In this document: positions 1-64,000 of the stretch, in pieces
How positions within the stretch are numbered: position 1 is the stretch's first letter
Layout of the letters: every line of letters starts with the position of its first letter
From: a virus
Lineage: Duplodnaviria; Caudoviricetes
Virus record (IMG/VR): IMGVR_UViG_3300033463_000076
Span: 1-64,000 of that record
Direction: 5' to 3' (one strand)
DNA: 64,000 nt
Translations under genes and position numbers: made by a program
The notes under the pieces: model-generated
Told to the model about the DNA's origin: nothing
Seen by the model: the letters and a program-made list of their open reading frames with translations, nothing else
Database searches by the model: none

Positions 1-452
1 GCGGTTACTCCGATGTTCCACCTTCTGAACTCCGTTTCAGTCCTGGTCTCAGTGACGTGCGTGGTGACGATCCTCTCCCTGACCTTGATGCTGTCAAGAC
101 TCTGGCGGAATCCACTGACGTAGGCGGTGTACAGGCTGTCTTCGTACACCTTCTGCGTGATGGGTATCTCCACCGAGTCGCCTTTCAGCGTCAGGGTGTC
201 CGGCCCTGCCACACTCGCGCTGTCTCTTTTTTTTTCGTCGACGACGGGAACGTACACCACACCAATGGGCTTCTCCTCCTTCAAATCAGGTGTCGTGTCC
301 GTCTTCTCTGTAGTGGTGACGGTCGTTACCACCTCCACCTTATCGGGCTTCTCGTTCGCATCCCTGTACTGCTTGTAGTTCACAAACAGCGATATGCAGA
401 GCAATACGAACATCCCGAACACGATATAGCTTAAAATTCTGTCCTTTTTCAT
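1..452 (-). CDS. N-terminally anchored membrane protein, DUF6808-like (spanin candidate); runs off window start
   Basis: Hand translation: MKKDRILSYIVFGMFVLLCISLFVNYKQ...QKVYEDSLYTAYVSGFRQSLDSIKV. One N-terminal TM helix; motif resembles proteins that follow endolysins in Bacteroidales phages. Not in the ORF track. Confidence 0.6.
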   Translation of the reverse strand, partial: MKKDRILSYIVFGMFVLLCISLFVNYKQYRDANEKPDKVEVVTTVTTTEKTDTTPDLKEEKPIGVVYVPVVDEKKRDSASVAGPDTLTLKGDSVEIPITQKVYEDSLYTAYVSGFRQSLDSIKVRERIVTTHVTETRTETEFRRWNIGVT

Positions 453-589
453 TGTCCTATCCATTTTATTAACTGATACACTCCGCACGCGACGGCCAGC
501 GCCACGAACGCAATAACGCAGTACACGCAGTTACGCATACTGTCCTCGAGACTCTTCCTGTTGTAGTAATACTCTCTATCCTCCCTCAT
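449..589 (-). CDS. small single-TM protein (46 aa)
   Basis: MREDREYYYNRKSLEDSMRNCVYCVIAFVALAVACGVYQLIKWIGQ; ATGA overlaps with both neighbours. Confidence 0.45.
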   Translation of the reverse strand: MREDREYYYNRKSLEDSMRNCVYCVIAFVALAVACGVYQLIKWIGQ

Positions 590-867
590 ACCCAGACAAT
601 CTTATTTTCACGAATAAAGAAATGAGCCATGTTCCGGCAGTTCGTGGCCACCGATGGCGACAGCGTCACCTTGCCGTCATGCTCCTCATAGTCCCATCCC
701 CACGACTTCGGCTTCAGCGGCATCACCGCCTCAGTACCGCAGCCGCAGGGACACATACAGATAGCAAGCGAGAACTTCTTGCTCACATATAGCACACCGA
801 ACTCCTTGTGCTCTGGCATGGTCTCTACGAACTCCACGCGCTTGAACTCCGTCAGTCTCTCACTCAT
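586..867 (-). CDS. DUF6527-like protein
   Basis: LYVS...CxCGCG...PL.P..W...VTLSPS...HFFI..KIVW pattern. Confidence 0.65.
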   Translation of the reverse strand: MSERLTEFKRVEFVETMPEHKEFGVLYVSKKFSLAICMCPCGCGTEAVMPLKPKSWGWDYEEHDGKVTLSPSVATNCRNMAHFFIRENKIVWV

Positions 868-1013
868 AGGTTCTTTATCTCTATTGAACGTATCTCAGTG
901 ACGCCGCTCTCCGTTCCTGGTTTCGGCATCATGTCGATCAAATCCTCCTTCGCCTCATGTGGGCACCCGCTTGTGGCAATCTCCACCTCGACGATAACCT
1001 TCAGTACCTCCAT
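864..1013 (-). CDS. hypothetical protein (49 aa)
   Basis: MEVLKVIVEVEIATSGCPHEAKEDL...; fills the gap exactly, with ATGA overlap at 864-867. Confidence 0.4.
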   Translation of the reverse strand: MEVLKVIVEVEIATSGCPHEAKEDLIDMMPKPGTESGVTEIRSIEIKNL

Positions 1014-1015
1014 AA

Positions 1016-1576
1016 TCAGAACTCAATGGTCTTGACAGGGTTCGTGTTCATCTTCAGCCATCCGTAACCGATGCTGTCGAGACGTCTCAGCCACCCCTTC
1101 AGGAACTTCTTGTTTGCAGTCCTCTTCTTGCAGATATCGTTCAGGTACTTCTTGCGTCTCTCAACGAGCTTTGCAAAGAACACCTTCTGATTCTGGCTGT
1201 TCAGCGCAGCGATGGTCTTCGGGCCTACTATGCCGTCGGCCTTCACGCCGAGCATCTGCTGGGGTATGGTGATACCATACGATCCGCTTGCCCACACCCA
1301 GTCCACGAGCATATTGGCTACGCTCTGGTCCTTAATCAAGTCGCCCTTCCATCTGTCCCAGAAGTTCTTCCTGCAGATACGCTTCGCATCCTCGGAAGTG
1401 ATTTTCTTCAGGTCGTCGACATCGATATCCCCGTCGCCGTCCTTGTCATAACCCTGCGCTTTCCAAGTGGAAATCGTCACTCCGTACTTCGTCGCTCCTC
1501 CCTTGTCACCAGGGACGTTAGCGAAGCCGCCTTCCCATGTCAGGATAAACGGCCATAATTTGTCAATACTTGCCAT
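1016..1576 (-). CDS. endolysin, glycoside hydrolase family 108 with C-terminal peptidoglycan-binding domain
   Basis: EGG..N.P.D.GG.TKYGVT motif; G...DGI.G..T; C-terminal FLKGWLRR. Confidence 0.92.
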   Translation of the reverse strand: MASIDKLWPFILTWEGGFANVPGDKGGATKYGVTISTWKAQGYDKDGDGDIDVDDLKKITSEDAKRICRKNFWDRWKGDLIKDQSVANMLVDWVWASGSYGITIPQQMLGVKADGIVGPKTIAALNSQNQKVFFAKLVERRKKYLNDICKKRTANKKFLKGWLRRLDSIGYGWLKMNTNPVKTIEF

Positions 1577-1579
1577 AGT

Positions 1580-1918
1580 CTAAAAATTATCATGGTCCAA
1601 CACTGTGTTATTACTCTCCCCTTTCTTCCTTCGTGGCATCCTCGGCTTCACGTCCGGCATGACAGGCTTTCCGTCGTTCCCGTACTGGCGTGTGAACTGA
1701 TAGCCCACCACGAGGGCGGCATTAGCTCCCAGCAGGTACGGATAGACGATGACCCACCAGTCAGGCATTATCGCGCCTCCGAACTGGCAGAACGTGTTTA
1801 TTCCCAAGGCCACTGAAGCTATGAAGGCACAGATATACTGGATTCGCTTGAACACTTTCGGTGTCTTCGCCTTCCAGCGTGCCTTAGCTTCCTGCCACCA
1901 TACTCTGATTGTCTTCAT
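1580..1918 (-). CDS. putative holin
   Basis: Two hydrophobic helices and a basic C-tail, immediately upstream of the endolysin; likely start MKTIRVWW at 1918. Confidence 0.6.
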   Translation of the reverse strand: MKTIRVWWQEAKARWKAKTPKVFKRIQYICAFIASVALGINTFCQFGGAIMPDWWVIVYPYLLGANAALVVGYQFTRQYGNDGKPVMPDVKPRMPRRKKGESNNTVLDHDNF

Positions 1919-1925
1919 AACTCCA

Positions 1926-2258
1926 TTATTTATCGTTAGGGTCACGCTTTATCTTATAGCCGTTGTCACAGAACGACAGCAGACGTGCGAGGCCCTGGAT
2001 ATCGCTTTTCAGCTCAGCCATTCCGACATTCACGGAACTGATCTCCTTCATCAGCTGGTGCTCCATGGAATTCATCTTACCCAGAATCTCGTCCTGCTTC
2101 TTTGAATGCGTATCGAGACGCTTCTGCTGGTTCTCTACGGTCTTCTCGAGAATGGCCACACGTGTCCGCAGGTTGTGAATCCAACCTATCAGTCCTGCAA
2201 TGCCGGCGATTATCACAGGCATCAGGTACGGCCATATATCTATTATCACTTGGTTCAT
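1926..2258 (-). CDS. membrane protein with N-terminal TM and coiled coil (lysis-cassette associated)
   Basis: WPYLMPVIIAGIAGLIGWI followed by a heptad-rich segment. Confidence 0.55.
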   Translation of the reverse strand: MNQVIIDIWPYLMPVIIAGIAGLIGWIHNLRTRVAILEKTVENQQKRLDTHSKKQDEILGKMNSMEHQLMKEISSVNVGMAELKSDIQGLARLLSFCDNGYKIKRDPNDK

Positions 2259-2260
2259 GT

Positions 2261-2647
2261 CTACTCAATTATTATCATGTTATCATTCGCATCTATCTGA
2301 ATCCCTGCCATCTTCATCTGAGGCAGCGACATGATACCCGCTATCTCTATTCCCGTCTCGCGCTTGATGCTCGAAACGATATTGTCGATATCGGCAATCA
2401 GGAACTGCGACACCGGCTTTTCGTCAAGATATGCGAACGTCAGGCAATAGTGTGCCGAGAACTCACCGCCAGCGCCCACAAGCGGCTTACCGAACTTCTT
2501 GCCCTTAATCAGTCTGTACTTCCTTTCAATGCTGTCGGAAAGCAACCCCACCGTCGCACCCGTATCGAGCAGCAGGTTTGCCTGTTTTCCGTTGAGAGTG
2601 GCCTTCACTATCAGGCGCTTCTCAGAGAGTGATTTAATCTTCTTCAT
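2261..2647 (-). CDS. retropepsin-like (clan AA) aspartic protease
   Basis: ANLLLDTGAT catalytic motif; flap-like GAGG; C-terminal GIMS. Confidence 0.8.
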   Translation of the reverse strand: MKKIKSLSEKRLIVKATLNGKQANLLLDTGATVGLLSDSIERKYRLIKGKKFGKPLVGAGGEFSAHYCLTFAYLDEKPVSQFLIADIDNIVSSIKRETGIEIAGIMSLPQMKMAGIQIDANDNMIIIE

Positions 2648-2659
2648 ATTCCCAAATAT

Positions 2660-5600
2660 TTACGGTAACATATAGTCAATCTTTATCCAGAAATCGATCT
2701 CGTCATTCGGCGAATCGTCATCACCAGTATGCACATAGCAGTACGCCTTGTTCGTCTCTGCTATCGAAGCGAACCTCAGATATCCACTCGAATTACTCTT
2801 GGCAACCACGGTAATGAACAGGTCTTCCTTCGAGAATCCCAAATCGGCCCATCCTGTCGGGTACGTCACCTTCCACTTACCTTGTGCAAGCCTCTCCACC
2901 GAGAAAGAGCCTCCGTCACGCAAAGCGTTCCTGCTGTCATTTATGCTTGCAGTCTGGTTGCCGTTGCTCTGCTGATAGCAGTGGACTCTGCAGAACCCGA
3001 GCGTCATCGTCTCTCTGAACTTCTTCTGCTCGACAATCTTAGACATCTGGGACGGCAGCACCTCAAAGCCATACTTGGCGTTGTTCGTGGCGAAGCGCAT
3101 TTCCGCGTTTCCTGCGCTGTTCCTGACCACTGCAAAGGCATTGTTGATAGACGATCCGAATGCAAGGCCATTGGCGAATATTCTCGACAGGTAGTAGTCT
3201 GCAGTGAACGAATAGCTGTTCAGGCTCCAAGCGAGCTTTCCGTAGGCATAGTTATTTGCAGCCAGCCACACCTCATACTCGATGACAAGCTCATGATATC
3301 CTGCCTCTACGACGGTATCGCCGACAACAGCATACTCGTACCACTTGTTTCCACCATAGGCAGAAGCACCGCCGAGGTACTTCGCATATCCCTTCTGATA
3401 GTTCTTCGAAGAAGAGTCATACGTATATACATACAGATGCGCAACCATCCTGTCAGACCAGTAGTAGTCGTTACTGCCTGGGTACACCTTCTCCGGCCAA
3501 CTCATATAATCCTCTATATCCTGATACCACTTGTTGTCCCACTGCGAACCTGCATACGTATAGGTGGCGTAGGCGTTCATCGTACCTCTTATCCTGATAC
3601 GTCCTGCGCTGTTCGTGGTCAGGTTACCGATGACAACCCTCGACGTCTGATGCTTACGTGCAACCGAAGAGCCCTGCACAGTGACAGGGTCTGTCTTCGA
3701 CTTCGATGCCTGGGACATCGAGAACGTCTTGTTAGACTCAGTACCGAACACGGTAGACACTCCCGTCTCTGTGGCACCGTCCATCCTTACAGACAGCTCT
3801 CCGTTGTCGTTGTACAGACGTATCTCTCGGTTTGCAGGGTCGAACTCGATGTGTCTTCCTGCATCGTTGCCGAGAATCTGCACACCGTCCTTCTGCACCT
3901 CCCAGCGATATCCGTCAGCGTGCATCACACGGATGATACCCTCGATACCGTTCAGCTCAATCTTATAGAGCGTGATATAACTGCCTGAAGCTACCTCAGA
4001 GGCCTTAATCTCCTCAGAAGTGGCAGGACGCCAATAGGTCGTATTCGTCGGAACGGTGCCAACGAGCGAACCAGCAGCCTTCGGCACGTAGTAGTTCTCG
4101 TTATACAGCACGAGGTCGATCCTCGGAGCGTTCAACGTGGTCGTATCGTAATAGTAGGTAGTTGAAGAACCGTACGTGCCACGGTTGCGGACGTAGTAGG
4201 CCACCTGACTGCTCAGGAACCTGTTGGAACTTACGAGGAAACCGCCGATATTGGCGTTCGTGCCGAACACGGTATTTGCTATCAGCGTCGATATCTTCTG
4301 CTGAACCTTCGTCCAATAGCTGCTGTTAGGTGGCGGCGTATTGGTCGGTACGGTCATGCCGAACGACTTGACACCGTATCTGTTCCACTCGCCGTCCTCC
4401 TCGACATCGACAAAGTCGCGCTTCTCGATATCCCACTTGTATTCCTTAGTACTGTCATACGGGCCGTTGTTCATCGGCAGGTAGTTGTAACCGTCGGCAC
4501 CTGGCAGCATCTGCAACATCGGCTGCTGAGCCACCTTCTGACTTCCGACGTACAACTCTATATATACAAACTGCGATGTCAGCTTCTTGTCTTTCAGGTT
4601 GAGCATATCCTGGAACCGTCCGGCTGACGTGCTGATATACGTTATCTTCGACGACTGGTTACCGTTGTATCGGATAGACACGTAGTTATCGCTTGCAGAC
4701 AGGTCAACGGCTGTATACGCACCGTTCTCATAGCGGTAGGCATATCCTCCGATGCTGTCGCTCGTGATCGTACCATCGCTTCCAAACGTGATGTTACACG
4801 TCTGCACATCGAGGACGTAGCTTACAGCGTTCTCTCCCTTGTCACCGTCCTTCGTGGCCGTAAGTGCTCCGTCGGCCACATACGCAGTCACGTCAACAGT
4901 CGTTTCCTGCTGCAGCGTTCCCTGCATCTGGAAGGCATAGCCCTGCGGCAGTCCCTTGCAGCCGATGAAGGCAAACGGATAGCGGCCAGTGGTCTGATTC
5001 TCCACACCACGGCTTCCGACGTTCTTCAGGGCACTGACGAGGTCTGCGTTCCATCCCACTGCATCATACGAGAACAGGCAGATGAAATAGTCTGCCGATA
5101 TCGCGTTAATCGCCGCAGCCAGTACCGACCTGCGGCTTTCGGTATAGACATCATAGAACTGCTTCGTGCCGAAACTCAGGTCACTCTTCTTGACCGTAAC
5201 GAGTGCGAGGCCTCGGCGTGATCCAGTAGAGGCGTCTGCAGTGCAATCGGTCTCTACGATGGTCGTAGTGGTCTTTCCGTTGCATACCGTCACGCTACCA
5301 TGGTTCGGGTTCTGTGCATTCGCATTCATACAGGCACCCTTCACCGTGATATACTTGGCACTATCTCCCACACCGCCATTGGCCACCTTCAGGACTGGTA
5401 CGGTCTCTGTGTCGAGGTCGTTCGTGCCGTCAGTCAGGACGATGACATAGTTATTGACGGTACTCTCAGCGGTAAACGAATATTTCTTACTCGAGTAGCT
5501 GCTGGCGTAGTTCGTGCCGTTCACCTTCAGCTGATAGCCACTCGGCAGCGTGCTGATATTCGTACGAGTACCGTTCTGGGCGGTCTTCCACACCCTTATA

Positions 5601-7033
5601 GTGATAGTCGAGCCAGTGCTTGACCCAGTGGTCGAGTTGAATCCTACTGAGTTCGGGCTTACCTCCAGCTCATACTTATCGATACCCACAAGGCGCTTGA
5701 CGGTCATCCTCGCCCTGTAGTTCTGTTCCTTGTACTTCACAAGCACGATGACCTCACCGCTGCCTCCACTGGTGGAGTCGATGCCGTCAATCTTTATCGT
5801 GCGCTTGTTGGTGTTCTCCACGAACGAAGCGGTAACACCCGTGCTCGTGGACTCTATCGACACATTGGCCGTATCGACCTGAGAGCTGACATCCGTGATG
5901 CCGTCGTACAGGTACCACGTTGACTGAGGTTTCGAGCCTACCAGTGTCGATCCGTCGCCCTGATAGAGAACGGAATCATTCTCATTGTCGAGGTCAAGGC
6001 GTATCACGTTCTGTCCGTTGACGAAACTCAGGATGGGTATCGTCTCACGGTCGAGTTCCTGCGTACCCTGCTTCAGCACCACGTAGTTCTCAGCCTTCGA
6101 CGTATCGACGGGCATCGTGGCGTAACCGCCAGAGTACGCCCTGCTGAGGTCGGAACTTCCTGATATGGTCATTCCTGACGGCAGCGTACTGATGTTCGTA
6201 CGGGTGCCGTTCTGGGCGGTCTTGTAGACTCGTATGGTTATGGACGTGGCCGTAGCCGACTTGGTAGTAGTATTGTAGCCTACCGCCACCTCCGAAAGCC
6301 AAAGTTCATACTTATCCACACCGACCAGCTTCTTCACCGTCATGGTAGCATAGTAAGACCCTCCCTTATAGACGGCCTTCACCTTTATCTCGTTTAGCAG
6401 TGCCGTGACACCGTTCACCCTCACGAGGCCCTTGTTCGTTATCGTAGCATCACAGCCCTCAGTCTTTGAATCGATACTCCACACGACACCCGTCGGGTCT
6501 TTCGTATAGCCGTCGTACAAATGCGCCTGAGAGGTCAGGAACTGGTTCTCGCCGTTGACGAGCGTTGTGCCGTCACCCTGATACAGCAGCGAGTCGTTTT
6601 CGTTCTCGAGGTCTACACGTATGGCATCCTTAGCATCCTGGGCGCCGACGATCACCGTCACGGAATCCCACTGGTTCGTTTTGGCCAGCCCGTCGTACAG
6701 CGTTATCACGAACGTCCTGCATGACGAATAGGTCTTCACGTCGAACTCGTACGCTGCCTGCTGCTTGGCTAAGATAGACGACTCCGTGCCATCCGTCTTA
6801 TAGCCTTTCACCACAAGATAGATGTCACTGTCAGCGGCCTTTGCGGGCGTTCCTGCAGCCACGCTGAGCCAGGCCTGAATCTTTACCGTTCCGTCGCCCT
6901 TGACGTTCCCGTCCCTATCCAGCGAGAACTCCGTAGGAGAAACGGTAAGGTAGTAGGAACCTGCGTCCCTACCGTCCTTACCCTTTCTGATTCTGTGGAT
7001 GACGACACTTCCCTGAGTGCTGTGCTTTGCCAT
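2660..7033 (-). CDS. large tail fibre/receptor-binding protein with duplicated Ig-like modules and an ILEI/PANDER-like domain
   Basis: 1457 aa; internal duplication (IRVDLENENDSLLYQGDG / IRLDLDNENDSVLYQGDG; KTAQNGTRTNISTLPSG twice); RGLALV...DVY...SYDA...GRYPFAFIGCKG matches the ILEI-type pattern. Confidence 0.7.
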   Translation of the reverse strand: MAKHSTQGSVVIHRIRKGKDGRDAGSYYLTVSPTEFSLDRDGNVKGDGTVKIQAWLSVAAGTPAKAADSDIYLVVKGYKTDGTESSILAKQQAAYEFDVKTYSSCRTFVITLYDGLAKTNQWDSVTVIVGAQDAKDAIRVDLENENDSLLYQGDGTTLVNGENQFLTSQAHLYDGYTKDPTGVVWSIDSKTEGCDATITNKGLVRVNGVTALLNEIKVKAVYKGGSYYATMTVKKLVGVDKYELWLSEVAVGYNTTTKSATATSITIRVYKTAQNGTRTNISTLPSGMTISGSSDLSRAYSGGYATMPVDTSKAENYVVLKQGTQELDRETIPILSFVNGQNVIRLDLDNENDSVLYQGDGSTLVGSKPQSTWYLYDGITDVSSQVDTANVSIESTSTGVTASFVENTNKRTIKIDGIDSTSGGSGEVIVLVKYKEQNYRARMTVKRLVGIDKYELEVSPNSVGFNSTTGSSTGSTITIRVWKTAQNGTRTNISTLPSGYQLKVNGTNYASSYSSKKYSFTAESTVNNYVIVLTDGTNDLDTETVPVLKVANGGVGDSAKYITVKGACMNANAQNPNHGSVTVCNGKTTTTIVETDCTADASTGSRRGLALVTVKKSDLSFGTKQFYDVYTESRRSVLAAAINAISADYFICLFSYDAVGWNADLVSALKNVGSRGVENQTTGRYPFAFIGCKGLPQGYAFQMQGTLQQETTVDVTAYVADGALTATKDGDKGENAVSYVLDVQTCNITFGSDGTITSDSIGGYAYRYENGAYTAVDLSASDNYVSIRYNGNQSSKITYISTSAGRFQDMLNLKDKKLTSQFVYIELYVGSQKVAQQPMLQMLPGADGYNYLPMNNGPYDSTKEYKWDIEKRDFVDVEEDGEWNRYGVKSFGMTVPTNTPPPNSSYWTKVQQKISTLIANTVFGTNANIGGFLVSSNRFLSSQVAYYVRNRGTYGSSTTYYYDTTTLNAPRIDLVLYNENYYVPKAAGSLVGTVPTNTTYWRPATSEEIKASEVASGSYITLYKIELNGIEGIIRVMHADGYRWEVQKDGVQILGNDAGRHIEFDPANREIRLYNDNGELSVRMDGATETGVSTVFGTESNKTFSMSQASKSKTDPVTVQGSSVARKHQTSRVVIGNLTTNSAGRIRIRGTMNAYATYTYAGSQWDNKWYQDIEDYMSWPEKVYPGSNDYYWSDRMVAHLYVYTYDSSSKNYQKGYAKYLGGASAYGGNKWYEYAVVGDTVVEAGYHELVIEYEVWLAANNYAYGKLAWSLNSYSFTADYYLSRIFANGLAFGSSINNAFAVVRNSAGNAEMRFATNNAKYGFEVLPSQMSKIVEQKKFRETMTLGFCRVHCYQQSNGNQTASINDSRNALRDGGSFSVERLAQGKWKVTYPTGWADLGFSKEDLFITVVAKSNSSGYLRFASIAETNKAYCYVHTGDDDSPNDEIDFWIKIDYMLP

Positions 7034-7044
7034 AACAACAACCT

Positions 7045-7437
7045 TTAAGCGATGTCAATCAATACAAGCGAAGCTATCTCCTTGGCGTGCGCACGGTACT
7101 GCTGCAGGGCCTGATACTCTGCAATGTACTCGGTACGCTTCTCCTCGGTGATATCAGACTCCTCGTCCTTGGCCAGCTCATGGTTGAACATGATGGCCTG
7201 CACCTGATCGGGGGTGTACTTGTCGTTCATGATGGCGTTCACGATACTGCCGTAGCCGTGGTCGCCTCTGATGTCGACGTTCTGGCACGAGTACTGGCTG
7301 ACGCTGTTGTCGATATTGCCATCCATGTCATGCACTTCTTCCTTCTGGAAGTCGAAATACAAACGAAGCAGGTTTCCCTCCTTCTCGGTCATGATGTTGT
7401 CGCTCGGAGCGACGTCGATGTTCATAAAAACTTTCAT
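7045..7437 (-). CDS. conserved Bacteroidales phage hypothetical protein (tail-region associated)
   Basis: KYTPDQVQAIMFN...EYQALQQYRAHAKEIA pattern; no Avd signature recognised. Confidence 0.55.
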   Translation of the reverse strand: MKVFMNIDVAPSDNIMTEKEGNLLRLYFDFQKEEVHDMDGNIDNSVSQYSCQNVDIRGDHGYGSIVNAIMNDKYTPDQVQAIMFNHELAKDEESDITEEKRTEYIAEYQALQQYRAHAKEIASLVLIDIA

Positions 7438-7464
7438 GTTCTTGCAAATTTTAGGGGGTTTAAC

Positions 7465-8919
7465 TTATTCGATATCGTATGTATTCATTCCGTTGCTCAG
7501 CTGCACTCTCAGGACCTTCGTAGGCTGCGGGAACACCTTCGTCCCATCCTTCTCCATAGCCCTCGCACGTTTCAGCTTGTCAATGACGAACTTGCTGGAG
7601 GTTATGAACTTCTTACGCACATCCTCCGGCTCGTCCTTCTCCCTGAACAGGACGGCGCACTTGCCAGCCTTGCCGTTGATAGTCAGATCCTCCTCGAAGT
7701 CGTATATAACAATCTCCGTTCCCTGCTTGGCCAGTATCTTCGCCTCCTCCCTCGGAACATTGAACAGCCTCTTGCCGTGCTCGTCACGGCTGATAATCTC
7801 GGTCTTTATACCGACTGATGCGAAACTCATATTATTCGTAAGTTTATTCCACAAATTCTTGCACCTTCCATACTTGCACCATCCCCAGTAGGACGCCATT
7901 ATCTCACGTCTGCGCCGCTGGCTCTTGACCCTGTGCAGGGCTCTTGCCATGCGTTTCTTCGTGCGCTTCCTGAGACTCATGTTATTCCTCGAGTACACAT
8001 AGCCTATCGAATCCATCTTACGGCCGTTGATGCCCTCCTCCTCGTCTGTCACGGGAGCGTAGTAGCTGCTGGCCTTCATCACGAGACCGATGCTGTTCAG
8101 TTCGCCATCGAGCCACCTCAAGTACTCTATGCACTCCTCGGCGGTCCTCTTGCCGTTGAACTGGTCATCGCAATGCCTGTGGTACGCCTTGTCACGCCGA
8201 CCCTCCTTAATCTTCAGGTCGATGCCGGTCATCACCATATTACCAAGCAGCTGCGATATACACGACCCTATCGTTATCCCCCTGTCCTCAAAGCGTCTGA
8301 TGGTCGAGCGGTCTGCACACCAGTTACAGTGTTCGTACTTCCGCTCAATCTCCTCGTCGAGAATCGGCTGGACGTCCGACTTGTAGTCGAGCATCGTCTT
8401 ACGGATCATGTCAATGAACTCCTCGTCATCCACGTACTCCCTCAAGGTGTCTACAATCACCTCGTGCGGCAGTGACGGATAGAACTTCCTGATATCGCTC
8501 TGGCAGTACCATTTCATCCACTTGAAGCGTCTGAAGAACTTCTTAATCCTGAGCGCACCCATCAGCTGTCCCCGTTCCTTTATCCCCGCACTCGAGTCAT
8601 AGATGTAGTGCCGTTCGATAATCGGCTCCAGCACTATCTTGATGGCGTGGAAAATGACGCTCCACGGATAGAAGTGCAGCGGATAGATATCGCGCTCCTT
8701 TATCTCCGTGTGAATCGTCACGGGCTTGTACTCCTTATGTGGATAGTTACCGGTCAGCATCATCCGCTGTATCGCACGCAGGTAGTCATCCTTCCGTGCG
8801 AGGAACTTCCTGGCATACCAGACGTTCTTGTCATCAAGGGCGTTGATGGCGTCCTTAGCCGCCTGCTGCAGATTGTTCCAGTCCGCGATTTTCTCGACCA
8901 ACCGAGTAGCCTTTTTCAT
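7465..8919 (-). CDS. DGR reverse transcriptase with about 120-aa C-terminal extension
   Basis: RT motifs KERDI, SDIRKFYPSL, GITIGSCISQLLGN (the SQ variant typical of DGR RTs), RHCDD, DSIGYV; adjacent TR/VR pair. Confidence 0.93.
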   Translation of the reverse strand: MKKATRLVEKIADWNNLQQAAKDAINALDDKNVWYARKFLARKDDYLRAIQRMMLTGNYPHKEYKPVTIHTEIKERDIYPLHFYPWSVIFHAIKIVLEPIIERHYIYDSSAGIKERGQLMGALRIKKFFRRFKWMKWYCQSDIRKFYPSLPHEVIVDTLREYVDDEEFIDMIRKTMLDYKSDVQPILDEEIERKYEHCNWCADRSTIRRFEDRGITIGSCISQLLGNMVMTGIDLKIKEGRRDKAYHRHCDDQFNGKRTAEECIEYLRWLDGELNSIGLVMKASSYYAPVTDEEEGINGRKMDSIGYVYSRNNMSLRKRTKKRMARALHRVKSQRRRREIMASYWGWCKYGRCKNLWNKLTNNMSFASVGIKTEIISRDEHGKRLFNVPREEAKILAKQGTEIVIYDFEEDLTINGKAGKCAVLFREKDEPEDVRKKFITSSKFVIDKLKRARAMEKDGTKVFPQPTKVLRVQLSNGMNTYDIE

Positions 8920-9085
8920 TTCCAGTGCTTTTTAACTCTTGTTGCTTATTCTCTCTTGCCCGCCTCTTTCGGCTTTCGCCTACTTGCTGCGCTTGCCTTC
9001 CGGCCTTTCCGCATATATTTTCTGCACCCCAAAGATGCAAGGCTCAAGGGACTCCGCCAGCTGACGATGCTGGAAGGATTGATTA
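8920..9085 (-). ncRNA. DGR spacer RNA (3' of TR), structured
   Basis: Noncoding GC-rich segment between TR and RT with hairpins (TGCATC-TTTG-GGGTGCA; GGC-GAAA-GCC) on the minus strand. Confidence 0.5.
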
Positions 9086-9198
9086 AAGTTAGGCGGGAGC
9101 CGTAGTTCGCATTCGTATTCGACCAAGCGTTATTCGAGTTGACGTACCCGAGACCCGCATTCGTGCCGTTATTCGCATTCGCGCCCACGAGACCCAAC
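9086..9198 (-). repeat. DGR template repeat (TR), 113 nt
   Basis: Matches 9374-9486 and 62008-62120, differing only at TR adenines; 10 AAY codons; reads LGLVGANANNGTNAGLGYVNSNNAWSNTNANYGSRLT. Confidence 0.95.
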
Positions 9199-9298
9199 GT
9201 GTCCCCATCCACCTGACACAATCAAGGTGAAGCCCTTGACCTTATTTCTCCTGTTGTATTCATCTTCTCAATCATTTTTCGTTACACGTTTTACGGGT

Positions 9299-9320
9299 GT
9301 GGCAGGCTTTCGCCCGCCAC
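9299..9320 (-). other. GC-rich hairpin with GAAA tetraloop 3' of DGR target 1
   Basis: Sense GTGGCGGGC-GAAA-GCCTGCCAC, 9-bp stem with one G-T pair. Confidence 0.55.
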
Positions 9321-9329
9321 CGCTACCCT

Positions 9330-10646
9330 TTATGCGATTTCACGTCCATCGACAAACGTCAACGGGCCATAATAAGCAAGGCGGGAGCCGGAGGCCGCAT
9401 CCGCAACCGACCAAGCGCGATTCGAGCGGACGTACCCGAGACCCGCATACGTGCCGTCATACGCAGCCGCGCCCACGAGACCCAACTGGCCAGTATCGTT
9501 GTTGTACGAGTAATCGCACCAACGAGAGTTAGAGCCACCAGCAGATGACACGGTCTTAGCGATAAAGTCGAAGTACTCGCCAAGTACGACCTCAGCAAGC
9601 CAGTTGGACGATGTCGGACGTGTCAGCTGACGGAAGTCACCGTTAGGCACTGATGACAGCTCAGCAGCAGAAGGCAGGTGGTTTCCTTTGTACAGGAAAA
9701 CCTCAGTACCATTCTGTCCGGCGTTGCCTGAGTTGCCGAAGTAGATACCCTGCATCATTTCCCAGTACCAACCGTAGGGGTTCTCGATACCGAAGAACGA
9801 AACGTGACAGGCCTTGTTGTTACCTGCAGCACTCGAGATATCCACTACACCGCACTCGTCACCGAGTCCCTTCGTGGCACCTGTCAGCATATTCTTCACG
9901 TTATCCCACGTGTTACCGTCGCCAGTAGGACCGTAGCCGATGTTCTCCTGAACGTTCGGATTGCCGTACTCTGCGAGGTTCATCATAATCATCAGCTTGC
10001 GGAGGTCATAGTCCACAAGACCGAAGTCCTGGCCGTTCAGCTGTGCTGCAGCCCAGAACGCGCTGATAGTGATAGAGGCCTTAACAGTCGCACCCGATAC
10101 AGAACGGAGCTTGTTGTTGGCGTCGAAACTGCCCATATAGCAGCCGATAACGTTGTAGTTGCCATGGTCTGCGCCTCCGATGTAGTGATTCGATATAGGC
10201 ATTTCCGACATCCACAGGTACGGGATGTTCGTCACTGCGTCCACCTCCACACGGTAGTACAGGCGAGGACCGATCCACACGATGTTACCCTTCGACTCGT
10301 CGAGGGTGGTACCGTCTGCATAGACACCACGGTTTGTCACTGACAGCTTCGCAGCCTTACCGTCGTTGGTCAGCAGGTAACAGCCGCACTGCGACTTGTA
10401 AGCCTCCCACAGATCGGTATTGCCGACACGTCCCCAGTCAGGGCTTGACTGCGTCTGCTTGATGGGCACACCCCAAGCCACGGAACGGAGCATCTGAGTG
10501 TCACCGTCGTTAATACTCGTAATCAGGTTGTCGAGAGTGATACGCTTGATTGCGCCGTTAATCTCAACAAGCACACACTGGCTTTTCATCATCGAAGAGA
10601 CGGTGCTAACCGTAGCCAGACCCTTCTTTTTTACATCATTAGACAT
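9330..10646 (-). CDS. DGR target 1; putative C-type-lectin-fold tail adhesin
   Basis: 438 aa within the tail module; FFGIENPYGWYWE motif; C-terminal variable repeat. Confidence 0.85.
   Translation of the reverse strand: MSNDVKKKGLATVSTVSSMMKSQCVLVEINGAIKRITLDNLITSINDGDTQMLRSVAWGVPIKQTQSSPDWGRVGNTDLWEAYKSQCGCYLLTNDGKAAKLSVTNRGVYADGTTLDESKGNIVWIGPRLYYRVEVDAVTNIPYLWMSEMPISNHYIGGADHGNYNVIGCYMGSFDANNKLRSVSGATVKASITISAFWAAAQLNGQDFGLVDYDLRKLMIMMNLAEYGNPNVQENIGYGPTGDGNTWDNVKNMLTGATKGLGDECGVVDISSAAGNNKACHVSFFGIENPYGWYWEMMQGIYFGNSGNAGQNGTEVFLYKGNHLPSAAELSSVPNGDFRQLTRPTSSNWLAEVVLGEYFDFIAKTVSSAGGSNSRWCDYSYNNDTGQLGLVGAAAYDGTYAGLGYVRSNRAWSVADAASGSRLAYYGPLTFVDGREIA
9374..9486 (-). repeat. DGR variable repeat VR1
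   Basis: Hand alignment: 18 mismatches to TR over 113 nt, all at TR adenines. Confidence 0.95.
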
Positions 10647-10662
10647 AACTCAATATTTTACA

Positions 10663-11745
10663 TTAATAAGTGAACTCCACGCCACCCGTCACGGTCACAT
10701 CATGCAGGCCTCCACCGGCCGTACTGTCTGCGTTCGTGATGGTTGTCGTTTTACCAGTGATATGTCGGATAGTGGACTTCGTCTCATAGTCGACTACATC
10801 CAGGTCCCACGTGATGTTAGAACACTGGCTTGTGATGTCGACGTCACCGTCTATCTTACTGATGTAAGCCTCGACGGCCACGGAATGCGACTCATCCACT
10901 CCCTCGCCTGTTGTCTTGAACCTGATGACGAACTCGTCGGCGACATCCTTGATAGTGATGCCACCCACTGCCTTCGTCTCTCCGTCGATGATGAACGCTG
11001 CCACAAGCTCCAGCACTGCATCCACGCCGTCACGCTGCACGGTAATCTGCTTCGTGTTGGCCGAAATGGTGTACTTTCCGCTGGTGGTAGACAGCTCATT
11101 GGCTGCAGCAATGCTTCCACGATACCACTTGACCGTGTACGCCTTGTCCGTGTAGTTCACGCCGCCCAGATAGAGCGCAGTCTTCACGACCGTCGACGTC
11201 GTTTCCTTATCGAGCGTGGCCTGCTGCGTGTAGACGGTACAGGTGAACGAGTTACTTGCGATATGCTGGATATCGATCGTCGTCGAGTTGGTAACGTGGA
11301 TATTGTTCACACCGTTATGCGAGGCGATGGCCTCATAGGTGAGTCCGTCATCCGCGTCGTTCTCCTTCGAAGCGAGGTTCTTGACGATCTTCAGCGTGCC
11401 GTCCGACTTCATGGCGAAATAGCCCTTGTAGTAGTTGGCGTTGCTGTTCAGCACGTAACCGTCGGAGTCAGCGTTTCCGTTGAACTCCAGGTACACGTCG
11501 TTATACAGCCACCTGTGGTTCATCAGCGTAACGGGCAGGCCGTCGGAAGCACGGCAGACAGGCTGTATAATCGGGCGCGACTCGGTATCTGTTTCCCAGT
11601 CAGGAACGACGAGTGCGGGCGTCTTGTCAGGGTCTACGCCCTGATAGAGCGGACCGCCGAGGTTCCTGAACGACGTGAACAGCGTACCGCCCGTGCGCAG
11701 TCTCTTGATGGTTATAGAACCTTGTGTAGAATAACTCTTGCTCAT
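10663..11745 (-). CDS. putative tail/structural protein (beta-rich)
   Basis: 360 aa; N-terminus SKSYSTQGSITIKRLR resembles the tail fibre N-terminus AKHSTQGSVVIHRIR. Confidence 0.55.
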   Translation of the reverse strand: MSKSYSTQGSITIKRLRTGGTLFTSFRNLGGPLYQGVDPDKTPALVVPDWETDTESRPIIQPVCRASDGLPVTLMNHRWLYNDVYLEFNGNADSDGYVLNSNANYYKGYFAMKSDGTLKIVKNLASKENDADDGLTYEAIASHNGVNNIHVTNSTTIDIQHIASNSFTCTVYTQQATLDKETTSTVVKTALYLGGVNYTDKAYTVKWYRGSIAAANELSTTSGKYTISANTKQITVQRDGVDAVLELVAAFIIDGETKAVGGITIKDVADEFVIRFKTTGEGVDESHSVAVEAYISKIDGDVDITSQCSNITWDLDVVDYETKSTIRHITGKTTTITNADSTAGGGLHDVTVTGGVEFTY

Positions 11746-11960
11746 TTCCTAAGCCATTCGTTAAGTTGGTGTAAGATGTCCTTCTCACTGAATACCTCGC
11801 CGCCTATCTGCTCGACGCGCTCCTCGAAGGTGCCCGTCAGCTTCTGGTTGACGACTATCTCCTTGCTGTTAAGCAATACCTGTGACGAGTTCGTGCGGTG
11901 GTACTTCAGGATAAACCCGTACTTCGCCGCCGTCTCTTTCTTTGCTACGATATATACCAT
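11742..11960 (-). CDS. hypothetical protein
   Basis: 72-aa ORF tightly coupled in the operon. Confidence 0.5.
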   Translation of the reverse strand: MVYIVAKKETAAKYGFILKYHRTNSSQVLLNSKEIVVNQKLTGTFEERVEQIGGEVFSEKDILHQLNEWLRK

Positions 11961-11962
11961 AA

Positions 11963-13177
11963 TCAGTTAAAGATAAAGGGTTTGCCAGTCTCGTCGGTCA
12001 GGATGTACTCGCCATCCGTTGCCACCGAGTAGGCAGGTTTGTATTCAATGTTCGTGTAGATTTCAAGCCAGTCATCGTCGTAGTTCGCTCCGATTCCCGT
12101 CTTGCTGAGAGAGAAAAGGGTGTCCTCACCCTCATTGTGCATCACCCCCTTCTTGTACTCTGTGTCTGTGTACCATACAATCTGAAGGCTCAGACCAGGA
12201 CAGTCGAGGATTTTCCCGTTATGCTCCATCGTCAGGTAGTCGTACCGTGCTTTCGCCGTCGGCACTATTCCCGTCTGATTGGCGTGCGTGATCTGCGTGT
12301 ACTTCGGCTTCAGCCTCTTCAACCCGAACTGCGTCCTGTCCTTCTCCTCGCCACGCACATACACTATGACGGCGTAGTTGTCGTCGTCAATGAGGCGCAG
12401 GTCAATCAGGATGTGGTTCCTGTCGAGTTCCTGCACCTCATGTTCCGGCGATGCGTCAATCTCCGTCAGGGCGTTGTTCGCGCCGATGCGGAACAGCTTG
12501 ACCGTATAGTCGTCCTCGGCGGTTGCCTGGGCGTCGCCCTTGAACACCATGATAGGGATGTTACAAAGGTACGACAGCTTGCTGGCAGCTGCCTGTTGCT
12601 CCGTTACGTTCTGTGCTATCCCGTGGGACTGCTTGTGTTCGTAAATCAGCAGCGGGTCTGTGAAGGGGTTGTAGTGGACCACTGGGTCGCAACCGACACT
12701 AATCTTGTACTGGAACTCGGCAAGGTCAATCGTACGAAGTATCACGTCGTTCGTCTTGACCTCGATGTTCTGTCCCAGGCGGCTGTCGGCCAGCACAGCC
12801 TCGAAGTGCAGCCTGTGCTGTTCCGTGGTCGGTATATTGCGGTAGACGACGAGACCGCCCCTGTCTGAGCCGACGGTAAGTATCTCGTAGTCAGTGCCCT
12901 CAGTCCACACCTCGGAAATCTCCGTTCCGTCCACGTACCACGTCAGGTCAGCGAGCATAGAGTTGGCGTAGGGGGTCTTCAGCGAGCCGTCAGGGGCATA
13001 GGCCAGCACCTTCGGCATAATCGTCGTAGGCGTAAGCTGTCGGTTCGGGATGTACTCCTGATCCTTGGCCTTGTACGTCTGCAGCAGCGTGCTGAAGCCG
13101 TTGGTAGGCACCACGAGCGACGTATAGACGGTCAGCGGTGCGTACTCCTTCTTGATTCTTAGTCTCGTTGTCTCCAT
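11963..13177 (-). CDS. putative tail/structural protein
   Basis: 404 aa beta-rich ORF in the tail module. Confidence 0.55.
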   Translation of the reverse strand: METTRLRIKKEYAPLTVYTSLVVPTNGFSTLLQTYKAKDQEYIPNRQLTPTTIMPKVLAYAPDGSLKTPYANSMLADLTWYVDGTEISEVWTEGTDYEILTVGSDRGGLVVYRNIPTTEQHRLHFEAVLADSRLGQNIEVKTNDVILRTIDLAEFQYKISVGCDPVVHYNPFTDPLLIYEHKQSHGIAQNVTEQQAAASKLSYLCNIPIMVFKGDAQATAEDDYTVKLFRIGANNALTEIDASPEHEVQELDRNHILIDLRLIDDDNYAVIVYVRGEEKDRTQFGLKRLKPKYTQITHANQTGIVPTAKARYDYLTMEHNGKILDCPGLSLQIVWYTDTEYKKGVMHNEGEDTLFSLSKTGIGANYDDDWLEIYTNIEYKPAYSVATDGEYILTDETGKPFIFN

Positions 13178-13197
13178 TTCTCGCTATCTTTAGAGGG

Positions 13198-13401
13198 TCA
13201 TTCGGTATATACCACAGCGCCGTAAATCTGAGCCACGTAGATCAGCAGGTCGCTTGTCTGGTATGTCGTACCGTTAACCGTTACTGTCTGCATCCCGTCG
13301 ACCGTAGTCTGCAGGGTTGCGAGTTGCTGGCGTGCTCCGGCGTCCTTCAACTGCCGTACCTCACCAGTCTTCTTCAATTTTATCTTTGATAAGAATGCCA
13401 T
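13198..13401 (-). CDS. hypothetical protein
   Basis: 67 aa; LKDAGARQQL motif seen in phage tail/fibre linker proteins. Confidence 0.45.
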   Translation of the reverse strand: MAFLSKIKLKKTGEVRQLKDAGARQQLATLQTTVDGMQTVTVNGTTYQTSDLLIYVAQIYGAVVYTE

Positions 13402-13412
13402 AATACTTTCAT

Positions 13413-13661
13413 TTAGGTGGTTTCTTCGTCTTCTTCACCAAAGACAAGTATCTCGTCGTCGATGTAAGCCTCCGCCGTAGCGTCTATGACAAGCATTTCA
13501 TCGTCTGTCTCGTCAATCTCGATAGGCACGTCAACGATGACGCTGTTACCCAGAGAGTCCTCGAGTGCCGACAGCTCGCCCTTGGTGGCGAACTTGTGGT
13601 TGATGACTGCCGCGAACTTCTTCAGTATCAGCGACAGCTTCTTGAGTTTTATCTTAGCCAT
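13413..13661 (-). CDS. hypothetical protein, N-terminally paralogous to 13730-14596
   Basis: MAKIKLKKLSLILKKFA versus MAKLSLKALGIILKKIA. Confidence 0.5.
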   Translation of the reverse strand: MAKIKLKKLSLILKKFAAVINHKFATKGELSALEDSLGNSVIVDVPIEIDETDDEMLVIDATAEAYIDDEILVFGEEDEETT

Positions 13662-13682
13662 AACTTTCTCTTTAGAGGTTTG

Positions 13683-13717
13683 AAAAAAGCGAGGACGGGC
13701 GCTTCCTCCCGCCCTCG
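13683..13717 (-). terminator. rho-independent terminator
   Basis: Sense CGAGGGCGGG-N8-CCCGTCCTCG followed by CTTTTTT. Confidence 0.75.
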
Positions 13718-13729
13718 GAAATCAGAGGT

Positions 13730-14596
13730 TTAGACCTCGTCAGTGATAGAGTCGCTGCTGACAGCCTCGATGGCAGTCTTGACGGTAGCGGCGTCACCAG
13801 TAGGTGTACCAGTGATGTCATAGCCGAACCAAGAAGCGATCTCGGCGTTGCTGAGCAGGTCAAGGTCACAGTCCTCGAGGTTCTCGTCCAGCTGGCCCTT
13901 GAAGGCTGCGCTGATGGCACCGTCGTTACCTGCAATCTCGTTGGCCACGTCAGGAGCGGTTGCAAGAGCCATCTCGAGACCGTTGGCGGTGATTGACAGA
14001 CCGTGGGCGTTGCTGCTGTTGATGTTGATAGCAAGGCCGTTGGCGTCAACCACGAGACCGCTGGCAGTGGCGTTGAGCTTGATGCTGAACGCACCGTTAG
14101 ACAGGTTCAGGCCGTTGCCGTTGGTGTAGACATCAACCAGCTTGGTCACGTCGAAGCTGATGTGGCTGTCAGTACCTGAGCCGTTCTCAGTGTCCTTCGT
14201 GTTGATAATCAGGTCGATCCAGGTACCAGCGGCAGTGATGGTGCTGGGAGCCTCATACTGGTCCTGAGAAGCAAGTTCCACACCGTCCTTGGCCACAACG
14301 ACCAGCTTGTTCTCGAAAGCACCGCCGGCCTCACCCTCGACAACGACCACCAGAGCGGCCTTCTTCACGAGGTAGTCCTTCGGGATGTCGATCTCACCGA
14401 TGGTGTTACCGGCAGCTACGGAAGCGAGAGTAGCTGCAGTAGACAGGATGTAGGTCTTCAGGTAACCAGTGTTAGCGGTTGCCTTCTCAAACAGATGAAC
14501 ACTGTTCTCACTGATCTTGATGTCAGTGTAAGTTTTTGCGACGTTCGCAATCTTCTTCAGGATGATACCCAAAGCTTTCAGACTTAATTTAGCCAT
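13730..14596 (-). CDS. fibre-like structural protein with short beta-repeats
   Basis: NGLNLSNGAFSIKL / SGLVVDANGLAINI / HGLSITANGLEMAL repeats; has its own terminator. Confidence 0.55.
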   Translation of the reverse strand: MAKLSLKALGIILKKIANVAKTYTDIKISENSVHLFEKATANTGYLKTYILSTAATLASVAAGNTIGEIDIPKDYLVKKAALVVVVEGEAGGAFENKLVVVAKDGVELASQDQYEAPSTITAAGTWIDLIINTKDTENGSGTDSHISFDVTKLVDVYTNGNGLNLSNGAFSIKLNATASGLVVDANGLAININSSNAHGLSITANGLEMALATAPDVANEIAGNDGAISAAFKGQLDENLEDCDLDLLSNAEIASWFGYDITGTPTGDAATVKTAIEAVSSDSITDEV

Positions 14597-14667
14597 AAAA
14601 TTAAAATGTTAAATTGTTAATAAATAAAGTGAATTATACTGGCTGCATTTCTGCAGATTCAGTCTTT

Positions 14668-15333
14668 TCAAGGCCACTCACCGAGCGGGCCGTTAACATT
14701 GGGGATAGGGAACGCAGGGCACCATTCCGTGATATCGCCTGTCACCGCATCGATGAACACTGGGTCGCCGATTCCTCCGATTACCCACTGGGCGTTGCAG
14801 TTCCTGGGACCGACAGGCATTCTCAGAACCATTCCCGTAGACTTGGGTATCACGCCGTTCCACTCCTTCAAACGTTTCAGCACGTCCATAGGCCACAGCT
14901 TGATTTCGCAGTTATCCAGTTCGTCATCCTCAATCCACACGTCAATGATAGGATGCGGAATAATAGTACCTTTCGCCACGTTGGAACTGATATACTGGAC
15001 GTGAGGACCCTCGTCGTTCCAGTAGAAGAACACATCGGTAATGTCAGTGATGTGCAGGTCGTCGATCGTCTCTGCCGTGATGGTGTCGTTGAACAACACC
15101 TGCAGGTTACGCCACTCATAGCTCTTACCGCCAATCAGGTTGAACATCGACTGGCGATGCAGTGCGACGATGTGGTCGACACCGTCGTTGAAGTCCATGG
15201 CCACGCCGTCATAGTCGGCCTGTACCAGCGCTTTCTCCGTGCCCTGCTTGCTGTTCTCGGACTGGCAGGAACTACAGCCCGTCGCCATCAGTCCGACAAC
15301 CGCCAGCATCAGGCAAAAAATCAATTTCTTCAT
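14668..15333 (-). CDS. lipoprotein
   Basis: Signal peptide II MKKLIFCLMLAVVGLMATG-C; C-terminal VFIDAVTGDI (PepSY-like). Confidence 0.7.
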   Translation of the reverse strand: MKKLIFCLMLAVVGLMATGCSSCQSENSKQGTEKALVQADYDGVAMDFNDGVDHIVALHRQSMFNLIGGKSYEWRNLQVLFNDTITAETIDDLHITDITDVFFYWNDEGPHVQYISSNVAKGTIIPHPIIDVWIEDDELDNCEIKLWPMDVLKRLKEWNGVIPKSTGMVLRMPVGPRNCNAQWVIGGIGDPVFIDAVTGDITEWCPAFPIPNVNGPLGEWP

Positions 15334-15375
15334 CTTTGTAAATTTTAGTTATTAAAACTGCGTCTTCCGACGTAT

Positions 15376-15978
15376 CTATTTCACGTTGATTGTCCCGCTG
15401 ACATACGAGCCGATGGATATCACCGCCGTCACGTGGCTGGCACCTACGTATCTGTCGTTATCCTCTCCTGCGAGGATGACGGACGGGCCTACGCTTGACT
15501 TCTCGACCTTGTTGCCGCCGTCGAAGAGAATCTGCCAGTTCATGCGGTCATCCTGCTCGATGTTCTCACCGACTGCATTCAGGATGATGCCGTCCACGCT
15601 GAACGATGCAGCCACCGAATCGACTCTCTTCGGGAAGAAAATACCCTCGATATCCTCCTCGATCTCGTCCATCACCTCCTGACAGTAGTCGTCGATGATA
15701 TCAGGAACCTCCTCGTCGAGAATCTTCTTGACCTCCTCCTCGTCTACGGACGACTCAGAACCACTGCCGCCGCCACCGTTCTTATACTTCTCATACAACT
15801 GGAGGAACGTACTCTTTCCGTCTGCCTGGAACTGGACGTCGTACTCTCCGTCATTGTTCGTGGAAACGCAAATCACCGTTCCCATCTTCTCTACAGGATT
15901 CTTGCCGACCCAGCCTTTCAGCGAGTCGTACTTCCGCTTCAGGGAATCCATGTTGCCGTTCTTGTTGTTTGTACTCAT
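15376..15978 (-). CDS. hypothetical tail-region protein
   Basis: 200-aa ORF with a Gly-Ser linker. Confidence 0.5.
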   Translation of the reverse strand: MSTNNKNGNMDSLKRKYDSLKGWVGKNPVEKMGTVICVSTNNDGEYDVQFQADGKSTFLQLYEKYKNGGGGSGSESSVDEEEVKKILDEEVPDIIDDYCQEVMDEIEEDIEGIFFPKRVDSVAASFSVDGIILNAVGENIEQDDRMNWQILFDGGNKVEKSSVGPSVILAGEDNDRYVGASHVTAVISIGSYVSGTINVK

Positions 15979-15990
15979 AATCTTATCACT

Positions 15991-18828
15991 TTAAAATGAA
16001 ACTTCAGCTGCTGCTATGATGTCCGCGTCACCCTTCGCAAGAATCGTGAACGTGGTCGAAAGGCCGTCGCCCAAGTCATTCTCCTCCGAGTTGAACGATA
16101 TGATAATCTGTCCGTCGAAGTTCTTCGCCTTCGTCTTCAGCGCCCATGCCGCATCGTTGGCCGCGTCACCTGAGTCACGCCTTATCTCCCACGACGTCAC
16201 GGTGTTCGTGATATCCTCCATACCGCCCTTTATGACCTTACACGTCAGGACGGTGGACTCTCCCCACGCAATCACGAAGCCCATCGACGACTCTATCTCG
16301 AGCTTCGTCATCAGGCGTTCGAACACGTCGATGGTGCCGAATATGTAGGCATTTCCGAAAATCTGTCCCACGCCGTGGAACACCTTCGTATACTGGTTGC
16401 CGCTCTGGTCAATGGCAGGCAGGGCGAACCCCTCGAGGTTACCACGCACCTCTATGTAGTTGCTCGGCTGGAACTCCCACGTGTTGACGTCAGCAAGCCA
16501 TACGGTATAGTCGGTAGTCGAGTACTTGAAGGCCTGACGTGTGGCGTCGTTCGGGTTGCCTCGCTGTACGAAGTGCATCCCTGCAAACGGATGTATGCCG
16601 TTGCCACCCTCTTCGTCGGTCCTCAGCCTGTACGTGAATATCGAGTTATCGGCCTCAGTTACGTCGACGATCTGGAAATAGACGGTCTTGAATCCTGCGA
16701 ACGTGAACTTACCCTTTCGGTCATCCGTGTCCTCTTCGGAGTTACCGCCGTTATGGTCGTGCCATATACCCATGCAGAAATCAAATTCTGCAACGGCACC
16801 TATCTCGCCTTCCTCGAGCTTCAGTTTACACCAGCCCTCGGTCTCTGATGTCTGATGCACCTCCTCGATGATACCGCCACCCTTGGACTGCATCTTTACA
16901 CCCACCTCGACGTTTGCCCTGTTGAACCTCAGTTCAGGAACCTCGAGCCACGTCCTGAGAGACAGCGACTCCAGTTCCGCACGGCCCTGACCGTCGATGC
17001 TGCCGCCCTTTCCCACAAGACCAGGAACGAACGTATCACCGAACTGCGCTCCCTTCTCCTCGATGGACTTCTCCTTGAACGTTATCTGCTTCTCGGCTGT
17101 GTCGGCCTTGTTGCGTCTGAGGAAATCCTTATCAGTACGGGCTGCAGAATAGGCGTTGTAGTCACTCGACGGCGTGGTGTCCGTGGTCGTTATCAGGTAG
17201 ACGGTAGAACCGCCTCCACCCTGGCCACCTCCACCGCCTGAGCCACCGCCGCCATAGTACACGACGGAACCGGCATAGGCCACTCCGTTGACGGTTATCG
17301 ACTCCAGCTTCTGCTCCATGGCCTTCGTTCTGGAGTAGGCGAGGGCTTCACCGATGATGTACTGGGGGGAATCGTAGGGGATATCCAATTTCAGTTCATA
17401 GCCGATAACCCGTGAGCTACGACCCGTCAAAAAGTAGGCGATGTTATTCAGGAAGACAGGCTGACCCAATGAGAATACGACGCTGTTATTCGACTTCATC
17501 CAATCGTAGTACCAATCGGAATACATATCGCAGGTGTACGTGTTCGGATCAACCTTCATTTCCTCGAGCTTCGCCCTTGCGGCAATCTCCAGCTCTGCCT
17601 CCGCATCGTCGATAAGGCCAGTACCGCCTATCTTCGTGGAGTCCCAGCCGTAGAGTACGAACGAGTCGCCCACCGACGGATGCAGTGCCTCGTCCGGCAG
17701 TTCCCGTCCATAGTCCTCGTTCACCACCACCTCATAGTACTTCTCCGCATCATCGTAGTGACACTCGAAGTCCATGCCGTTCATCACTCCCGACTGGAAC
17801 AGGATGTGCAGCGTCTCACCTTCCAGTATGTAGTCGCTGGAGAAATTCAGACCCGACGAGTCCTTCAGGCGGTAGAACGTCTTCGTGGTGGTCGTACCGT
17901 CCTCATTCTCCACCGTTGCCTCATATTCAATCACCTCGGACACCACGCAGGCAGTCTTCGGGTATATCTGGTCATCGACATACACGCCCTCGATGGCCTC
18001 CGTCTCGTTCTGTACGTCGCTGTCCTGGATATATCCCAGCGGACAGGTCGTAACGGGCAGCATGAGCCTCTTCTGGACTATGCCGTCACGTGTGATATCC
18101 GCCGAGTCGTTCTTGCGGTAGTCCTTCGGCAAATTCCTCGTCGAGCCGAAAGCGATGATACGAGTGGCGTACTCATTACTTGACTCCGAGCTCTGCATCT
18201 TCTCGACGTTGATATCTATCGAGAACTGTACGTCCTGACCCGTCAGCAGACACTTGCCAAGGTATATCACGTTACCCTCTACCCACCACTCACACTCAAA
18301 AGCCGTAGCGATGGCGTTCAGGGCCGATATGATACCCATTTCGGAATACTGGACGTACTTGGCCACTCCGTCCTTCGACGTTGGGAAGTTCCTCAGCTCG
18401 AAGCGGAACTGCTGGCCGTTGTAGAGATACGAACGATCCTTCTCTCCCAGTGCGTTGACATTCCTTATGATAAGGCTCATGTGAACGTCGGCAGTCGCCG
18501 TCAGGTGGAAACTTACCTCGTTCGAAGTAGACTCAGGCAGGTACTTGCACTTCTTGTTCTCCCACTTCAGGTAGTAAGCCTCCAGCTCCAGCGTGTAGTC
18601 GAATCCGCTTGTCTCTGGGTTGTACTTCGGACGGTAGGGCTTCGTCAGCTCGAACCTTCCGAAATCGTTCTCGAGATAGTCGCCAACCCTGAAATAGACA
18701 GGGGCGACGAGAGTAAACGGAACCTTGACGAAGTGGTCGGCCATCAGCTCCCTGTGAACCAATGAACCCGTCGGCACCTCCTCAAAGGATATGACAGTCT
18801 CTCCGCTTATTCTCTTAATCTCTAACAT
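15991..18828 (-). CDS. tail tip/baseplate hub protein
   Basis: 945 aa two genes after the tape measure; YATRIIAFGSTRNLP motif; poly-Gly linker between domains. Confidence 0.7.
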   Translation of the reverse strand: MLEIKRISGETVISFEEVPTGSLVHRELMADHFVKVPFTLVAPVYFRVGDYLENDFGRFELTKPYRPKYNPETSGFDYTLELEAYYLKWENKKCKYLPESTSNEVSFHLTATADVHMSLIIRNVNALGEKDRSYLYNGQQFRFELRNFPTSKDGVAKYVQYSEMGIISALNAIATAFECEWWVEGNVIYLGKCLLTGQDVQFSIDINVEKMQSSESSNEYATRIIAFGSTRNLPKDYRKNDSADITRDGIVQKRLMLPVTTCPLGYIQDSDVQNETEAIEGVYVDDQIYPKTACVVSEVIEYEATVENEDGTTTTKTFYRLKDSSGLNFSSDYILEGETLHILFQSGVMNGMDFECHYDDAEKYYEVVVNEDYGRELPDEALHPSVGDSFVLYGWDSTKIGGTGLIDDAEAELEIAARAKLEEMKVDPNTYTCDMYSDWYYDWMKSNNSVVFSLGQPVFLNNIAYFLTGRSSRVIGYELKLDIPYDSPQYIIGEALAYSRTKAMEQKLESITVNGVAYAGSVVYYGGGGSGGGGGQGGGGSTVYLITTTDTTPSSDYNAYSAARTDKDFLRRNKADTAEKQITFKEKSIEEKGAQFGDTFVPGLVGKGGSIDGQGRAELESLSLRTWLEVPELRFNRANVEVGVKMQSKGGGIIEEVHQTSETEGWCKLKLEEGEIGAVAEFDFCMGIWHDHNGGNSEEDTDDRKGKFTFAGFKTVYFQIVDVTEADNSIFTYRLRTDEEGGNGIHPFAGMHFVQRGNPNDATRQAFKYSTTDYTVWLADVNTWEFQPSNYIEVRGNLEGFALPAIDQSGNQYTKVFHGVGQIFGNAYIFGTIDVFERLMTKLEIESSMGFVIAWGESTVLTCKVIKGGMEDITNTVTSWEIRRDSGDAANDAAWALKTKAKNFDGQIIISFNSEENDLGDGLSTTFTILAKGDADIIAAAEVSF

Positions 18829-18835
18829 AACGGCA

Positions 18836-18868
18836 CAAAAATAGTTAATTCTATTTGAAAAACAAATA
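18836..18868 (-). promoter_or_regulatory. Bacteroidetes-type promoter with palindromic -33 region
   Basis: Minus strand TTTG-N19-TATTTTTG; overlaps TATTTG-AAAAA-CAAATA (18852-18868). Confidence 0.7.
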
Positions 18869-18880
18869 AAAACGTCAAAT

Positions 18881-19315
18881 TTAAGAGTTTTTATCAGTTT
18901 CGTCCCTGTTCGTCGGGTCTGGTTCCGACAGCTTCAGCGAGAACTTCGCCATCTGCTGGACGAACTGACTGAACTGAGTGCATGACAGATAGATGCAGCG
19001 GTAATAGACGGTTGGCTGGAAACTCGTACGAATCTCCAACACTCCCTTCTTCAGCTCATTGCAGAAATCACCGTACCGCTGGTAGAACGTGCTCCTGTCG
19101 GGTGCAGTGATATGCACCTCAAGGTTCATTTCCCTCGAATCCTGCACGACATCCTTCGGTATTACCTTCTTGCCTGGCAGCTTCCTGTATGCACTCTCTA
19201 TCAGTGACTTGTTGGGCGCAGGGGTCATCAGTGCCGACAGCGCACCGTCGGACAGCGACAGACCGTACTCGTCGTATGCGTCCTTACTGTTTATGAACAA
19301 CTCTCCCTTTGGCAT
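18881..19315 (-). CDS. distal tail (Dit-like) protein
   Basis: 144 aa directly after the tape measure; ends F.LKLSEPDPTNR. Confidence 0.65.
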   Translation of the reverse strand: MPKGELFINSKDAYDEYGLSLSDGALSALMTPAPNKSLIESAYRKLPGKKVIPKDVVQDSREMNLEVHITAPDRSTFYQRYGDFCNELKKGVLEIRTSFQPTVYYRCIYLSCTQFSQFVQQMAKFSLKLSEPDPTNRDETDKNS

Positions 19316-19317
19316 GG

Positions 19318-22300
19318 CTATAAATTCTTAGTGTTGTTAGCAATATCCTCGAGCGAACCGCCCAGCTTCACATACATCAGCTTGGCATATCGCACCATAT
19401 CCTCCAAATAGCCCGTCGATGTGAACACGAGGGCACGAATCTCAGAGACGTCACTGGCCATGGACGAACTGAACGTCACGATGCTTGTCAGGTGCTCCAC
19501 AGCGAGAATCATCTGACTGCTGATCGCGTCGTTCGATATCTGCAGGGCGGTAAATCGGCCGTTCAGCTCCTCGCCAGTGTCCTGACTCATGGCCTCGAAG
19601 CCCTTGGAACTGGCTTCCTGAGTGTAGGCACCGCCCGACCATCCCATAGACTTACGCAGTTCGTCACGCTCCTTCAAGGCATCGTTGACGATATCCTGGT
19701 ACTCCTTCTTCAAGGCGTCCTGCTCCTGCTTCGTCAGTTCGCTTCCCGACTCAGAGGCTTCGGCGAAACTCTTGTACCACTGCTCCAGACGTGCCTTGTA
19801 CTTCGACAGCATCAGGCTCGAGATAATGGCGTTCTGCATATACTTCTCGAACTTCTCCGTGAACGTCTTGGCATCAGAGTCCATATCCATCAACTGGCTC
19901 TTGAAGTCCGACGTGAGAGAGTCGAACGACATTCCAGTCAGCTGCTCACGTGCCTCCTCGACAGCCTTCTTCATTTCATCGTCTGCCTCGATAATCATGT
20001 CAAGGTACTTACGGGCTTCCTCAGACAGCGACTGCCAGAACTGACGGTTGCTGTACTTCAGGTCACGCAGTTCGTCGGCAGACAGGTCAAACAGCCTTGA
20101 TATATCACCGTTGGCTACATATTGGAACTGAGTACCCATAAAGTTCCTCAGCTCGGCACCCATACGCTTCGCCAGTTCGGGATCACTCTCCCACAGATAT
20201 CCCCAGTTCGCGTCTCTGTTAGCCTCATAGCCGTTCGAGTGTGAGAACCAGCCGGCACCGTCAGAGGCCCAGGCACGGTACATTTCCGCTGCGGCCTTCT
20301 GCGTCAGTTCAAGGTCTCGCTCGGTCTTCGTCATAATAGCGGAAACACCCTCACCGTAGGCTTCCTCCATCAGCTTCTTCTCGTACTCAAGGTTATCCTT
20401 CCACGTGTCGAGCAGCCAGCCCCACTTCTTCGTAGCAGCCTCGAAGTTCTTAGTACCACCTCCGAAGACACCACTCATGTCGAAGCCGAACAGGCCACCT
20501 ATACCCGATACCACACCGCCGATGATATTACCCACGCCCTGTACGACGTTGGCGATAATCTGCGGCAGGTCTTTAAGGATGGCCTCAATGACCTTTGCAA
20601 TCTTATTCAGGATATCCTCGATGAACTGTGCAGGGTCTTCACCCAGCGCGTCGATAATCTGCAGGATGGCACCGATGATACCACCGACCTTTCCGCCTAT
20701 CTCGCTGAACGTAGCGGCCACCTTCTTGCCGCTTCCAGATATCTGATTGATAAGGTTATAAATACCAGTTGCGAAGCCTCCCAGCGATCCCGACGTCAGC
20801 TGTCCCAGTATGGTGTCGAACTTCCTCAGTCCCTGAGTAGCGGAATCAGTAGCGCCTTTCAGGTTCTGGTTGGCCTTGTTCTTCTCCTCCTCGGTCTTCT
20901 TGACGGCCTCTGAGGACTCTGCGACGGCCTGGTTGGCCATGTCGACCTTCATCTGAGCCATCATCTTAGCGGTAGGCGTTGTGGCCTCCTGCAGCTCCTT
21001 CTCGGCTGCAATCAGCTTATCGACAGCGTTCTTATGTGTCTCTTGTGCGTTCAGGAAATCCCTAACCCTCTGCTTGTACTCGTCGGCATACTTGGCGATA
21101 TCATCCCACGTCGATGCCTTGAACGGGCTGGCACTCTGAACACCACCTGCATCCACCAACTGGCTTCTGAGGTCATAGTAGGCTTTCTTGTCAGCAGCGT
21201 CGAGTTCCTTGAACTCCTTCGTGTTCATGTATTCATCGACCTTCTGAAGCGTCTCTCTTGCGATACCCTCGAGGACGTTACCGATACCACCAAACACCTG
21301 ATTCCAGTCGATGCTCATAGCCATAGCCTGAGCGTTCACCTTAGACAGTGCGCTCTTCTTGTCAGCCTCGAGCATCATTTTACGGCTCTTGCTGTGTTCC
21401 TCGGCGATACGGCGGTCATACTCCTTGGATATGGCATAGCGCTGCTGTTCGAGCGTACCGTACTGCTTCAGGTAGTCGTACATGCCAGTCAGCTCGTCGA
21501 CGTACCTCTGCTGTATGATACGTGAATAGTCGTTCTGCTCCTTCTCCAGCTGAGCCTTTATGAGATTGTTCTGGTCCTCGGACAGCGTGACACCCTGCCA
21601 GCCCGCCTTACCCTCGGCTGTGTCCTCATAGACACCATCCTTGTGGGCATTCTCCCAGACGCGCTTGTTATGCTCATAGACGGCCTTCTTCATTTCCTCG
21701 GCCTGCTCCTCGATCTGACGGATGTTACGGCGGTGCTGTTCGTCCTGCTCGGCACGTTCACGCTCGCCCTCGTTCCTTATATATGATATACGCACGTCAC
21801 TGCGTGCATCGTCAAGTCTCTTGCGGAGGTCATCAAGCTCCTCCTGCCAGCGTCTCTCCTCCTGGAGTGCAGCGGCACGTCTCTTTGCGACATCGTTCGT
21901 ACCGCCCTTCTTGCCAGAGGTGGAACCGCCATACTTCTGATACTGCTTCTTAGCGTCATCGACATCGGCCTGAAGCTGCTCGACCTTCTTATCAAACGTT
22001 TCCTTATCGACCTCGTCCTTCTGCTTGTAGTAGTCATCAAGGGCTTTCTCAGCGGCCTTCCACTTCGAGTAGGCATCGGCCTTCCACTGGGCTGCGGTCT
22101 TGGTAGGAGCGGCGCTTGCGCTTCTCTCGTACTTGCCAGTGACATAGTTGAAGTACATACCCTCCTTGCCGTTGTTCCTCGCATTCTCAAGACCCTCCTC
22201 GGCCTCCTTGTAGTGAATCTGGAAATACAGCGGAATGGTCGTGGCGCCAGTGGCCACCCAGCCGGCCTTCATGTTCAGGATATCGTCGAGGGCCTTCTGC

Positions 22301-24219
22301 TTCTCCTCCAGCGCGAGTCTCAGCTTGATATCGGCAGGACTCTCGGCGACCTTCTTTCTGAGGTCTTCAACCTCTTCCTGCAGGTCACTGATAAGGTCAT
22401 CGTATTTCTTGCGGACATCCTCGGCGACCTTCTCGTAGTCTGTGGGTATGTTCGTGTTCGATATCGTACCCTCGGCGATATCATGAGCCTCCTTGAGCAT
22501 ACCGGCGAGATCAGCGGCCTTCTTGTAGAACTTGTATATCTCCTCCTTCGCCTGGACGTTCTCGTTGGCTTCCTGAATCTTTATCTCGAGAGGCTTGCTG
22601 TTCTCAGCTATCTCCTGTCTGATGCGATTCATTTCAACGAGCTTAGAGATATAGATATCCAGTTCGGCCTCGGCCTCCTCCACATCTTTCTTCGATGTGT
22701 TATTGGTAGTCGTATATCCATACGTCGCAGCGTTCACCGTTTCCTCATAAGCGGCCTTAGTCACCTCAAGCTTTTCCCTCAGTTCGTCAACCTTCTGCTG
22801 GATATGCTCGAAGTTGGCTTCGTTCATCTGCTGGTTCAGCTCACGGTTGGCCTGAGCCAAGTCCATAGTGGCCACCTCTGCCTTCGAATACTTCTCCGTA
22901 AGGGTAGGAGCGGCCTTCGACAGCATTTCCCACGCTACGGCCTTATCGTATTCCGTCGCGCTTGCATCCTGCAGGGTGTTGATATAGCCCTGAATCTTAT
23001 TCTTCTGCTCGTCGAGACCGTCGGCGAACTTCTGCATTTCCTCGTTGGCCTTACGACGGGCGATAGTCTCTGCATCCTCGGCGGTAGCGAGCTTGTATGT
23101 CAGCACCACCAGCGTAGTGATGGCTGCTGCAGCCCACACGTAGGGGTTCATCAGGGTAGCCGCTGCGAGTTCCTTCGTGGCGACTATCAGTGAACGGCGA
23201 ACGTTTGTAAGCATGACCTCCATAGCTGCCTGACGTGCCTGTCCTGCCGTCAGTGCATGGCCAGCGGCCGTTGCGAGAGCCTGCTGTACCGCTGCCTCTG
23301 CCATCAGGGCATTGTTGGCCTTCTGAATGGCATTGACGGCAATCATGACAGCCTTGTACGATCCGATGGCAACTGCAGCCGTGCCGATAGCCTCACCGAC
23401 ACCTCTCCAGTTCTCGACGAGGTACGAGACGGCACCCAGTCCGGCGTTGATGACACCCTCAGACTGCTTACCCATATCGTTGAACATCATATCGACGGCA
23501 TCCTCGATGTTCGATATCTGTCCTACGATGGTCTTCGACTGCTCCTTCATGAGACCGCCGAACTTGCTGCCCTCGTTCGTCATATTGATAAACGCCTGAT
23601 GGAACACATCGGCCGTCACCTTACCTGCTGTTACCAAATCGGGTATCTGGTTCTTCGTGACGTTCAGCACCTTTGCAATCTCCTCGGCGATAGGAATACC
23701 TCGGCCCTGGAACTGCCTCAAGTCCTGCGTGAACATCCTACCCTGAACCATAGTAGTACCGTAGAGGTACACCAAATCGCTCAACTGGATAGACATACCT
23801 GCAGCGACATCACCCAGACGGACAATCATTTCGTTAACGTCATCGACGGCAGTGCCGTAGGCAAGCAACTGCTTGGCACCGTCGGCCACGCCTTTCAGGT
23901 CGAACGGGGTGGTGGCTGCAGTCTTGACCAGCTGATCCATCAGCTTCTGTGCGGCCTGTTCGCTTCCGAGCATCGTCTTGAAGGCCACCTCCAGCTGCTG
24001 GAACTGACCACGCACATCCATGATATCGCTTATCAGTTCCTTTGCGGAGAATCCTGCGAACGACAAAGCAGCCGCCTTCTTCAGACGGTCAAACATCTGC
24101 TCGACACCCATACCGGACTTCTCCACGTCCTGCATGGTAGAGCGGACACTGTTACGTACACCCTCCATCGACGTGAGGAATCCCTTGTTATCTCCAGTTA
24201 TAGCGAACTTTATAGGCAT
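19318..24219 (-). CDS. tape measure protein
   Basis: 1633 aa, helical; N-terminal tape-measure domain (AATTPFDL...AKQLLAYG...DLRQFQGRGIPI). Confidence 0.92.
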   Translation of the reverse strand: MPIKFAITGDNKGFLTSMEGVRNSVRSTMQDVEKSGMGVEQMFDRLKKAAALSFAGFSAKELISDIMDVRGQFQQLEVAFKTMLGSEQAAQKLMDQLVKTAATTPFDLKGVADGAKQLLAYGTAVDDVNEMIVRLGDVAAGMSIQLSDLVYLYGTTMVQGRMFTQDLRQFQGRGIPIAEEIAKVLNVTKNQIPDLVTAGKVTADVFHQAFINMTNEGSKFGGLMKEQSKTIVGQISNIEDAVDMMFNDMGKQSEGVINAGLGAVSYLVENWRGVGEAIGTAAVAIGSYKAVMIAVNAIQKANNALMAEAAVQQALATAAGHALTAGQARQAAMEVMLTNVRRSLIVATKELAAATLMNPYVWAAAAITTLVVLTYKLATAEDAETIARRKANEEMQKFADGLDEQKNKIQGYINTLQDASATEYDKAVAWEMLSKAAPTLTEKYSKAEVATMDLAQANRELNQQMNEANFEHIQQKVDELREKLEVTKAAYEETVNAATYGYTTTNNTSKKDVEEAEAELDIYISKLVEMNRIRQEIAENSKPLEIKIQEANENVQAKEEIYKFYKKAADLAGMLKEAHDIAEGTISNTNIPTDYEKVAEDVRKKYDDLISDLQEEVEDLRKKVAESPADIKLRLALEEKQKALDDILNMKAGWVATGATTIPLYFQIHYKEAEEGLENARNNGKEGMYFNYVTGKYERSASAAPTKTAAQWKADAYSKWKAAEKALDDYYKQKDEVDKETFDKKVEQLQADVDDAKKQYQKYGGSTSGKKGGTNDVAKRRAAALQEERRWQEELDDLRKRLDDARSDVRISYIRNEGERERAEQDEQHRRNIRQIEEQAEEMKKAVYEHNKRVWENAHKDGVYEDTAEGKAGWQGVTLSEDQNNLIKAQLEKEQNDYSRIIQQRYVDELTGMYDYLKQYGTLEQQRYAISKEYDRRIAEEHSKSRKMMLEADKKSALSKVNAQAMAMSIDWNQVFGGIGNVLEGIARETLQKVDEYMNTKEFKELDAADKKAYYDLRSQLVDAGGVQSASPFKASTWDDIAKYADEYKQRVRDFLNAQETHKNAVDKLIAAEKELQEATTPTAKMMAQMKVDMANQAVAESSEAVKKTEEEKNKANQNLKGATDSATQGLRKFDTILGQLTSGSLGGFATGIYNLINQISGSGKKVAATFSEIGGKVGGIIGAILQIIDALGEDPAQFIEDILNKIAKVIEAILKDLPQIIANVVQGVGNIIGGVVSGIGGLFGFDMSGVFGGGTKNFEAATKKWGWLLDTWKDNLEYEKKLMEEAYGEGVSAIMTKTERDLELTQKAAAEMYRAWASDGAGWFSHSNGYEANRDANWGYLWESDPELAKRMGAELRNFMGTQFQYVANGDISRLFDLSADELRDLKYSNRQFWQSLSEEARKYLDMIIEADDEMKKAVEEAREQLTGMSFDSLTSDFKSQLMDMDSDAKTFTEKFEKYMQNAIISSLMLSKYKARLEQWYKSFAEASESGSELTKQEQDALKKEYQDIVNDALKERDELRKSMGWSGGAYTQEASSKGFEAMSQDTGEELNGRFTALQISNDAISSQMILAVEHLTSIVTFSSSMASDVSEIRALVFTSTGYLEDMVRYAKLMYVKLGGSLEDIANNTKNL

Positions 24220-24235
24220 ATCTCAAAACAATTAG

Positions 24236-24967
24236 TTACTCGAAATCAACATTTTTCAGCTTACCCTTCAGCTTATCCATGGCCTGCGGGTCGTTAGCGT
24301 CTATCATAGTGCCGCCTACCTCGTCGGGCAGGCTCTTCAGTTCATCGTCCGACAGGTAGACGGATGTCATCTTATCGGCAATCATCATCCTCAGATAGCA
24401 GTAGCCCTTCTCGTACAGAATCTCGTCATCGGAGTAGCCCATTTCCTTGAGCTGTCCGATGAACGTACCGAACAGACTGAGGCCACCGAACGATATATTG
24501 TTCTTATCGTCCTTCTTGACCTTCATTATCTTCGCACGTCTCACCGCCTCCTTATCCAGTCCGATATGCCTGTAGAGGGCGTCGGTCTTATCCCACGTCA
24601 GGACATAGACCATCATCGTGGCGATATCCTCATACGACAGTTTCTCCTTGAAGCGATCAAAGCGCTTCTCGATGGCATCGTAGTCGTACAAATCCTTATA
24701 GGTGTTAGGGGCTGTGAAAACGGCAATGATACGGCAGCAGACCTCAGTATGTTCCTCCGCAAGCCTGACAGCCTCCATATAGGCGTTCAGCCTTACGTTC
24801 TCCTCACTGAAATCAAGCTCGTCGAAATACCGCTTGAGCAGGAACATCTTCGCCAGCGTCATAGGATAGAGGCGAAACCTGTCCTTCTCTACGAAAAAAT
24901 CATGCGGCGCACCGATGATAACATCCGCAAGGTCATACTCAATATCTGTCTTCTTATGCTCGTCCAT
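24236..24967 (-). CDS. putative tail assembly chaperone
   Basis: Single 243-aa ORF between the major tail protein and tape measure genes. Confidence 0.55.
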   Translation of the reverse strand: MDEHKKTDIEYDLADVIIGAPHDFFVEKDRFRLYPMTLAKMFLLKRYFDELDFSEENVRLNAYMEAVRLAEEHTEVCCRIIAVFTAPNTYKDLYDYDAIEKRFDRFKEKLSYEDIATMMVYVLTWDKTDALYRHIGLDKEAVRRAKIMKVKKDDKNNISFGGLSLFGTFIGQLKEMGYSDDEILYEKGYCYLRMMIADKMTSVYLSDDELKSLPDEVGGTMIDANDPQAMDKLKGKLKNVDFE

Positions 24968-24969
24968 AG

Positions 24970-25048
24970 TGCCCGTGACTGGAATCGAACCAGCGCGTAC
25001 CCCTGAAAGGAGGATAAAGGAGGTGTTCTACCGCTGAACTACACGGAC
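24970..25048 (-). tRNA. tRNA-like element with aberrant, expanded anticodon arm
   Basis: GTCCGTG/CACGGGC acceptor, GTTC-AGCGGTA-GAAC D-arm, GCTGG-TTCGATT-CCAGT T-arm; anticodon region 24 nt with duplicated CCTCCTTT; no assignable anticodon. Confidence 0.6.
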
Positions 25049-25049
25049 T

Positions 25050-25080
25050 AAAAAATGCCGCCCCAACGAATCGAGGCGGC
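25050..25080 (-). terminator. rho-independent terminator after the major tail gene
   Basis: Sense GCCGCCTCGA-TTCG-TTGGGGCGGC followed by ATTTTTT. Confidence 0.75.
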
Positions 25081-25088
25081 TATTGTGG

Positions 25089-25547
25089 TTAATCACCGTC
25101 TTCAGGGTCTACTGCAGGAGTGGCACCCTTCTTGTGGAAGGTCACGTCGGTCAACTTACCGTTGTCGTCGTGGGCACCCTTCGTCTTGTAGGTGTAGACG
25201 GCTACCAGACCATCGGTAGAATCGAACTTCACACTGATGCTGCGTGAACAGCTGCTCAGCTTGACGCCGATAGCACCGGCATTCTCAGGGATAACCTCTG
25301 CGTCGCCAGCGTTCTCGACAAATCCTACCTCAACCTCATTCTCGGAACCGATACGACGGTTGTAGGTCAGCGTATACTTGTCAGGCTCTCTCTTACGAGC
25401 TTCAGCCTCACCACCTTCGATCAGGGCCTCAGTCTCCTGGCCTTCCTCGACGGAAAGGGCGGTAGAACCCTGCACGATGTCGTTGTGGGTAGTATTGCCG
25501 TTCTTGACAGCGCACTTACCCCAACCGATAATTTTCTGTTCTGCCAT
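25089..25547 (-). CDS. major tail (tube) protein
   Basis: IGWGKC...STALSVEEG..TEA.IEGGE pattern typical of Bacteroidales siphoviruses; position; downstream terminator. Confidence 0.75.
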   Translation of the reverse strand: MAEQKIIGWGKCAVKNGNTTHNDIVQGSTALSVEEGQETEALIEGGEAEARKREPDKYTLTYNRRIGSENEVEVGFVENAGDAEVIPENAGAIGVKLSSCSRSISVKFDSTDGLVAVYTYKTKGAHDDNGKLTDVTFHKKGATPAVDPEDGD

Positions 25548-25552
25548 AATTC

Positions 25553-25954
25553 TTACTCGTTAACTATTTCGTACAACAATCTGTTATTTATCACGTGCTC
25601 CCTCTCGTTCCCTGCATCAATGGTGTGCTGGGTCTCGAGGTGTATTCTGGCGGTGCCAATCCAAAAGACATCCATTATCTCAGCGGCCAGCTTGCTCAGC
25701 TCACCGAGCCGTTCGCCGTGTTCCTCGTACTGACCGTTCTTCTTGACGTTCTGGTCCTGTACGTAGATGTTGACATTGACCACAGCCTGCTGACGCTGTT
25801 CGTTGACGTTAGCAAGCACGGAGATAACGATATCCTCGTTCTTCGAGTTTAGCGGGCGCTTACGGGTTGTTACGACACCACTGACCTCGTTGGCCAGTTC
25901 CGTGCCTTTGATGAACTCGAATATCTCTTCCTTTATCTCCTGGTCTGTCTTCAT
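25553..25954 (-). CDS. putative tail terminator protein
   Basis: Position; EDIVISVL...VNVNIYV motif. Confidence 0.65.
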   Translation of the reverse strand: MKTDQEIKEEIFEFIKGTELANEVSGVVTTRKRPLNSKNEDIVISVLANVNEQRQQAVVNVNIYVQDQNVKKNGQYEEHGERLGELSKLAAEIMDVFWIGTARIHLETQHTIDAGNEREHVINNRLLYEIVNE

Positions 25955-26439
25955 GCTGCTGCGAGAAACTTGTTTATCCGCTTTTCCGCACGCTCCTGCG
26001 TACGTTTCATGTAGTCTTCTATCTTAGCCCTTGCCCACAGCTCAGTAGATGCGAGCACGTCCTTAGACTCGATGGCCTCGACATATTCAGCGTAGCTCAT
26101 ACCTGCAACGACCACGAGGGCGTACGCCTTGGCGAACTCAGAAGCCAGTTCGGAAATGTACTTCTTACTGGCTGCTTCACCCTCGCTACCGTCCATGACA
26201 ACCTCAAAGGCGCTTTCCATCTGCTTCTTGCCGTACTCGAAGACGGCATAGCCGATTGAACTGCGGAGGTTACCCGTCCGGTCGATCCAGCTCTCCTCTG
26301 CGGAACGGTCCCTGATGCGTCTGTTACACTGCTCTCCGAGGTACTTGAGCGTTCTCAGAACCTCCTCCCGAATGATACGGGCGATGCCGAGAAACATCTT
26401 ATCCAAGTCCTGCTTCGAGTTGGTACACTTTACTCCCAT
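25951..26439 (-). CDS. HK97 gp10-like tail completion/neck protein
   Basis: DRTGNLRSSIGY motif; YAEYVE; start at TGATG overlap, 26439. Confidence 0.7.
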   Translation of the reverse strand: MGVKCTNSKQDLDKMFLGIARIIREEVLRTLKYLGEQCNRRIRDRSAEESWIDRTGNLRSSIGYAVFEYGKKQMESAFEVVMDGSEGEAASKKYISELASEFAKAYALVVVAGMSYAEYVEAIESKDVLASTELWARAKIEDYMKRTQERAEKRINKFLAAA

Positions 26440-26771
26440 CAGACCCAAATCTTACACTGGTGCTGGTAGCGGTGGAACCCTACGACCTCATAGTCCGTTT
26501 CATCGTCCTTTCCGAAAAGCGAAATCCTGACGATCTCGCCAAGTCTGAAGTCACGACATTTGCGGTCGTACACGTGTATGGTATAGGAATAGGGCTTTGT
26601 GCTTCCGTCAGGCAGGGGAATCTCTGCGGCCTTTCCTGCAGGCACCACGTCGCACTTGACGTACCGTTTCCACTCGGAACTACCCTCATGATAACGGCCC
26701 TTTTCATCGTCGTAACCCTCGCTTTCCTCGAGAGTCATCAGCCAATGAGGGTGCATATCCAGTACAGGCAT
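26439..26771 (-). CDS. putative head closure protein
   Basis: Position after the adaptor; 110 aa, beta-rich. Confidence 0.55.
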   Translation of the reverse strand: MPVLDMHPHWLMTLEESEGYDDEKGRYHEGSSEWKRYVKCDVVPAGKAAEIPLPDGSTKPYSYTIHVYDRKCRDFRLGEIVRISLFGKDDETDYEVVGFHRYQHQCKIWV

Positions 26772-27130
26772 CAGCAGTATCTCCTTTTCCTACGTCTCTT
26801 ACCATAGCCCATAGTGACCTTCGGCTCCCCAGTCTCTAAGAGCGGTTCACCGATTTCACCATACAGGGCATTCGCCTTCTTCAATATGAGCTTCCGCTGC
26901 TCGTCGGTCAGTGGCTGGATAGTCTTGTCTGCCTCCGAGAAGCCGATAGCCTGAATCAGAGAAGCAAGGCAGTCCGCGACGGCACCCTTGAAGCCCTCGC
27001 TGGTCTCGACCTCGATATCATACGTGTCGTCGCCGTTGAGCCTACGCCTCGTGATCACGTTCTCGACGTAACCTTCTGGGACTGGGTAGAACACTTCGTC
27101 CCTCAGTGCTTCGCGGACTGTCCTTTCCAT
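26771..27130 (-). CDS. putative head-tail adaptor (DUF6706-like)
   Basis: Directly after the major capsid gene; helical; ANALYGEIGE motif. Confidence 0.55.
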   Translation of the reverse strand: MERTVREALRDEVFYPVPEGYVENVITRRRLNGDDTYDIEVETSEGFKGAVADCLASLIQAIGFSEADKTIQPLTDEQRKLILKKANALYGEIGEPLLETGEPKVTMGYGKRRRKRRYC

Positions 27131-27132
27131 GA

Positions 27133-28446
27133 CTAATCACCGTTTACGACGTATTCGGCTACAGCCTCAATCAGTGCCTCCTCGTCCTCGTCAGAGAGTT
27201 CGTTGGCCTTCTTGATGACGGTATCGTCCTTCGTCTTAGCGTTATACTTGCTGCCAGCAATCTTATTCAGAGCACGTACGAAGCCCTCCTTGGTGTAGGT
27301 GACCTCCTTGTAGGTAATCTGAACGTCCTCAACGTCTGCAGCCTCCTTGACCTCGTCAACCTCAGCGGCCTCGTCGATGTCGAGGGTGTAAATCTGGTCA
27401 ACGTCCTCCAGGATAGGAGCAACGAAGGCCTGACCACTTGTAACCTCGCGCAGCGGGTCAACCTTAGAGTAGTTCGAGATCAGCTTGAAGACGTCGACGA
27501 GCTTGTAGTTAACCCACTTGACAGGGTTAGACTGCTCAGCCAGACGGCCGTAAACCAGCGTACCGACAACCTCGTTACAGATGAATACGAGGACGTTGCT
27601 TGCCCATGGCTTAACAGACTTCTTCTTGCCGTTCTTCTCACGGATGATGGTACGGTCGATGACACGGAAGGTCACGCCATACTCGTCCTCGAAGGCAGCG
27701 TTGAAGTTCTTGCTGTTAGGCACACCCAGACTGGTGTCGTCAGTGAACGAACGGCCCTCGAAAGAGGCAACCAGCTCACGTGCTCCACGGGTCTGACGCA
27801 GACGGTCGTATGCGGTCTTGGCGATACAAATCTGAATGATGCTGTTCTGGTCACGGTCACGTGCGGTGTCGAGTACACGCTTGATGTCCTCGATGGTCAG
27901 CTCACCCTTGGTGGTGACACCAAACTTATTCTTCTTCAGATAGTTGAAGTTCAGACGCATCAGAGACTTCTCAGGTGCATCGGGGTCTTCATCCTTAATG
28001 GCCACATAGCCGTGAGAGAGGGCGAACAGGAACGCATACTCATTCTGCTCGTCGATACCGACTGCACAGGCGACAGCATCGTCAGCAAGACGCTTGGCGA
28101 TCTTCTGAGCGTTACCGCCCTGGGCAATCATCACGTTCAGGTTGTTGATGTCGGACTCCTTGAGGTACTTCTTCATACCAACCTTCGGGAGCTTACCATT
28201 TGCCGAAGCAATGGTGTCACGGCTCTTCAAGGGGAGCTCAGAGTCAACAGCCACATAGTCGGCAGCAACGAACGTAGTGTTTACGGACGTGCTTTCCCAC
28301 TTGTTATCGGGGGCAAACTCAGTGCCCAGCATTTCCTTATGGAGATAGGTCAGAGGGCGAGTGCGCTTCTCGTTGACCTTCTCGATGTAGCGCTGGAGTT
28401 TCGGGAAAAACTTCGCAACGTACTTGTAGAACAAACTTTTCTGCAT
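27133..28446 (-). CDS. major capsid protein
   Basis: 437 aa; AADYVAVDSELPLKSRD...GKLPKVG motif; follows scaffold and decoration genes. Confidence 0.8.
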   Translation of the reverse strand: MQKSLFYKYVAKFFPKLQRYIEKVNEKRTRPLTYLHKEMLGTEFAPDNKWESTSVNTTFVAADYVAVDSELPLKSRDTIASANGKLPKVGMKKYLKESDINNLNVMIAQGGNAQKIAKRLADDAVACAVGIDEQNEYAFLFALSHGYVAIKDEDPDAPEKSLMRLNFNYLKKNKFGVTTKGELTIEDIKRVLDTARDRDQNSIIQICIAKTAYDRLRQTRGARELVASFEGRSFTDDTSLGVPNSKNFNAAFEDEYGVTFRVIDRTIIREKNGKKKSVKPWASNVLVFICNEVVGTLVYGRLAEQSNPVKWVNYKLVDVFKLISNYSKVDPLREVTSGQAFVAPILEDVDQIYTLDIDEAAEVDEVKEAADVEDVQITYKEVTYTKEGFVRALNKIAGSKYNAKTKDDTVIKKANELSDEDEEALIEAVAEYVVNGD

Positions 28447-28459
28447 GGCTTACAAATTT

Positions 28460-28858
28460 TTAATCGTGTTGAAAATCAATGTGAGGCAATGCTGTCTTCA
28501 ACGTAGCCTTGAGAGCGGCAGTGATAGGATAAGGGCTTGCGAGGTCGTTCACCTCACCCCAAGTCATAATACCTACGAACGGCTCCTTGACGGACTTCGT
28601 CGCACGGCATACACCAGCATACTCGTAGCCATTTGGAAGGCTAACGTAGCTGCCATTCGAAACACCCAGAGGCTTGTACTCAGGGTCTTCCTTGTCCGAT
28701 TCACGGATAATCAGCTGGCCGGCACGGATGTAATCCTCGTTGTAACCGTCAACGTTGAGCACCTTGCCACCCTCGATACCCTTGAAGTCAGCTCGGATGA
28801 CGATAGGGTCATTCTCGAAGCTGAAGGACTCCATAGAACCAATGTCAATTTTACCCAT
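28460..28858 (-). CDS. putative head decoration protein
   Basis: 132 aa between scaffold and capsid; IEGGKVLNV...IRAGQLII. Confidence 0.55.
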   Translation of the reverse strand: MGKIDIGSMESFSFENDPIVIRADFKGIEGGKVLNVDGYNEDYIRAGQLIIRESDKEDPEYKPLGVSNGSYVSLPNGYEYAGVCRATKSVKEPFVGIMTWGEVNDLASPYPITAALKATLKTALPHIDFQHD

Positions 28859-28895
28859 TTTACTTAATCTTTTTTGTGACTCCGAAACCAGCGGA

Positions 28896-29702
28896 CTACA
28901 TATCTACGAGCTCGTCGATCTCATCGTCGGTGTACGGCTCCTCTTCCTGACTGTCGTCGTCTTCCGACTTGGAACCCTTAGTGCTGGGGGGAGCACCTAA
29001 CTTACCCAGACCACTCTTCTTGCGTTCCTTATTCATTTCCTCGAGGTCGTCACGAACTTCGTCCAGGAACTCCTCGAAATCGTCCTCGTCATCGAACTCC
29101 TGCTTTTCGAAGCGGCGGAGTACCGACTTGCCGAACGTTCCCGTGTTTTCCAGGACCTTCTCAAGACGCTTGCGGCGGCGGTCAACGGTCTTGTCACCCT
29201 TGAGCTTGGCGATTTCGTCGTTCTGACTCTTCACCAGCTTTGTCAGATTCTTGATCTGTCTGGAGAGATAGTCGTTGTGACCGTCGTCATCGTCATCCTC
29301 GTCGTCATCTTCGTCATCGTCCTTAGACTTCTTGGACTTACCGCCCTTCTTGGACTTCTTCGACTTCTTTGGTTTCTTGCCTTTCGGCTCGTCATCATCG
29401 TCATCGTCGTCGTCATCATCCTCGTCATCATCGTCCTCGTCATCATCATCGTCATCCCCACGGGCTGCTTCCAACTTGCGACGGACAATGCGGCTCGAAT
29501 GTTTCTGAGCGGCTTCGATGTAAGGGATTGCGTCATCGATAGCATTTTCGATGGCATTCGCTACATCCTCGTCAGAGGCGTCTTCCTCGATGTCGAGTTT
29601 TTTGGCAATGGTAGCGGCAAAACTCTCAACATCCTTGCGCTCGAATCCGTACCTCTTCACCTTCGGTTTCAGCGCTTTGATTACTTGCTGTAAATACTTC
29701 AT
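28896..29702 (-). CDS. capsid scaffolding protein with poly-Asp/Lys-rich insert
   Basis: Likely start MKYLQQVIKAL at 29702; helical and acidic; first gene after a late-type promoter. Confidence 0.6.
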   Translation of the reverse strand: MKYLQQVIKALKPKVKRYGFERKDVESFAATIAKKLDIEEDASDEDVANAIENAIDDAIPYIEAAQKHSSRIVRRKLEAARGDDDDDDEDDDDEDDDDDDDDDDEPKGKKPKKSKKSKKGGKSKKSKDDDEDDDEDDDDDGHNDYLSRQIKNLTKLVKSQNDEIAKLKGDKTVDRRRKRLEKVLENTGTFGKSVLRRFEKQEFDDEDDFEEFLDEVRDDLEEMNKERKKSGLGKLGAPPSTKGSKSEDDDSQEEEPYTDDEIDELVDM

Positions 29703-29733
29703 TACTCTTTGCTTTAGTTTAATGATTATTACT

Positions 29734-29842
29734 AAAAAAGGTCCACGCAGAGCCGAAACGCTGCGCAGACCGGACACTCTATAAGAGCAATGAGAGTCTT
29801 TTCGTCCTTACTGGGTGGCGTACAGCTTCATACGCTTTCTGA
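29734..29842 (-). ncRNA. candidate small RNA or late leader (sRNA-B)
   Basis: Promoter at 29846-29878; hairpin ACTCT-CATTGCTCTTAT-AGAGT; terminator GGTCTGCGCAG..CTGCGTGGACC-TTTTTT. Confidence 0.55.
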
Positions 29843-29845
29843 CCG

Positions 29846-29878
29846 CAAAAATAGTTAAATCTATTTGAAAAACAAATA
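29846..29878 (-). promoter_or_regulatory. promoter with palindromic -33 region
   Basis: TTTG-N19-TATTTTTG; TATTTG-AAAAA-CAAATA at 29862-29878. Confidence 0.7.
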
Positions 29879-29916
29879 AACTACGCATTTTTAACAATCT
29901 TTATTATATAACAATA

Positions 29917-29944
29917 GGAGTAGGCGAGAAATCCCACCTACTCC
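29917..29944 (-). terminator. hairpin ending the accessory operon
   Basis: Perfect 8-bp inverted repeat GGAGTAGG/CCTACTCC; weak U-tract. Confidence 0.4.
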
Positions 29945-29974
29945 CTTGAAACAAGTGTTAGCAATGAAACGGCC

Positions 29975-30541
29975 TCAGAAATTGAAGTCGTAGAACTTAT
30001 ACGGTTTCATCTGGGGGACATACCTCAGACCATAGGCATCATACCAACGACCGTCGGCGTGCAAGCGGATGGCCACCACCTCGCCCTCTGGATCGGGTTC
30101 TATCTTCCAGTCCTGAACCGAGTTATCGAAATGGCCGAGGAAACCGCCCATGACGAACGAAGTAGACCGTCTCTGCTTGCTCTCCTCCGTTTCCTCTGCC
30201 TTCATACGTCTTACCATCCACAGCTTCTCCGTGCGCTCCTCGATGACCTCATAGGGATTGGCGTCGGAGTGCAGGCACTGGGCCATGTACTTCTTCTCCA
30301 GTGACATGAAGGTGGCGTGCTGCAGCTCCTCCTTCAGCGACTTTATCTTCTCCTGGTACGGCTTCATCTTCGGCCAGTAGGCTTCCCATGCAGTATGCCT
30401 TGCCTCCTCAGTACCGCCACTGGCTACAATATGTGACACACGCTCCATATTGACCTCATTCAGTTTCAACTCGTTGTCTGCAATGAGCTGGTTCAGCTCC
30501 ATTGCGTAGGAAATCCATTCTTCTCTTTTCATATCAAACAA
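29975..30541 (-). CDS. hypothetical phage protein
   Basis: 188 aa; C-terminal PYKFYDFNF. Confidence 0.6.
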   Translation of the reverse strand: MFDMKREEWISYAMELNQLIADNELKLNEVNMERVSHIVASGGTEEARHTAWEAYWPKMKPYQEKIKSLKEELQHATFMSLEKKYMAQCLHSDANPYEVIEERTEKLWMVRRMKAEETEESKQRRSTSFVMGGFLGHFDNSVQDWKIEPDPEGEVVAIRLHADGRWYDAYGLRYVPQMKPYKFYDFNF

Positions 30542-30771
30542 ATATAACCGTTATATCCACTCTTCTCCATAGCCCTGCCTATCTTCACCAGTCTGTTAAA
30601 GAACAGCGTGGCCGTCACGAAATCCGCCATGGCCTTGTTCCACTGGCGCTTGCCCTTCGGCGGGTCATCGAACGTATAGATGACATCCTTTCCGTTGCTG
30701 AGGTGCCAAGCTATAGCGTTGTCGTTATGGCTCAGGTCACCCAGTGCTGCCGTCTCTTCTATCCTAATCAT
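30529..30771 (-). CDS. hypothetical protein
   Basis: 80 aa, overlapping-coupled ORF. Confidence 0.5.
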   Translation of the reverse strand: MIRIEETAALGDLSHNDNAIAWHLSNGKDVIYTFDDPPKGKRQWNKAMADFVTATLFFNRLVKIGRAMEKSGYNGYICLI

Positions 30772-30991
30772 CTTTCTTTTCTATCAACTTGTTCAACGTC
30801 TCTATCTGAACACTTACACCGAGAATCGCATCAGCCTTTGAACTGACAAGACCTGCAAGCCTCTGATCATCCTTCGACTTACGGCCGTACTCATTGAAGA
30901 AGTTCTGACTGATACGGCTGATAGCGTCTGCCTCCTTCCTCAGACGCCCTGCCACGTTCTCCAGTTCCCTGACGATGTACTGCCTTTCCAT
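30764..30991 (-). CDS. hypothetical coiled-coil protein
   Basis: 75 aa, coupled ORF. Confidence 0.5.
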   Translation of the reverse strand: MERQYIVRELENVAGRLRKEADAISRISQNFFNEYGRKSKDDQRLAGLVSSKADAILGVSVQIETLNKLIEKKDD

Positions 30992-30992
30992 A

Positions 30993-31487
30993 CTACCTAC
31001 CGAAATCAGTGATATCTACAACCTCCACACCAAAGCCTCTTTCCCTCAGATAGTCGGCGTACTTCTGGAAACGCTCACTATCGATGTAGACGAAATCGTA
31101 ATTGTCAGGCTCCGAACAGCAGAGCCTCAGACCAAGCATCCCTGAAACCAATCGTGCATCAGTGAACCAAGCCGTGTACTGGTGCTGCTCCTTGAAGAAC
31201 AGCAGCTTGCGTTCGTAACCGACGGACTTCGTGATATACGTCTCGAGCATGAACTTCTTCAGTGCCATGCTCCCAAGTTCACCAAGGGCTACGTGCAGGA
31301 ACATCGTACCGATATCATCGGGCGTTGCCTCGTCATTGTCACTGCGAACTATCAGCGTGCAGTTGCCGGCATAGTTCGAATACTTGACCTGCAGTCCCAG
31401 ATACGACTTGCCGTCCATGACCTTCTGCATCGTCTTGCAGGTCTGCTCCGTGAAGAAACCCAGTTCCTCAAATATCTTCTCTACCAT
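30993..31487 (-). CDS. protein with a C-terminal MutS domain I-like region
   Basis: KLLFFK...YTAWFTDARLVSGMLGL...YADYLRERGFGVEVVD resembles MutS_I. Confidence 0.45.
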   Translation of the reverse strand: MVEKIFEELGFFTEQTCKTMQKVMDGKSYLGLQVKYSNYAGNCTLIVRSDNDEATPDDIGTMFLHVALGELGSMALKKFMLETYITKSVGYERKLLFFKEQHQYTAWFTDARLVSGMLGLRLCCSEPDNYDFVYIDSERFQKYADYLRERGFGVEVVDITDFGR

Positions 31488-31488
31488 A

Positions 31489-31812
31489 TTACTCTCCTTT
31501 CGTTGCGTTTAACAATTCATCTATCTTCTCCATCTGGCCCATCAGCTTCCTGTTGACGAACTCCAACTGGTCTGCGATGCTCTCAAGCCGTGTGATATCC
31601 TCTCCGGCCATCAGGTGTAACTCGAACGACTGATAAGGCTCCCAGACGTTCTTGTTGAACCACTCGTCGGTGACGTTGCCTTTCTTCAGCTCCTCAAGCC
31701 AGTGGTCATACCAGTCAGACTTCTTACAACTGGCCTCATTGTACTCCTTTCTCAGTTCGAGGGCTGCAGCCTTCATCATGCAGACGACCTCGTGCAATCT
31801 CTTCTTATCCAT
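31489..31812 (-). CDS. hypothetical protein
   Basis: 107 aa, coupled ORF. Confidence 0.5.
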   Translation of the reverse strand: MDKKRLHEVVCMMKAAALELRKEYNEASCKKSDWYDHWLEELKKGNVTDEWFNKNVWEPYQSFELHLMAGEDITRLESIADQLEFVNRKLMGQMEKIDELLNATKGE

Positions 31813-31815
31813 GGC

Positions 31816-32124
31816 TTAACACTTTGTTACTGAACCTGAAACGATGTACGTCTTAACAGCGAACTTGGCTGCTATCTCATAGGGGACACGCTCACAGTGA
31901 TGGTCCATTTCCCACTTCTGACAGAACTGCTCACCCTCCTGGGATATGCAGAGGACTATCTTGCCCTCAGCTGAGCGGTTGACCATTTCCTGCAAGGCGT
32001 TGATGCAATCGAGGCAGAGATAAGCACTGCTGCGCCTCATTGACTTCGGATCAAACGAATAGACGTTGAACTTTCCGTCTGTCTGCTTGTAGTATTCTAC
32101 TACTTTCTTCTGTGTTACTTTCAT
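31816..32124 (-). CDS. hypothetical protein
   Basis: 102 aa; start preceded by the TAAGAGCA motif. Confidence 0.55.
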   Translation of the reverse strand: MKVTQKKVVEYYKQTDGKFNVYSFDPKSMRRSSAYLCLDCINALQEMVNRSAEGKIVLCISQEGEQFCQKWEMDHHCERVPYEIAAKFAVKTYIVSGSVTKC

Positions 32125-32270
32125 TGCTCTTACTTGTTTAAAACGATGTTTCTTAATGTTCCTTTATTATGGTGTAAAGGTAGTGATTTTTTTCCAATTA
32201 TGCAAGCAAAACACCCATTATTTTGTTAACCAGACTTAACCAGCGGAAAGTTTAACTTTACCTAACTTTT
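32122..32270 (-). promoter_or_regulatory. repeated accessory-gene promoter/leader unit, copy 1
   Basis: Phased GTTA(A/G) boxes; TTGC-N19-TACCTTTAC; CATTAAGAAAC; TAAGAGCA-ATG. Confidence 0.7.
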
Positions 32271-32276
32271 GCAACG

Positions 32277-32371
32277 AAAAACGCGCCCTAACCTCACGGT
32301 CCGGACGCGCAAGAGAGCTTGGTCAGTCGCTAAGAGCAATCCAAACGACTGCCTTCTCTCATTAAGAAACG
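32277..32371 (-). ncRNA. candidate antisense small RNA (sRNA-A)
   Basis: Promoter TTTG-N20-TATCTTTG (32375-32406); 5' tail GTTTCTTAATG; hairpin loop ATTGCTCTTA; terminator CGCGTCC..GGGCGCG-TTTTT with GTGA tetraloop. Confidence 0.6.
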
Positions 32372-32374
32372 CTG

Positions 32375-32406
32375 CAAAGATAGAACATTTTTTCTGTCCT
32401 ACCAAA
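32375..32406 (-). promoter_or_regulatory. consensus Bacteroidetes promoter downstream of terL
   Basis: TTTG (32403-32406), N20, TATCTTTG (32375-32382). Confidence 0.7.
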
Positions 32407-32420
32407 TTTTCTACGATATT

Positions 32421-33992
32421 TCATCTTCTCGGCCTAATCTTTCTCATAATCTCGGCGTCTGACATCGTATCGATCTTCGGATAGAACGTGTTGGCCAGTG
32501 CATCCATCCAGTCGGGCGACCGTCCGAGGCGTTCCTTGATATCGTCCTTCGGCTCTATGATGATACGGCCGTCGCTCTGGAACTTCCAGTGCGTATTGAT
32601 AGCCTCCTCCATCAGTTGCTCACACGGCGGCAGTGCTGGGTAGTAGCCGTTCTTCGGGTCGAGCCATTCCCTGACCTTCCAATACAGGTACGCCCTCATG
32701 TTGGCGAACTCTATCTGCCCAGTGCTGTCCTTGAACCCCTTGACACCCTCCGAGAACTTGCAGGAATAGACGTTCATCTTATACGTAGCCCTCGACTGCT
32801 CGTTCAGCTCCTTCAGCCTCGAGTAGACACCGGCACCCTCACCGATGGTATCGATGAAGGCCTTGTCACGCTTCCTGTCCGTCAGGGCATTGACAACCAT
32901 GCCGACAACGTGCATATGGTCGGCCTGACCTGCCGACTGGTGGGCAATGAACTGCGGCACGTAGTTGCCGTATCGGGGACACAGGATAGAAGCGTCTCGA
33001 CCCATACCGGCCACGTCGACACCCAGCAGGCATGACTTCTTGGGCTTGAACTTCTCTTCCTGCAGCTCCTTCCACCTGTTGACGGCCAGCTCGATCCACT
33101 CGTACGGTATGAGGGTATCGGTAGACACCTTCGGGAACAGACCCAGCACCTTGACACGGAACAGGTCGTTAGGACGGTAGTAGTTACCCTCCCACTCGAA
33201 ATCGCCGTCGCCTACGATGAAGTCGTCCTTACTGATCTTCGTGCACCACGTCTTGACCTTCTCGGCCACCCACCTATAGTCCACCTGACCAGGAATCAGG
33301 TTCTGCTTCGTCACGACATTCTCAGCATTGAGCGAGTTCAGACGGAACTTCTGAAAGCGGTCCTGAGTCATCGCCTTGGCGGCATAGCCCGTAGGGATGT
33401 TAGGGTTGAACACCAGCAGCAGACGAGAGTTACCTTGCAGGTTACCCTCGATGGCGTTGAAAATCGTCTCTGAGATACCAGTGGCCTCGGTCACGACGAA
33501 CATCACGTTAGCGGCATGGAATCCTGACCACGCCTCCGTAGCGTTGTTGTCGGCCTTGAATCCCGTCAAGAACCACTCGGCATAGTCCGTACGGATATCG
33601 TTCGCCACCAGTCTGCCAGGACAGGCAAACGGGAACTTGGCCCTTGCGGCCTTAACAAGTCTGTGGATTTCAGGCTTCATGATGTTCTCCACCTGACGGC
33701 CTGTAGGTGCGGTCATGGCGACCTTCGTGTTTTCCGACAGTATCTTTCCCGTAGGGTCGAACCTCGGCGTGAGATACATGAAGCATAATGAAGCGCAAGC
33801 GGCCACGAAGTCCTTACCTCGCGCTGTGCCGCTTGCTACTGCGGTCAGTGGATTGACCTGCACGGACTCAATGATAGCCTGCTGCTCTCTGTCAAGCCTT
33901 GCGCCCAACACGTCGCGTACAAACCTGTTCCAATCCTCTGCCCAATACTTAATCGCTTCATTTATCAGCCTCTGTCTCTCGGTGAGATTCAT
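32421..33992 (-). CDS. terL: terminase large subunit
   Basis: Walker A-like TAVASGTARGKD; VVTEATG Walker B; FRVKVLGLFP; nuclease GVDVAGMGRD; SPDWMDAL. Confidence 0.92.
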   Translation of the reverse strand: MNLTERQRLINEAIKYWAEDWNRFVRDVLGARLDREQQAIIESVQVNPLTAVASGTARGKDFVAACASLCFMYLTPRFDPTGKILSENTKVAMTAPTGRQVENIMKPEIHRLVKAARAKFPFACPGRLVANDIRTDYAEWFLTGFKADNNATEAWSGFHAANVMFVVTEATGISETIFNAIEGNLQGNSRLLLVFNPNIPTGYAAKAMTQDRFQKFRLNSLNAENVVTKQNLIPGQVDYRWVAEKVKTWCTKISKDDFIVGDGDFEWEGNYYRPNDLFRVKVLGLFPKVSTDTLIPYEWIELAVNRWKELQEEKFKPKKSCLLGVDVAGMGRDASILCPRYGNYVPQFIAHQSAGQADHMHVVGMVVNALTDRKRDKAFIDTIGEGAGVYSRLKELNEQSRATYKMNVYSCKFSEGVKGFKDSTGQIEFANMRAYLYWKVREWLDPKNGYYPALPPCEQLMEEAINTHWKFQSDGRIIIEPKDDIKERLGRSPDWMDALANTFYPKIDTMSDAEIMRKIRPRR

Positions 33993-34465
33993 TTACCCTT
34001 CTTCTTATCTTCCTGCTTATAGGAATCGGTAAGTGACTTCAATGCCTTTGCCCAGTCGTCATTGTTCAGATCAACGTCATGCTTATCCTTCCAGTGCTCT
34101 GGGTCACGGTTCTTCAACCAGAATATACAAGCCGTCACATCGGGCGGTACGTCCTCCTCGTATATCTCGATGCGGGCGGGCTTCTGACTGCCGTCATCGC
34201 CTCCTGCCTGAATGACCGTGCGCTTCTTCGTTATCTTGTAGCCCATGGCACGCTGATACAGCGACATCTCTACCTGGCTGTCAGCGAATCCGCGCCCCTT
34301 TTTTATGGCCTCCGATAACTCTTCGTTCTCCGCCACCCACTTGCTGAGTGTGGAGGGTGCTACCTCCAAATCGTTAGCAATCTCCTCGATGGTGTAGCCT
34401 TTCTGTGCCAGCCCCTTTATCCACGGGTCGTGGTACTTTGGGTTGTACTTTGACGGTCTTGCCAT
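33989..34465 (-). CDS. terS: terminase small subunit
   Basis: MARPSKY, HTH, SLYQRAMGY, PPDVTACIFWLKNR; ATGA-coupled to terL. Confidence 0.85.
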   Translation of the reverse strand: MARPSKYNPKYHDPWIKGLAQKGYTIEEIANDLEVAPSTLSKWVAENEELSEAIKKGRGFADSQVEMSLYQRAMGYKITKKRTVIQAGGDDGSQKPARIEIYEEDVPPDVTACIFWLKNRDPEHWKDKHDVDLNNDDWAKALKSLTDSYKQEDKKKGK

Positions 34466-35163
34466 TCTTCAACTTCCTTTAGTGCCAGCTCCGTGAGGAA
34501 CTGAATCGTCGCACCGATTGACTTGATGTTCTTCGTCTTTCCGAACTGGACCATCGCCTTGCTAAAGTCGTCGAAGAGGGCGAGGGGTGCGACCCCAACC
34601 ATTTCCGCCTTGCTGTCGATGGCCTTGACGAGAGTCTGGAAGTCCTTCAGCTGCTCCGGCAGGAACGTAAGCTGAATCGTCCTCCAGTCGAAGTCCAGCT
34701 GCGGCAAGTCCATGACGGGGCTTGCGGCCTCTATGGAGTTCAGGTACTTCTCGGGCAGACCCGACGCGATGATATCGTCGATCTCCTTCATCTGCTTGAC
34801 CAACTGGCCAAGGATTTCAGAGTCGGCAGTACCGACGAGCTCGTTGTGGGCAATCTGCTTTGACACTACCTGGGACTTCGTGAGTTCAGTAGTCTCTACA
34901 AGGGCGTAGATATACTTCAGTCCTGCTGCGTTGGCTGCTCTTACCCTGTGGTGGCCACTGATAATCGTGAACGTGTCGCCTTGCTTCAGGACGTAGGGCA
35001 GTGACTCCAGCGCTCCACGGTTCTTGATGTTTGCCGTCAGTATCTTCATACGGCGGTCATCCATCACCTGGGCGTTGATGTCCTGCTCCTTCAAATTACT
35101 GATGACGAGCTTCCATATCTCAAGCCCGCCATCCAGTTCCGCAATCTTAATGTTTTTTTCCAT
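34417..35163 (-). CDS. ParB/Srx N-terminal-domain protein
   Basis: IISGHHRVRAA motif. Confidence 0.8.
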   Translation of the reverse strand: MEKNIKIAELDGGLEIWKLVISNLKEQDINAQVMDDRRMKILTANIKNRGALESLPYVLKQGDTFTIISGHHRVRAANAAGLKYIYALVETTELTKSQVVSKQIAHNELVGTADSEILGQLVKQMKEIDDIIASGLPEKYLNSIEAASPVMDLPQLDFDWRTIQLTFLPEQLKDFQTLVKAIDSKAEMVGVAPLALFDDFSKAMVQFGKTKNIKSIGATIQFLTELALKEVEEWQDRQSTTQSTTTRG

Positions 35164-36601
35164 CTGCGTACCTTTCTTCTACCGTTAGAAAATCATTCAA
35201 TATCTCGTTTTCATCCTTCTCATTCAGGTCACCATAGTACGACAGGGCATTCAGCTCGTCGGACATCTTCTTCTTCGACTCGATCTTCATCAGACCACGT
35301 AGGCCTTTCACCTCATGATATCGTGAGTACTCCACCGTACAGATTCTGTTCGCCTGAACGAGATAGAACGTGTACTGGTTGGCCGTCGAGTTCACCAGGC
35401 ACTTGTTGATAATCTTCTTGCTCTTGGCGATATGCACCAGCAGACGGGCCATACGCATCTGAGTGTTCGGTGCGGGTACGGCATACGACAGGATAAAGAA
35501 ATCCTTCGTGTCCTGATACGACCGTACCAGCGGATTGAAGTCAAGGCCGATGAATCCCATCAGGTAGCCGTCCACGACCACGCAGAGGTTGAACGACACG
35601 CCCTTTCCGTTGATACGGTGCAGCCATATACGGCGGTAGTACTCGGCCACCTGTGTCTTCTCTATGAACACAGAGACCTTCGAATCCCTCGTGACACGGT
35701 AGTCAGTGGGCATGATAGGGTACTTCGACTTCAGGCGTACGGCCTCGTTCAGCGTGGCACCCTTCAGGCCGTTGATACGCTCCACCTCCTCGGGGCGGTT
35801 GCTGTTATAATAGACGTTCTGTGTCAGCGACAGGTATCTGGAGAACACTGGGTGCTCAGTAGCCGCCTTGCCCTTGTTGGCCTGTTGCAGCAGGAATATC
35901 AGCGGCTTGGCATCGACGGCCTTCTCCATCAGCTGCTTGCAATGGATGGAGCCGTCCCATATCTCATACTGGAAATCATCACCCGACCAGGTGATACGGC
36001 CTCCAGTGTCGAAGAACTTCTCATACGCTCCCTTGTACGTCGGCGGGTTGCTTATCATGAACGTGTCCTCGCTGTCCTTCTCCTTCTCGAAGGCATCCCA
36101 GATATACAGGTGCTCGAAATGGAGTCCGTGCAGCTGTTCGTCCATTCGTCTGACCCTCGAGGCGATATACTCGATATGGTGGTCACGCCTCGACCTCATA
36201 TCCTGCAGCAGCAGCTTGAAGTAGTATATCTCCTTGGCCTTGTCAAGACGTGCCAGCGCCTGCTCATAAAGCAGGATGGCGGCGTTCTCCACGTAGTCCT
36301 TTCCCGTAAGGGGTATAGGCTCACCGTCGAGGCGCACGTCCAGCTCTGCCACGTCCTTCCCTGAGAACGTATAGCCGAGGATGTTCGAATACAGCGATAT
36401 GTCGTAGCAGTACATATCCTCCGGCTTCATACCCTGCGAAGCGACAACGAGAGGCATGGCGAAACCGCCAGCGTACAGCTCGACATACTTTTTATAACCT
36501 TCTTTTCTTAACTTGGGAACTATTTCTGCCATATAACGACGATCAAGTGCGTCGTAGGTGTTCAGAAACATGATGTTCGGAGAATTAAAACCACCTGCCA
36601 T
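35147..36601 (-). CDS. N6-adenine methyltransferase-like domain fused to a putative GNAT/Mom-like domain
   Basis: Motif I VELYAGGF, YCYDIS, motif IV ISNPPTY; C-terminal WLHRI...VVVDGYLMGFIG. Confidence 0.65.
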   Translation of the reverse strand: MAGGFNSPNIMFLNTYDALDRRYMAEIVPKLRKEGYKKYVELYAGGFAMPLVVASQGMKPEDMYCYDISLYSNILGYTFSGKDVAELDVRLDGEPIPLTGKDYVENAAILLYEQALARLDKAKEIYYFKLLLQDMRSRRDHHIEYIASRVRRMDEQLHGLHFEHLYIWDAFEKEKDSEDTFMISNPPTYKGAYEKFFDTGGRITWSGDDFQYEIWDGSIHCKQLMEKAVDAKPLIFLLQQANKGKAATEHPVFSRYLSLTQNVYYNSNRPEEVERINGLKGATLNEAVRLKSKYPIMPTDYRVTRDSKVSVFIEKTQVAEYYRRIWLHRINGKGVSFNLCVVVDGYLMGFIGLDFNPLVRSYQDTKDFFILSYAVPAPNTQMRMARLLVHIAKSKKIINKCLVNSTANQYTFYLVQANRICTVEYSRYHEVKGLRGLMKIESKKKMSDELNALSYYGDLNEKDENEILNDFLTVEERYADGKKH

Positions 36602-36617
36602 AACTCGGGATTTTAAG

Positions 36618-36689
36618 ACCGCCGTGAAGGATTCAAACCCCCAACTCCAGCTACGAGTGCTGGGCTTTATTCAGTTAAGCTAACGGCGG
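36618..36689 (-). tRNA. degenerate tRNA, probably Thr(CGT)-derived
   Basis: CCGCCGT/ACGGCGG acceptor; anticodon arm CAGCA-CTCGTA-GCTG looks like CAGCA-CTCGTAA-TGCTG lacking 2 nt; T-loop TTTGAAT. Confidence 0.55.
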
Positions 36690-36724
36690 AAATTAAACTA
36701 CAGCATTTCTTCTTAAAAGCGATG

Positions 36725-36756
36725 CAAATATACAAACATTATTTGAAAAACAAATA
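36725..36756 (-). promoter_or_regulatory. promoter with palindromic -33 region
   Basis: TTTG-N18-TATATTTG; palindrome 36740-36756 followed by GAATTAAC. Confidence 0.65.
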
Positions 36757-36800
36757 GAATTAACTAAAACTTTAACGAATTTTAGCGACTGAGAGCATTT

Positions 36801-37493
36801 CTATATCGATTCCATCGTCTTATTCAGGACACATACCAGACGGTCGAGCATATCGTCCTGACTGACGTTCTTGAACTGCGGGTACATGGCCTTCGCCTTG
36901 TCATCCATGACGACCACATCGTCGATGGCACGTATGCTGACGAACGGCACGGCGTTCTTATGGCAGACCTGAGCGATAGCGGCGCTTTCCATATCACAGG
37001 CCTTGGCCTTACTGAAGTGGTTGCGTATGCCGTTGGCCGTCTTCCTGTTGCCGATGATGCTGTCACCGCTGACCACGAGACCCTGATGGAACGACAGGCC
37101 CACATCGACCATACGGCTTACGATCCTGTCATCGGAACGGTAGAACGACGGTTCACCAGGATATCGTCCGAACTCGTTGTTTATACCATAGCAGACATCA
37201 TAGTAGCAGAAGTGCGAGCCTACGACGATACTGCCCGGCAGCAGGGCACTGACGAGCGACTTCGCCATTCCTATCGTGATGACAGCATCGGGCTTCACCT
37301 CACTGATAAGCGAACCTGCAGTAACGGCGAGGTTCACCTTCCCCACAGCAGACAGGCAGACGAGTACCTGACTGTTTCCCCAAAAACCAAGCAGCCCGCC
37401 GTTGGAACGGACGGGCGCAGTACCATCGAACAGGATATCGGAAATCCTGCCTTGCAGACTGCTCAACGACGTAATAATACCTATCTTCTTCAT
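36801..37493 (-). CDS. mtnN: MTA/SAH nucleosidase-like protein
   Basis: SAVGKVNLA, VITIGMA, VVSGDS, CDMESAAIAQVC, PFVSIRAIDD. Confidence 0.85.
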   Translation of the reverse strand: MKKIGIITSLSSLQGRISDILFDGTAPVRSNGGLLGFWGNSQVLVCLSAVGKVNLAVTAGSLISEVKPDAVITIGMAKSLVSALLPGSIVVGSHFCYYDVCYGINNEFGRYPGEPSFYRSDDRIVSRMVDVGLSFHQGLVVSGDSIIGNRKTANGIRNHFSKAKACDMESAAIAQVCHKNAVPFVSIRAIDDVVVMDDKAKAMYPQFKNVSQDDMLDRLVCVLNKTMESI

Positions 37494-37582
37494 AACTCAG
37501 TACTGAAACTTACTCGTGAAAAAACAGCAGGCCGGCGATCAACCGATATCATCCCCAATCACAATGACTTCCTGCTGTGTCG

Positions 37583-37655
37583 TGGCGGGAAACGGACTCG
37601 AACCGCTGACCTTGAGTGTATGACGCTCACGAGCTACCAACTGCTCCATCCCGCT
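37583..37655 (-). tRNA. tRNA-Met(CAT), initiator-like with altered anticodon stem
   Basis: 73-nt cloverleaf; A1:C72 mismatch; TGGAGCAGTTGGTAGCTCG D-arm; loop GT-CAT-AC; TTCGAGT T-loop; no encoded CCA. Confidence 0.8.
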
Positions 37656-37730
37656 CTCCAGCCGTCTTCCCAGACAACTGGACTCATTACCAATAACTAA
37701 AAACCTATTACTTACTATGAATTACAACAA

Positions 37731-38135
37731 CTAACCGAATAAATCAGCCTGCGTGTACTTCGGATTCTTGCTGACACCGAACTCAGGAACCTCGATTCCC
37801 AGATTCTGCTCCAGCCACTCCGCAACCAGGAAACGGTGACATTTGTCATCAGGCTTCTCATAACAACAGAGGGCCACATCCTTGCCGTGCCCTAACTGCT
37901 TCAGTTTCTCGTAGAACTCCTGCGGATTGACCTTGCCCAGAACCTCACGACGGAAACGGGGATTGTAGACCTCGTCCGGCGCATTGCTCATAGCGAAAAT
38001 CTGAGGAGTCGGAGCGACCTCCCTCAGATTGGGACCGTAGAACCACTTGGGAGGGTACAGCGTGATACCGATAACCATCACTCCCGCCTTCGAGAGCTTC
38101 GCGCTGTTGCCGAAATATGACGTATATACTTTCAT
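37731..38135 (-). CDS. DUF488 family protein
   Basis: VYTSYF...APTPQI...VALCCYEKPDDKCHRFLVAEWL. Confidence 0.8.
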   Translation of the reverse strand: MKVYTSYFGNSAKLSKAGVMVIGITLYPPKWFYGPNLREVAPTPQIFAMSNAPDEVYNPRFRREVLGKVNPQEFYEKLKQLGHGKDVALCCYEKPDDKCHRFLVAEWLEQNLGIEVPEFGVSKNPKYTQADLFG

Positions 38136-38153
38136 ATTGTTTGTATTATTGTG

Positions 38154-38185
38154 TAAAGGTAGTAAATTTATTTGAAATACAAATA
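38154..38185 (-). promoter_or_regulatory. hybrid promoter: palindromic -33 plus TACCTTTA -7
   Basis: TATTTG-AAATA-CAAATA (38169-38185); TACCTTTAC 18 nt downstream of the TTTG. Confidence 0.6.
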
Positions 38186-38216
38186 GAATTAACTCTTAAA
38201 ATGCTTATCTTTATGA

Positions 38217-38753
38217 TTATTTAACTGATTGACGCACAACTCTTAACCTACATCCGTCACCTCCACCGTGCAAGTAGTCGCCGATGGCCTCGTCAGCGGA
38301 TCGGTAGTGCAGCCACTTCCTCAGCTTGTTGATGTAGACTGGAGGGACGTAATACCTGAACACTCCGCTTTCAAGTTCCTCGATCTCCTTCAGGATGCGC
38401 CGGCGCTTCTTCTCACGGGCTTCCGACGTGAATCCGAACAGGTCATCATCGACCTGCTTGTCTAACTTCGACAACTGACTGCGCTTGCCTTTCAGCAGCG
38501 TCTTCGTCTTCACCTCGATATAGTCCTGACCGAGCGGCAAATCCTGACGGCCACAATAGAACTCAACCCTCCGTTTCGGATTGGCGACCTTCACCAGTGC
38601 CGCAAGATACTCAAAGTACCACTTCCACCTGACAGACAATTCCAAAGGAAGGTTGCCACGGTAATAGACAACCTCCTCGGTGATTCCAGGATATTGTAGC
38701 ATCGATATCGTAATCTTCGCACAACACTTAACTCTCGAGTCCACCTTCTCCAT
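38217..38753 (-). CDS. hypothetical phage protein
   Basis: 178 aa, tightly packed ORF. Confidence 0.55.
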   Translation of the reverse strand: MEKVDSRVKCCAKITISMLQYPGITEEVVYYRGNLPLELSVRWKWYFEYLAALVKVANPKRRVEFYCGRQDLPLGQDYIEVKTKTLLKGKRSQLSKLDKQVDDDLFGFTSEAREKKRRRILKEIEELESGVFRYYVPPVYINKLRKWLHYRSADEAIGDYLHGGGDGCRLRVVRQSVK

Positions 38754-38754
38754 A

Positions 38755-38982
38755 TCACAATGTCTTTACCTCTTCCTCGACAGCTTTGATTCTTTCCTTA
38801 ACACTACATAGAATTGCCTCCTTTGTGTCTCGGTCACGAATAACTCCGAAAGTGTCCTCAGAATTACCTACGACTTTTACATAACCGCCACCTGACAACA
38901 GATCACGGCATAATTTCAACTCCTCGAGTTCTTTTCCCAACTCATTTGCTCTTTTCAGATTCTTAATATCCATAATCAACAA
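38755..38982 (-). CDS. hypothetical protein
   Basis: 75 aa, coupled ORF. Confidence 0.5.
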   Translation of the reverse strand: MLIMDIKNLKRANELGKELEELKLCRDLLSGGGYVKVVGNSEDTFGVIRDRDTKEAILCSVKERIKAVEEEVKTL

Positions 38983-39140
38983 ATTTATAATCTACTAAAT
39001 TACTGATAGGGACAGTCTGGATGTCTTTTCCCATCCGGACAACCAAACTGTCACCTTCGATACCTAAGAAAACAGGTGTGTTAGCGATAGACCTCTTAAC
39101 GAAAGCCCTTATACGCCTCCATTTCGCAAGACTGACATTC

Positions 39141-39569
39141 TTAGCAGTCCTTTGTGGTTTCCTCCTGTTCTTCCTGCTCATTGTCTTCACGGAATACAAT
39201 TTCCTTCTTAGTGTCGAACTTCCACTTTGCAAGTTCGTCAGTGAGCATCTTTGCAATCCTTATGGAACGGTCAACGAGACTCTCGTCCCGCCAATTACCA
39301 CCGTTACTCAACTGACCCTGCATGGCCATACCTGCGAACATACAGAAATGCGTCTCAGCAGCTTTCTGATGCTCACTCTTACCATACTTCTCGTCCCAGT
39401 CCAAATCGTCGAAGTCCCAGTAGAAATTCAAACCCTTCGTCATGGGATGCTCCTCGAGCTTGCTGTCGATGTAGCTTACCCAGTCCGTCTTTCTTCTCTT
39501 GTCACCCTCGCCTTGCCATTGCGTGACAAGAACGATCTCTCCAGTCTTAATGTTCTTCTTCTTAAACAT
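39141..39569 (-). CDS. hypothetical protein
   Basis: 142 aa; AGMAMQGQLSN...SIRIAKMLTDEL motif common in phages. Confidence 0.5.
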   Translation of the reverse strand: MFKKKNIKTGEIVLVTQWQGEGDKRRKTDWVSYIDSKLEEHPMTKGLNFYWDFDDLDWDEKYGKSEHQKAAETHFCMFAGMAMQGQLSNGGNWRDESLVDRSIRIAKMLTDELAKWKFDTKKEIVFREDNEQEEQEETTKDC

Positions 39570-39572
39570 AAC

Positions 39573-39785
39573 TTAAACACTTTGATTACTAAACTCTATT
39601 CTATAGCCCTTGCCTATCAGCGACGGGCGTTTTTCTTCAACAAACCGCTTGATATCATCACCGTCGTATGTAGGTAGAATTACCCCACCCACTACAGACG
39701 GGAACGGACGACCCAGATACTTCAACTGGCATACGAAACGCTCTCCAATCATCACGTCTATCAACAGAAAATTAGGTATCTTCAT
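39573..39785 (-). CDS. hypothetical protein
   Basis: 70 aa; FVEEKRPSL motif. Confidence 0.5.
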   Translation of the reverse strand: MKIPNFLLIDVMIGERFVCQLKYLGRPFPSVVGGVILPTYDGDDIKRFVEEKRPSLIGKGYRIEFSNQSV

Positions 39786-39786
39786 A

Positions 39787-40047
39787 TCATTCGAAATTTA
39801 TACATAACTGCACAGGCTTATTGCCGTGCTTTTCCTTCGTTCTCGCATATATGGGACACTTGTCTCTGTAGGCGCACCGTCCTGCTTTTGCATCAGCGAA
39901 ACGGATATCCCACAGCTCTGCGTATTCAGGCGTTCCCATCTTAGCCTCCTCGTTCAGATATCCGACCAGCTTCATGCAGAAGAACCCACGTTCCTGAGTC
40001 TTCTCGCCGAATATCTCAACCAGTCCGTTTCCTGCAGGTGTTCCCAT
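39787..40047 (-). CDS. Cys-rich hypothetical protein
   Basis: Likely start MGTPAG at 40047; C-x4-C-P-I-Y. Confidence 0.45.
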   Translation of the reverse strand: MGTPAGNGLVEIFGEKTQERGFFCMKLVGYLNEEAKMGTPEYAELWDIRFADAKAGRCAYRDKCPIYARTKEKHGNKPVQLCINFE

Positions 40048-40048
40048 A

Positions 40049-40426
40049 TCATTTCTTACGTTTGAACTTAACATCGAATCCGTCAGCCCTGTCTTCACCC
40101 ATACAATAGCAGTCAGGGCATTTGATACCACTCGGCTCGAAGACACAGCCAGTACATCCTTCCTCTGCCTTGGTGCAGACGTACTTCTGACCGTTCAGGA
40201 CAATCACCGTGCCTATCGGGATATCACAGTTCTTACTATCGACGATATCGGAAAGCAGGTTCCTGATCTCCTCGTTCGTCGAGCCTTTCTTACCCAGGTG
40301 TACGACCTCTGAGCTGGCCTCACCCAGCATGACCTTCATATAAACGTCACCATCGTCACCGATTGCAATCCGTAATTTGACGTTAGGGTTGTCATCACTG
40401 ATAAGCGTAGCGCGTTTGTAACTCAT
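40049..40426 (-). CDS. hypothetical protein with C-terminal Cys cluster
   Basis: CTGCVF...CPDCYC...RADGFDV. Confidence 0.5.
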   Translation of the reverse strand: MSYKRATLISDDNPNVKLRIAIGDDGDVYMKVMLGEASSEVVHLGKKGSTNEEIRNLLSDIVDSKNCDIPIGTVIVLNGQKYVCTKAEEGCTGCVFEPSGIKCPDCYCMGEDRADGFDVKFKRKK

Positions 40427-40815
40427 AACCTGCCTCCTTTCATCATTTCGGGGTTGTCATGTATATTCCCGACAATGGCGTAGTGCGAACAGAACGCCTT
40501 ATCCAATGGCAGCATCCAGCTCTTTTCCACGTCTGTCCTGAGAACGAAACGACCCATGTCAACCTCATAGACAACCTTGATACGGAACTCTCTGAGGTCG
40601 AAGATATCGCCCTCGTATATCGGCTTGCCCTTCTTGTCATACAAGCCCGTGAACTGGCCTATCGTCTCAGGTACGACACCATTGATATCCAGCAGCCCGT
40701 CAGTGATTACGTGCCGGCCTCTCTGACCGTCGTACAGGTAGTAGCCAGTACACCACTTGCCCACGAAGTTCCGACCTCTGAACTCGAACGGCTTCCTCTT
40801 TACATCAGTACTCAT
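40423..40815 (-). CDS. YopX family protein
   Basis: FEFRG...VVPETIGQFTGLYDKKGKPIYEGDI...VGNIHDNPE. Confidence 0.85.
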   Translation of the reverse strand: MSTDVKRKPFEFRGRNFVGKWCTGYYLYDGQRGRHVITDGLLDINGVVPETIGQFTGLYDKKGKPIYEGDIFDLREFRIKVVYEVDMGRFVLRTDVEKSWMLPLDKAFCSHYAIVGNIHDNPEMMKGGRL

Positions 40816-41128
40816 ACCTCTCCAGCTTATTATTCAACTCCTCGACCCTCGGATCATGACCATAGTCGAAATCCTCTTGCTCTTTCAGTTCATCGTCCAT
40901 ATCACGTAAACCAAATATCGTTCAACATAAACTGCTCCTCGATGTTCTCGGACTCGATGACAGCCACTACCTCACCACTCTCAGCCTCCTGAGCCTCTGG
41001 CTTCACCGGCTGTACTCTTGCAAACTCTCTATCTTTCATACTCATTGGGTTGTTTTACTCTACTCAACTGCTCGTAATACGCTTTGTTGGGAAACGCTCC
41101 AAGGCCATGCCAGCCCTGGTTCTGACGC

Positions 41129-41926
41129 TCAAGACGTCTTTCCTTTCTTTTCTGATACACTCTGTTCATAGTTCTCTATCTTTATCGGGTTTACTTTCAT
41201 CGTCTCGAGATTGACGAACGCTCCCTGCGTGTCGATCACTCCCTTGAACATCTTCCATAACAGGGCACATCCGACCTGTGCCAGCGTCGAGTTGATGAAC
41301 AAATCCTGCTTGCGTAACGCTGCAGCCAGTGAACAGCTCGGTCCGCTGTCATCATCCTTGACGGCTTTCAGGTCGTAATACTCTGCCACCGTGCGAAGAC
41401 TGGCAATACCATTCTCCTTCGGCTGCTTGTACTCCTTGCCGACCGTACCGAGAATAACCTGGCCACGGTCAGTCATATTGCCGAAGTCCAACCAGTACAT
41501 CGGCTTATCGTAGTCGTAATTCCTATCCTTTGACCTCAGACGGCTTGCTATGACCATACGGGCCTTGACGGTATCAACACAGGATATCGTTATATTGGCA
41601 CGCTTCGACTTGCTCCCGTACATCTTCGGAACACAAGACCATCTGGTACCGAAAAACATATTGACCTTCGTGGTCAGCACCTCAGCCTTGTTATGGCCTA
41701 TCTCCTGCATGGAGAACAACTGTCGGCCACAATTAGCCTCAGTGACGATATCACCGTCATAGACCGTCACCTGCAGACCAGGATGTCCCAGCTGCTGCAA
41801 AGCATAACTGATACGGCCGAGTGATGTCAGGACTTGCGAACCTGTACCGCCACAGCCTATCAACGAGACCGTCACAGGGTGGTACGGATTCAGCAGATAC
41901 TCATTTACATAATGCACTTGCTTCAT
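41129..41926 (-). CDS. PRTRC system ThiF (E1-like) protein
   Basis: IGCGGTGS, YDGDIVTEANCGRQLF, ISCVD, WLDFGN...GQVILG, GPSCSLAAALRKQDLFIN. Confidence 0.9.
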   Translation of the reverse strand: MKQVHYVNEYLLNPYHPVTVSLIGCGGTGSQVLTSLGRISYALQQLGHPGLQVTVYDGDIVTEANCGRQLFSMQEIGHNKAEVLTTKVNMFFGTRWSCVPKMYGSKSKRANITISCVDTVKARMVIASRLRSKDRNYDYDKPMYWLDFGNMTDRGQVILGTVGKEYKQPKENGIASLRTVAEYYDLKAVKDDDSGPSCSLAAALRKQDLFINSTLAQVGCALLWKMFKGVIDTQGAFVNLETMKVNPIKIENYEQSVSEKKGKTS

Positions 41927-42636
41927 ACGAACAGCGAATTAAACGTTTTACTAATCTTGACCATTTGTTCCGTCGGGAACTGCTTGCCTGTAGCAATACA
42001 CTCCTTCGTGATCACTGCGAGGTTACTCCTGACAGGATTGTTACCGATAAGGGATGCAAACTCAGACTTCCAAAACATATCCTCCCAGTAGGCTATCCAG
42101 TTCTCGAACGTGTTATCTTTCGGCTTCTGTACCTTTGCCGAACCAAGGCAGATACCACCGTCGCTATATACGTTGAAGAACGGGGCGGCATACAGGATGT
42201 TCTTCGGCTTCTTGCCCTTGAAAGCAAAGACACTTAGCCTTCGGCCATCGGCTACGTATATCAGCCCAGGCACCCACATCATGCCGTTCTCTATTCCCAG
42301 ACCCTTTGCGAAATACATCATCCTTTTCTCAGGGCCACGCCACCAAATCATCTTGTGGTGCTCCATACTGCTATTCGTGTATAGGAGGTTTGACGGTACT
42401 CTGCCGTGCATCGTAACAAGAGACGTGTTCTTGCCGACGTACTTGCTGACCGTCTTCATTATCTTTGCAAGCGTGTTAATCTCTAACGGACTGCCAGCAC
42501 CAAACTGGCCGTTGTCGATAGGACGATGCTCGACGAACGTTCCTTCCTTACTGCCTATCTTCTGCGTCGGCTTATAGAAAATGATAGCATCCGTCGGCTG
42601 CAGCTTGCTCTTTAACAAATCACTAAATGTACTCAT
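41923..42636 (-). CDS. PRTRC system protein B (prokaryotic E2 family D)
   Basis: WWRGP...VPGLIY...APFFNVYSDGGICLG...WEDMFWKSEF. Confidence 0.85.
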   Translation of the reverse strand: MSTFSDLLKSKLQPTDAIIFYKPTQKIGSKEGTFVEHRPIDNGQFGAGSPLEINTLAKIMKTVSKYVGKNTSLVTMHGRVPSNLLYTNSSMEHHKMIWWRGPEKRMMYFAKGLGIENGMMWVPGLIYVADGRRLSVFAFKGKKPKNILYAAPFFNVYSDGGICLGSAKVQKPKDNTFENWIAYWEDMFWKSEFASLIGNNPVRSNLAVITKECIATGKQFPTEQMVKISKTFNSLFV

Positions 42637-43831
42637 CCTCTTCTTCTTGAATCTTATCGAATTTCTTTACTGCGTGATAGAAGTCGACTATCCACTTCGA
42701 AAATCTGGAACCAAGGTCTATCGCTTCTGCGAACTCCCTGATATCATCGTCTTTCAATTCCTCACTGAGCCAAAGATGCAGGTTGTAGTCCACAGGATTG
42801 ACACCGCAGTTATAATCGTTCTCCAGCGCTTGGATAAGCGCATCCTCGATACCGTCATTGTCGCTATAGAGAATCGCCTGCTGTGAAAACACCTCGATAT
42901 ATCCGTCACCCTCTTCGGTGAAACCGTCGACATCAGGATTGAAATCAAACCAGTGGATATTCATCTGCTTGACTACCGGCAACCCGTCAACGATAACCTT
43001 GAAAAGATGACACACATCGAAATCATCACACTCCTCGATGTACTGCTCCATCCTCTCCTTCAGGTTCTCAGGATGCAGCCGTCGTATCTCCTCGAACAGC
43101 TTTTCATACTTACCGCCCTCTCGATAGGCAGCGACCGTATCACGACGCTTCTGAAGATGCTCCCTGTCCTCTCCTTCAAGTTCCTCGATGTCCTGGTCTG
43201 GGTCATCGTGGTAATTCATAATCATATCGAGGTAGTAGTTATCGCTGTTGGCACCGATATAGATACACATCGAATCCGACACGAAACTGATGAACTCCTT
43301 GTATAGCTCAGCAGCTTTAGGCGGTAGCGTTTCCGCTGGCGAGGCGATAAAGACGATAACCTTCATTTCCAACTCGGCGCACGGACTGTAGACCACAAAG
43401 TCGATATCTGCACAGTCTTCGTCATACGGATCATGCTTCAACGTCGCCAACTGGAATCCAAGTTCCTCCACCTTCGGCTCAAACCAGGAAATAAGCCCAT
43501 CGAGCTTTTCCACGATACTGGAACGCTTCTTCGGTGCGAAGTCGAACGGCTTACCGAAGAATCTCATGAAGCGCTCGACCGTACGACAAAGCCGGTCGTA
43601 GCTGCTGGCAATGTTCAGATTATAACAACTGCTCAGCTGCTCTTCCTTGACCGGCTTATCCTTCAGCTTGACATTCAGAAAAGCAAAGGGGTCATTCCAA
43701 CAGGGGGCAACAGCATTTGACTCTCTGACCTCTCGCCTCGGGCGTTCCTGAACGATCCGTGCAGGTCTTGCTCTACGATTTGATACAGGTCTCTGTGAAA
43801 CTGACCTCTCTGCTCTTCCGTACATACACAT
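42623..43831 (-). CDS. PRTRC-locus large acidic protein (protein F position)
   Basis: 402 aa between the C and B genes; start uncertain. Confidence 0.5.
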   Translation of the reverse strand: MCMYGRAERSVSQRPVSNRRARPARIVQERPRREVRESNAVAPCWNDPFAFLNVKLKDKPVKEEQLSSCYNLNIASSYDRLCRTVERFMRFFGKPFDFAPKKRSSIVEKLDGLISWFEPKVEELGFQLATLKHDPYDEDCADIDFVVYSPCAELEMKVIVFIASPAETLPPKAAELYKEFISFVSDSMCIYIGANSDNYYLDMIMNYHDDPDQDIEELEGEDREHLQKRRDTVAAYREGGKYEKLFEEIRRLHPENLKERMEQYIEECDDFDVCHLFKVIVDGLPVVKQMNIHWFDFNPDVDGFTEEGDGYIEVFSQQAILYSDNDGIEDALIQALENDYNCGVNPVDYNLHLWLSEELKDDDIREFAEAIDLGSRFSKWIVDFYHAVKKFDKIQEEEDEYI

Positions 43832-43838
43832 CGCTTCT

Positions 43839-44048
43839 TCATCCTTTAGTTCCTACCGTAGTCTTGAACTCATAGACGGCTACCTCGCCCTCCATCTTCG
43901 GGCCGTGGACGTTACTCGTCGTCAGCTCTGGATATGTGCCAGCGTAGAACTGCATCACCTCTTCGGGCGTCATTTCAGGGTCTGGGTCATCCAACTGACG
44001 GTTGCCGTACTTGAACTGTCTCTTTACTCCTTGAATCTGTAGTGCCAT
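43839..44048 (-). CDS. PRTRC system protein C (ubiquitin-like)
   Basis: RQFKY...LDDPDPEMTPEEV..FYAGTYPEL...TVGTKG, ending in Gly. Confidence 0.9.
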   Translation of the reverse strand: MALQIQGVKRQFKYGNRQLDDPDPEMTPEEVMQFYAGTYPELTTSNVHGPKMEGEVAVYEFKTTVGTKG

Positions 44049-44051
44049 AAC

Positions 44052-44687
44052 TTACTCCTCCTCTTCTATTGGTTCATTATCAGTGTCATTGTCATCATCG
44101 TTCAGCTCCATAGCATCCTGAAACGCTGCTGCAGTAGCATCGTCTTCAGACGTCTTTACATCCTTGCCGTCAGACTTATCCTCCTCGGCTCCGAACATCA
44201 GGCCCTCACCGCTGACCTGAAGAATCTCCTTCTCTACGGTGGCGATCAGCTTCTTGTCTGCATCGGGTACGGCCTCGGCTTTCTTCAGGATAGCCTTTGC
44301 GTCCTTGAACTTGTGTTCGTCCTTGTTCTTACGGGCGAGGGCAATCAGGTCGTCGAACGTCTTCTTGTTCTTTGCCTTGATGTCCTTCTCTTTCTTCGCC
44401 ATTTCAGAAGCCTTACGGGCGGTCTCTACGGACTCCTCGAACTCCTTGATGTTAGTCACGAGGCCCTGAGCCTTTCCGACGGACTGGAGGGCTTTGATGA
44501 AGCCTTCCTCGAACTCCTCCGGCGTACCGTTGGCCACGATCGGGACGATGTTATCAACTGCCTTGTCTTTCACTCCTTTCGTGTCAGACAAGAGACTCAT
44601 GGCGAGGTTCTCGCCGTTCTTGCGGATTGTCAACGTTATCTGCTGACCATCCTGCAGCACTGCTGCAATTTCCTTGAAAAATTCCAT
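44052..44687 (-). CDS. PRTRC system protein E
   Basis: Likely start MEFFKEIAA; PIVANGTPEEFEEGF motif; acidic tail. Confidence 0.8.
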   Translation of the reverse strand: MEFFKEIAAVLQDGQQITLTIRKNGENLAMSLLSDTKGVKDKAVDNIVPIVANGTPEEFEEGFIKALQSVGKAQGLVTNIKEFEESVETARKASEMAKKEKDIKAKNKKTFDDLIALARKNKDEHKFKDAKAILKKAEAVPDADKKLIATVEKEILQVSGEGLMFGAEEDKSDGKDVKTSEDDATAAAFQDAMELNDDDNDTDNEPIEEEE

Positions 44688-44738
44688 ATCACTTACGTTA
44701 AAAACTTGTTTCTTAATGCTGGCCAACCGGCCGCTCTC

Positions 44739-44894
44739 TTACTTGTTCAATGCTGAATAGTTCATCAACCAGGTTGCCGCTGTCTGCTGGCTTGCTCCTG
44801 TCTCTGTGACTATCTTCTCCAGTGTGCCCAGAAACGACTCTTTCTGAGCACGTGCGGAGTCGATTATCTTCCGCACGTTCTCAGGCGTTTCCAT
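44739..44894 (-). CDS. hypothetical protein (51 aa)
   Basis: METPENVRKIIDSARAQ...; starts right after the upstream stop. Confidence 0.45.
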   Translation of the reverse strand: METPENVRKIIDSARAQKESFLGTLEKIVTETGASQQTAATWLMNYSALNK

Positions 44895-44895
44895 A

Positions 44896-45552
44896 TTACA
44901 GGTTGTCTTTGTAGTCCGAAACATTCTCCGCGCAGCTGATCTGAGTGGCACCGCGACGGTTAACGAAATACTTCTCCAGCGTTCTCTTGATGCGGATGAC
45001 CTGAATCTGGCAGTATTCCATGCCGACAGGGAAACCATCTTCCGAGTTGTCGAAGTAACCGAGGGTACGGAACGACTTCAGGCCTACAGACTTGGCAGCT
45101 GCGCTTCCTTCGTCGTACTTGTCAAAGCCAGTACCGTCAGACTTGACGAACATTCGAGTGAAGCGGACGGTATCGGTGTCGCTTGACTGCTTGAAGTACT
45201 CCTGAACGATACAGAACTGGTTCAGCAGTGGGTCGTTACTGCGAAGAAGCTCGTCGATCCAGTAAGGCGAGAACGTTCCAGTGGTAGCCACGTCGAACTT
45301 GTAAGGCTCCTGTTTCTCCTCCTTAGCCTCTGCCGGCTGCTCGGGCTCTACAGGCTCCAGGTCTTCCTCTTTCTCCACTCGGACATTACCCTGATACTGC
45401 TTCTTCAGGGAAGCCTTCAATGCTGATACACTGCGCTTACCTTTCAACTCCTCCAGCTGCTTGAAAAGCTCCTCGGACTTGATGGTTGCTGACTCGAAGT
45501 TCTCACTCTCGAAAATGCTCTTAATCTGAGCCTTAATCTCTTTTTCTTTCAT
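44896..45552 (-). CDS. hypothetical protein
   Basis: 218 aa; TAAGAGCA-ATG start. Confidence 0.55.
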   Translation of the reverse strand: MKEKEIKAQIKSIFESENFESATIKSEELFKQLEELKGKRSVSALKASLKKQYQGNVRVEKEEDLEPVEPEQPAEAKEEKQEPYKFDVATTGTFSPYWIDELLRSNDPLLNQFCIVQEYFKQSSDTDTVRFTRMFVKSDGTGFDKYDEGSAAAKSVGLKSFRTLGYFDNSEDGFPVGMEYCQIQVIRIKRTLEKYFVNRRGATQISCAENVSDYKDNL

Positions 45553-45700
45553 TGCTCTTAATTTTTTAAAAACGTTTCTTAATATGTTTATTGTTTACAC
45601 TTGTAAAGGTAGTGAATTTTCTCGAATTGTGCAAGGGTTACGCTCTTTATTTTGTTAACCGGACTTAACTGGCGAAGAGTTTAACCTTTCCTAACTTTTG
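45550..45700 (-). promoter_or_regulatory. repeated promoter/leader unit, copy 2
   Basis: GTTA boxes; TTGC-N19-TACCTTTAC; ATTAAGAAAC; TAAGAGCA-ATG. Confidence 0.7.
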
Positions 45701-45704
45701 ACCC

Positions 45705-45890
45705 TTAGTTGGCGAACATACGCTTTACGTTCGGCCTTGACAGCAGGTGGTCTTTCAGCAGGATTGCCTTGCCCTGGAAGTAGTATCCATATCTCCACAG
45801 CTCAACGAGGAAACCTTTCTCCCAGTATCGCTCTACGAAATAGGTCTCTTTGCCTATCTCTATCTTCTTATGGAGGCTAACGACTGTCAT
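45705..45890 (-). CDS. hypothetical protein
   Basis: 61 aa, coupled ORF. Confidence 0.45.
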   Translation of the reverse strand: MTVVSLHKKIEIGKETYFVERYWEKGFLVELWRYGYYFQGKAILLKDHLLSRPNVKRMFAN

Positions 45891-45893
45891 GGC

Positions 45894-46085
45894 TTAATAC
45901 ATTTTCTGGACGAACAGCTTTGTATTCCAGTCATTGACATACGTGAAATACTTCTCACGGGGCTCACAGACCAGGTTGACTTTCTTCTTCTTGTCCTCAA
46001 ACCACTGATCTGCTTCTTCCTGAGTCTTGAACCTCTTGGTCTCTCTCCTCAGTGACTTCTCGTTTAAAATGATGATTCTGACCAT
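45894..46085 (-). CDS. hypothetical protein
   Basis: 63 aa; TAAGAGCA-ATG start. Confidence 0.5.
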   Translation of the reverse strand: MVRIIILNEKSLRRETKRFKTQEEADQWFEDKKKKVNLVCEPREKYFTYVNDWNTKLFVQKMY

Positions 46086-46235
46086 TGCTCTTACTTCTTT
46101 TAGTTGTTTCTTAATGTTTTATTTTTATGATGTAAAGGTAGTGAAAAAGCGCGATATATGCAAGGTTTTCGGCGAAAAAATACTTAAAAAGTGTTCAGCG
46201 ACCGATTATTTAACCTTACCTAACTTTTGCAGCGT
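46083..46235 (-). promoter_or_regulatory. repeated promoter/leader unit, copy 3
   Basis: TTGC-N19-TACCTTTAC; CATTAAGAAAC; TAAGAGCA-ATG. Confidence 0.7.
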
Positions 46236-46237
46236 CA

Positions 46238-46435
46238 CTACTCCTCCAGCCAGTAATCACGGTACTTCATCGCAGCCTCATACGTGATGCCATGCTTCTT
46301 TGCTTCCTCAGTCACCTGCTCCTTGGTGGCCGACCTGTCAAGAACCAGCCACACACATCCCGCACGGTGCCGTATCTCCGTCTCTTTCGAGATCACGAAC
46401 TCTGAGTGCATCTTTTCTGTCAGTTCCTCTTTCAT
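46238..46435 (-). CDS. small protein downstream of MuF (candidate immunity)
   Basis: 65 aa, 23 nt after the MuF stop. Confidence 0.5.
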   Translation of the reverse strand: MKEELTEKMHSEFVISKETEIRHRAGCVWLVLDRSATKEQVTEEAKKHGITYEAAMKYRDYWLEE

Positions 46436-46458
46436 GCCGCAAATTTACGAATAAAAAT

Positions 46459-48207
46459 TCACATTCCGATATAATCATGCAAATATTTCATCTGCGTGCC
46501 GTTCTTCAGGTCGATAAGGCCTTCCCACGACGAGTTAAGCAGCAGCCTGTTTCCGAATCCTGAGTAGGCCAGTTTCTGCATAGGAACGTAATCACCGCAC
46601 TGACTGATGAAACTCATTGCTTCATCAAGCTCCTGCTGTGTAATCTTTCCTCTTGCAGCGGCTTCCTCGACCATCCACGTGATATCCTTCTTCCTGGCCA
46701 TGGCGCCATACTTGGCCCAGCACAAACCGCCTCTTTCCATATTGGCCTTGATATACACCTTCTGAATACCGCACAACTCATACTGCTCGAACAGATCACG
46801 GAACACACGCTTTCCGATTCCGATACCCTGCATAGGCTCAGGCAGAACAAATTCCTCATGGTCGACCACAGGAATCTTAGAACCACCGGACTGCTCAAAC
46901 CTGAACAGACGGGTAAGGGTCAGCTTGGCATCATCCTTATCACGTGCGCTGTATTTCAAACGAACCTCTCCATCACCGCAGTCAATCAGGTGCTTATAGC
47001 CAATCCTGCACTCGTATTCATCACATATCCCCTCAAACTTCCTGTCGAACCTGCTGACGTTGAAGCCGGCCATCGCACTCTTATTGAAGGCCTCAACAGC
47101 CACAGCCCTCTTAGAGAATCCTCGGGTAATCAGCTCACTGCGTATCTCCTCAGTCATTTCAAACGGCTGCAGGGCCTTGCTTGCCTCATTCACCAACGAC
47201 CTGTTATCACGCAGCCAGTAGGGGAGCGTGCCCTTCTTACTGGCCTTGACGATCTCGGCGGCGTGGTCTGCCAGCCAGTTCTTCATGTTATCAGGAACAT
47301 CCGTCACCTCGTTCTTGCTCGGATCGTCATCATCAGCCCAGAAATCATCCTCGTCTTTCAGGATAGGAACGACGTAGCACATATCGTTAGGATGCCAGCC
47401 CGTCCACTTAATCGTTTTCGGGTACTTTCCTGCAAGCATATCGCAGATATCGCCGTTCGGCATACGGTCATGATGGCTCTTGCTCAGTTTTATCTCGAAG
47501 CCGATGACGAAGTCCATCTGCTGCCAGCGGGTCCACTCGGCTGTACGGTAGGCCATGTTTATCTCTGAACGGGCGAGACGGAGGGAACGGTACTCACAGT
47601 CCTCGCACTCGACGGCCTTTCCGTACCTCTCCTTGTAGTCATCCTTCAGCCTGTCGAAGTCCTTCAGGTACTTACTGAGACGCTTGCTGAGGGTAACGGC
47701 ATCGATACCCTTCTCCAGTGCCGACGAAATGGCGTACTCCATTTCCTGCTTCATGTTCTCCGACTGGTCCCAGATTGCTTCCGACAGGTGGAACTCCCCA
47801 CTGATCTTGCGCTGCTGGAAAGCCTTCAACACGTCGCTGTTCGTCTGATAGTACACCTTGTGCTTCTCACCTCCGGCCTTGGAACCGTAGTATTTCAGCA
47901 CCTTGTCAGCCAACAAGTCCTGAACGATGTTACTCTGCTTCCACTCGTCGCTTGTACCACGATGTATGATAGCGCCGATATCCTCGACGAAGCGGCTCTG
48001 CACCTTCCTCATCGCGTCCTTCGTCTCAGGGAAGTCGGAGAAACGGAACGGTACATCACTGGCGGCATATCCAGTACGCTCGGCTATCTTTGCCGTCTCG
48101 AGACTACACGCATCAAAGACACCCTGAACCAATAACAGGTATCGGTTCAGGCGGGCGTTCAACGACGTGTACTTACCCTTCTGGTTTATCCCCCTCGGTG
48201 TTCCCAT
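46459..48207 (-). CDS. MuF-like head morphogenesis protein with C-terminal GNAT-like domain
   Basis: RLARSEINMAYR, CDMLAGKYPK...WHPNDMCYVVP (MuF); VDHEEFVLPEPMQGIGIGKRVF...ANMERGGLCWAKYG (GNAT-like). Confidence 0.8.
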   Translation of the reverse strand: MGTPRGINQKGKYTSLNARLNRYLLLVQGVFDACSLETAKIAERTGYAASDVPFRFSDFPETKDAMRKVQSRFVEDIGAIIHRGTSDEWKQSNIVQDLLADKVLKYYGSKAGGEKHKVYYQTNSDVLKAFQQRKISGEFHLSEAIWDQSENMKQEMEYAISSALEKGIDAVTLSKRLSKYLKDFDRLKDDYKERYGKAVECEDCEYRSLRLARSEINMAYRTAEWTRWQQMDFVIGFEIKLSKSHHDRMPNGDICDMLAGKYPKTIKWTGWHPNDMCYVVPILKDEDDFWADDDDPSKNEVTDVPDNMKNWLADHAAEIVKASKKGTLPYWLRDNRSLVNEASKALQPFEMTEEIRSELITRGFSKRAVAVEAFNKSAMAGFNVSRFDRKFEGICDEYECRIGYKHLIDCGDGEVRLKYSARDKDDAKLTLTRLFRFEQSGGSKIPVVDHEEFVLPEPMQGIGIGKRVFRDLFEQYELCGIQKVYIKANMERGGLCWAKYGAMARKKDITWMVEEAAARGKITQQELDEAMSFISQCGDYVPMQKLAYSGFGNRLLLNSSWEGLIDLKNGTQMKYLHDYIGM

Positions 48208-48469
48208 CTGTCTTAGGCGTAAAATGTTCCTTACAAGCAGGCGAAGACAACAGGACGCAAAACTCTCCGTCCATATAGTGCGGACACTTGCCCAGTGTCG
48301 GCTTCCTGTCCTTAACGGTCAGGGTGTGGAAACGGGTCACTTCAACCACATTCCCACACTCTCCACACTTCTTGCCTTCCCAAATCTTAGGCTCCGGCGG
48401 TGTCTTCGGCCTTTGGACTGTCCTTCTTTGGGGCATAGACGTACAGCTTACCGTAAACCTTTGCTTCAA
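48173..48469 (-). CDS. Cys-containing hypothetical protein
   Basis: CGECG...GKCPH...LLSSPACKEHF. Confidence 0.45.
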   Translation of the reverse strand: MKQRFTVSCTSMPQRRTVQRPKTPPEPKIWEGKKCGECGNVVEVTRFHTLTVKDRKPTLGKCPHYMDGEFCVLLSSPACKEHFTPKTDGNTEGDKPEG

Positions 48470-48761
48470 ACAGGCCCTTCTTCACTTCGAAGTTGACAAG
48501 ACCGTACTGCTCAGCACCCTTGGCGATATCCATGATAATCAACCGCTTCGTATCTTCTATCAGGGACTTCATGCCCTTGCGATACGAATCATCCTCTGGA
48601 TGCTCCTTTACGTACTTCTTCAGGTCGCTCTTCTTCAACTGGTAGGCACTACCCAAAACCATAGGCTCATAACCTACAAGCTCCTCGATGACCTTCTCCC
48701 GTGCCGACGGACTAATCTTAAACGCCAGCCACACCATGAACTTTGCTAATCTTTTTCTCAT
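48387..48761 (-). CDS. hypothetical protein
   Basis: 124 aa directly after the portal gene. Confidence 0.5.
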   Translation of the reverse strand: MRKRLAKFMVWLAFKISPSAREKVIEELVGYEPMVLGSAYQLKKSDLKKYVKEHPEDDSYRKGMKSLIEDTKRLIIMDIAKGAEQYGLVNFEVKKGLFEAKVYGKLYVYAPKKDSPKAEDTAGA

Positions 48762-48771
48762 AACTTGTGCT

Positions 48772-50220
48772 TTATACTGCTCCCTCCTGTAAGAGCGAGC
48801 TTAACGTTGACTTGTTCTCTTCTGTCTGTTCCTGCTGAATCTGCTCCAGCGTCTTAACTGGGTCTTTCGACTTTCCATAGCGGATAATGGACTCCAAATG
48901 GCTCTCGATGGCCTTGCCACCGTTGGCCTTCAGACGCTTCTCGATCTCCTGCATTTCGTCCTTCGGGATGTACGGCGTAATGACGTGCTTGATACGGACG
49001 TTATCGACCTCCTTCTCCCACTCAGGGTCATCGGACATAATCTTCAGGAACGCCTTGATGACATTACCCTCACGACGGTATGCCTGAAGTAGCGGCTTGG
49101 ACTCCTGGCCAATCTTCAGGAACACGTCAATGAATATCGTCATACGGGCATCGTAGCCGATAGAGTTGAGCTGTATCATCTTCTCTACGCTGATATCGGC
49201 CATCTGGTTAATCTGCCAAAAGAACGACAGGCTTCTGTCGATGTGGTTCTTGTTAGCATCATTCGACTGATCCCACGAGACATACGATACATCGCCTGTG
49301 TTCTCCACACGGAAAATACGACGGCTCTCACCCTTATCCTCGTCGCCCTGCAGCTGACCGGCAATCTTCAGGATTGGCGTAGCATTCCAGGCGATAACGT
49401 CGCTGTCCCTCGAGTGGGTGTACTCCACATCCTCGCGCAAGTCGCTCGAACCCTGCTTCCACGTCTTTTTCTTACGCCAAGCATACACTCCAGGAATCTT
49501 CAGGATGACAACCTCGTCGCCATACGTGACATTTCCCTCTGCATCTTCATACAGGATGACAGGCTCCCAGTCGCCACCGTCCTTGCACCACTTGTACTTC
49601 CTGTCCTTCGTATAGGTCTCGAAGAACTCCAGTTCCTTGTCACCGACGGTCTTCTTGTAGTAGAACGACATGGCCAGCATATCATCCATTTCGTCCATCA
49701 GCGGGTACAGGACGACATCGTCATTCATCGGCGAATACACCTTGCACTTCAGCTTGTAGTCCGAATGGAAGCCGTACAGGTCATTCTCCTTCTTGACTGC
49801 ATACCACAACGTGAACATTTCGCAAGCGGCAAAGTACGCCAGTCCTCGTTCCATGTTCACGGTGTCGATGTCTGCCTCCTCATAGATACGCTCTATGGCG
49901 GTGGCGATCTTCTGACGAACCTCGTTATCGTCGATATCCTGGTACTCACGCTTGACGGGTATGGTGTGCATGAACTGATTGATACGGTTGACCAGCAGCT
50001 CTTCAAGTCCTATGGCTATCTGAGCGGCTTCGTCAACAGTGCCGTCGTCATGAACAACGTCAACACGTCCAGAGTCATCACCTGCTATCTTATGCTTGCT
50101 TGCATACAGCTCTTCCTTCAACTTATCCCACGCTGGCGGGTTGGTCGATTTCTTCATCAGGTCATTAACTATGGCATTACTGCCACGAGACCAGTCGAGT
50201 ATCTTCAAAAGTTCGTCCAT
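48772..50220 (-). CDS. portal protein (SPP1-like)
   Basis: Likely start MDELLKILDW at 50220; LYPLMDEMDDMLAMS; IPGVYAWR; HVITPYIPKDE. Confidence 0.85.
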   Translation of the reverse strand: MDELLKILDWSRGSNAIVNDLMKKSTNPPAWDKLKEELYASKHKIAGDDSGRVDVVHDDGTVDEAAQIAIGLEELLVNRINQFMHTIPVKREYQDIDDNEVRQKIATAIERIYEEADIDTVNMERGLAYFAACEMFTLWYAVKKENDLYGFHSDYKLKCKVYSPMNDDVVLYPLMDEMDDMLAMSFYYKKTVGDKELEFFETYTKDRKYKWCKDGGDWEPVILYEDAEGNVTYGDEVVILKIPGVYAWRKKKTWKQGSSDLREDVEYTHSRDSDVIAWNATPILKIAGQLQGDEDKGESRRIFRVENTGDVSYVSWDQSNDANKNHIDRSLSFFWQINQMADISVEKMIQLNSIGYDARMTIFIDVFLKIGQESKPLLQAYRREGNVIKAFLKIMSDDPEWEKEVDNVRIKHVITPYIPKDEMQEIEKRLKANGGKAIESHLESIIRYGKSKDPVKTLEQIQQEQTEENKSTLSSLLQEGAV

Positions 50221-50244
50221 CGATGTATTTTTGTTATAACGGCG

Positions 50245-50303
50245 CAAATATAGCAAAAAAACTCCGAAACTATTTGAAAAACAAAGAGAATTAACATTCT
50301 TTG
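50245..50303. promoter_or_regulatory. portal promoter plus palindromic element in divergent orientation
   Basis: Minus -7 TATATTTG (50245-50252); plus-strand TATTTG-AAAAA-CAAAGA-GAATTAAC-ATTCTTTG. Confidence 0.55.
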
Positions 50304-50417
50304 TCAAAATAGCCTCGGAGTAACATTAAGAAACTTGCTCGTAAAAAAGCAATGAAACGCCTCACGGCGGTATTTCCTAAACTAACTATTATTCCACCTA
50401 ACTCGCATAGCGGCGAC

Positions 50418-50455
50418 TGGCGTGTAGTGGGGTAGGATTCATTAGCTACACGCCA
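50418..50455. terminator. perfect 10-bp inverted repeat
   Basis: TGGCGTGTAG / CTACACGCCA just after the stop of 50462-50998. Confidence 0.5.
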
Positions 50456-50461
50456 ACTACG

Positions 50462-50998
50462 TCACCCTTTGAAGTTCTCAAAAACCCATGACAACAGCTT
50501 TTCACGGTTATTCTTATCCAACTCGAGCATGAAACGGTTCATGTCACGTCCGTACTTCTCAAAGTTCCGCTTCAGGTGCTCATGGAACATCTTATCGCTA
50601 TCCTTCCAGACGGCTTCTATCCAGTTCGGCGGATAGTTGAACGTGAACAGCGACCAGTTCCTGGCATTCTTGGCGTACTGATCTCTCGTCACCATACGCT
50701 CCACATCCATGCTGTACGTATCGATGACCTCATGTGCCGGCTTATCGCCTCTTAACTTTTCCTGCATCTGTGCGCCATACACTGGGAACAACTCTACAGC
50801 CTTCTCAAAGATGAACTTCATCTGCGGATATCGGCTCATGTTCATGATGACCAAGGCCATCAGCGTATGAAGGTCGCCACTCATTATACCACGATCATTC
50901 TTGTCTGCGAAGAACATGACACTGACGTCCTCGCCTTTCAGCTTCTCCAGGTCCTCGTGGATGTCCTGCAGCAGCTCTCTAATCTCTTTGTCTGTCAT
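50462..50998 (-). CDS. hypothetical protein
   Basis: 178 aa, apparently two-domain. Confidence 0.55.
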   Translation of the reverse strand: MTDKEIRELLQDIHEDLEKLKGEDVSVMFFADKNDRGIMSGDLHTLMALVIMNMSRYPQMKFIFEKAVELFPVYGAQMQEKLRGDKPAHEVIDTYSMDVERMVTRDQYAKNARNWSLFTFNYPPNWIEAVWKDSDKMFHEHLKRNFEKYGRDMNRFMLELDKNNREKLLSWVFENFKG

Positions 50999-51009
50999 AA
51001 TCTGTATCT

Positions 51010-51192
51010 TTATTCGTTCTCTAATTCTTCACCAGTCTCGATGACATATCCAGGACCACAATTCGGGCACTCCAAATCCTTCAGCTTGCATACCTTCGGA
51101 CGTACACAAATCCACCGCTTCAGGCACTTTACGCAGATAACCTCTGACACCTTGTGCGGCTGGTTCTCCTCGATGTTCACCACTTTCGTCAT
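51010..51192 (-). CDS. small Zn-ribbon protein
   Basis: CVKC...CPNC. Confidence 0.55.
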   Translation of the reverse strand: MTKVVNIEENQPHKVSEVICVKCLKRWICVRPKVCKLKDLECPNCGPGYVIETGEELENE

Positions 51193-51467
51193 AACTCACA
51201 GTCTATAGATGTAACAATACTTGGCGTGGCCATACTGGACGGCACTGCCATACTCGATAATCGTATTCGGCTTCTCGTCGGTGTGCAGACGGTTGTCATA
51301 GACAATCATCGCTGCACCTTTCAGCTTCAGGTGACCTTTCACCACTCTGGCACCAGCATTGATACAAGTCCGACAAAAATCAGCCTTTGTCTCAAACTGC
51401 TCCATCTTCTCTACGATCTTGATGTTTCTGTCAGCCCACGTGAGGGCTTTCGCTAACTCTAACTTTG

Positions 51468-51656
51468 TCATAGCTCCAATAACTCTTTCCATTCTGCATA
51501 CGTATATAGTCCATATCTCTTCCGTGCTTCCTCACGCTCGATGCCGAATTTAGTGCAAGCTAAACTCAGCAGCTCTGCGTAGTGGCCAGTGGTGGGCAAT
51601 ACCCTGACCTTACAATTCAGGAACCTCTCTAACGACTTATTCATATCACTTAGCAT
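51468..51656 (-). CDS. hypothetical protein
   Basis: 62 aa, coupled ORF. Confidence 0.45.
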   Translation of the reverse strand: MLSDMNKSLERFLNCKVRVLPTTGHYAELLSLACTKFGIEREEARKRYGLYTYAEWKELLEL

Positions 51657-51933
51657 TTAATTCAGCGACGGCCTCCGTGAAGCACTGGAACGTGCTCAGG
51701 TGGTCGATCACCTCCTGTCTCTTCTTAAACTCGTACTTCATGTTCTGGAACCTGGCACCGACCCAACGGCCATTCTCGAAACGATACGTCTCAGCGGTCC
51801 AGTGCCATCCCTGATATCTCGTCACTCCGTTGTACTGCGATATTATAGCCCTGCGAGTGGCCACGAAACGGAACTTGCCGTCGTTGCTGTCAACGGAGAT
51901 ACACTTGCCGTCACCTCTATACACTCTGCTCAT
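51646..51933 (-). CDS. hypothetical protein
   Basis: 95 aa, coupled ORF. Confidence 0.5.
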   Translation of the reverse strand: MSRVYRGDGKCISVDSNDGKFRFVATRRAIISQYNGVTRYQGWHWTAETYRFENGRWVGARFQNMKYEFKKRQEVIDHLSTFQCFTEAVAELNAK

Positions 51934-52163
51934 ACCTCGATATCTTCAAACGTGAAACTACTACCAGTGCTTGCGAGGACGTGGGTCGTGTACCTTTTCA
52001 GGTCTTCCATGGCCAACCTGTCCTGCTCGCAATCCTCATAACTTGCAACCGAATCGTAACAACCGGCCTTGCTGGCTTCCCATTCGTTAGCGAGGCGGTT
52101 GTTGTGGTTCACCTTCCTGACAACCAGGAACGAACCGTCTGTGACCAATCGAATCTTCTTCAT
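51930..52163 (-). CDS. hypothetical protein
   Basis: 77 aa, ATGA overlaps. Confidence 0.5.
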   Translation of the reverse strand: MKKIRLVTDGSFLVVRKVNHNNRLANEWEASKAGCYDSVASYEDCEQDRLAMEDLKRYTTHVLASTGSSFTFEDIEV

Positions 52164-52438
52164 CGTTCAACGTATTTATGTGGGTACATTTTCATTATCT
52201 CTTCCATCTGCTCAGCTGCTGTCATGGCTTGCCAATCTGGTCTGAGATACACATAACCACTACCACCGAACAGCATTCCTTTTACCTTCAGTTCATTAAC
52301 AAGCGACTCCCAGCCAATACCGAAACGCTTCTCCAAACTATCCCAAGAGACTTTCGCTGTTCCATTATTCTTCCTGCCATTGACGGCACAAAAGATAGCG
52401 CAACTGCGGTATCGTAAATTCATATCCACTCTTTTCAT
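52160..52438 (-). CDS. hypothetical protein
   Basis: 92 aa, ATGA overlap. Confidence 0.5.
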   Translation of the reverse strand: MKRVDMNLRYRSCAIFCAVNGRKNNGTAKVSWDSLEKRFGIGWESLVNELKVKGMLFGGSGYVYLRPDWQAMTAAEQMEEIMKMYPHKYVER

Positions 52439-52545
52439 CTTTCTGTATTTTAAAGGGAGTACGGAGGGTTTGCTTTAACGTCTGCCTTATCTCCGATTTG
52501 CCAAGGGCGACACTCCTTGTTTCAACGTTCCTCCCGTTAAACTTT

Positions 52546-52980
52546 CTACACGGCCGGCAGGAAACCGCGTCCCTGCCGAGTCGTATCTGTCGTACGTCCT
52601 AAATACTTCTTGACCTCCCAAATGACGTCGCTGACGGTCTGGAAGTACACCTCAGAGCGTTCAATCTTAATACCGACGCTTTCGATCAACTTCTGCTGTG
52701 TCTTGTTGAAGAAATCAGCAGCCAGCTTACAGCTCTCCGTGTAGTTCATGCCACCGAAGCGGTAAACGATCTCCCAGAGCTTATCACGAACTTTCAGGTC
52801 TGCCTCAACCGCCTTGGCTATCTCCCTGGCTTTGTTGACACGGGCCTGATTCATCTTAACCCACAACTTACAGAACTCGTCTTTGTCGAGGTCTGACTGG
52901 TTGTAAACTTCGTTGATGTGCCAGTACTCGGCTTCTGAAACCTTCATCTGGACTCTTGCTTCAAATTCTGACTGTAACAT
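52546..52980 (-). CDS. hypothetical phage protein
   Basis: MLQSEFEARV...INEVY...DKDEFCKLW; TAAGAGCA-ATG start. Confidence 0.6.
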   Translation of the reverse strand: MLQSEFEARVQMKVSEAEYWHINEVYNQSDLDKDEFCKLWVKMNQARVNKAREIAKAVEADLKVRDKLWEIVYRFGGMNYTESCKLAADFFNKTQQKLIESVGIKIERSEVYFQTVSDVIWEVKKYLGRTTDTTRQGRGFLPAV

Positions 52981-53110
52981 TGCTCTTAATTCTTTAAAAA
53001 ACCGTTTCTTAATGTTTTATTTTGATAGTGTAAAGGTAGTGAAAAACGGCGATATACGCAAGTATTTCAGTCTTTATTTTCTTAAAAAGTGTTCAACCAA
53101 AAACTAAATA
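52978..53110 (-). promoter_or_regulatory. repeated promoter/leader unit, copy 4
   Basis: TTGC-N19-TACCTTTAC; CATTAAGAAAC; TAAGAGCA-ATG. Confidence 0.7.
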
Positions 53111-53113
53111 AAC

Positions 53114-53344
53114 TTAACGTAAATACCGCGCTTTCAGCAGTGCCTTGCACTTGAAAACCTCAGCTGCGACATCGATACCCAGGTCTCTGTACAGCCTGCC
53201 GTTTCCGTTGAGCGTGTCGGATGCAATCTCGATGGTTCTGATCTCGTCCGACGTGAATCCCAGTCGGAATGTCTTGGCTATGTTCATGGCCTTCGACCAC
53301 TCTCCAGCCCGGACATAACCAACAACTTGCTCGGTCTTTGTCAT
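53114..53344 (-). CDS. hypothetical protein
   Basis: 76 aa, ATGA overlap. Confidence 0.5.
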   Translation of the reverse strand: MTKTEQVVGYVRAGEWSKAMNIAKTFRLGFTSDEIRTIEIASDTLNGNGRLYRDLGIDVAAEVFKCKALLKARYLR

Positions 53345-53502
53345 GCAGGGAAAAACTCTACTCCAGTATAGTCACTCTCGTCAAGGACGATCTCGCTGTC
53401 CCTATACTGACACTCAACAATGTCAGCAGCTTCCTCAAAGCTGTCTGCCTCTACCTCGACCACTCTTTCAAGGGTCTCTACGATTTTCACTTTCTGTTTC
53501 AT
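53341..53502 (-). CDS. DpnD/PcfM-like small protein
   Basis: Hand translation MKQKVKIVETLERVVEVEADSFEEAADIVECQYRDSEIVLDESDYTGVEF. Confidence 0.7.
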   Translation of the reverse strand: MKQKVKIVETLERVVEVEADSFEEAADIVECQYRDSEIVLDESDYTGVEFFPA

Positions 53503-53786
53503 TCTTCACACGATATTGAATAACCATTCATCGAGTCTGTCAACAACTCGTACATTTCCTCTCTCGTATATCTGTCTGCCAACCCTTTCGCCCTGCCATT
53601 GCAGAGGTCATAACCGACACTCAGATCATCGTAGTACTGACTCAGCAAATCCTCACCGCTTTTTGTCAGCTCATGAACATCACCTGCGAGGTCATCAGGG
53701 TTTTCACTGCTCGTCCACATATCAGGTGTGAACACTGCATCATCATCGCCTTCGTAATAGGCTTCAGTCCTTCCGATATACATCAT
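53499..53786 (-). CDS. acidic hypothetical protein
   Basis: 95 aa, coupled ORF. Confidence 0.45.
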   Translation of the reverse strand: MMYIGRTEAYYEGDDDAVFTPDMWTSSENPDDLAGDVHELTKSGEDLLSQYYDDLSVGYDLCNGRAKGLADRYTREEMYELLTDSMNGYSISCEE

Positions 53787-53929
53787 AGCTCAATACTTTT
53801 TCAACAACTTACCATCCTTATAACACCTTTCGCCAATCGGCCTTGAACCGTCGATACCGTAACCGCATCCTTCTGGAAAATCGCTGCCAGTCTCATGCCA
53901 ACAGTGCTCACATTTCATACAATCACGTC

Positions 53930-54601
53930 TCATGACTTGCCTCCTTTCTCTCTCCACTCCAAGAACTCTATCGTGGCCTTCGCATTTCCAAGGTCTTTTT
54001 CCTTGAACCAGCTGCCATCCTTACGCTGTACCCTTATCGTGTCACCTGCCTTACTGGCAAACTGAACCTCAACCTTACTGAAAAGCTCAGAGCCATCGAT
54101 ATCGCTCGTAATGGTATTGTCACCCCAGTCATCACGAACAAAGTGAATCGGCTCCGACAGCTTCCACTTCCTGACCGTGACAGGGAAATAGAACGCCTGA
54201 CTCGGTCCGGCTCCTTTACGTCCCCAGTCCATGAACTGGCGTACTACATCATCCTCGACCTTCTCGAACATACAGACGTGTGAATGAGTGAACGGACCAC
54301 CACTGACAGACAGACTGATTTTGGCATACTCCTGGCTTACAAACGGTACATACGGATAATAGCAAACCTCTGCCACTCCGTTCTCCAACTTGCATATCAA
54401 GCCCTCATTGTACTCACGCTTGCCGTTATAGAACGACCCACAGACCATATCACCGACCTGCGGAGTCTTAACGTTACGATGCCAGTAGTCAACGATATCG
54501 ATATGACTCTGGGCGATCTCCAGCTCCTTCTCGGTAACTCCGAAATTGTGCTGATAGTCGTGATTCCACTCTACCAGCTGCTCTAACGTCAACTTATCCA
54601 T
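53930..54601 (-). CDS. DUF4121-like protein
   Basis: PQVGD...EVCYYPYVPFV...LSVSGGPF...FMDWGRKGAG. Confidence 0.7.
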   Translation of the reverse strand: MDKLTLEQLVEWNHDYQHNFGVTEKELEIAQSHIDIVDYWHRNVKTPQVGDMVCGSFYNGKREYNEGLICKLENGVAEVCYYPYVPFVSQEYAKISLSVSGGPFTHSHVCMFEKVEDDVVRQFMDWGRKGAGPSQAFYFPVTVRKWKLSEPIHFVRDDWGDNTITSDIDGSELFSKVEVQFASKAGDTIRVQRKDGSWFKEKDLGNAKATIEFLEWREKGGKS

Positions 54602-54606
54602 ATCCT

Positions 54607-54783
54607 CTACAATCTACCGAAGTGGGCATCTGCTCCACGCTTCGCTGATAAACAACTCGGATAGCCAGTAGCGTGCGTTACCATACTTCCATCATCCTGC
54701 ACGGTTCCAACGTGCCAGTCCGGACGTGCAAACCTCTTTCCTGCGTTTGCGTTCCAAATCGAATAACCTTTGTACTTAATCAT
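54607..54783 (-). CDS. hypothetical protein (58 aa)
   Basis: MIKYKGYSIWNANAGKRFARPDWH...; TAAGAGCA-ATG start. Confidence 0.55.
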   Translation of the reverse strand: MIKYKGYSIWNANAGKRFARPDWHVGTVQDDGSMVTHATGYPSCLSAKRGADAHFGRL

Positions 54784-54788
54784 TGCTC

Positions 54789-55253
54789 TTATTTCTTTAG
54801 CGTTTCCAAAATAACCATATTCTCCTTACACTTGCTGACGATGAAGCGATACGACCAACCACCTTCCGAGAACTCCTCACGGAACTTCAGTCCCAGCTCT
54901 TTCAGCTTAGAACGGACACCCTGCTTCTTCTCGTCCAACTTCCAAAGAGTATCGACACTCACACCAAATGACGTAGCCTGAATGCCAAACAGCGGCTTCA
55001 GGTACTGGTAGAGGTCGATGTACGTATTCTTAACCTCAGCGAACAGGCGCTGTGATATCCACTCCCACGTTACTTCTTTCTCCTTCGGGGTCTTCATCCA
55101 CTTCGAATAGTACTGACCGTCGCCACCCTCGAAGCCTGAAACCAAAATCTTAACGGCTTTCTGCGGTGTCGTCTCGTAGCACAGATCATCCACGAAGTCT
55201 ATCACGAAACCTTCTGACTTGACTCTCTCGATTGTCTCTTTGCTGATATTCAT
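54789..55253 (-). CDS. hypothetical protein
   Basis: 154 aa, coupled ORF. Confidence 0.5.
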   Translation of the reverse strand: MNISKETIERVKSEGFVIDFVDDLCYETTPQKAVKILVSGFEGGDGQYYSKWMKTPKEKEVTWEWISQRLFAEVKNTYIDLYQYLKPLFGIQATSFGVSVDTLWKLDEKKQGVRSKLKELGLKFREEFSEGGWSYRFIVSKCKENMVILETLKK

Positions 55254-55257
55254 ATCT

Positions 55258-55494
55258 CTAACAGATTTCGAGGTTCTTCATTTCGTTCTCGTCGAAGGTG
55301 TAGCCCATCTTAGCCATTTCCTTCACTGCAGCTTTCTTGGCACCACTGGCTGTACTATAGATGCGACCCTTACCGATAGAAAACCAGTACTCGCCGTCCT
55401 GGATAGCAGTCACCATTATCTCGTCTTTCTGTCCTCCGTTAAGCGAGAACTTTACCGACTTTCTTTCCGAATTGTTACACTTGATTGTTACCAT
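55258..55494 (-). CDS. hypothetical protein
   Basis: Real start MVTIKC at 55494, after TAAGAGCA. Confidence 0.55.
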   Translation of the reverse strand: MVTIKCNNSERKSVKFSLNGGQKDEIMVTAIQDGEYWFSIGKGRIYSTASGAKKAAVKEMAKMGYTFDENEMKNLEIC

Positions 55495-55635
55495 TGCTCT
55501 TACTTCTTTTTGATGTTTCTTAATGTTTTTATTTATGGTGTAAAGGTAGTAAAAAAACACGATATTTGCAATAGATACACTCTTTATTTTGTTAACGAAA
55601 CTTTAGCAGCGGAAAGATTAACCTTTCATAACTTT
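55492..55635 (-). promoter_or_regulatory. repeated promoter/leader unit, copy 5
   Basis: GTTA boxes; TTGC-N19-TACCTTTAC; CATTAAGAAAC; TAAGAGCA-ATG. Confidence 0.7.
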
Positions 55636-56020
55636 AGCGCTTCAAAGCCTCCTCGATAGCATCCGCAAAGAAGCCTACGAGATAGGCGTGAGGCTCGTCA
55701 TTCGTCGGATCGACACTGGCACCTATGAAGTCGTATATGGCATTGGCCGCGTGGTCTGACTCATGGGCTATCGTACCAGTAGTGACCAGCTTCGGCGTAT
55801 GCAGCCACGTCAACACTCCCTTCTGGCCATCACTGACTGCGATGACTGGGTCAAACGTAAGGGCTGCAGACGACTTTATCCTCGAGTCCCTAATCTCGAT
55901 CTCCTCATGCTCGATATCTACGAACATATCCTTAACGTCTGCCTTGGTTCCGTTCTTCGCCACCCAGAACTTGAACGGATAAATCACGGGGTCAAACTCT
56001 AAAACTTCAAACTTAGCCAT
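55634..56020 (-). CDS. HExxH-motif protein (putative zinc metallopeptidase-like)
   Basis: TIAHESDHAA...DEPHAYLVG. Confidence 0.55.
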   Translation of the reverse strand: MAKFEVLEFDPVIYPFKFWVAKNGTKADVKDMFVDIEHEEIEIRDSRIKSSAALTFDPVIAVSDGQKGVLTWLHTPKLVTTGTIAHESDHAANAIYDFIGASVDPTNDEPHAYLVGFFADAIEEALKR

Positions 56021-56167
56021 AGCTGGAACTCTTTTATATTTCTCATAACTCGTGTAGCGGCAATCGACTTATATAGTTGGTGGGTTGCGCTGGTAAACTC
56101 GAAATTTGCGGCAAGTAGCGAATCGGGGTTATCCCTCAGATACTGCCGATACTCTCTATCATATTGC

Positions 56168-56503
56168 TTAATACACTTCATCTTCAAACAGCTTTAACGA
56201 CTTATCCTTATCTGCCTTCGTCTGCATCCTCGACTTCCTGTGATGCTCTGCGTCGTATCTGAGGTGACACGACTGACACAATGCCCTCAGATTCTCAGGC
56301 CTGCAGTCCTCTGGAACATGATTAAGGTGGGCTATCGTCAGCACCACCCTAACCATCTTCCTCGTCTTCTCGTTGAAATAGAACGTGTGGTTTCTGCGAC
56401 CACAGAACTCACAGCAGTCATTCGCCCGCTTCAGGATAGCCGGTCGTATCTCCGACTTCCAGTTCTTCGGGTAACGGGCTTTGTTCTCAGGCTTTATCGG
56501 CAT
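56168..56503 (-). CDS. HNH endonuclease-like protein
   Basis: Start MPIKPENKARYPKNW; CEFCG...LTIAHLNH..EDCRPENLRALCQSCHLRYD. Confidence 0.75.
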   Translation of the reverse strand: MPIKPENKARYPKNWKSEIRPAILKRANDCCEFCGRRNHTFYFNEKTRKMVRVVLTIAHLNHVPEDCRPENLRALCQSCHLRYDAEHHRKSRMQTKADKDKSLKLFEDEVY

Positions 56504-56504
56504 A

Positions 56505-56756
56505 TCAATACGGGTTCGTGTTAATAACCAGGAAATGCTTATAAATCGGGTCTTCTCCATAATCGCCACCGTCTCGTTCTCCAGTCTCTGGGTTTATCTC
56601 TTTCTTAGCCCAGCCGACGATCTCCTGACGATAGCACAAATCCTTATCCGTGACAGGGTGGCAATTCTCAGCCTTGACAGCCGTATTGAACACTATCTGC
56701 GTATTATCAGGCATATTCTGAAATACACGATTCTCTAACAATTCCTTCTTTGTCAT
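56505..56756 (-). CDS. hypothetical protein
   Basis: 83 aa, coupled ORF. Confidence 0.45.
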   Translation of the reverse strand: MTKKELLENRVFQNMPDNTQIVFNTAVKAENCHPVTDKDLCYRQEIVGWAKKEINPETGERDGGDYGEDPIYKHFLVINTNPY

Positions 56757-57349
56757 TTTCTTATCGGGTTTATATATGGACCACCATACATCATATACTC
56801 CAGCACCTCCTTCAAATTCAGGTTGTAATCCGTCGTTACATCACAGACACTGGTCTTAAATATTTCCTCCCACGGTTTCTGATCCTTCGGAACTGCAATA
56901 GGGATAGAGAATAACAGACGTAACGGCATATTTGATGAAGGCTCAAGGAGCGTACACTTGAAACACTTACTCTCAATAATCAGCTTAGATATATCTTTAC
57001 CAAACTGAAACATCGAACGCTCGAGAAAATCCTTGAATATCATTACAGCCGTTTCTTCTATATTCATGTCACACTTGCTATACTGCTTCAAATCTAAATA
57101 TATGTCACTAAATGATACACCGAATTTCTGTTCTAACGTTCTAATCTCAAACTCCTGACGTGGTGGCATTGGAGTCGGTGCGAACTTAGCATAATAAACA
57201 CTACGGTCTGCCTTTTCTGCAGCCTTCAACATTTGCTTTGCAGCTATCTTTCTGACAAAGCCAGTGATATCTCCGTTGCCCATATCCGGACCGTCCAAGA
57301 TACAGCCAACAGAGTATATCACGAACAGGAAAATAACCAGTGCTACCAT
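56753..57349 (-). CDS. N-terminal TM hypothetical protein
   Basis: MVALVIFLFVIYSVGC; visibly AT-richer than its neighbours. Confidence 0.5.
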   Translation of the reverse strand: MVALVIFLFVIYSVGCILDGPDMGNGDITGFVRKIAAKQMLKAAEKADRSVYYAKFAPTPMPPRQEFEIRTLEQKFGVSFSDIYLDLKQYSKCDMNIEETAVMIFKDFLERSMFQFGKDISKLIIESKCFKCTLLEPSSNMPLRLLFSIPIAVPKDQKPWEEIFKTSVCDVTTDYNLNLKEVLEYMMYGGPYINPIRK

Positions 57350-57352
57350 AAC

Positions 57353-58549
57353 TCAGAACTTTCTCGTTTCCTTTGCCTTGAAATTGTACACTGGCTTGAT
57401 AACCTCAAGCACCTCCACCGTAGGCTCTATGCAGTCGATAATCTCCTGCATCGGCTTATAGACCATAGGACTCTCGTCGAGGGTTTCAGGACAGACGGAC
57501 GTAGAATACACATCCTTCATTTCTGACTTGAACTGCTCTACATCGAGCGTCTGGAAGGCTTTCTTTCGGCTCATTAAGCGTCCAGCTCCGTGCGGTGCAG
57601 AATACAGCCAATCAGGATTGCCCTTACCGACACAAATCAGCGAACCGTCGCGCATATTCATCGGGATAATCAGACGCTCACCTCTCATAGCCCTCACGGC
57701 ACCCTTACGGACTGTCAGGCGGTTCATGCTGTTGTCGATGTAGTTATGCACCGTCTGGAACATATCGTATGCGTGGAGTTCCATCTTCTTACAGATCGTT
57801 CTCATTATCACATGACGATTCAGCTCTGCATACTTCTGAGCAATCATCATATCATTGATATAGTCGGCAATCCACTCAGGACCGATGCCGGCCAAATCAC
57901 CATCGACTGACGGAATTTTCAACTTCTGCAGCTCGCTCTGGATATCCTTCTGACGTCCTTCCTTCTTCAGTCTGTCAATCAATTCCTGCCTCTGCTTTTC
58001 ATCGATCTTCTTCGCTATGCCACAAGCAGCCTCAATTCCTTTCTGCTGATAATACTCACAGATACGGACACCGAGGTTACGGCTTCCTGAATGGATGACG
58101 ATATAGAAACGGCCGTCCTTATCCACGTTCGCCTCGATGAAGTGGTTACCACCACCCAGCGTACCGAGCGAACGATAATCGTTATCGATATTGATAATCG
58201 ACTTCGCTTTCAGGAACAGCAGTTCCGGCATCTGCTCTATGGCCTCCTTATGGATATTGAACCCAGACGGAACGAACTCGTTAATCACTTCGTCGAGCTT
58301 CTTCAGATCGACCTCAGCGTGCTCGAAGTTGGCTACGAGCATACCACATCCGATATCCACTCCTACGGTGTTCGGCACTACCTGGTCTTTCAGTTCGATG
58401 ACCGTCCCGATAGTACAGCCTTTCCCCGCATGGCAGTCAGGCATAACTCTAATCTTGCAATCCTTATAGGCATCGCACTCACTCATTTTCTCAATCTGCC
58501 AAGTGGCTTCATCTTCCACCGTCTTAGCGAAAATCTTAACTCTTTCCAT
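57353..58549 (-). CDS. rtcB: RtcB family RNA 3'-5' ligase
   Basis: MPDCHAGKG, GVDIGCG, GTLGGGNHFIE, IHSGSRNLG, HNY, APHGAGR, DESPMVYK. Confidence 0.93.
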   Translation of the reverse strand: MERVKIFAKTVEDEATWQIEKMSECDAYKDCKIRVMPDCHAGKGCTIGTVIELKDQVVPNTVGVDIGCGMLVANFEHAEVDLKKLDEVINEFVPSGFNIHKEAIEQMPELLFLKAKSIINIDNDYRSLGTLGGGNHFIEANVDKDGRFYIVIHSGSRNLGVRICEYYQQKGIEAACGIAKKIDEKQRQELIDRLKKEGRQKDIQSELQKLKIPSVDGDLAGIGPEWIADYINDMMIAQKYAELNRHVIMRTICKKMELHAYDMFQTVHNYIDNSMNRLTVRKGAVRAMRGERLIIPMNMRDGSLICVGKGNPDWLYSAPHGAGRLMSRKKAFQTLDVEQFKSEMKDVYSTSVCPETLDESPMVYKPMQEIIDCIEPTVEVLEVIKPVYNFKAKETRKF

Positions 58550-58873
58550 TGCTATTATTCTTACGTTTAACGTGTTCTCTTCTCTTTACTCTTGCTGACA
58601 GGCTCTGGTTCTTATTCCATCCCTTCGGCACAAGCATGAAATCCTCATTGAACGGAACAGGAACAGGGCGTATCATATCCGCTGCATCCTTGCAAAACTC
58701 CTTCAAGAACTTCTTCAGATCGCTCATACTCTATTCATGTTTACATTCAATACTATCATCATCAACCTGGCCACCATAATGCTTGCACATCTGGCAAGCA
58801 ATAGAGCCGACCATCATCTTACCACCGCCGAACATCGGCCGTTCTCCGTGCGGACATGGATTCGTGAAATAAT

Positions 58874-59158
58874 TCACAGGCCCAGCCATTCCGCAAATGA
58901 CTTCGCTTTCCGCTTTAAGGACTGCCATACGCTTCCACAATTACATTTGATAAACATCTGCTTCGACGGATCACTCTCTACGTAACCGCCGAAGTGCATA
59001 CACTTCTCACAATCTCTGCTTCCGACAAACACGGGCAATATCATTTCCTTCTTGAAGGCCTCGACGAAAGTCTTCTGCATCTTACCGTACGGACACTTGG
59101 CGATAACTCTGTAGCTTTTCTCCTTGACGTCCGTCTTTTTTACTTCTAACTTTGCCAT
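58874..59158 (-). CDS. Cys-rich hypothetical protein
   Basis: CPYG...VGSRDCEKCMHF; paralogous pattern in 58731-58940. Confidence 0.45.
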   Translation of the reverse strand: MAKLEVKKTDVKEKSYRVIAKCPYGKMQKTFVEAFKKEMILPVFVGSRDCEKCMHFGGYVESDPSKQMFIKCNCGSVWQSLKRKAKSFAEWLGL

Positions 59159-59316
59159 ATTCTCTGATTAAATCTCTGATAACAACCACTTTCATCAGCC
59201 AGCAGTACTTCGGGTCGTCGAATCTGAATCATCTGTACACTGCATTCTTTCGACTTGACATCTGCTGACAGAACGGACAATACTTCCGATTACATTTCTT
59301 GGCTAATTCTCCCATA

Positions 59317-59769
59317 TCACTTACATCTTGAACGAATACGATTCCAAAAGTTCTTCGGCTTGAAGTTACGGCGCTTATCGTACTTAGCGAGTTTCTGACG
59401 GTAGGGTATCGGCTCCTCCTTCGGCTGCTCGATAGGCTCCAAGAACCTGATATCAGGGATATCGATTTCCTTCAACTCGAACCTTACGGGTGGTATGTAG
59501 TAGGGCTGTGGCAGAACAACGACTACCTCCTCCGATTCATCATTGAAGTACTCCAGACGATTCTCGATGCCATTCAGCCAAGCCTCTTTCGTTACCATAC
59601 CAGGGAACCACTCTTCGCCGATTCTGATCAAGTCGTCGAAACCATGGCCAATCTCCTTCTTTCCACACTCGTCAAAAGTATAGATGAAGCCAACAAGGCC
59701 ACTCAGCAGCTCCTCTCGTCTCTCAGGCGAACAATCTGCCAACTCCTTACGAACATCCGCTACCGTCAT
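59317..59769 (-). CDS. hypothetical protein
   Basis: 150 aa, coupled ORF. Confidence 0.5.
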   Translation of the reverse strand: MTVADVRKELADCSPERREELLSGLVGFIYTFDECGKKEIGHGFDDLIRIGEEWFPGMVTKEAWLNGIENRLEYFNDESEEVVVVLPQPYYIPPVRFELKEIDIPDIRFLEPIEQPKEEPIPYRQKLAKYDKRRNFKPKNFWNRIRSRCK

Positions 59770-60083
59770 TCTCCTTTCAGCTTCTTTTCAAACATAATCT
59801 TCAAGGCTTCCTCGTCACGTCCCATCTTCATCATCATTTCGGCTACGTTAGTATCGAAATCACCGCTTTGGACGGCTATCAATGCAATCAGCGCCAAATG
59901 CTTAATCTGGTCTGACTGGATGGCAGTCACCTCAATCACCTTCTCGAGCATACCTTCCTGACTGAAGCCACGCTCTTTCATTCCACGAAGTCCTATCATG
60001 TACTTCTGGGACCTCTCCATCATCGTCAGGATGTACTTAATCAGTCCCTTCTTGTCTTTCAGCAGTTCTGCAATATCATTCAT
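59766..60083 (-). CDS. hypothetical helical protein
   Basis: 105 aa, ATGA overlaps. Confidence 0.5.
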   Translation of the reverse strand: MNDIAELLKDKKGLIKYILTMMERSQKYMIGLRGMKERGFSQEGMLEKVIEVTAIQSDQIKHLALIALIAVQSGDFDTNVAEMMMKMGRDEEALKIMFEKKLKGE

Positions 60084-60727
60084 TTCTCTATCAGTTTATA
60101 GTCAAACACCCATACCCAGGGATTACTCTCCCACGTTCCTTTTCCACAGACAGCGTTTATCAGTCCTGCGAAAGCGTCTCTTGCATTCGAGTAAACGATA
60201 TGCTCAATCCTTTTCTTCGATATCACGAGGTAGGCGAAATCTCCAATCTCTCCAGTCTTGACATCCTGAGCCTGAATAGGAGCGTGAACAATACCCTCAC
60301 GCATGATATCCTCGTCCGTGATATCCTGCAGCCGTTCAAAACGTACGTCCGTGACCTCCACGAAGTGCTTCATTAGGTCTGCCTTGACGAACATCTTGTT
60401 ACTCCAGCCCTCTTCGCTTCCCAGACCGTCCTCATGACCGGCAGGGCAGTACATCGGATCATAGCCGAGACGCTTGTAACTCTCAGCTATGGCCACAACC
60501 TCACCGACCATGTACGGCGGTCTCATTACACCGTGTGCATCGTCGCCGTAGATATACTCCATATAACCCTTGAAATGACCTTCCTTAATCAGTCCTACGG
60601 GTCGTACGAAATTATCCTCTATGCCTTTGGCGAGGCGACTCGTCCGCGTCTTCAGACGTTTCAGAGTCAGCCACGTCAAACCGCGCTTGTCATCAAACAG
60701 ATATTTCTTCATCTTAGTACTTTCCAC
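60080..60727 (-). CDS. conserved phage protein (ASCH/PUA-like)
   Basis: KTRTSR...PYMVGEVVAIAESY...VRFERLQDITDED..REG...WESNPWVWV. Confidence 0.6.
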   Translation of the reverse strand: MESTKMKKYLFDDKRGLTWLTLKRLKTRTSRLAKGIEDNFVRPVGLIKEGHFKGYMEYIYGDDAHGVMRPPYMVGEVVAIAESYKRLGYDPMYCPAGHEDGLGSEEGWSNKMFVKADLMKHFVEVTDVRFERLQDITDEDIMREGIVHAPIQAQDVKTGEIGDFAYLVISKKRIEHIVYSNARDAFAGLINAVCGKGTWESNPWVWVFDYKLIEK

Positions 60728-61283
60728 AAACCTTATCGTAAATCTGATGACTCAGCTCAATGTCATAGAAGGCATCGTGCAGCTTCTCCTCTTCGACCTT
60801 GACACCCAGGGCCTCCGCTACCGACGACTGCTTGAAGTCCTTCATCTGCGAACGCTTGTCAACGAGATACGGAGTGGCCAGCACGATACAATCGAGGTAG
60901 TTCGACCAAAAGTAACTGCCAAACCACTTCTCACCACAACGGGCAAACCACGCTCTCAGGAACTGGTTGTCGAACGGACCGATATTGAAACCGCACAGGT
61001 AGAACTTATCAGCCTTATCGTACTTGCTGATGTACTTCTCCAGCATCATCTTGAACTTCTGGAACTGAACCATGTGGCTTGTATAGCCAGCAATCTGCTC
61101 ACGGGTCACACCGCTTACCCTCAGCGCTTCATCCGTGATTTCAGCACCATCATGCGGACGCAGCTTCAGGTTGAACGTCTCTTTTACCTCTCCATCGATC
61201 ACCACCTTACCGGACAGCTGATGGATTGCACTCTTCTGACTGTCGAGACCTGTAGTCTCTACGTCGTAAATCAAAATCTTCAT
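60714..61283 (-). CDS. DEDDh 3'-5' exonuclease (DnaQ-like)
   Basis: YDVETTG, GFNIGPFD, LHDAFYD. Confidence 0.85.
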   Translation of the reverse strand: MKILIYDVETTGLDSQKSAIHQLSGKVVIDGEVKETFNLKLRPHDGAEITDEALRVSGVTREQIAGYTSHMVQFQKFKMMLEKYISKYDKADKFYLCGFNIGPFDNQFLRAWFARCGEKWFGSYFWSNYLDCIVLATPYLVDKRSQMKDFKQSSVAEALGVKVEEEKLHDAFYDIELSHQIYDKVCGKY

Positions 61284-61287
61284 ATCT

Positions 61288-61926
61288 TTATGCTTTAGGG
61301 GTTAATAACTTCTTCTCATTCTCACAGAACTGGACGTTATGTATCAGCGTCATCACGTCACCGTAGGCATCGTGCTTGACCTGATTGCCGACAGGCGGTA
61401 TCAACGAATACGGCTTTTCTACCTCGGGGTGGAACTGTCTCATGTGCTCCAGTATGAACGTGCGGCTGTCCCTCACCTCGTCATGTTTCCAAGGCATCGC
61501 CTCAATCTCACCCTTCGACCTCTTTTCACCGAACACCACAATATAGGCGTTCTTCAGGATCGGGCCGTCGAAGTCGGTGCCCTGCATCCATACCCTCACG
61601 CCGTCCGCATTGTGTTCAGACTTCCAAATCTCAAAGGCCTGATTCAGTTCAAACAGCGCCTCCCTCAGTGGAACCGAGTTTCCTTCGAGGAACGGCTTCT
61701 TTGCCTCGTCGCTCTGCTCACTCCACCACTTGATAGTTCCCTCAGCGAAATCCAGTCCATACATCGCACAACTGCTTGCATCGACCGTCGTAAAGAACGG
61801 TTCACCCTCAACCGGCTTGCCATACCCGTCCAAGTCGAACGGGCTGGCAGCGATTGACATGATTGCGGCTGTCGGCCTGAGTGACAGCGTCTCGATATCG
61901 ATTGCAATATCCAAAATCTTCTTCAT
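61288..61926 (-). CDS. DEDDh 3'-5' exoribonuclease-like protein (Rv2179c/DUF5051 type)
   Basis: IDIETLS...IMSIAA, TIKWWSEQ, WMQGTDFD, RDSRT, HDAYGD. Confidence 0.8.
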   Translation of the reverse strand: MKKILDIAIDIETLSLRPTAAIMSIAASPFDLDGYGKPVEGEPFFTTVDASSCAMYGLDFAEGTIKWWSEQSDEAKKPFLEGNSVPLREALFELNQAFEIWKSEHNADGVRVWMQGTDFDGPILKNAYIVVFGEKRSKGEIEAMPWKHDEVRDSRTFILEHMRQFHPEVEKPYSLIPPVGNQVKHDAYGDVMTLIHNVQFCENEKKLLTPKA

Positions 61927-61930
61927 GGCC

Positions 61931-62530
61931 TCAGAACTTTCCTACGTAATCAACCCAGATATCCTTAAACTGCTTCCCAGAGTAGTCCGCCAACGCTTCG
62001 CTTTTATAAGCAAGGCGGGAGCCGGAGGACGCATCCGGATACGACCAAGCGTTAGACGAGGAGACGCACCCGAGACCCGCAGCCGAGCCGTTATTCGCAT
62101 CCGCGCCCACGAGACCCAACTTCTGCTTCTTCTCCTCGGTCATTTCCTCGATCTCCTCCTTCGTGTAATAGCGGAACCAGGGGAACCAGCGGTATTCGTC
62201 ATCAGTAAACTTCGGCTTCCAGCCTTCGTTCAGGGCTGCTGTGATGATACACAGCTTCATGAAAGCCACGATACCACTCGTCTTTATGTTCTCAGCATTC
62301 GACTCGTAATCTGCCAACATGGTACCAGCGTCATCGTCACCACGCTCTGCTCTGGCGCCTAACACCTTGCAGGCATCCTCGAACGTCTTCACTCTCTCCG
62401 TGATAGGCAGCAGACAATCCAGCACTCCGTCGTTATCAGCCTCGATATCGAACTCTGACAACAGACCCTTCACTTTCTCTCCGAAATCCTGTGCCACATC
62501 ATCGGGCACATTCAACATAATCTGTTTCAT
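61931..62530 (-). CDS. DGR target 2 (remote, non-tail)
   Basis: ITERVKTFEDACKVLG...ALNEGWKPKF..EYRWFPWF; carries VR2. Confidence 0.85.
   Translation of the reverse strand: MKQIMLNVPDDVAQDFGEKVKGLLSEFDIEADNDGVLDCLLPITERVKTFEDACKVLGARAERGDDDAGTMLADYESNAENIKTSGIVAFMKLCIITAALNEGWKPKFTDDEYRWFPWFRYYTKEEIEEMTEEKKQKLGLVGADANNGSAAGLGCVSSSNAWSYPDASSGSRLAYKSEALADYSGKQFKDIWVDYVGKF
62008..62120 (-). repeat. DGR variable repeat VR2
   Basis: Hand alignment: 17 mismatches to TR over 113 nt, all at TR adenines. Confidence 0.95.
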
Positions 62531-62533
62531 ATC

Positions 62534-63601
62534 TTACGACTTTAAATGGTGTAACTTCTCATTGAACTTCTTCGAGGTCTTCAGGATATCCTCAAAGCCT
62601 TTCTTCAGCAGTACCAGCTCCTCGGCTTCATCCATATCATCCTCGAGGTATAGCGTAACGTCCTGTGGCGTGTATGCAGCCTGCTCGAACAGACTGACCA
62701 GCAGCGTCTCGAAATGGAGTCCGTCGCCCTCGATTTTAAGACTGTCATGTACCCTGTCAAGCAGCTCGGGATCACGTCTCACCTCTCTGTCCTGATAGGT
62801 GGTAAGGTGTCCTTCGTCATTGACAACTACGTTGAAGAGCCACATACAGTCAGTACCTCCACCGTCATCCACACAGGCCATCTTGCCCTCGGTTCCCTCT
62901 TCGTTCACCCAATAGACGATGCAGTAGTCAGTGTAGTCGCTGTGGTCGAACACCAGCGTATCACCGACCTTCAGTTTCTGGACGTCCTTCTTCCTTACCT
63001 CCGTCTTATAGAACAGGTCGAGTCCGGCTGCAGCCAGTGCGGCACCACGCTCCACATCCCGCTTGAAATCCTTCGGCTTGTAGAACTCCTTTTCAAACGG
63101 CCACTCGCTTACCGAATCACCCTTACGGCCCAGCGCACTCATTAGGTACGATATCGCAGCCTCGATCAGTTCCTTCGGATCGTTCTGTTCGTCATGCTGC
63201 TCGTCGTAGCCCTCGCCGATGACCTGACGCTGGCGCTCTCTCTTGATAGCCTCCACTCCTGGACTGAAATACTTCTCCTTCTCCTGAATGTGGTTGGCTA
63301 TGGCCTCCGCTATCCTCATAGCCTCCTGCACTATGGCCTCCTCGTTTGGGTAAATCATCTGATTCACTCTCGGGTTGCCTTGAATGGACTGCATCTGACG
63401 GGCTGCTACACCAGGCAGCACGGCCATCAGTGCCTTGTGCTTGATTTCCTCCCAGTCAGGGGCGAACGGAATCTTAAACAACTCTGTCGGCCATATCGGG
63501 CCGTTCTTCTCCAACTGGAAGCCACACAGCCTACCAGTCTGACCGTCCACGACAGGGAATGCGTCGATCTCTGTTCGTGTCACTAAATCGAATACTCTCA
63601 T
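62534..63601 (-). CDS. multidomain hypothetical phage protein
   Basis: Central ERQRQV..EGYDEQHD...EL..AA.SY...WPF...YKP...RDVERGAAL domain common in phages. Confidence 0.55.
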   Translation of the reverse strand: MRVFDLVTRTEIDAFPVVDGQTGRLCGFQLEKNGPIWPTELFKIPFAPDWEEIKHKALMAVLPGVAARQMQSIQGNPRVNQMIYPNEEAIVQEAMRIAEAIANHIQEKEKYFSPGVEAIKRERQRQVIGEGYDEQHDEQNDPKELIEAAISYLMSALGRKGDSVSEWPFEKEFYKPKDFKRDVERGAALAAAGLDLFYKTEVRKKDVQKLKVGDTLVFDHSDYTDYCIVYWVNEEGTEGKMACVDDGGGTDCMWLFNVVVNDEGHLTTYQDREVRRDPELLDRVHDSLKIEGDGLHFETLLVSLFEQAAYTPQDVTLYLEDDMDEAEELVLLKKGFEDILKTSKKFNEKLHHLKS

Positions 63602-63604
63602 AAC

Positions 63605-63823
63605 TTAACTATTTTGATTAGACAATTTCCTTTCCAGCCACTCGTCACGTTCCTCACGTGCATCCTTCAGCGTCTTGACAACCGTGCTGAACAGATCGCC
63701 GTCAGTGTGTCGGTAGTCGTACTGATATCTCGTTATCACCTTTCGGCCAACTCTCGTCTTGAACTTCTCATACTGCTCCTGACCTATCGGACAGGTACTG
63801 CAGCCGTTAACATCTGTTTTCAT
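63605..63823 (-). CDS. DUF3873-like protein
   Basis: NGCSTCPIGQEQYEKF...YQYDYRHTDGDLFSTV. Confidence 0.75.
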   Translation of the reverse strand: MKTDVNGCSTCPIGQEQYEKFKTRVGRKVITRYQYDYRHTDGDLFSTVVKTLKDAREERDEWLERKLSNQNS

Positions 63824-63826
63824 ATC

Positions 63827-64000
63827 CTAACCGAATAACGTCGTTTGAACTGTCTCTGCCTTAGCTGCTGGCTTGCGCTTCTTCTCGGTCTTCTTGGGAA
63901 GGTTCCAGCCCTTACCCTTACTGGCCTCCACGTTGAACTTGTACCAGACATCTTCATCCAGGAACTCGAAGTGCATCGTACCCTTCTTGTAGCCGATACA
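63827..64000 (-). CDS. C-terminal part of a DUF4942-like protein (partial)
   Basis: Hand translation ...YKKGTMHFEFLDEDVWYKFN...GWNLP. Confidence 0.6.
   Translation of the reverse strand, partial: CIGYKKGTMHFEFLDEDVWYKFNVEASKGKGWNLPKKTEKKRKPAAKAETVQTTLFG

Follow-up and report, generated by a model that had tools for sequence, protein, structure and literature searches.

One template and two distant targets: a retroelement of a gut-type temperate phage diversifies a tail protein and a phrog_11581 protein encoded beside exonuclease genes

The prototype phage BPP-1 (Mtd/Avd/TR/Brt) shares with the locus described here the adenine-specific transfer from a template (TR) to a variable copy (VR), the use of IMH and IMH*, and a tail protein of lectin fold as target, but it has a single target and needs Avd, whereas here there are two targets, no recognizable Avd and no significant hairpin after the VRs. 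Avd is not universal among diversity-generating retroelements (DGRs), according to published DGR surveys. A closer match is the two-target layout of Quimbyvirus and LoVEphage (Benler et al., 2021, Microbiome 9:78, PMC8008677; Van Espen, 2021, PMC8525569), where, as in the present phage, one TR serves two VRs, the first after the tail-fiber genes and the other in a remote gene, apparently non-structural, with nuclease, methyltransferase, and tRNA-ligase genes around it. Double-VR gut prophages with the same layout have also been reported, with no family assignment, structure, or function given for the second target (Dahlman et al., 2025, Nature, PMC12629997). Roseburia phage Shimadzu, whose host is a Firmicute, likewise carries a VR in a tail gene and a second in orf43/44, to which no function is assigned; experiments showed that both undergo mutation, with the VR2 alleles under weaker selection than the VR1 alleles (Cornuault, 2019, bioRxiv 10.1101/575076). 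The first-pass annotation of the present DNA regarded the role of the distal target family as not established, and this still holds, but both the layout and the family as distal target had already been published (PMC8008677, PMC12629997). It is for Bacteroides phages that the layout and the protein family were described, and the present instance is another lineage.

The window is a stretch of 64,000 nucleotides, positions 1 to 64,000 of the 80,112-bp IMG/VR record IMGVR_UViG_3300033463_000076, and it derives from a temperate siphovirus-type phage of gut type. Its differences from Quimbyvirus and LoVEphage lie in the backbone and in the arrangement of the cassette. The TerL has its best match in the phage collection at 30% identity, to unrelated phages, with no Bacteroides phage among the top matches listed, and because the TerL is unrelated to that of Quimbyvirus and LoVEphage, the phage falls outside the ‘Quimbyviridae’ family, with which it shares the architecture. 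The reverse transcriptase (RT) is a single open reading frame rather than three overlapping frames, and the targets are 53 kb apart on the same strand rather than 15 kb apart on opposite strands. The 53 kb between VR1 and VR2 applies to the linear record; should the excised genome be circular, the route through the joined ends would measure ~27 kb. The distal target of LoVEphage MW660583 (33613-34197) is nevertheless a 42-44% homologue of the distal target here, and its VR matches a TR (49393-49500) and a VR1 (49676-49788) in that genome.

The cassette is an active DGR consisting of one RT, one TR, and two targets. The RT (7465..8919, minus strand) has 484 aa with a C-terminal extension of ~120 aa, matches phrog_1423 (E 1.5e-56) and the Pfam family RVT_1, and contains GSCISQ, a DGR-type GxxxSQ motif ((I/L)GxxxSQ in the DGR clade), followed by HCDD with the catalytic DD. 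Among the small open reading frames of the cassette, no Avd-like or HRDC-type accessory gene was recognized with Pfam, PHROG, or NCBIfam, and the 130-aa frame that follows the RT encodes an acidic product (pI 4.4), whereas Avd is basic. The TR (9198..9086, minus strand) has 26 adenines in 113 nt, and over that length it differs from VR1 (9486..9374, minus strand) at 18 positions and from VR2 (62120..62008, minus strand) at 17, with all 35 of the 35 mismatches at TR adenines, for which the chance is (26/113)^35, or ~5e-23. This bears out the first-pass reading of one TR and two VRs differing only at template adenines, and the homology ends exactly at the 5' boundary placed there. The assignment of IMH and IMH* made at the same time is likewise upheld, in that both VRs share an IMH (9372-9390 for VR1 and the identical 62006-62024 for VR2) that differs from the IMH* at the 3' end of the TR (9084-9102, …GGCTCCCGCCTAACTTTA). 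The difference is CTTGCTTAT in both VRs versus CTAACTTTA in the TR; VR1 and VR2 read …CGCCTTGCTTAT where the TR has the divergent …CGCCTAACTTTA. The whole record contains exactly three copies of the repeat. Between VR1 and VR2 there are 17 differences, and of the 11 sites mutated in both, only 4 show the same non-TR base, which is about what chance gives and thus points to independent homing events. The two VRs are read in the same frame, in which the A-bearing TR codons are AAY, ACG, and TAC, so that changes at A never yield a stop codon. A search for a hairpin or cruciform as in BPP-1 after VR1 or VR2 gave folds that do not surpass those of shuffled sequence (z -1.3 and -0.5). A 91-aa open reading frame that overlaps the TR (8946-9221) is merely the TR read as protein, with PHROG matches limited to the VR.

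Both VRs diversify in nature. VR1 differs in the 95%-identical homologue P0144, and in the 90%-identity cluster of the distal target, separate samples (Logan, ENA, and JGI) yielded seven further VR2 haplotypes, which differ from the present one by 9-16 residues, all within aa 144-169, plus a single change elsewhere. The VR2 codons that vary are 14 of the 16 A-bearing codons versus 4 of the 21 others (Fisher p 1.6e-15), and in one contig with flanks 94-98% identical (L106), 18 of 19 VR2-versus-TR mismatches are at A. Near-identical IMG/VR genomes that carry a member of the distal target family differ only or mainly in its VR, and in two such genome pairs the variable sites are at codon positions 1 and 2 in 14 of 14 and 21 of 21 cases. 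Variation at VR2 had been named in the first-pass annotation as a check on its reading, and VR2 is not invariant; independent samples differ as expected of a live DGR target.

Target 1 (9330..10646, minus strand) is a 438-aa variable protein of the tail module with a C-type-lectin (TaqVP/Mtd-like) fold, in which VR1 spans aa 387-425 and ends 13 aa before the stop codon. It matches phrog_5302 ‘tail protein’ (E 4e-42), and its gene follows those of the tape measure and the tail. The AF2 model has a pLDDT of 87.6 overall and ~90 in the VR, and with Foldseek it matches the PDB entries 5VF4 (E 6e-9, probability 1.0) and, for Mtd, 1YU3 (E 9e-3). Its description as a tail adhesin-type protein is confirmed by the TaqVP and Mtd matches of the model and by the location in the tail module, and it is presumably the receptor-binding protein.

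Target 2 (61931..62530, minus strand) is a 199-aa acidic protein (pI 4.5) of the family phrog_11581 (E 5.8e-48, residues 41-196 of the protein on profile positions 41-191 of 200). VR2 occupies aa 138-175 and is followed by a conserved C-terminal helix of ~24 aa that runs to the stop codon, and the protein has no signal peptide, transmembrane segment, or N-terminal hydrophobic region, in agreement with what had been noted on both points. Also as noted, it is essentially unrelated to target 1 outside the VR: alignment to the target 1 family with hhalign is confident over the VR and weak for the ~45 residues before it, a stretch over which the secondary-structure predictions do not agree. The AF2 model is helical in residues 40-135 and 170-199 with a pLDDT of ~90; in the VR the pLDDT is <40, and with the VR unmodeled the binding surface is assumed. 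The model has nothing at E ≤ 0.001 in the PDB (Foldseek), and among 48,161 chains searched with VIA-align the best Z is 4.4, to helical minibinders, with no lectin-fold or DGR protein matched. BFVD yields uncharacterized gut-phage proteins only and the ESM Atlas ‘hypothetical protein’ clusters only, while the sequence has no meaningful match in Pfam, NCBIfam, or a PDB profile search. Pfam applied to 43 family members similarly gives no meaningful match and no lectin family in any of them. The CLec-like scaffold that had been suggested for this VR finds no support in the model, which has a confident helical core matching nothing in the PDB, and the predicted scaffold is not recognizably lectin-like. 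In the published account both targets are called C-type-lectin proteins (PMC8008677), but no lectin fold was recovered here for target 2. Target 2 has no detected paralogue in its own genome, the start tag of this genome (TAAGAGCAATG) is not present at its start, and no similar Shimadzu protein was detected in the phage collection search at E 1e-5.

The surroundings of target 2 are a tight operon in the order DUF4942 methyltransferase, DUF3873, 355-aa frame, target 2, two 3'-5' exonucleases, then RtcB. The DUF4942 DNA methyltransferase (63827-65374 of the genome) lies beyond the upstream partners (62534..63823, minus strand), which are the DUF3873 protein and the 355-aa open reading frame of no assigned function, 3 nt from target 2. 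The exonuclease genes (60714..61926, minus strand) are directly downstream with a 4-nt gap and match PF16473 Rv2179c-like (E 4e-27) and PF00929 RNase_T (DnaQ-like; E 1e-14) in Pfam, so the placement of target 2 in an early or accessory operon beside two exonucleases stands. The RtcB tRNA-splicing ligase (57353..58549, minus strand; phrog_1075, E 2e-127) follows 3.4 kb downstream in the same orientation. Relatives of target 2 form >1,100 clusters, and in LoVEphage, phage Versailles, and the complete phage G022 the family genes belong to modules of recombination, replication, or methyltransferase genes. In other phages short family paralogues are the sole, cassette-local DGR targets; in G022 the DGR targets only two of them, next to an exonuclease. 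Tandem arrays of two to four paralogues occur in 22 of 80 family loci, and across these 80 loci no neighboring family is found in more than 23, so that no partner is suggested. One lineage of 11 genomes has an invariant VR and no TR on its contigs, so that undiversified members of the family, too, function or are maintained. What goes beyond the published work is thus the different phage backbone, the target 2 scaffold that is not recognizably lectin-like, and the short paralogues that elsewhere are the sole cassette-local targets.

We propose that the TR RNA would be reverse transcribed with adenine-specific errors, following the known workings of DGRs, and that the cDNA would then overwrite VR1 or VR2 through mutagenic retrohoming. 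The homology shared at the 5' end and the identical IMH at the 3' end would guide it to these sites, and the divergent IMH* would protect the TR. Target 2 would be co-transcribed with the DNA methyltransferase, the two exonucleases, and RtcB. Our preferred reading, held with moderate confidence, is that this active DGR has two targets and that target 2 is a variable binder, probably non-virion, which would act within infected cells or lysogens in conflicts between phage and host or between phages, as in counter-defense or host takeover. We infer its cytoplasmic location and its role in conflict, the intracellular role from gene context, and its gene position may also be compatible with a virion or ejected protein. 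Indeed, target 2 could be a virion-associated or ejected protein (decoration, accessory adhesin, or internal) that is encoded outside the structural block, with VR2 diversifying a second extracellular or entry-stage surface. The VR it carries is a homologue of the one in the tail protein target 1, and the only longer fused relative found joins the family core to an N-terminal Lcl_C/DUF1566 lectin-like domain, a match just below the Pfam cutoff. Some phage virion proteins are encoded away from the morphogenesis block, and since every gene here lies on the same strand, the modules cannot be told apart by orientation. We nevertheless consider a virion role unlikely, since target 2 is 11.6 kb upstream of the portal, the first recognizable structural gene, shows translational coupling with methyltransferase and exonuclease genes, and has no structural-protein PHROG or fold match outside the VR. 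A ‘tail protein’ label does exist for the family gene of phage Versailles, but that gene lies between NinB and a replisome organizer and the label probably stems from the VR alone.

That target 2 is instead a prophage-encoded sensor or exclusion factor, which would recognize proteins of superinfecting phages or of other mobile elements to the benefit of the lysogen and so serve defense rather than counter-defense, seems to us quite improbable. The phage is temperate, with an integrase at 78.5-79.7 kb of the record, and DGR-diversified putative antigen sensors are among the components of bacterial conflict systems described in PMC10907252. The tandem paralogue arrays of the family would also suit a sensor, but target 2 has neither an effector domain nor a conserved partner gene, and its gene is inside the lytic early operon, away from the integrase and immunity region at 73-80 kb. 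The family also has members in crAss-like phages, most of which are not known to be temperate. Least probable of all, in our estimation, is the idea of VR2 as a tolerated bystander, in which the gene would have gained a VR and IMH that the DGR hits to no adaptive use. The weak selection on VR2 alleles in phage Shimadzu, which fits a dispensable role, and the one lineage with an invariant VR favor such a view. Against it, the VR scaffold residues (G148, G152, L153, W162, S163, and GSRLAYK) are constant among close relatives while the A-coded positions vary, the family has its >1,100 relatives, and some phages retain a DGR with no targets outside this family, something hardly to be expected if there were no benefit. 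The many live VR2 haplotypes exclude the extreme version, in which VR2 would be a fossil.

Beyond the intracellular binder proposed for this phage, we put forward a broader hypothesis, possible but doubtful at present, that phrog_11581 provides hypervariation with a scaffold of its own, compact and non-lectin, which acts intracellularly as a programmable binder for counter-defense or takeover, either as the second target of a tail DGR, as here, or as tandem sole targets of a dedicated DGR in a nuclease/methyltransferase module, as in G022. The question was not opened here first; what this instance adds is a further lineage and clean evidence from natural variation. Since cultured, engineerable relatives exist in the LoVEphage isolates, it can be tested. 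The family is large and is carried by some of the phages most prevalent in the human gut and, if target 2 is truly intracellular, the DGRs of gut phages would do more than switch receptors, in that they would also provide a self-mutating binder for conflict inside the cell.

The 113-nt TR (9198..9086) aligns without gaps both to VR1 (9486..9374), which lies in the tail-module protein that we refer to as target 1, and to VR2 (62120..62008), which lies in target 2, and all three repeats, together with all relevant genes, are on the minus strand. VR1 differs from TR at 18 positions and VR2 at 17, and 35 of these 35 mismatches fall at TR adenines, which make up 26 of the 113 nt, giving a probability of ~5e-23 that an A-only pattern would arise by chance. 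Homology starts abruptly at GTTGGGTCTCG in TR, VR1, and VR2, and at the 3' end both VRs have CGCCTTGCTTAT where TR has CGCCTAACTTTA, which is the classical contrast of IMH and IMH*, matching the assignment made in the first-pass annotation. Comparing VR1 with VR2 gives 17 differences, and of the 11 sites mutated in both, 4 carry an identical substitution, or about the one-third expected by chance, and because shared substitutions are at about chance level, we consider VR1 and VR2 to be the products of independent homing events. They have a common reading frame, and the A-bearing TR codons (AAY, ACG, and TAC) cannot be converted to stop codons by changes at A. DNA and profile searches of the entire 80,112-bp record gave exactly three copies of the repeat, namely TR, VR1, and VR2. 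The initial observation that one TR serves two VRs with A-specific changes was read correctly, and the system is real and active.

The cassette encodes a DGR-type reverse transcriptase (RT; 7465-8919, minus strand; phrog_1423, E 1.5e-56) in which a GSCISQ motif precedes HCDD and the C terminus is extended by ~120 residues (7465-7830). No Avd-like gene was recognized in the cassette by family searches, and the 130-residue ORF after the RT (7045-7437) is acidic (pI 4.4), unlike Avd, and has no family match. No hairpin was evident 3' of VR1 or VR2, where the DNA folds no better than shuffled sequence. Target 1 (438 residues, 9330-10646, minus strand) matches phrog_5302, annotated as 'tail protein', and its gene comes after those of the tape measure (19318-24219) and other tail proteins. 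With 44 homologues as input, AF2 gave a model with a pLDDT of 87.6 in which the VR is well modelled, and Foldseek matched this model to TaqVP, a DGR variable protein of Thermus (5VF4, E 6e-9), and to Mtd (1YU3, E 9e-3). On the basis of the family match, the gene position, the model, and these structural matches, target 1 is a canonical lectin-fold DGR tail protein, and its VR1 sequence is changed in a 95%-identical homologue.

Among 5.8 billion proteins searched, 1,159 were relatives of target 2. The 90%-identity cluster that holds it has 10 members from separate samples, with seven other VR2 haplotypes that each differ from target 2 by 9-16 residues, all within residues 144-169 apart from one substitution elsewhere. 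Variable codons comprise 14 of the 16 A-bearing codons as against 4 of the 21 others in the VR, plus one position outside it (Fisher p 1.6e-15), and the small number of changes not at A is consistent with sister phages having TRs that differ slightly from this one. The pattern is repeated in a sister cluster (P0007). On a further contig (L106, from Logan SRR16020841), the flanks are 94-98% identical to the target 2 locus and the target 2 gene has 8 differences outside the VR, which are synonymous, and 17 inside it, with 18 of 19 differences between its VR2 and the TR of the present phage at A. The possibility that VR2 is an invariant fossil, raised at the outset, is not borne out, since live haplotypes with variation focused on A-bearing codons are seen in the target 2 cluster, in P0007, and in L106.

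DGRs with two targets have precedents. Quimbyvirus has one DGR with two targets (Benler et al., 2021, PMC8008677), and four prophage species have a second VR near counter-defence genes (Dahlman et al., 2025, PMC12629997). For LoVEphage the latter study cites two works; the one that it also cites as the source of its 1,241 gut viromes, a set assembled by Benler, we take to be Benler. LoVEphage (MW660583) has the same TR/VR1/VR2 layout, and a sequence check established that its distal target is homologous to target 2. Its TerL is unrelated to that of the present phage, which is therefore another lineage with the same DGR architecture. Remote DGR targets were beyond the detection of the survey of Roux et al. 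(2021). The two-target DGR described here is a further member of an arrangement already published.

At least 143 relatives of target 2 are found in IMG/VR. Where near-identical genome sets are available, variable sites cluster in the VR, at codon positions 1 and 2 (14/14, 21/21, 21/32, and 25/38). One group of relatives has TR and VR1 11 kb from the target 2 homologue, and records of 140-200 kb with relatives have three repeat copies. In one lineage of 11 IMG/VR contigs (L045-L056; 63-90% complete) the VR-like segment is fully invariant and no TR or VR1 was found on the contigs; these appear to be non-diversified members. Tandem arrays of 2-4 paralogues occur at 22 of 80 loci, and no neighbour gene is conserved family-wide. 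Short members (121-175 residues) can serve as cassette-local DGR targets. In a complete 48,193-bp phage with terminal repeats (IMGVR_UViG_3300048918_000310), the gene order at the DGR (locus L061, 2818-4911) is two tandem VR-bearing paralogues, TR, RT (phrog_1423, E 5e-127), a 135-residue ORF, and an exonuclease; mismatches to TR are at A in 12/16 and 12/13 cases, and the complete genome has no further VR, including any in a tail protein. This layout recurs at two other loci, L060 and L064, the former with three paralogues and a methyltransferase upstream. Phage Versailles has its family member, labelled 'tail protein', in the interval from NinB to the replisome organiser, and a crAss-like phage has its member among small accessory genes. 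No description of a DGR with paralogues of this family as its only targets was found in the cited DGR literature.

Target 2 (199 residues, 61931-62530, minus strand) is a full-length member of phrog_11581 (E 5.8e-48), a family without assigned function. It has a pI of 4.5 and no signal peptide, and its sole hydrophobic stretch (residues 85-101) is a conserved core helix. The AF2 model, built with 43 homologues, has a helical core (residues 40-135 and 170-199) with pLDDT ~90, and the VR (139-169) is below 40. No meaningful match came from Foldseek against PDB, from VIA-align over 48,161 chains, or from profile searching of PDB, and the matches in BFVD and the ESM Atlas were uncharacterised relatives only. 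With hhalign the target 1 and target 2 families align confidently over the VR; a weaker upstream extension of ~45 residues pairs target 2 helices with target 1 strands. The VR scaffold of target 2 is not recognisably a lectin fold, although a reduced form of one may carry the VR. A single longer relative (P0264; 399 residues, 22 member sequences) has a lectin-like Lcl_C/DUF1566 domain N-terminal to the family core, the match being borderline (34.3 bits, cutoff 34.9).

In the operon that contains target 2, the gene directly upstream of it, after a 3-nt gap, is a 355-residue ORF with no assigned function, preceded by a DUF3873 protein, a DUF4942 DNA methyltransferase (63827-65374), and, further upstream, a DnaD-like loader, NinG, helicase, and SSB. 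Downstream, after a 4-nt gap, are an Rv2179c-like exonuclease, an RNase_T/DnaQ-like exonuclease, RtcB (57353-58549), and the portal gene (48772-50307). The packaging/head module (32421-50307) is split in an unusual way, with ~12 kb of accessory genes between terL (32.4-34.0 kb) and the portal and MuF genes (46.5-50.3 kb). The 582-residue MuF-like head-morphogenesis protein (46459-48207) has a further match, to phrog_16625, 'Bxa ADP-ribosyl transferase' (E 3e-53), suggesting that a cargo or toxin-like domain is fused to it. The motif TAAGAGCAATG (≤1 mismatch) has 11 sites in the window where 1.1 would be expected, is found mostly where minus-strand genes start (e.g., 32122, 45550, 46083, 52978, 54781, and 55492), and is absent from the target 2 start. 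The record begins and ends (1-9 and 80104-80112) with the same 9 bases, GCGGTTACT, which may represent an att core or the junction of a circular sequence after trimming.

What target 2 does is approached here from its context. A virion-associated role is unlikely. The phage is temperate, as the record carries an integrase (78466-79746 of the whole record), and a sensor for lysogen defence is a reading to which we give still less weight. Also minor is the view that target 2 and its VR2 are a tolerated bystander of the DGR; in Roseburia phage Shimadzu, experiments showed both VRs to undergo mutation, with weaker selection on VR2 (Cornuault et al., bioRxiv 10.1101/575076), and in the present family the VR2 haplotypes are live. 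We propose that target 2 is probably an intracellular, non-virion variable binder that would act in phage-host or phage-phage conflict.

Follow-up and report, generated by a model that had tools for sequence, protein, structure and literature searches.

A conserved three-domain leader RNA at the head operon of Bacteroidales phages that may act as an antisense RNA on identical start-codon tags

Introduction

In a temperate Bacteroidales phage from the gut, a short non-coding stretch separates a promoter from the head genes and carries, in reverse, a sequence that spans the start codons of genes located elsewhere in the same genome. This arrangement raises the question whether the stretch is a transcriptional leader, the source of an antisense RNA directed at these start codons, or both. 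The window, i.e., the whole stretch of DNA analysed here, covers the first 64 kb of a virus record of 80,112 nt and contains exactly seven copies of TAAGAGCAATG, six of them on the minus strand across ATG codons and one in reverse in the loop of a stem-loop denoted P2. Phages of this kind are numerous in the guts of humans and animals and, to our knowledge, hardly any work has addressed post-transcriptional control in Bacteroidales or in their phages.

Genomic context and anatomy of the leader

All genes around the leader are on the minus strand, and the leader is read on that strand (Table 1). The first gene behind it encodes a protein of phrog_5824 that is presumably a scaffold, judging from position and composition only. 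By protein comparison, uncultured faecal phages and phages of Cellulophaga or Porphyromonas come nearest (23-43%); a blastn search of the head region against cultured-phage records yields no match. No informative Pfam or PHROG match points to a regulator among the neighbouring genes. The 164-aa protein encoded at 30993-31487 shows a weak match to MutS domain I (E = 1e-5).

Table 1. Features of the leader, the head genes, the tagged starts and the stand-alone unit
Feature	Position	Strand	Description
188-aa gene	end at 29975		upstream of the leader; followed by a hairpin at 29945-29916
Palindrome ATTTG-N5-CAAAT	29863..29877	-	overlaps the -33 element
Promoter, Bacteroides-type	29846..29876	-	-33 TTTG 29876-29873; 19-nt spacer; -7 TATTTTTG 29853-29846
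P1	29818..29835	-	6-bp hairpin GCGUAU/GUACGC, loop GAAGCU; predicted 5' end of the RNA
P2	29772..29807	-	GGAC 29807-29804, ACUCU 29797-29793, AGAGU 29780-29776, GUCC 29775-29772
P2 loop CAUUGCUCUUAU	29792-29781	-	displays the seed
Seed CAUUGCUCUUA	29782..29792	-	exact complement of the start tag UAAGAGCAAUG
Intrinsic terminator	29734..29771	-	GGUCUGCGCAG / CUGCGUGGACC 29771-29740, then U6 29739-29734
Own start region AAAGAGUAAUG	29700..29710	-	tag-like; 10 bp with the seed including one G.U pair
Scaffold-like gene	28896..29702	-	268 aa, acidic, phrog_5824; first behind the leader; ATG 29702-29700
132-aa gene, then major head protein	27133-28446 (head protein)		head protein, phrog_29; both downstream of the scaffold-like gene
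Tag	32122..32132	-	across the ATG of a 102-aa gene
Other tags in the window	45550-45560, 46083-46093, 52978-52988, 54781-54791, 55492-55502	-	identical to 32122..32132
Tagged ATGs in the window	32124, 45552, 46085, 52980, 54783, 55494	-	exact TAAGAGCAATG
Repeat unit of ~90 nt	32122, 45550, 46083, 52978, 55492 (window); 65694 (genome)		cTTGCa-N17-CACTACCTTTACA...AACATTAAGAAAC-N10-TAAGAGCAATG
Stand-alone unit ('sRNA-A')	32283..32406	-	promoter TTTG..TATCTTTG, GUUUCUUAAUG, stem CAGUCG/CGACUG with loop GAUUGCUCUUA, terminator

The stretch behind the promoter is about 105 nt long and ends 31 nt before the ATG of the scaffold-like gene. The first-pass annotation had described a promoter, some 105 nt with a GGAC/ACTCT stem-loop and an 11-bp U-tailed terminator before the scaffold ATG, every detail of which is correct; the loop had also been read as the exact 11-nt complement of a tag at six starts, and the reverse copy is indeed present at the expected place (29782-29792). 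The terminator stem of 11 bp includes two G.U pairs, encloses a loop of 10 nt and has a mean pair probability of 0.97. The proposal that this terminator obliges the head genes to rely on antitermination or read-through likewise stands: because the terminator is conserved and there is no room for a promoter behind it, transcription of the head genes must pass it.

In almost every lineage, single-sequence folds resolve the same three domains, each forming independently, and the motif lies in the apical portion of P2. When the seed is left free or blocked in folds from five lineages, the terminator pair probability stays at 0.92-0.98, i.e., no seed-occupancy switch is seen, and the mutually exclusive terminator and antiterminator folds of a riboswitch or attenuator are not found, the domains folding independently. 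A scan of positions 29000-30600 against Rfam detects no relevant family, only two chance-level matches elsewhere in that region (E > 0.4). A possible pseudoknot that would join UCGN, behind the 5' arm of P2, to NCGA, ahead of the terminator, looked convincing by eye. Linkers permuted among lineages give 33.6 4-bp matches versus 35 of 45 observed, and because permuted linkers match as often, the pairing shows no covariation beyond conservation.

The promoter and its palindrome

The promoter matches the Bacteroides consensus TAnnTTTG / TTTG, as quoted in PMC7366714. Full matches to TTTG-N17-21-TANNTTTG number four in the window, all on the minus strand, with 0.35 expected. A scan for promoters of the sigma-70 type lists neither the leader promoter nor the terminator, as that scanner seeks another promoter type and loops of at most 8 nt.

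The palindrome that overlaps the -33 element is found in exact form (ATTTGAAAAACAAAT on the plus strand) only at 18853-18867, 29863-29877, 36741-36755 and 38170-38184, that is, at four promoter-like places that are module starts, each time overlapping a -33 element; at up to one mismatch, there are seven matches against 1.4 expected. The leaders of relatives have the same palindrome upstream, with compensatory variants such as GTTTG..CAAAC. It is probably a regulator site common to a small promoter class and a candidate site for a dimeric regulator of structural-gene promoters. The existence of such a co-regulated class suggests that the leader promoter is probably regulated. This promoter also fits the host housekeeping consensus, so that the late timing ascribed to the leader is only putative, and the short RNA could be constitutive, like StxS of Stx phages. 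The leader behind the 36754 promoter (36602-36725) contains a tRNA-like sequence before a 484-aa gene (phrog_7858).

Conservation and covariation of the leader

The sequence pattern of P1 alone occurs in more than 105 IMG/VR contigs among the matches listed, and the whole leader is kept in relatives found via the capsid protein. A search with the scaffold protein, which is blind to the leader sequence, places the leader upstream of most scaffold homologues, both in viral contigs and in assemblies of Prevotella, Parabacteroides, Bacteroides and other Bacteroidales. RNAalifold recovers P1 and the terminator, with compensatory changes, from a plain MAFFT alignment of 23 leaders. After realignment of 45 distinct leaders with a covariance model, 99% of the cells are paired and 12 of the 20 pairs have changed on both sides, counts that are favoured by the fitting of this alignment to the model structure, a bias from which the RNAalifold/MAFFT result is free. 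None of 500 shuffles reaches the observed pairing, and slid controls are 20-51% paired.

All three domains contribute to this pattern in the 45 leaders. P1 has three of its six pairs changed on both sides and 100% of cells paired, and the terminator four of eight modelled pairs with 99.4% of cells paired. In the closing helix of P2, the changes affect five of six pairs (AGAACU/AGUUCU, AGAACC/GGUUCU and GGAC/GUCC among relatives). The inner stem of P2 varies by lineage, with ACUCU/AGAGU here and ACAUU/AAUGU, AACCUU/AAGGUU or GUAA/UUAC elsewhere, and the motif stays flanked throughout. At the very least, the leader represents a structured RNA that is new, widespread, supported by covariation and absent from Rfam.

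The only strongly conserved unpaired block in the 23-leader alignment is C-A-U-U-G-C-U-C. Among the 45 distinct leaders, 36 retain at least 7 nt of the seed (a 9-mer in 26, an 8-mer in seven and a 7-mer in three); the nine leaders with less than 7 nt in P2 are mostly single-base variants or small deletions. The predicted mean probability that the seed is unpaired ranges from 0.28 to 0.96 over 23 lineages, with some in which it is partly paired (about 0.3). Variants of the P2 loop include CAUUGCUCA, CAGUGCUCU, CAUUCCUCU and CUUUGCUCG. In the group-A leaders, the seed is cleanly deleted in L016 and mutated to CATTCCTCT in L107, and the L198/L199 leaders lack CATT.

Other variants concern the architecture as such. 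In the L012 group, the most abundant leader type, P2 is swapped for a different, longer insert without the motif, and the terminator loop carries CAUUGCU where relatives have CGUUUGCU. A P1 hairpin (GCGUGUGAAGAUGCACG-like) with a terminator and no P2 motif is present at other operon starts, namely in a second copy in G016 and in L112, L024 and L037. The combination of P1 and terminator looks like a general leader cassette.

Start tags and the tagged genes

The 64-kb window contains 11 matches to the tag at up to one mismatch versus 1.1 expected, a number that none of 100 shuffles reaches; by chance, 64 kb should contain a given 11-mer in reverse about 0.015 times (64000/4^11). The complete 80,112-nt genome has 12 copies, 11 of which lie across the ATG of a real ORF, the twelfth being that in the P2 loop. 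Ten of the 11 tagged starts are on the minus strand, and the remaining one is that of the plus-strand integrase. The tagged genes of recognisable family encode the integrase, a Sak4-like annealing protein and a methyltransferase-like protein, and the rest are small unknowns; all are non-structural, in agreement with the earlier description of six of them as accessory.

In five of the six cases in the window, the tag closes, on the 3' side, a repeat of about 90 nt in which a promoter and a leader are combined with a CATTAAGAAAC box. This repeat is an early-type promoter and leader cassette, the -7 box of which ends in A, not G. An inverted, intergenic copy of an early leader is located at 50324-50354 (CATTGCTTTTT-N9-GTTTCTTAATG on the minus strand) and represents either a further antisense element or a leader that belongs to a plus-strand ORF of 28 aa.

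The tag is specific to the phages: in four host genomes, its copies cluster within prophages and do not exceed background in the rest of the chromosome. Genomes that bear the leader have 10-23 copies of AGAGCAATG on the coding strand, compared with 0-2 in controls; four relatives of the scaffold gene without the leader have 0-1 copies, two of these records being short fragments. The background frequency in host chromosomes led to rejection of the idea that the tag is a ribosome-pairing signal and the loop an rRNA mimic, and the 16S rRNA of one Prevotella host contains no match of 6 nt or longer to the anti-tag.

Predicted energetics are compatible with pairing between the seed and the tags. 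Opening the seed in the terminated RNA is predicted to cost 1.4 kcal/mol and opening the 11 targets 0.7-4.0 kcal/mol, and for each of the 11 tags the predicted net interaction energy lies between -11 and -20 kcal/mol; several targets (AUGAG...) are predicted to lengthen the duplex into the P2 stem. Judged from the sequence, the leader has three attributes of a trans-acting leader RNA of the StxS type, namely its own promoter, an intrinsic terminator and a predicted accessible seed that matches the 11 tags at 11 of 11 nt.

Compensatory change between seed and tag is not found for the leader, the tags being invariant across relatives and the loop varied or lost in some; because the tags never vary, there is no loop-target covariation to score. 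The leader seed is shorter than 7 nt in P2 in G003, G004, G009, G031 and G032, yet these genomes retain 10-23 tags as well as the stand-alone unit, and the L016 and L107 genomes have 12 exact 11-nt tags each despite the altered seed. Since the tags persist after seed loss, the leader seed is dispensable in those five genomes, probably owing to redundancy with the stand-alone unit described below; a weaker or accessory role of the leader fits the same observation equally. In two lineages, in which the loop is CAUUGCUAC or CAUUGCUCA, all tags are degenerate (nnAGCAATG or GAGCAATG), which shows a common core of 7-8 nt, not true covariation.

A stand-alone RNA unit with the same seed

A separate unit in this phage, previously labelled 'sRNA-A', displays the seed outside any operon leader (Table 1). 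Seven relatives have homologous stand-alone units with CAUUGCUCUUA, which lie downstream of terL in G001, G002, G003, G004 and G009 and are also present in G016 and G017. Tags and anti-tag RNA units are associated: with this genome included, all eight examined genomes that have at least ten exact tags carry a stand-alone unit. In the relatives (L245-L249, G016 and G017), the unit consists of a promoter, a 5' segment or hairpin, a single-stranded (C/G)AUUGCUCUUA and a terminator. Each non-coding occurrence of the motif runs antisense to the direction that its own promoter and terminator define.

The presence of the seed in the stand-alone units of all eight tag-rich genomes supports antisense pairing between RNAs, and pairing with the tags appears to be the most economical reading of the motif. 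The stand-alone unit of this genome alone has an additional GUUUCUUAAUG arm, the complement of the CATTAAGAAAC box, and among five genomes compared, it is also the only one with this box on its early leaders. The joint occurrence of arm and box can be regarded as covariation at the level of the system, pointing to RNA-RNA pairing.

Alternative explanations

It is unlikely, although with several observations in its favour, that the leader is purely transcriptional. On that account, P1, P2 and the terminator would make up an attenuation or processive-antitermination cassette resembling lambda pR'-tR' or nut/put, the conserved loop would be a contact site for a protein or for RNA polymerase, and the complementarity to the tags would be a by-product, e.g., of descent from an inverted early leader, with no antisense function. 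Compatible with this are the conservation of a covarying terminator between the promoter and a structural operon of about 30 kb, the recurrence of P1 and terminator without the P2 motif at other operon starts in both related and unrelated phages, the survival of leaders after seed loss, and the existence of the inverted early-leader copy at 50324-50354. Furthermore, the loop contains UGCUCUU, which we take to resemble the boxA core of E. coli and lambda. However, the conserved block contains the start-codon complement CAU, for which a boxA would have no use, and the same 11-mer recurs in single-stranded form in the unrelated stand-alone unit. With the seed blocked in silico, the terminator still has a pair probability of 0.97, so that the folds reveal no switch. 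No antiterminator family is found among the 8-10 neighbouring genes. The leader cassette as a whole probably controls transcription, and what this account leaves out is the antisense activity proposed for the loop.

The boxA/nut idea itself was downgraded on inspection of the Prevotella host of a related prophage, the rrn leader of which has a different boxA-like sequence (AAGUUCUUUGAAA, not UGCUCUU, the phage loop being CAUUGCUCU). In this rrn leader (L251, Prevotella sp. KH2C16), AAGUUCUUUGAAA lies about 40 nt after a TTACCTTTG promoter box. The same rrn leader and the 3' arm of the P2 closing helix in many phage leaders have AGUUCU in common, a likeness that is probably coincidental because the P2 arm covaries as a helix.

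It appears quite improbable that the loop functions as an anti-start element in cis, pairing in the read-through mRNA with the start of the scaffold gene itself (AAAGAGUAAUG) and thereby holding down or timing scaffold translation, as P1 c4 RNA does with its own operon. In this phage such pairing is predicted: the minimum free energy fold of the 156-nt read-through RNA makes a long-range helix around the terminator (-43.5 kcal/mol, z = -2.4), the seed/own-start duplex amounts to -14.4 kcal/mol with a net value of -10.5 kcal/mol, and in many relatives the scaffold start carries a tag-like AAGCAAUG. Nevertheless, the complementarity to the own start that a c4-type element should conserve is 10 bp here, but of the 28 distinct loop/start combinations 17 reach no more than 3-5 bp and nine 6-7 bp, and 10-11 bp is confined to this lineage and the L072/L114 lineage. 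The motif is also kept where the own start cannot pair (L025 and L204), and the L204 prophage is still tagged. Pairing in cis in this phage may be a local extra and not a conserved function. In a clade that includes L118, L123, L128, L129 and related leaders, a perfect palindrome, CATTGTACAATG, spans the scaffold start codon and could form a local hairpin that hides the AUG.

A role at the level of DNA or coding, with TAAGAGCAATG as an operator to which a DNA-binding protein attaches in either orientation or with its reverse copy starting a plus-strand 22-aa gene (MRVFSS...), is very improbable: although the motif lies 30-60 bp downstream of the -7 box in the early units, the stand-alone unit and the leader alike, and the plus-strand copy has an ATG in register and a frame of 22 codons, 11 of the 12 copies line up exactly with the ATG of a real ORF, even at genes that lack the repeat promoter, which indicates a signal at the RNA level, and each non-coding copy is antisense to the local direction from promoter to terminator. 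The plus-strand ORF was itself discarded as a gene, its frame shifting between relatives and in-frame stops interrupting it in eight of 37 leaders.

A putative dual function

Taken together, the data suggest, with a probability of about 0.5, that the leader has a dual function, as a transcription checkpoint and as an antisense silencer. It would be a modular three-domain RNA that forms the 5' leader of the head operon, i.e., of the scaffold-like gene followed by the major capsid gene. A host-type promoter with a palindromic regulator site would start transcription at about 29838-29841, and the transcript would either end at the intrinsic terminator as an RNA of about 105 nt or continue by read-through into the head genes. 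P2 would then display a seed of 9-11 nt for pairing across the start codons of mRNAs that carry the tag UAAGAGCAAUG, in this genome those of 11 genes that include the integrase, the Sak4-like annealing protein and the methyltransferase-like protein, and the resulting duplex would keep ribosomes from binding. In this way, firing of the head-operon promoter would be coupled to shut-off of non-structural and lysogeny proteins. From this arrangement, we infer the accumulation of the leader RNA, its pairing in vivo, its repressive effect and its timing.

The leader would be the second, partly redundant anti-tag RNA of the phage, the first being the stand-alone small RNA unit downstream of terL. A leader-derived antisense RNA may thus belong to a possibly new regulon architecture with identical start tags and two anti-tag RNAs. 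The broader scheme, in which an identical tag of 9-11 nt marks 10-23 non-structural genes per genome, among them the integrase gene, and two RNAs with the same seed read these tags, is put forward tentatively, its chances being somewhat short of even. If this regulon exists, the firing of the virion-gene promoter would directly silence lysogeny and early proteins, and the system has been frozen in sequence over more than 100 gut Bacteroidales phages and prophages, the proteins of which have diverged to 30-40% identity. The scheme is directly testable, given the simple code (a 9-11-nt tag across the AUG) and the defined targets (integrase, recombination, methylase), and related elements are present in the cultured lysogens Prevotella vespertina A2879, Prevotella sp. 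KH2C16 and Parabacteroides faecalis AGMB00274. The tag/seed pair could also serve Bacteroides genetics as a portable translational switch.

Comparison with known systems

Among known systems, StxS of the lambdoid Shiga-toxin (Stx) phages comes closest: this PR' leader RNA is made constitutively, ends at tR' and acts as a small RNA in trans (PMC7547250). Antitermination opens the late genes of these phages, and StxS, which depends on Hfq and undergoes RNase E processing, acts on rpoS and stx1 (PMC7547250). The two systems share a late or structural promoter, an immediate intrinsic terminator, a short base-pairing RNA and a late mRNA that arises by read-through. They differ in that read-through in the StxS system needs the Q protein, whereas here no Q-like gene, chaperone or processing is known, and in that StxS targets host rpoS as well as stx1, whereas the predicted targets here are the phage's own tagged genes in a Bacteroidales host; no sequence or Rfam relationship between the two RNAs was found. 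The '6S' leader of lambda pR' has the same layout. The promoter-proximal terminator of lambda-type late leaders (Q/qut, N/nut) is present here, but a match to the host boxA (AAGUUCUUUGAAA in the Prevotella rrn leader versus CAUUGCUCU in the loop) or an antiterminator gene (8-10 neighbouring genes) is not.

Small phage antisense repressors are exemplified by the c4 RNA of P1/P7 and the sar RNA of P22, both of which repress ant through loops that pair with the ribosome-binding region. The c4 RNA is encoded in the leader of the operon under its control, and c4 and sar each control one operon, whereas here a single seed matches 11 dispersed genes. Within the host phylum, which is poor in Shine-Dalgarno sequences, the GibS small RNA of Bacteroides thetaiotaomicron pairs with translation initiation regions (PMC7366714). 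GibS and other small RNAs from intergenic regions or 5' UTRs resemble the leader in promoter type, intrinsic terminator and single-stranded seed; in contrast, GibS is chromosomal, has metabolic targets and shows no sequence similarity to the leader.

With respect to regulatory logic, the comparison extends to the T4 RegA protein, a translational repressor that competes with ribosomes at about 30 early start regions (PMC3014915). In both cases, one late-acting factor would occlude the starts of many early mRNAs; RegA is a protein that recognises loose A+U-rich sites, whereas the factor proposed here is an RNA that reads an exact tag of 9-11 nt. The leader is not a sequence relative of StxS, RegA, GibS or any Rfam family. 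If the proposed function is correct, the leader is an RNA-based counterpart of T4 RegA and, in a distant phylum, a second case in which the leader of a late operon also serves as a regulatory RNA.

Follow-up and report, generated by a model that had tools for sequence, protein, structure and literature searches.

The sRNA-A locus

The window analysed here comprises bases 1-64000 of a complete 80,112-bp IMG/VR virus record. Roughly in its middle lies terL, whose best tblastn match is annotated as terminase large subunit, followed by a short unit that we refer to as sRNA-A. The minus strand is the coding direction of the genes around this unit, and all of its elements lie on it:

32421..33992, minus strand: terL, an open reading frame of 523 aa directly upstream of the sRNA-A unit
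32403..32406, minus strand: TTTG, predicted -33 element of the sRNA-A promoter, identified by sequence and separated from the -7 box by a 20-nt spacer
32375..32382, minus strand: -7 box TATCTTTG, which fits TAnnTTTG and ends 4 bases before the 5' seed
32277..32370, minus strand: sRNA-A, predicted transcript of ~94 nt with its putative start at G32370 (+/-2 nt)
32360..32370, minus strand: 5' seed GUUUCUUAAUG (DNA GTTTCTTAATG), exact complement of leader box 1 CAUUAAGAAAC
32313..32360, minus strand: hairpin 1, with outer stem GAGAG/CUCUC and an inner stem around CAGUCG/CGACUG
32331..32340, minus strand: seed 2 AUUGCUCUUA (DNA ATTGCTCTTA), in the apical region of hairpin 1 and complementary to the start tag UAAGAGCAAU(G)
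32277..32310, minus strand: intrinsic terminator, a GUGA-loop hairpin (32310-32282) followed by U5 (32281-32277)

The Bacteroides promoter consensus combines TTTG near -33 with TAnnTTTG at -7 (PMC7366714), and the predicted promoter is a match to this motif at the level of sequence (TTTG, 20 nt, TATCTTTG). Transcription would begin at G32370; a start 2-3 nt further downstream would cut the 5' seed to 8-9 nt. The terminator stem is GC-rich and comprises 11 bp with an internal mismatch, which is why a simple consensus terminator scan missed it. The 96-nt sRNA-A sequence has a predicted folding energy of -42.4 kcal/mol (z = -3.95, relative to 200 shuffles). In this fold, the first 12 nt are predicted to be unpaired, while seed 2 falls within a 16-nt apical region that is closed only by a weak 3-bp inner helix, with an unpaired probability of 0.61 vs 0.35 for the remaining RNA.

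The complements of the two leader boxes run along sRNA-A in leader order, that of box 1 followed by that of box 2. This order rules out that the unit is an inverted copy of a leader, and it further implies that simultaneous pairing of both seeds with a leader would require two separate helices. By our own arithmetic, the chance of finding an exact 11-mer and an exact 10-mer complement jointly in one 96-nt stretch is ~1e-9 per stretch. We also considered a small protein as the product of the unit and rejected it, as a 47-codon frame is broken in the relative L009 and no reading frame is common to both. A comparison of sRNA-A with Rfam, with C4 included in the search, returned nothing at gathering score and chance-level matches only at E <= 5. 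Among the assembled contigs of four metatranscriptome sets, none lay over 32277-32406.

Start tags and tagged genes

Both seeds have more counterparts in the genome than expected. CATTAAGAAAC has 8 matches at <=1 mismatch vs 0.86 expected, a count reached by 0/100 shuffles, and TAAGAGCAAT has 14 matches vs 3.2 expected. In the leaders, these motifs form a two-part tag: box 1 (CAUUAAGAAAC), 11-15 nt, and then UAAGAGCAAUG / TAAGAGCAATG, of which the last three bases are the start codon. The exact complements of 11 and 10 nt thereby cover roughly positions -20 to -37 and -8 to +2 of the targets. The following sites were found in the window:

32122..32158, minus strand: box 1 and tag, leader of the 102-aa gene at 31816-32124; seed duplexes of -13.5 and -13.3 kcal/mol
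45550..45584, minus strand: box 1 with one mismatch and tag, leader of a 218-aa gene; motif scan and duplex energies
46083..46116, minus strand: box 1 and tag, leader of a 63-aa gene; motif scan and duplex energies
52978..53014, minus strand: box 1 and tag, leader of a 144-aa gene; motif scan and duplex energies
55492..55525, minus strand: box 1 and tag, leader of a 78-aa gene; best predicted target, with a summed energy of -29.0 kcal/mol
54781..54791, minus strand: start tag only, 58-aa gene; motif scan
44708..44718, minus strand: box 1 only, ahead of the gene at 44052-44687; motif scan and duplex energy

Five or six mRNAs inside the window thus carry both parts of the tag (dual-tag mRNAs). 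The tagged genes of the window encode five small proteins of unknown family and the 218-aa protein; outside the window, the tag is found on the genes for a DUF4942 protein, an AAA_24 ATPase and a tyrosine integrase. AAGAGCA followed by ATG is the commonest context of open reading frame starts in the 80-kb genome (11 starts vs 4 for the next best), and all 11 sense tags are phased exactly onto the ATG. At genome positions 65375-65399, box 1 and tag fill a 25-nt intercistronic spacer that leaves no room for a promoter. The tag therefore belongs to the start region of the mRNA and not to the promoter. Besides, some of the conserved promoter cassettes do not carry it.

A profile of 8-mer complementarity along the 96-nt sRNA-A gave >=9 genomic sites only at ~nt 2-13 and 33-42, that is, in the two stretches predicted to be accessible. 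When all 119 called genes were ranked by a seed-only duplex calculation, seven of the eight best predicted targets were dual-tag genes, with summed seed energies of -25 to -29 kcal/mol vs a genome median of -14.9; individual seed duplexes reach only about -13 to -16 kcal/mol. We relied on this calculation since a duplex prediction with the whole RNA, in which accessibility was ignored, did not single out the tagged genes.

Several further sites were recorded alongside. On the plus strand, box 1 and a near-tag AAAAGCAATG stand ahead of a 27-codon open reading frame (50324-50435), either a tiny tagged gene or a decoy. A gene for an RtcB RNA ligase (Pfam 1.4e-64; 57353-58556, minus strand) starts with the one-mismatch tag AATAGCAATG. 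At genome positions 74566-74597 (L216:11566-11597, minus strand), two tags, TAAGAGCAATG and then TAAGAGTAATG, form a tandem with a distance of 22 nt. The AAA_24 ATPase gene begins at the former, and the latter lies within the first codons of this gene in another frame. The repeated promoter cassettes have a GTTAA-rich upstream block in common (e.g. GTTAggtaaaGTTAAac, a short gap and GTTAAgtctgGTTAAc). Such blocks are present at 32215-32268 (minus strand) and upstream of the cassettes at ~45.65, 46.2, 53.1 and 55.6 kb, and they may be operators through which a transcription factor controls the same genes.

The initial annotation had described a non-coding unit after terL that runs from a promoter to a terminator and carries two exact complements (11 and 10 nt) of leader boxes, one in a free tail and the other in a loop. 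This description held in each respect: the elements are all found on the minus strand at the positions listed above, the motif matches exceed chance, and the fold leaves the 5' 12 nt unpaired and places seed 2 apically. Its portrayal of the targets as a dispersed accessory regulon, on the other hand, was borne out in part only, since the integrase and the AAA_24 ATPase do not fit a purely accessory set.

A second anti-tag unit

A second unit, sRNA-B, precedes the head-gene block:

29725..29840, minus strand: sRNA-B, with the anti-tag CAUUGCUCUUA in a loop

It is composed of a promoter box TATTTTTG, a first hairpin, the loop with CAUUGCUCUUA and a strong terminator. A variant tag, AAGAGTAATG (29700-29709), marks the start of the first gene behind sRNA-B, and the same C-to-T variant is found at this place in L009 and L238. 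The leader could therefore pair in cis with that start via G:U. A 4.7-kb contig from an RNA library terminates in adapter sequence at 29801; it covers part of sRNA-B and the terminator (29801-29725) and continues for ~4 kb beyond.

Conservation in related phages

Deposited phages gave no DNA match, and the closest TerL among them is 30% identical. MAGs of Prevotella, Bacteroides, Bacteroidales and Paludibacter contain related TerL genes. Together with the integrase gene, the classification of one relative as a provirus indicates that the phage is temperate. The proposed Quimbyviridae are alike in genome size, RtcB and integrase (PMC8008677), a similarity that we take as resemblance only.

A TerL search of IMG/VR yielded 130 related stretches, of which 80 were kept and 79 had enough sequence. 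ATTGCTCTT occurs within 200 nt after terL in 76 of these 79 relatives (67-90% TerL identity). L022, one of the three exceptions, has ATTGTTCTT in its place. This L022 seed (L022:4790-4830) is exactly complementary to AAGAACAATG, a tag variant found on several genes of related genomes, and a G:U pair would still allow it to bind the standard tag. In every lineage (window, L009, L010, L043, L238 and the main group), a TAnnTTTG box sits between the terL stop codon and the RNA, 4-5 nt before the start of the latter.

In the main group (~72% TerL identity), the unit comprises a TAccTTTG box and a 5' hairpin, after which UCAUUGCUCUU is single-stranded and the terminator bears a UGUGAAAG loop. The leaders of this group carry AAGAGCAATGAAA, and the complementarity extends into the coding sequence (ATGAAA), up to +6. 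The seed is accessible both where a loop presents it (window, L009) and where it is part of a linker (L010, L043, main group); across three architectures, its unpaired probability is 0.56-1.0 vs 0.29-0.39 for the rest of the RNA. RNAalifold, applied to 10 distinct sequences, placed two hairpins around an invariant 11-nt block, TCATTGCTCTT, with compensatory changes at 9 of 21 pairs. The terminators are homologous, with a GUGA-type loop that is kept and stems that show compensatory changes. L009 has its outer stem swapped for GGAGAAA/UUUUUCC with pairing preserved, and L043 and L010 have a 5' hairpin whose sequence shows no relation to the main-group one. In L039 (11590-11625), the whole terminator hairpin is inverted relative to near-identical relatives; the hairpin as such is kept and the UGUGAAAG loop is lost.

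In each of five complete main-group genomes, AAGAGCAATGA occurs exactly twice in antisense orientation. The two sites were located in one of these genomes and coincide with the unit downstream of terL and with another unit that precedes the head genes. Sense copies of AAGAGCAATGA number 3-6 per genome in the same five genomes, vs 0-1 for a reversed control.

While the start-codon seed is shared throughout, the 5' seed differs between lineages. L010 and the independently found L238 have the 5' seed GTTTCTTTATT(AC) and leaders with (GT)AATAAAGAAAC, i.e. two changes relative to the window that are present on both the 5' seed and box 1. In addition, the base 5' of AAGAGCAAT switches together with its partner, in L010 only. 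Single-base tag variants in the relatives comprised 3 G:U-compatible and ~6 disruptive changes, i.e. no excess of the former, though this test does not discriminate between RNA pairing and a DNA motif.

From the terL-downstream RNAs of the main group, we built a covariance model, R1, of hairpin, single-stranded seed and terminator. It scored L010 at 62 bits and L043 at 69 bits, and did not detect the window and L009 versions at E <= 1. The window unit nevertheless agrees with the main group in its position after the terL stop, the TAnnTTTG box, ATTGCTCTT and the GUGA-type loop, and L010 and L238 combine the window-type 5' seed with the main-group architecture. On the basis of this agreement, and with L010 and L238 linking the two, we consider the window and main-group units homologous. 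The exact two-seed pattern was found in IMG/VR only on the contig of L009, and a relaxed pattern (GTTTCTT, a 15-45 nt gap, ATTGCTCTT) returned almost only chance matches. Nine metagenome matches to the exact pattern have no promoter or terminator context and were read as chance.

A Bacteroides MAG (69% TerL identity) retains a remnant of the unit, with the terminator and TTCATTGCTCAT, a mutated seed, and neither promoter box nor 5' hairpin:

L218:7466-7539, G007:C6 (L223-L226): decayed copy, 39 bits with model R1

No shared start tag was found at the open reading frame starts of the 80-kb contig of this MAG.

Covariation across relatives had been named by the initial annotation as a check, and the stems do covary around an invariant, accessible seed in a unit present in 76/79 relatives. 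The joint change of seed and box in L010/L238, and the MAG in which a decayed copy coincides with the lack of a shared start tag, lend support, at the sequence level, to the reading that the unit functions as RNA. The assertion that the RNA is antisense to both conserved leader boxes must be narrowed, however: the seed for the start codon is universal, whereas the 5' seed is limited to the window, L009, L010 and L238 lineages.

A model for sRNA-A and its alternatives

Taken together, these data suggest that sRNA-A acts in trans as an antisense RNA and keeps the tagged mRNAs from initiating translation, a reading to which we assign a probability of roughly 0.7. Host RNA polymerase would transcribe sRNA-A from its own TTTG/TAnnTTTG promoter, and the intrinsic terminator would end the transcript. 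Its free 5' end and hairpin loop would then pair with the two-part tag before the phage genes. Pairing at -8 to +2 (plus ~-20 to -37 where box 1 is present) would cover the landing site of the ribosome, and translation initiation at the covered start region would be blocked, probably with decay of the mRNA. The same anti-tag would be supplied by sRNA-B as a second unit. Transcription and its exact 5' end, action in trans, the repressive sign, the timing and the biological role of sRNA-A are what we infer in this model. The modest energy of the individual seed duplexes weighs against it, and, to our knowledge, so does the lack of Hfq in Bacteroidetes.

One RNA probably switches the translation of the tagged early and accessory genes off together. 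Its role could be either the shut-off of early functions and the integrase during lytic growth or silencing in the lysogen, and both fit equally well. In the latter case, tagged genes of incoming relatives could be silenced as well. We tentatively extend this to an RNA immunity code made up of tag and anti-tag, in which the constitutive anti-tag RNAs of a prophage would silence the early mRNAs of the resident phage and of incoming relatives, yet regard it as rather doubtful. If true, the universal start-codon seed would lead to broad cross-immunity, the pairs of 5' seed and box 1 (window/L009 vs L010/L238) would define immunity groups, like c4 in P1/P7, and the code would be in use throughout a large family of Bacteroidales phages from gut and rumen.

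Several alternatives have to be weighed against translational repression. The same pairing could have the opposite sign, such that sRNA-A stabilises or activates the tagged mRNAs, be it through protection of their 5' ends or through the opening of structure. Complementarity, conservation and covariation are silent on sign, and box 1 of L238 lies at about the 5' end of the mRNA, where a duplex could protect from 5'-end-dependent decay. We still consider activation improbable: seed 2 spans the start codon (-8 to +2, and to +6 in the main group), which is expected to exclude the ribosome, the target leaders are A-rich and revealed no inhibitory structure when their sequences were inspected by eye, and the one characterised pairing at a Bacteroides translation start is repressive (PMC7366714).

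Less probable still is that a DNA-binding protein of phage or host recognises the boxes irrespective of orientation, with the copies after terL serving as operators at a promoter. A DNA-binding protein would hardly call for 11/11 sense tags phased on the ATG, some of them in promoterless intercistronic spacers, nor for complementarity that enters the coding sequence (ATGAAA) in the main group. The antisense copies are found only inside units with promoter and terminator, where they stay accessible while the flanking stems covary, and each box is inverted separately with the order kept, unlike in a composite operator. That said, a shared DNA motif would likewise change together in both orientations, the G:U test carries no RNA-specific signal, and the anti-box 1 copy is located at the predicted start of a promoter.

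At a similarly low level we place the idea that the unit is mainly a cis element, either a terminator or 3' UTR of terL or the leader of an antitermination checkpoint, whose anti-tag would be incidental or act only on the next leader. A terminator is expected after terL, and a tagged leader follows within ~200 nt downstream in the window and in many relatives. The position of sRNA-B ahead of the head genes, and the RNA-library contig that reads ~4 kb past sRNA-B and its terminator, would also be in keeping with such a role. Against this, the TAnnTTTG box stands between the terL stop and the RNA in every lineage, and the next gene (102 aa) has a complete promoter cassette of its own. In L011-type genomes, the genes after the unit are convergent, so that the unit has nothing to read into and is not the leader of a downstream gene. 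A plain terminator, moreover, would not keep an invariant accessible 11-nt block while its 5' hairpin was replaced outright.

Finally, a functionless relic of recombination between repeated promoter-leader cassettes, retaining inverted pieces of a leader, would agree with the repeated, modular look of the cassettes and with the varying content of the region after terL among relatives, but it is highly implausible given a box order that differs from that of an inverted leader, retention in 76/79 relatives (TerL identity 67-90%) while the seed stays invariant and the stems covary, and the joint chance of ~1e-9 per 96-nt stretch for the exact complements.

Should translational repression by sRNA-A be the right reading, a whole set of phage genes, the integrase among them, would be under translational control by one or two small RNAs, and the start-codon tag would be portable, so that newly acquired genes can pick it up. 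This offers a simple, testable model for an early-to-late or lysogeny switch in an abundant group of gut and rumen phages, and a ready-made orthogonal pair of tag and sRNA for Bacteroides genetics.

Relation to known systems

A literature search that included Bacteroides phage sRNAs retrieved no published description of such RNAs in Bacteroidales phages. In a 2025 review on phage sRNAs, the phylum is unmentioned (PMC12197685), and the words promoter, small RNA, ncRNA and antisense are absent from the paper on Quimby-like gut phages (PMC8008677). Regulatory RNAs of Bacteroidales phages are essentially undescribed.

In T4, the protein repressor RegA recognises a translation-start feature shared by many early mRNAs, which are thereby shut off together. 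The analogy to sRNA-A is functional only, with a protein in the case of RegA and RNA base pairing here. Lambda 6S is an RNA that is terminated just after the late promoter. StxS is, according to the review, a short phage RNA bounded by promoter and terminator that acts in trans by base pairing (PMC12197685). StxS and lambda 6S are late-operon leaders made in the absence of antitermination, whereas sRNA-A has no dependent operon downstream; the comparison suits sRNA-B better than sRNA-A.

A start-codon tag has a counterpart in the Cluster K mycobacteriophages, where the SAS/ESAS, a conserved asymmetric 13-bp tag, occurs only a few bases from the start codons of many non-structural genes (PMC3203893). 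The SAS genes belong to different families, and the SAS sometimes overlaps the upstream stop codon (PMC3203893). Its authors left open whether RNA or a protein binds it, and several genomes carry one copy in reverse orientation (PMC3203893). Differences lie in the actinobacterial host, the Shine-Dalgarno core of the SAS and the fact that no partner RNA is described for it, while in our case a matching antisense RNA gene is predicted. Our model suggests a testable answer to the question of what purpose these start-associated sequences serve (PMC3203893).

As in c4, the RNA and its target change together between related phages, here between the window lineage and L010/L238. Citron and Schuster (1990) reportedly described a two-segment a'/b' pairing of c4 and its covariation between P1 and P7. 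In the above review, the c4 antisense RNA of P1 and P7 is portrayed as presenting in loops short complements to the surroundings of the ribosome binding site and thereby blocking an mRNA of its own phage (PMC12197685). Unlike sRNA-A, c4 is released by processing from the very transcript that it regulates, and it acts on a single operon (icd-ant). sRNA-A, in turn, has its own predicted promoter and about a dozen dispersed targets, none of which was recognised as an antirepressor.

GibS of B. thetaiotaomicron represses via seeds on the translation initiation regions of mRNAs that lack a Shine-Dalgarno sequence (PMC7366714). It shares with sRNA-A the host phylum, a TAnnTTTG promoter and single-stranded seeds (R1/R2 of GibS, towards the 5' end) across start codons. 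GibS is chromosomal, however, and its targets are two or three metabolic mRNAs, unrelated to one another, with which it pairs over long, imperfect stretches, whereas sRNA-A is encoded by a phage, its targets share an identical tag that matches short exact seeds, and the two RNAs have no sequence similarity. sRNA-A would work like GibS and c4 and is a member of neither family.

Follow-up and report, generated by a model that had tools for sequence, protein, structure and literature searches.

Organization of the locus

The window, i.e., the whole stretch of DNA analysed, comprises 64,000 nucleotides (positions 1 to 64,000) of IMG/VR record IMGVR_UViG_3300033463_000076, the 80,112-bp genome of a complete tailed phage (~80 kb) of gut Bacteroidales. 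On the minus strand, between positions 41129 and 44687, five co-oriented genes follow each other in the order E-C-X-B-ThiF, preceded by a short sequence box:

44708..44718, minus strand: CATTAAGAAAC box, exact match, 21 nt upstream of the start codon of protein E
44052..44687, minus strand: PRTRC protein E, 211 aa (PF19556, TIGR03741)
43839..44048, minus strand: ubiquitin-like protein (Ubl; PRTRC protein C, Prok_Ub), 69 aa, with a GTKG end (PF14454, TIGR03738)
42623..43831, minus strand: protein X, 402 aa, no family match, placed where PRTRC protein F would be
41923..42636, minus strand: E2-like carrier (PRTRC protein B, Prok-E2_D; PF14460, with TIGR03737 below cut-off)
41129..41926, minus strand: E1-like adenylating enzyme (PRTRC ThiF), a single 265-aa domain (TIGR03736)

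The tight packing of the five genes pointed out in the earlier note is confirmed by the ORF coordinates, with gaps or overlaps of 3–14 nt: 3 nt separate E from C and 7 nt separate C from X, X and B overlap by 14 nt, and B and ThiF by 4 nt. Protein E likely starts at the ATG at 44687; the mechanically defined ORF opens at TTG 44726. Portal and MuF head genes lie upstream of the cassette and the terminase downstream, and the cassette is on the same strand as these lytic-cycle genes. The proposed phage setting was thus upheld, the cassette being located inside a complete 80-kb tailed phage, between head genes and terminase. The phage is temperate, as related records are classed as proviruses.

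Searches with the Pfam and TIGRFAM PRTRC HMMs bore out the identities given earlier to E, C, B and ThiF. The Ubl matches PF14454 (6.7e-28) and TIGR03738 (84.8 bits, cut-off 45.95), protein E matches PF19556 (1.5e-28) and TIGR03741 (62.5 bits, cut-off 37.95), and the E1 matches TIGR03736 (248.8 bits, cut-off 144.75). The E2 matches PF14460 (7.8e-34, 117.3 bits, cut-off 25); on TIGR03737 it reaches 96.3 bits, under the curated cut-off of 131.45. Within PRTRC (operon type 6d; Iyer et al. 2006, PMC1779556), the cassette falls in the Bacteroidales branch.

The E1 and E2 enzymes

In 18 aligned copies of the E1 (44–65% identity), the GxGGTG motif at 24–29, Asp57, Arg68-Gln69, Asn79-Lys80, Asp118 and Cys198 are invariant. 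Among solved structures, the active adenylation domains of Uba1 come closest (E 3e-7), and the Rossmann region of the enzyme is weakly similar to Cap2 (NF058523, 3.8e-7; PDB 7tsx, 2.4e-5). Scores on the sulfur-carrier equivalogs are far under the cut-offs (NF006395, 32.7 versus 159; TIGR02356, 24 versus 275).

In the E2, Pro152, Phe153, Asn155, Cys163, Gly165, Glu185 and Phe188 are invariant in all 89 homologs. The cysteines quoted in the earlier note are real: that of the E2, Cys163 in GICLG, is present in 89 of 89 homologs and that of the E1, Cys198 in GPSCS, in 18 of 18 aligned copies. Asn155 is located eight residues upstream of the catalytic Cys163, and in eukaryotic E2s the spacing from the Asn of the HPN motif to the catalytic Cys is also eight. 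The content of operon 6d (Ubl, E1-like and E2-like proteins, plus a helical, most divergent protein, here X) is present in the window. The exception is a histidine after the catalytic cysteine of the E2, termed 'absolutely conserved' in this operon (Iyer et al. 2006, PMC1779556): position 195 is His in 73 of the 89 homologs, whereas the window has Ser and its closest relatives have Ala.

Absence of a JAB peptidase and maturity of the Ubl

Neither TIGR03735 nor PF14464 has a match across the whole 80,112-bp record, the positive control for the JAB search being a 112.8-bit TIGR03735 match in Syntrophorhabdus; the absence of a JAB gene noted earlier was thereby upheld. PRTRC protein A was found in none of 25 related viral records, and a Prok-JAB match above cut-off in none of the 16 viral records that are at least 90% complete. 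Loss of the JAB peptidase is fixed over the whole Bacteroidales clade, conjugative transposons included, and is not peculiar to the phage of the window. That no ParB is linked to the cassette, as had also been claimed, holds for the PRTRC type (TIGR03734, no match at E<=0.1 in the genome), but an ORF with a generic ParB_N domain lies 6 kb downstream of the cassette, at 34417–35163. At the same threshold, the genome has no match to protein F (TIGR03742; 352.8 bits in the control, phage Dina) or to protein D (TIGR03739; a weak test, with no control above cut-off).

The 69-aa Ubl ends in GTKG, and its already mature terminus, a further claim of the earlier note, was corroborated by a Gly end in all homologs examined: 120 of 120 database homologs among the matches listed (GTKG in 119) and 80 of 80 metagenome ORFs of Bacteroidales-type Ubls. 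In the two JAB-containing cassettes checked, the Ubl continues past the G[TR]KG motif, the tail measuring 46 residues for Syntrophorhabdus and 62 for Ralstonia phage Dina. When the Bacteroidales-type Ubls are compared with these two cassettes, loss of JAB goes with a Ubl made in finished form.

Proteins X and E

Protein X is mostly helical, with a disordered N-terminal region of 70 residues (model m2aac866db286, mean pLDDT 70.8). It has no Pfam, NCBIfam or PHROG family, and its model does not match known folds. We found 16 close homologs, and 52 representatives through profile search. At 13 viral loci in which no X was detected by sequence, the gap between C and B is in each case filled by an open frame of 381–413 codons, stop to stop; 11 of these 13 frames form one transitive family with the database homologs of X. 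Columns conserved to at least 80% in 56 sequences correspond to Phe51, Leu52, Phe180, Tyr236, Gly240, Leu276, Gly283, Asp326 and Trp380; a further one, at position 337, is Asn but has Glu in the window. No conserved catalytic signature is apparent in these 56 sequences.

X is the fastest-evolving and most divergent component of the cassette, with a median identity to the window of 26%, followed by E (39.5%), the E2 (46%), the E1 (59%) and the Ubl (71%). A 'rapidly diverging alpha-helical protein' was already given as a component of operon 6d (Iyer et al. 2006, PMC1779556). X occupies the slot of PRTRC protein F, between C and B, but is not similar to TIGR03742 or to protein F of phage Dina; aligning the X profile with the latter in hhalign gave a probability of 0.3%.

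From alignment and model (m07cdbd43d0a4, mean pLDDT 71), protein E begins with a small alpha/beta domain, continues as a long helix rich in Lys and Glu and has an acidic tail. An invariant FG is followed by EDxSDGK, kept in most copies of the alignment. Foldseek returned no PDB match for the model.

The leader box

The earlier note had protein E carry a leader box targeted by a small RNA (sRNA-A). The CATTAAGAAAC box is indeed present upstream of E, and its reverse complement is found at 32360–32370, within a minus-strand transcript. The window has eight copies of the box at up to one mismatch, versus 0.86 expected by chance. However, the start-codon tag TAAGAGCAATG is absent from E and, among viral loci, L044, the closest relative of the window, is the only other one with the box in front of E.

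Distribution and selection

As for distribution in phages, a check suggested earlier, the same five genes are found in the same E-C-X-B-ThiF order in 40 of 40 IMG/VR viral contigs, as far as each contig reaches. Among 25 viral records, eight share the terminase type of the window and eight others have Terminase_6N; the cassette-bearing phages thus span at least two terminase lineages. Whole lineages of phages have the cassette as a constant component, not as variable cargo. TraG, a Bacteroidetes transposon gene, was found in none of the 25 records. All five genes are under purifying selection (dN/dS 0.0–0.28), with the minimum for the Ubl and the maximum, in two of three groups, for X (0.12–0.28). 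In a quick ThiF tree, all 14 copies from a transposon context form one clade with a support of 98 and without phage rows; the window falls inside a 24-row clade whose rows are phage or unlabelled.

The description of PRTRC as known mainly from plasmids and ICEs needs amending: the cassette does occur on Bacteroides conjugative transposons, but PRTRC is not restricted to such elements, as a full set is annotated in phage Dina, GenBank includes a record named 'Prokaryotic Ubiquitin [Caudoviricetes sp.]', and PRTRC protein B is named in a 2026 preprint for a prophage of Phocaeicola (P.) vulgatus (bioRxiv 10.64898/2026.10.01.756045).

Comparison with known systems

With PRTRC as represented by TIGR03734–03742, phage Dina and Syntrophorhabdus aromaticivorans (L004), the window has in common the E, C, B and ThiF families, the gene order, with a helical protein of ~335–400 aa between C and B, the G[TR]KG closing the Ubl domain and carriage by a mobile element. 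The cultured Ralstonia phage Dina (NC_055026) has a full E-C-F-B-A-ThiF set, gp02–gp07, annotated by RefSeq. The window differs in having no protein A (JAB) and no matches to the ParB, D or F models, in a Ubl that stops at Gly where the JAB-containing examples add a tail of 46–62 residues, in an X without sequence similarity to protein F and in an E2 under the TIGR03737 cut-off.

Bacteroides conjugative transposons (B. thetaiotaomicron BT2645–BT2649; PMC10434189) have an identical JAB-less E-C-X-B-ThiF layout with a Gly-ended Ubl. Unlike that of the window, these copies are located downstream of DUF4099/DUF3945 and topoisomerase III genes, and their ThiF proteins form a separate clade. Their E ORFs are longer (about 320–370 codons versus 211 aa), and the Ubl match spans 73 codons versus 69 in the window, with 58–63% identity to the Ubl of the window.

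The likeness to BilABCD (PMC10557695) is a mechanistic analogy, conjugation of a Ubl from E1 to E2 to target via two cysteines. [quoted passage not shown] In type II CBASS, E1 and E2 are fused in Cap2, whose conjugation substrate is the CD-NTase itself, and Cap3 is a JAB protease; in the window, E1 and E2 are separate genes, and no CD-NTase or effector gene adjoins the cassette. PADLOC returned no Bil match; the E1 Rossmann region matched E1-E2 proteins of the Cap2 type, though weakly, and there were no other matches.

The P. vulgatus prophage resembles the phage of the window in being a temperate Bacteroidales phage with a DGR and PRTRC protein B, and has already been followed in defined-community mice (bioRxiv 10.64898/2026.10.01.756045). 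Its PRTRC protein B is a mutational hotspot; the DGR template of the window has its only matches at 9374–9486 and 62008–62120, not in the E2 gene, and six near-identical phages show no excess variation in B.

Proposed mechanism and alternatives

The conserved residues and gene order make it reasonably probable, in our judgement, that the locus is a functional, phage-maintained, JAB-less PRTRC cassette of the Bacteroidales branch (type 6d), which would conjugate its Ubl to target proteins. No experimental test of any PRTRC system was found in the searchable literature. The ThiF-type E1 would adenylate the free C-terminal Gly69 of the Ubl, which would then be held as a thioester on Cys198 of the E1, handed on to Cys163 of the E2 and joined by the E2 to lysines of target proteins. 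Since the Ubl is translated with a Gly end, no trimming peptidase would be needed and, as no peptidase is encoded, the element could not itself undo the tagging. X most likely either selects the target, as a non-enzymatic adaptor, or is the protein that becomes tagged, and E would be a second accessory protein. The cassette probably acts when the element is active, i.e., during phage lytic growth, or excision and transfer of the conjugative transposons; the tagged proteins would come either from the host or from the element.

Tagging of host defence proteins, an anti-defence role raised in the earlier note, is speculation by analogy. In a broader form, counter-defence or host takeover, the tag would be fixed irreversibly to immunity proteins of the host or to further host proteins, in the early stages of infection or once a transposon has entered the cell, with X as a variable specificity subunit. 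The faster divergence of X and E relative to the Ubl, E1 and E2, a module that conjugative transposons have in common with phages infecting the same hosts, the lack of self-encoded tag removal and a box before E that is shared with other accessory genes of the window phage, and is antisense within a small RNA adjoining the terminase, all fit such a role. It is nevertheless somewhat unlikely: X is gene-wide under purifying rather than positive selection (dN/dS 0.12–0.28), there is no match to an anti-defence family, and the argument is one from analogy. The opposite direction, a Bil-like superinfection exclusion in which the lysogen tags structural proteins of other invading phages, would agree with the temperate nature of the phage, with the anti-phage function of Bil and CBASS Cap2, two characterised bacterial E1/E2/Ubl systems (PMC10557695), and with a sporadic spread over mobile elements that resembles that of defence genes (PMC1779556). 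We consider it unlikely, given the weakness of the PADLOC matches, the position amid same-strand lytic-cycle genes instead of at a prophage end, the fixation throughout entire phage lineages, unlike variable cargo, and the transposon copies, which follow DUF4099 and topoisomerase genes. This region of the transposons is tied to excision, as in CTnDOT.

Alternatively, the Ubl might be put on the element's own proteins (E, X, packaging or replication proteins), timing its life cycle. Protein E is lysine-rich, with the SDGK motif in most copies and an acidic tail; classical PRTRC owes its name to an association with partition-type (ParB) genes, as the NCBIfam names show, and in window-type phages both a ParB_N gene and the terminase follow a few kb downstream of the cassette. 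That gene, however, is generic, apparently belongs to a DNA-modification module and is missing from the neighbourhood of the cassette in phages of other lineages, and self-regulation of this kind is unlikely. The single-domain, ThiF/MoeB-like E1, with its weak matches to ThiF models, might also point to a sulfur relay, in which a Ubl thiocarboxylate, as in ThiS/MoaD, would thiolate a nucleic acid or cofactor. This is very improbable in view of a dedicated E2 that is kept in every copy, its Cys and Asn invariant, the scores far below the ThiF/MoeB equivalog cut-offs (32.7 versus 159) and the absence of rhodanese or desulfurase domains from the five cassette proteins in Pfam and NCBIfam. Lastly, the same five-gene layout in Bacteroides conjugative transposons might suggest a decaying transposon fragment caught by the phage. 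Such an independent ICE fragment, the alternative named in the earlier note, was rejected, its probability being negligible: the order is kept in 40 viral contigs, frames are intact and catalytic residues invariant, dN/dS does not exceed 0.28, the transposon ThiF clade is separate and TraG is absent from the 25 viral records.

Implications

The PRTRC cassette itself is known: its prediction dates from 2006, and it is common among mobile elements. The window contains its protease-less branch. This branch defines a compact sub-type with five genes, a ready-made tag and no deconjugating enzyme, fixed in whole gut Bacteroidales phage lineages and also present in Bacteroides conjugative transposons. 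X is singled out as the likeliest holder of specificity. Bil and CBASS Cap2 are host defences, whereas PRTRC rides mobile elements. We offer tentatively, as an improbable extension, that Bacteroidales phages and conjugative transposons may use this protease-less E1-E2-Ubl kit offensively, with X as a fast-evolving E3-like receptor directing irreversible tagging of host immunity or other host proteins; if true, this would be the first case of a bacterial mobile element encoding counter-defence through a ubiquitin-like system. The sub-type provides a tractable system for probing how mobile elements use ubiquitin-like tagging.

Gene layout of the cassette

The virus record of which the window forms the first 64 kb is 80,112 bp long and was rated 100% complete by CheckV. 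Nearly all genes of the window lie on the minus strand. Five minus-strand open reading frames fill 41129-44687, between the head-morphogenesis gene and the terminase; their successive junctions are a 3-nt gap, a 7-nt gap, a 14-nt overlap and a 4-nt overlap.

Phage genes and PRTRC-type cassette of the window
48772-50307, portal (PHROG match)
46459-48207, MuF-like head-morphogenesis protein (PHROG match)
44052-44687, minus strand, protein E (PF19556 at 1.5e-28; TIGR03741 above cut-off)
43839-44048, minus strand, protein C, the 69-aa ubiquitin-like protein, Ubl (PF14454 at 6.7e-28; TIGR03738 above cut-off)
42623-43831, minus strand, protein X, 402 aa (no family)
41923-42636, minus strand, protein B, the E2 (PF14460 at 7.8e-34; TIGR03737 at 96 bits, below the cut-off of 131)
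41129-41926, minus strand, ThiF, the E1 (TIGR03736 at 248.8 bits, cut-off 144.75)
32421-33992, large terminase (PHROG match)
27133-28446, major head protein (PHROG match)
19318-24219, tape-measure protein (PHROG match)

The assignment to PRTRC, made in the earlier note from the sequence, agrees with the profile models: E, C and ThiF exceed the TIGRFAM cut-offs, and B has a strong PF14460 match, with TIGR03737 below its cut-off. Among PHROGs, E, C, X and B have no family and ThiF has a weak match only; PADLOC has no family for X either. A Foldseek search of the PDB with the E model gave nothing at E≤0.001. The start of E is most likely the ATG at 44687, in line with the earlier note, from which the Pfam match begins at residue 2, relatives being about 200 aa long. 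Between E and an upstream 218-aa frame lies a 51-codon minus-strand frame (44739-44894, starting METPENV), whose ATG shares bases with the stop codon of the preceding gene (TAATG).

The PRTRC models for F, D and ParB have no match in the genome; that for F scores 352.8 bits in Ralstonia phage Dina. The earlier statement that no linked ParB is present thus holds for the PRTRC type, but a ParB_N-domain frame of generic type is present at 34417-35163 and appears to be part of a module beside the terminase. This module (34417-36601), separate from the cassette, comprises the 248-aa ParB_N frame and an upstream 484-aa protein (phrog_7858), a pair that recurs just before the terminase in two other records (L005 and L010). 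ParB_N homologs occupy the same pre-terminase spot in the other window-type phages.

Maintenance in phages and relation to transposon copies

Carriage by phages, as read in the earlier note, extends well past the window: scanning IMG/VR with the Ubl alignment found the cassette in 40 viral contigs, with the order E-C-X-B-ThiF constant as far as each contig extends. The window's terminase type is present in 8 of 25 records tested, at 64-70% identity, and eight others of the 25 have a Terminase_6N enzyme, which places the cassette in at least two phage lineages. Direct terminal repeats were found in two records. Median identity to the window falls from 71% for the Ubl through 59% for E1, 46% for E2 and 39.5% for E to 26% for X. 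In three phage groups, the five genes all have pairwise dN/dS of 0.0-0.28, with the minimum in the Ubl and, in two of the three groups, the maximum in X. Against GenBank phages, blastn of the cassette returned one 6.6-kb faecal-virome fragment.

The cassette is also found in conjugative transposons, and the earlier note had allowed that the region might be an independent ICE fragment. A metagenome scan gave at least 525 loci; in the 80 that were kept, all those reaching far enough share the E-C-X-B-ThiF layout. For the transposon context, which was drawn from metagenome contigs and PMC10434189, 16 metagenome loci have the cassette downstream of a DUF4099/DUF3945 protein and topoisomerase III, in agreement with genes BT2643-BT2649 of a B. 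thetaiotaomicron transposon (PMC10434189). Neither marker was found at any viral locus, and the Bacteroidetes transposon gene TraG is absent from all 25 viral records tested. A quick maximum-likelihood ThiF tree, to be taken as provisional, unites all 14 transposon-context copies in one clade (SH-aLRT 98) with zero phage rows, and places the window among phage and unlabelled rows in a clade of 24 rows (support 93). An ICE fragment is therefore not what is seen and, provisionally, the distinct ThiF sequence clades argue against recent capture of transposon DNA. Two transposon-context metagenome loci have further genes after the cassette: an RHS-repeat toxin-like protein in one (L098, 13861-18156), an Imm5 immunity-family protein and an integrase in the other (L117, 18496-19587).

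Absence of a JAB peptidase and the end of the Ubl

The JAB models TIGR03735 and Pfam Prok-JAB have no match in the whole 80,112-bp genome, which bears out the reported absence of a JAB-type protein A. TIGR03735 is also without a match in 25 related viral records, scoring 112.8 bits in the control genome, Syntrophorhabdus. Sixteen of the records reach 90% completeness or more; in none of these does Prok-JAB exceed its cut-off, and one has a weak 17.7-bit match, far from the cassette. At 61 metagenome loci E2 is followed directly by E1, and the median of 776 nt between the stop codons of the two genes leaves no space for a JAB gene.

That the Ubl is encoded with an already mature end also proved general. 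Its last residue is Gly in 120/120 listed homologs, with GTKG in 119 of them, and all 80 Ubl frames of the metagenome contigs terminate in Gly. The Ubls of JAB-containing cassettes continue further in the two classical examples compared, a small sample: GTKG precedes a 46-residue tail in Syntrophorhabdus, and GRKG a 62-residue tail in phage Dina. Read most simply, these sequences would mean that in classical PRTRC the Ubl is matured by the JAB, and that tail and peptidase were both lost in the Bacteroidales branch.

At 2738-4090 of the Syntrophorhabdus record (L004), the classical cassette adjoins a gene for a BrxD-like ATPase (NF033438 at 4.6e-41), a neighbour that hints at a defence-island setting for this copy.

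Protein X

Close homologs of X number 16, all metagenomic. Searched with a profile, a set of 1.8 billion representatives gave 52 clusters of 360-415 aa. Among the distant homologs are hypothetical proteins from Bacteroides pyogenes and B. heparinolyticus, and the B. pyogenes X homolog and Ubl have neighbouring locus tags (IX307_001341 and IX307_001340). At 13 viral loci whose X escaped a single-sequence search, each gap between C and B is one open frame of 381-413 codons, and 11 of these 13 frames form one family with the database homologs via transitive matches. Among 56 sequences, only F51, L52, F180, Y236, G240, L276, G283, D326, position 337 (mostly N, though the window has E) and W380 are at least 80% conserved, and this sparse conservation makes a conserved active site unlikely.

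The model of X is largely helical (mean pLDDT 70.8, pTM 0.71); its N-terminal 70 residues are disordered, yet hold the conserved F51-L52 motif. Compared with solved folds (Foldseek on the PDB, VIA-align wide), it gave nothing above background, the best Z of 5.1 being to helical segments, and the ESM Atlas gave no usable match. The slot of X is exactly that of protein F in phage Dina and of an unassigned 335-aa protein in Syntrophorhabdus. Aligning the X profile to each with hhalign revealed no similarity. A complex prediction of X with E2 and the Ubl scored 0.00, which is uninformative either way.

Residues of the E1 and E2

In 18 E1 copies of 44-65% identity, the nucleotide loop GxGGTG at 24-29, D57, R68-Q69, N79-K80 and D118 are invariant, as is Cys198 in GPSCS. 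Among solved sequences, those nearest to the E1 come from Uba1 (active adenylation domains, E 3e-7) and Cap2. For E2, P152, F153, N155, C163, G165, E185 and F188 are invariant in 89 homologs. Asn155 is eight residues ahead of Cys163, and in eukaryotic E2s the Asn of the HPN motif is likewise eight residues from the catalytic Cys. Solved structures searched by sequence with the E2 and Ubl profiles gave no match. A His after the E2 catalytic Cys was described as "absolutely conserved" in this operon type (Iyer et al. 2006, PMC1779556); residue 195 is His in 73 of the 89 homologs, but the window has Ser there and its nearest relatives have Ala.

Protein B of a related P. vulgatus prophage was reported to be a hotspot of variation (bioRxiv 10.64898/2026.10.01.756045), a report that suggests DGR targeting of the E2. 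B hypervariability was not seen among loci L024-L030. In the window, the only matches of the DGR template (9086-9198) are the two variable regions already known, 9374-9486 and 62008-62120, so the E2 gene was rejected as a target. Every mismatch in these regions falls on a template adenine (18 and 17 sites). Neither Pfam nor NCBIfam has a family for the 199-aa protein (61931-62530) that is the second target.

Upstream region of E

E had been assigned to a putative small-RNA regulon by its leader box. The box, CATTAAGAAAC, is indeed present at 44708-44718, 21 nt ahead of the E start, and its complement occurs in the minus-strand sequence at 32360-32370, inside the putative small RNA (32277-32371) and beside the complement of the start-codon tag; the tag itself, TAAGAGCAATG, is not on E but on the upstream 218-aa frame. 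Among viral loci, only the closest relative (L044) besides the window has the box upstream of E, and the wiring is thus local to the phage's immediate lineage.

In one phage group (L017, L035, L036, L037, L040, L041 and L042), a GC-rich hairpin lies directly before the E start, within the 45 nt upstream. Its stems vary by compensatory changes (GGCCA/TGGCC, GGCGG/CCGCC, GGGAG/CTCCC) around a conserved TAACCA loop. The window has GGCCggttGGCC at about 44722-44733. The hairpin may serve the cassette in regulation or in processing.

Proposed mechanism and role

Phage-borne PRTRC is on record: RefSeq annotates it in phage Dina, GenBank has it in a Caudoviricetes entry, and a 2026 preprint names it (bioRxiv 10.64898/2026.10.01.756045); Burkholderia phage BgVeeders33 and Ralstonia phage YO105_4 give further matches. 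This analysis adds the delimited five-gene, JAB-less Bacteroidales sub-type, the tie between JAB loss and a tail-less Ubl, the recognition that X proteins, although very divergent, make up a single family in the F position and, provisionally from the quick ThiF tree, the separation of phage and transposon copies into clades. Our literature search found no experimental or functional study of PRTRC, Prok-E2 or Prok_Ub, and PADLOC gave only weak matches, of the E1 Rossmann region to Cap2.

From family membership and the invariant residues, we infer that the Ubl would pass from E1 to E2 and then to a target lysine. The lack of a self-encoded peptidase implies that the element itself cannot remove the tag, which host enzymes might do. 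Its place among lytic-cycle genes in phages, and beside the topoisomerase region in transposons, suggests that the cassette acts while the element is active. Action in this phase favours takeover, counter-defence or self-regulation, with no choice among the three, over defence in the resting state.
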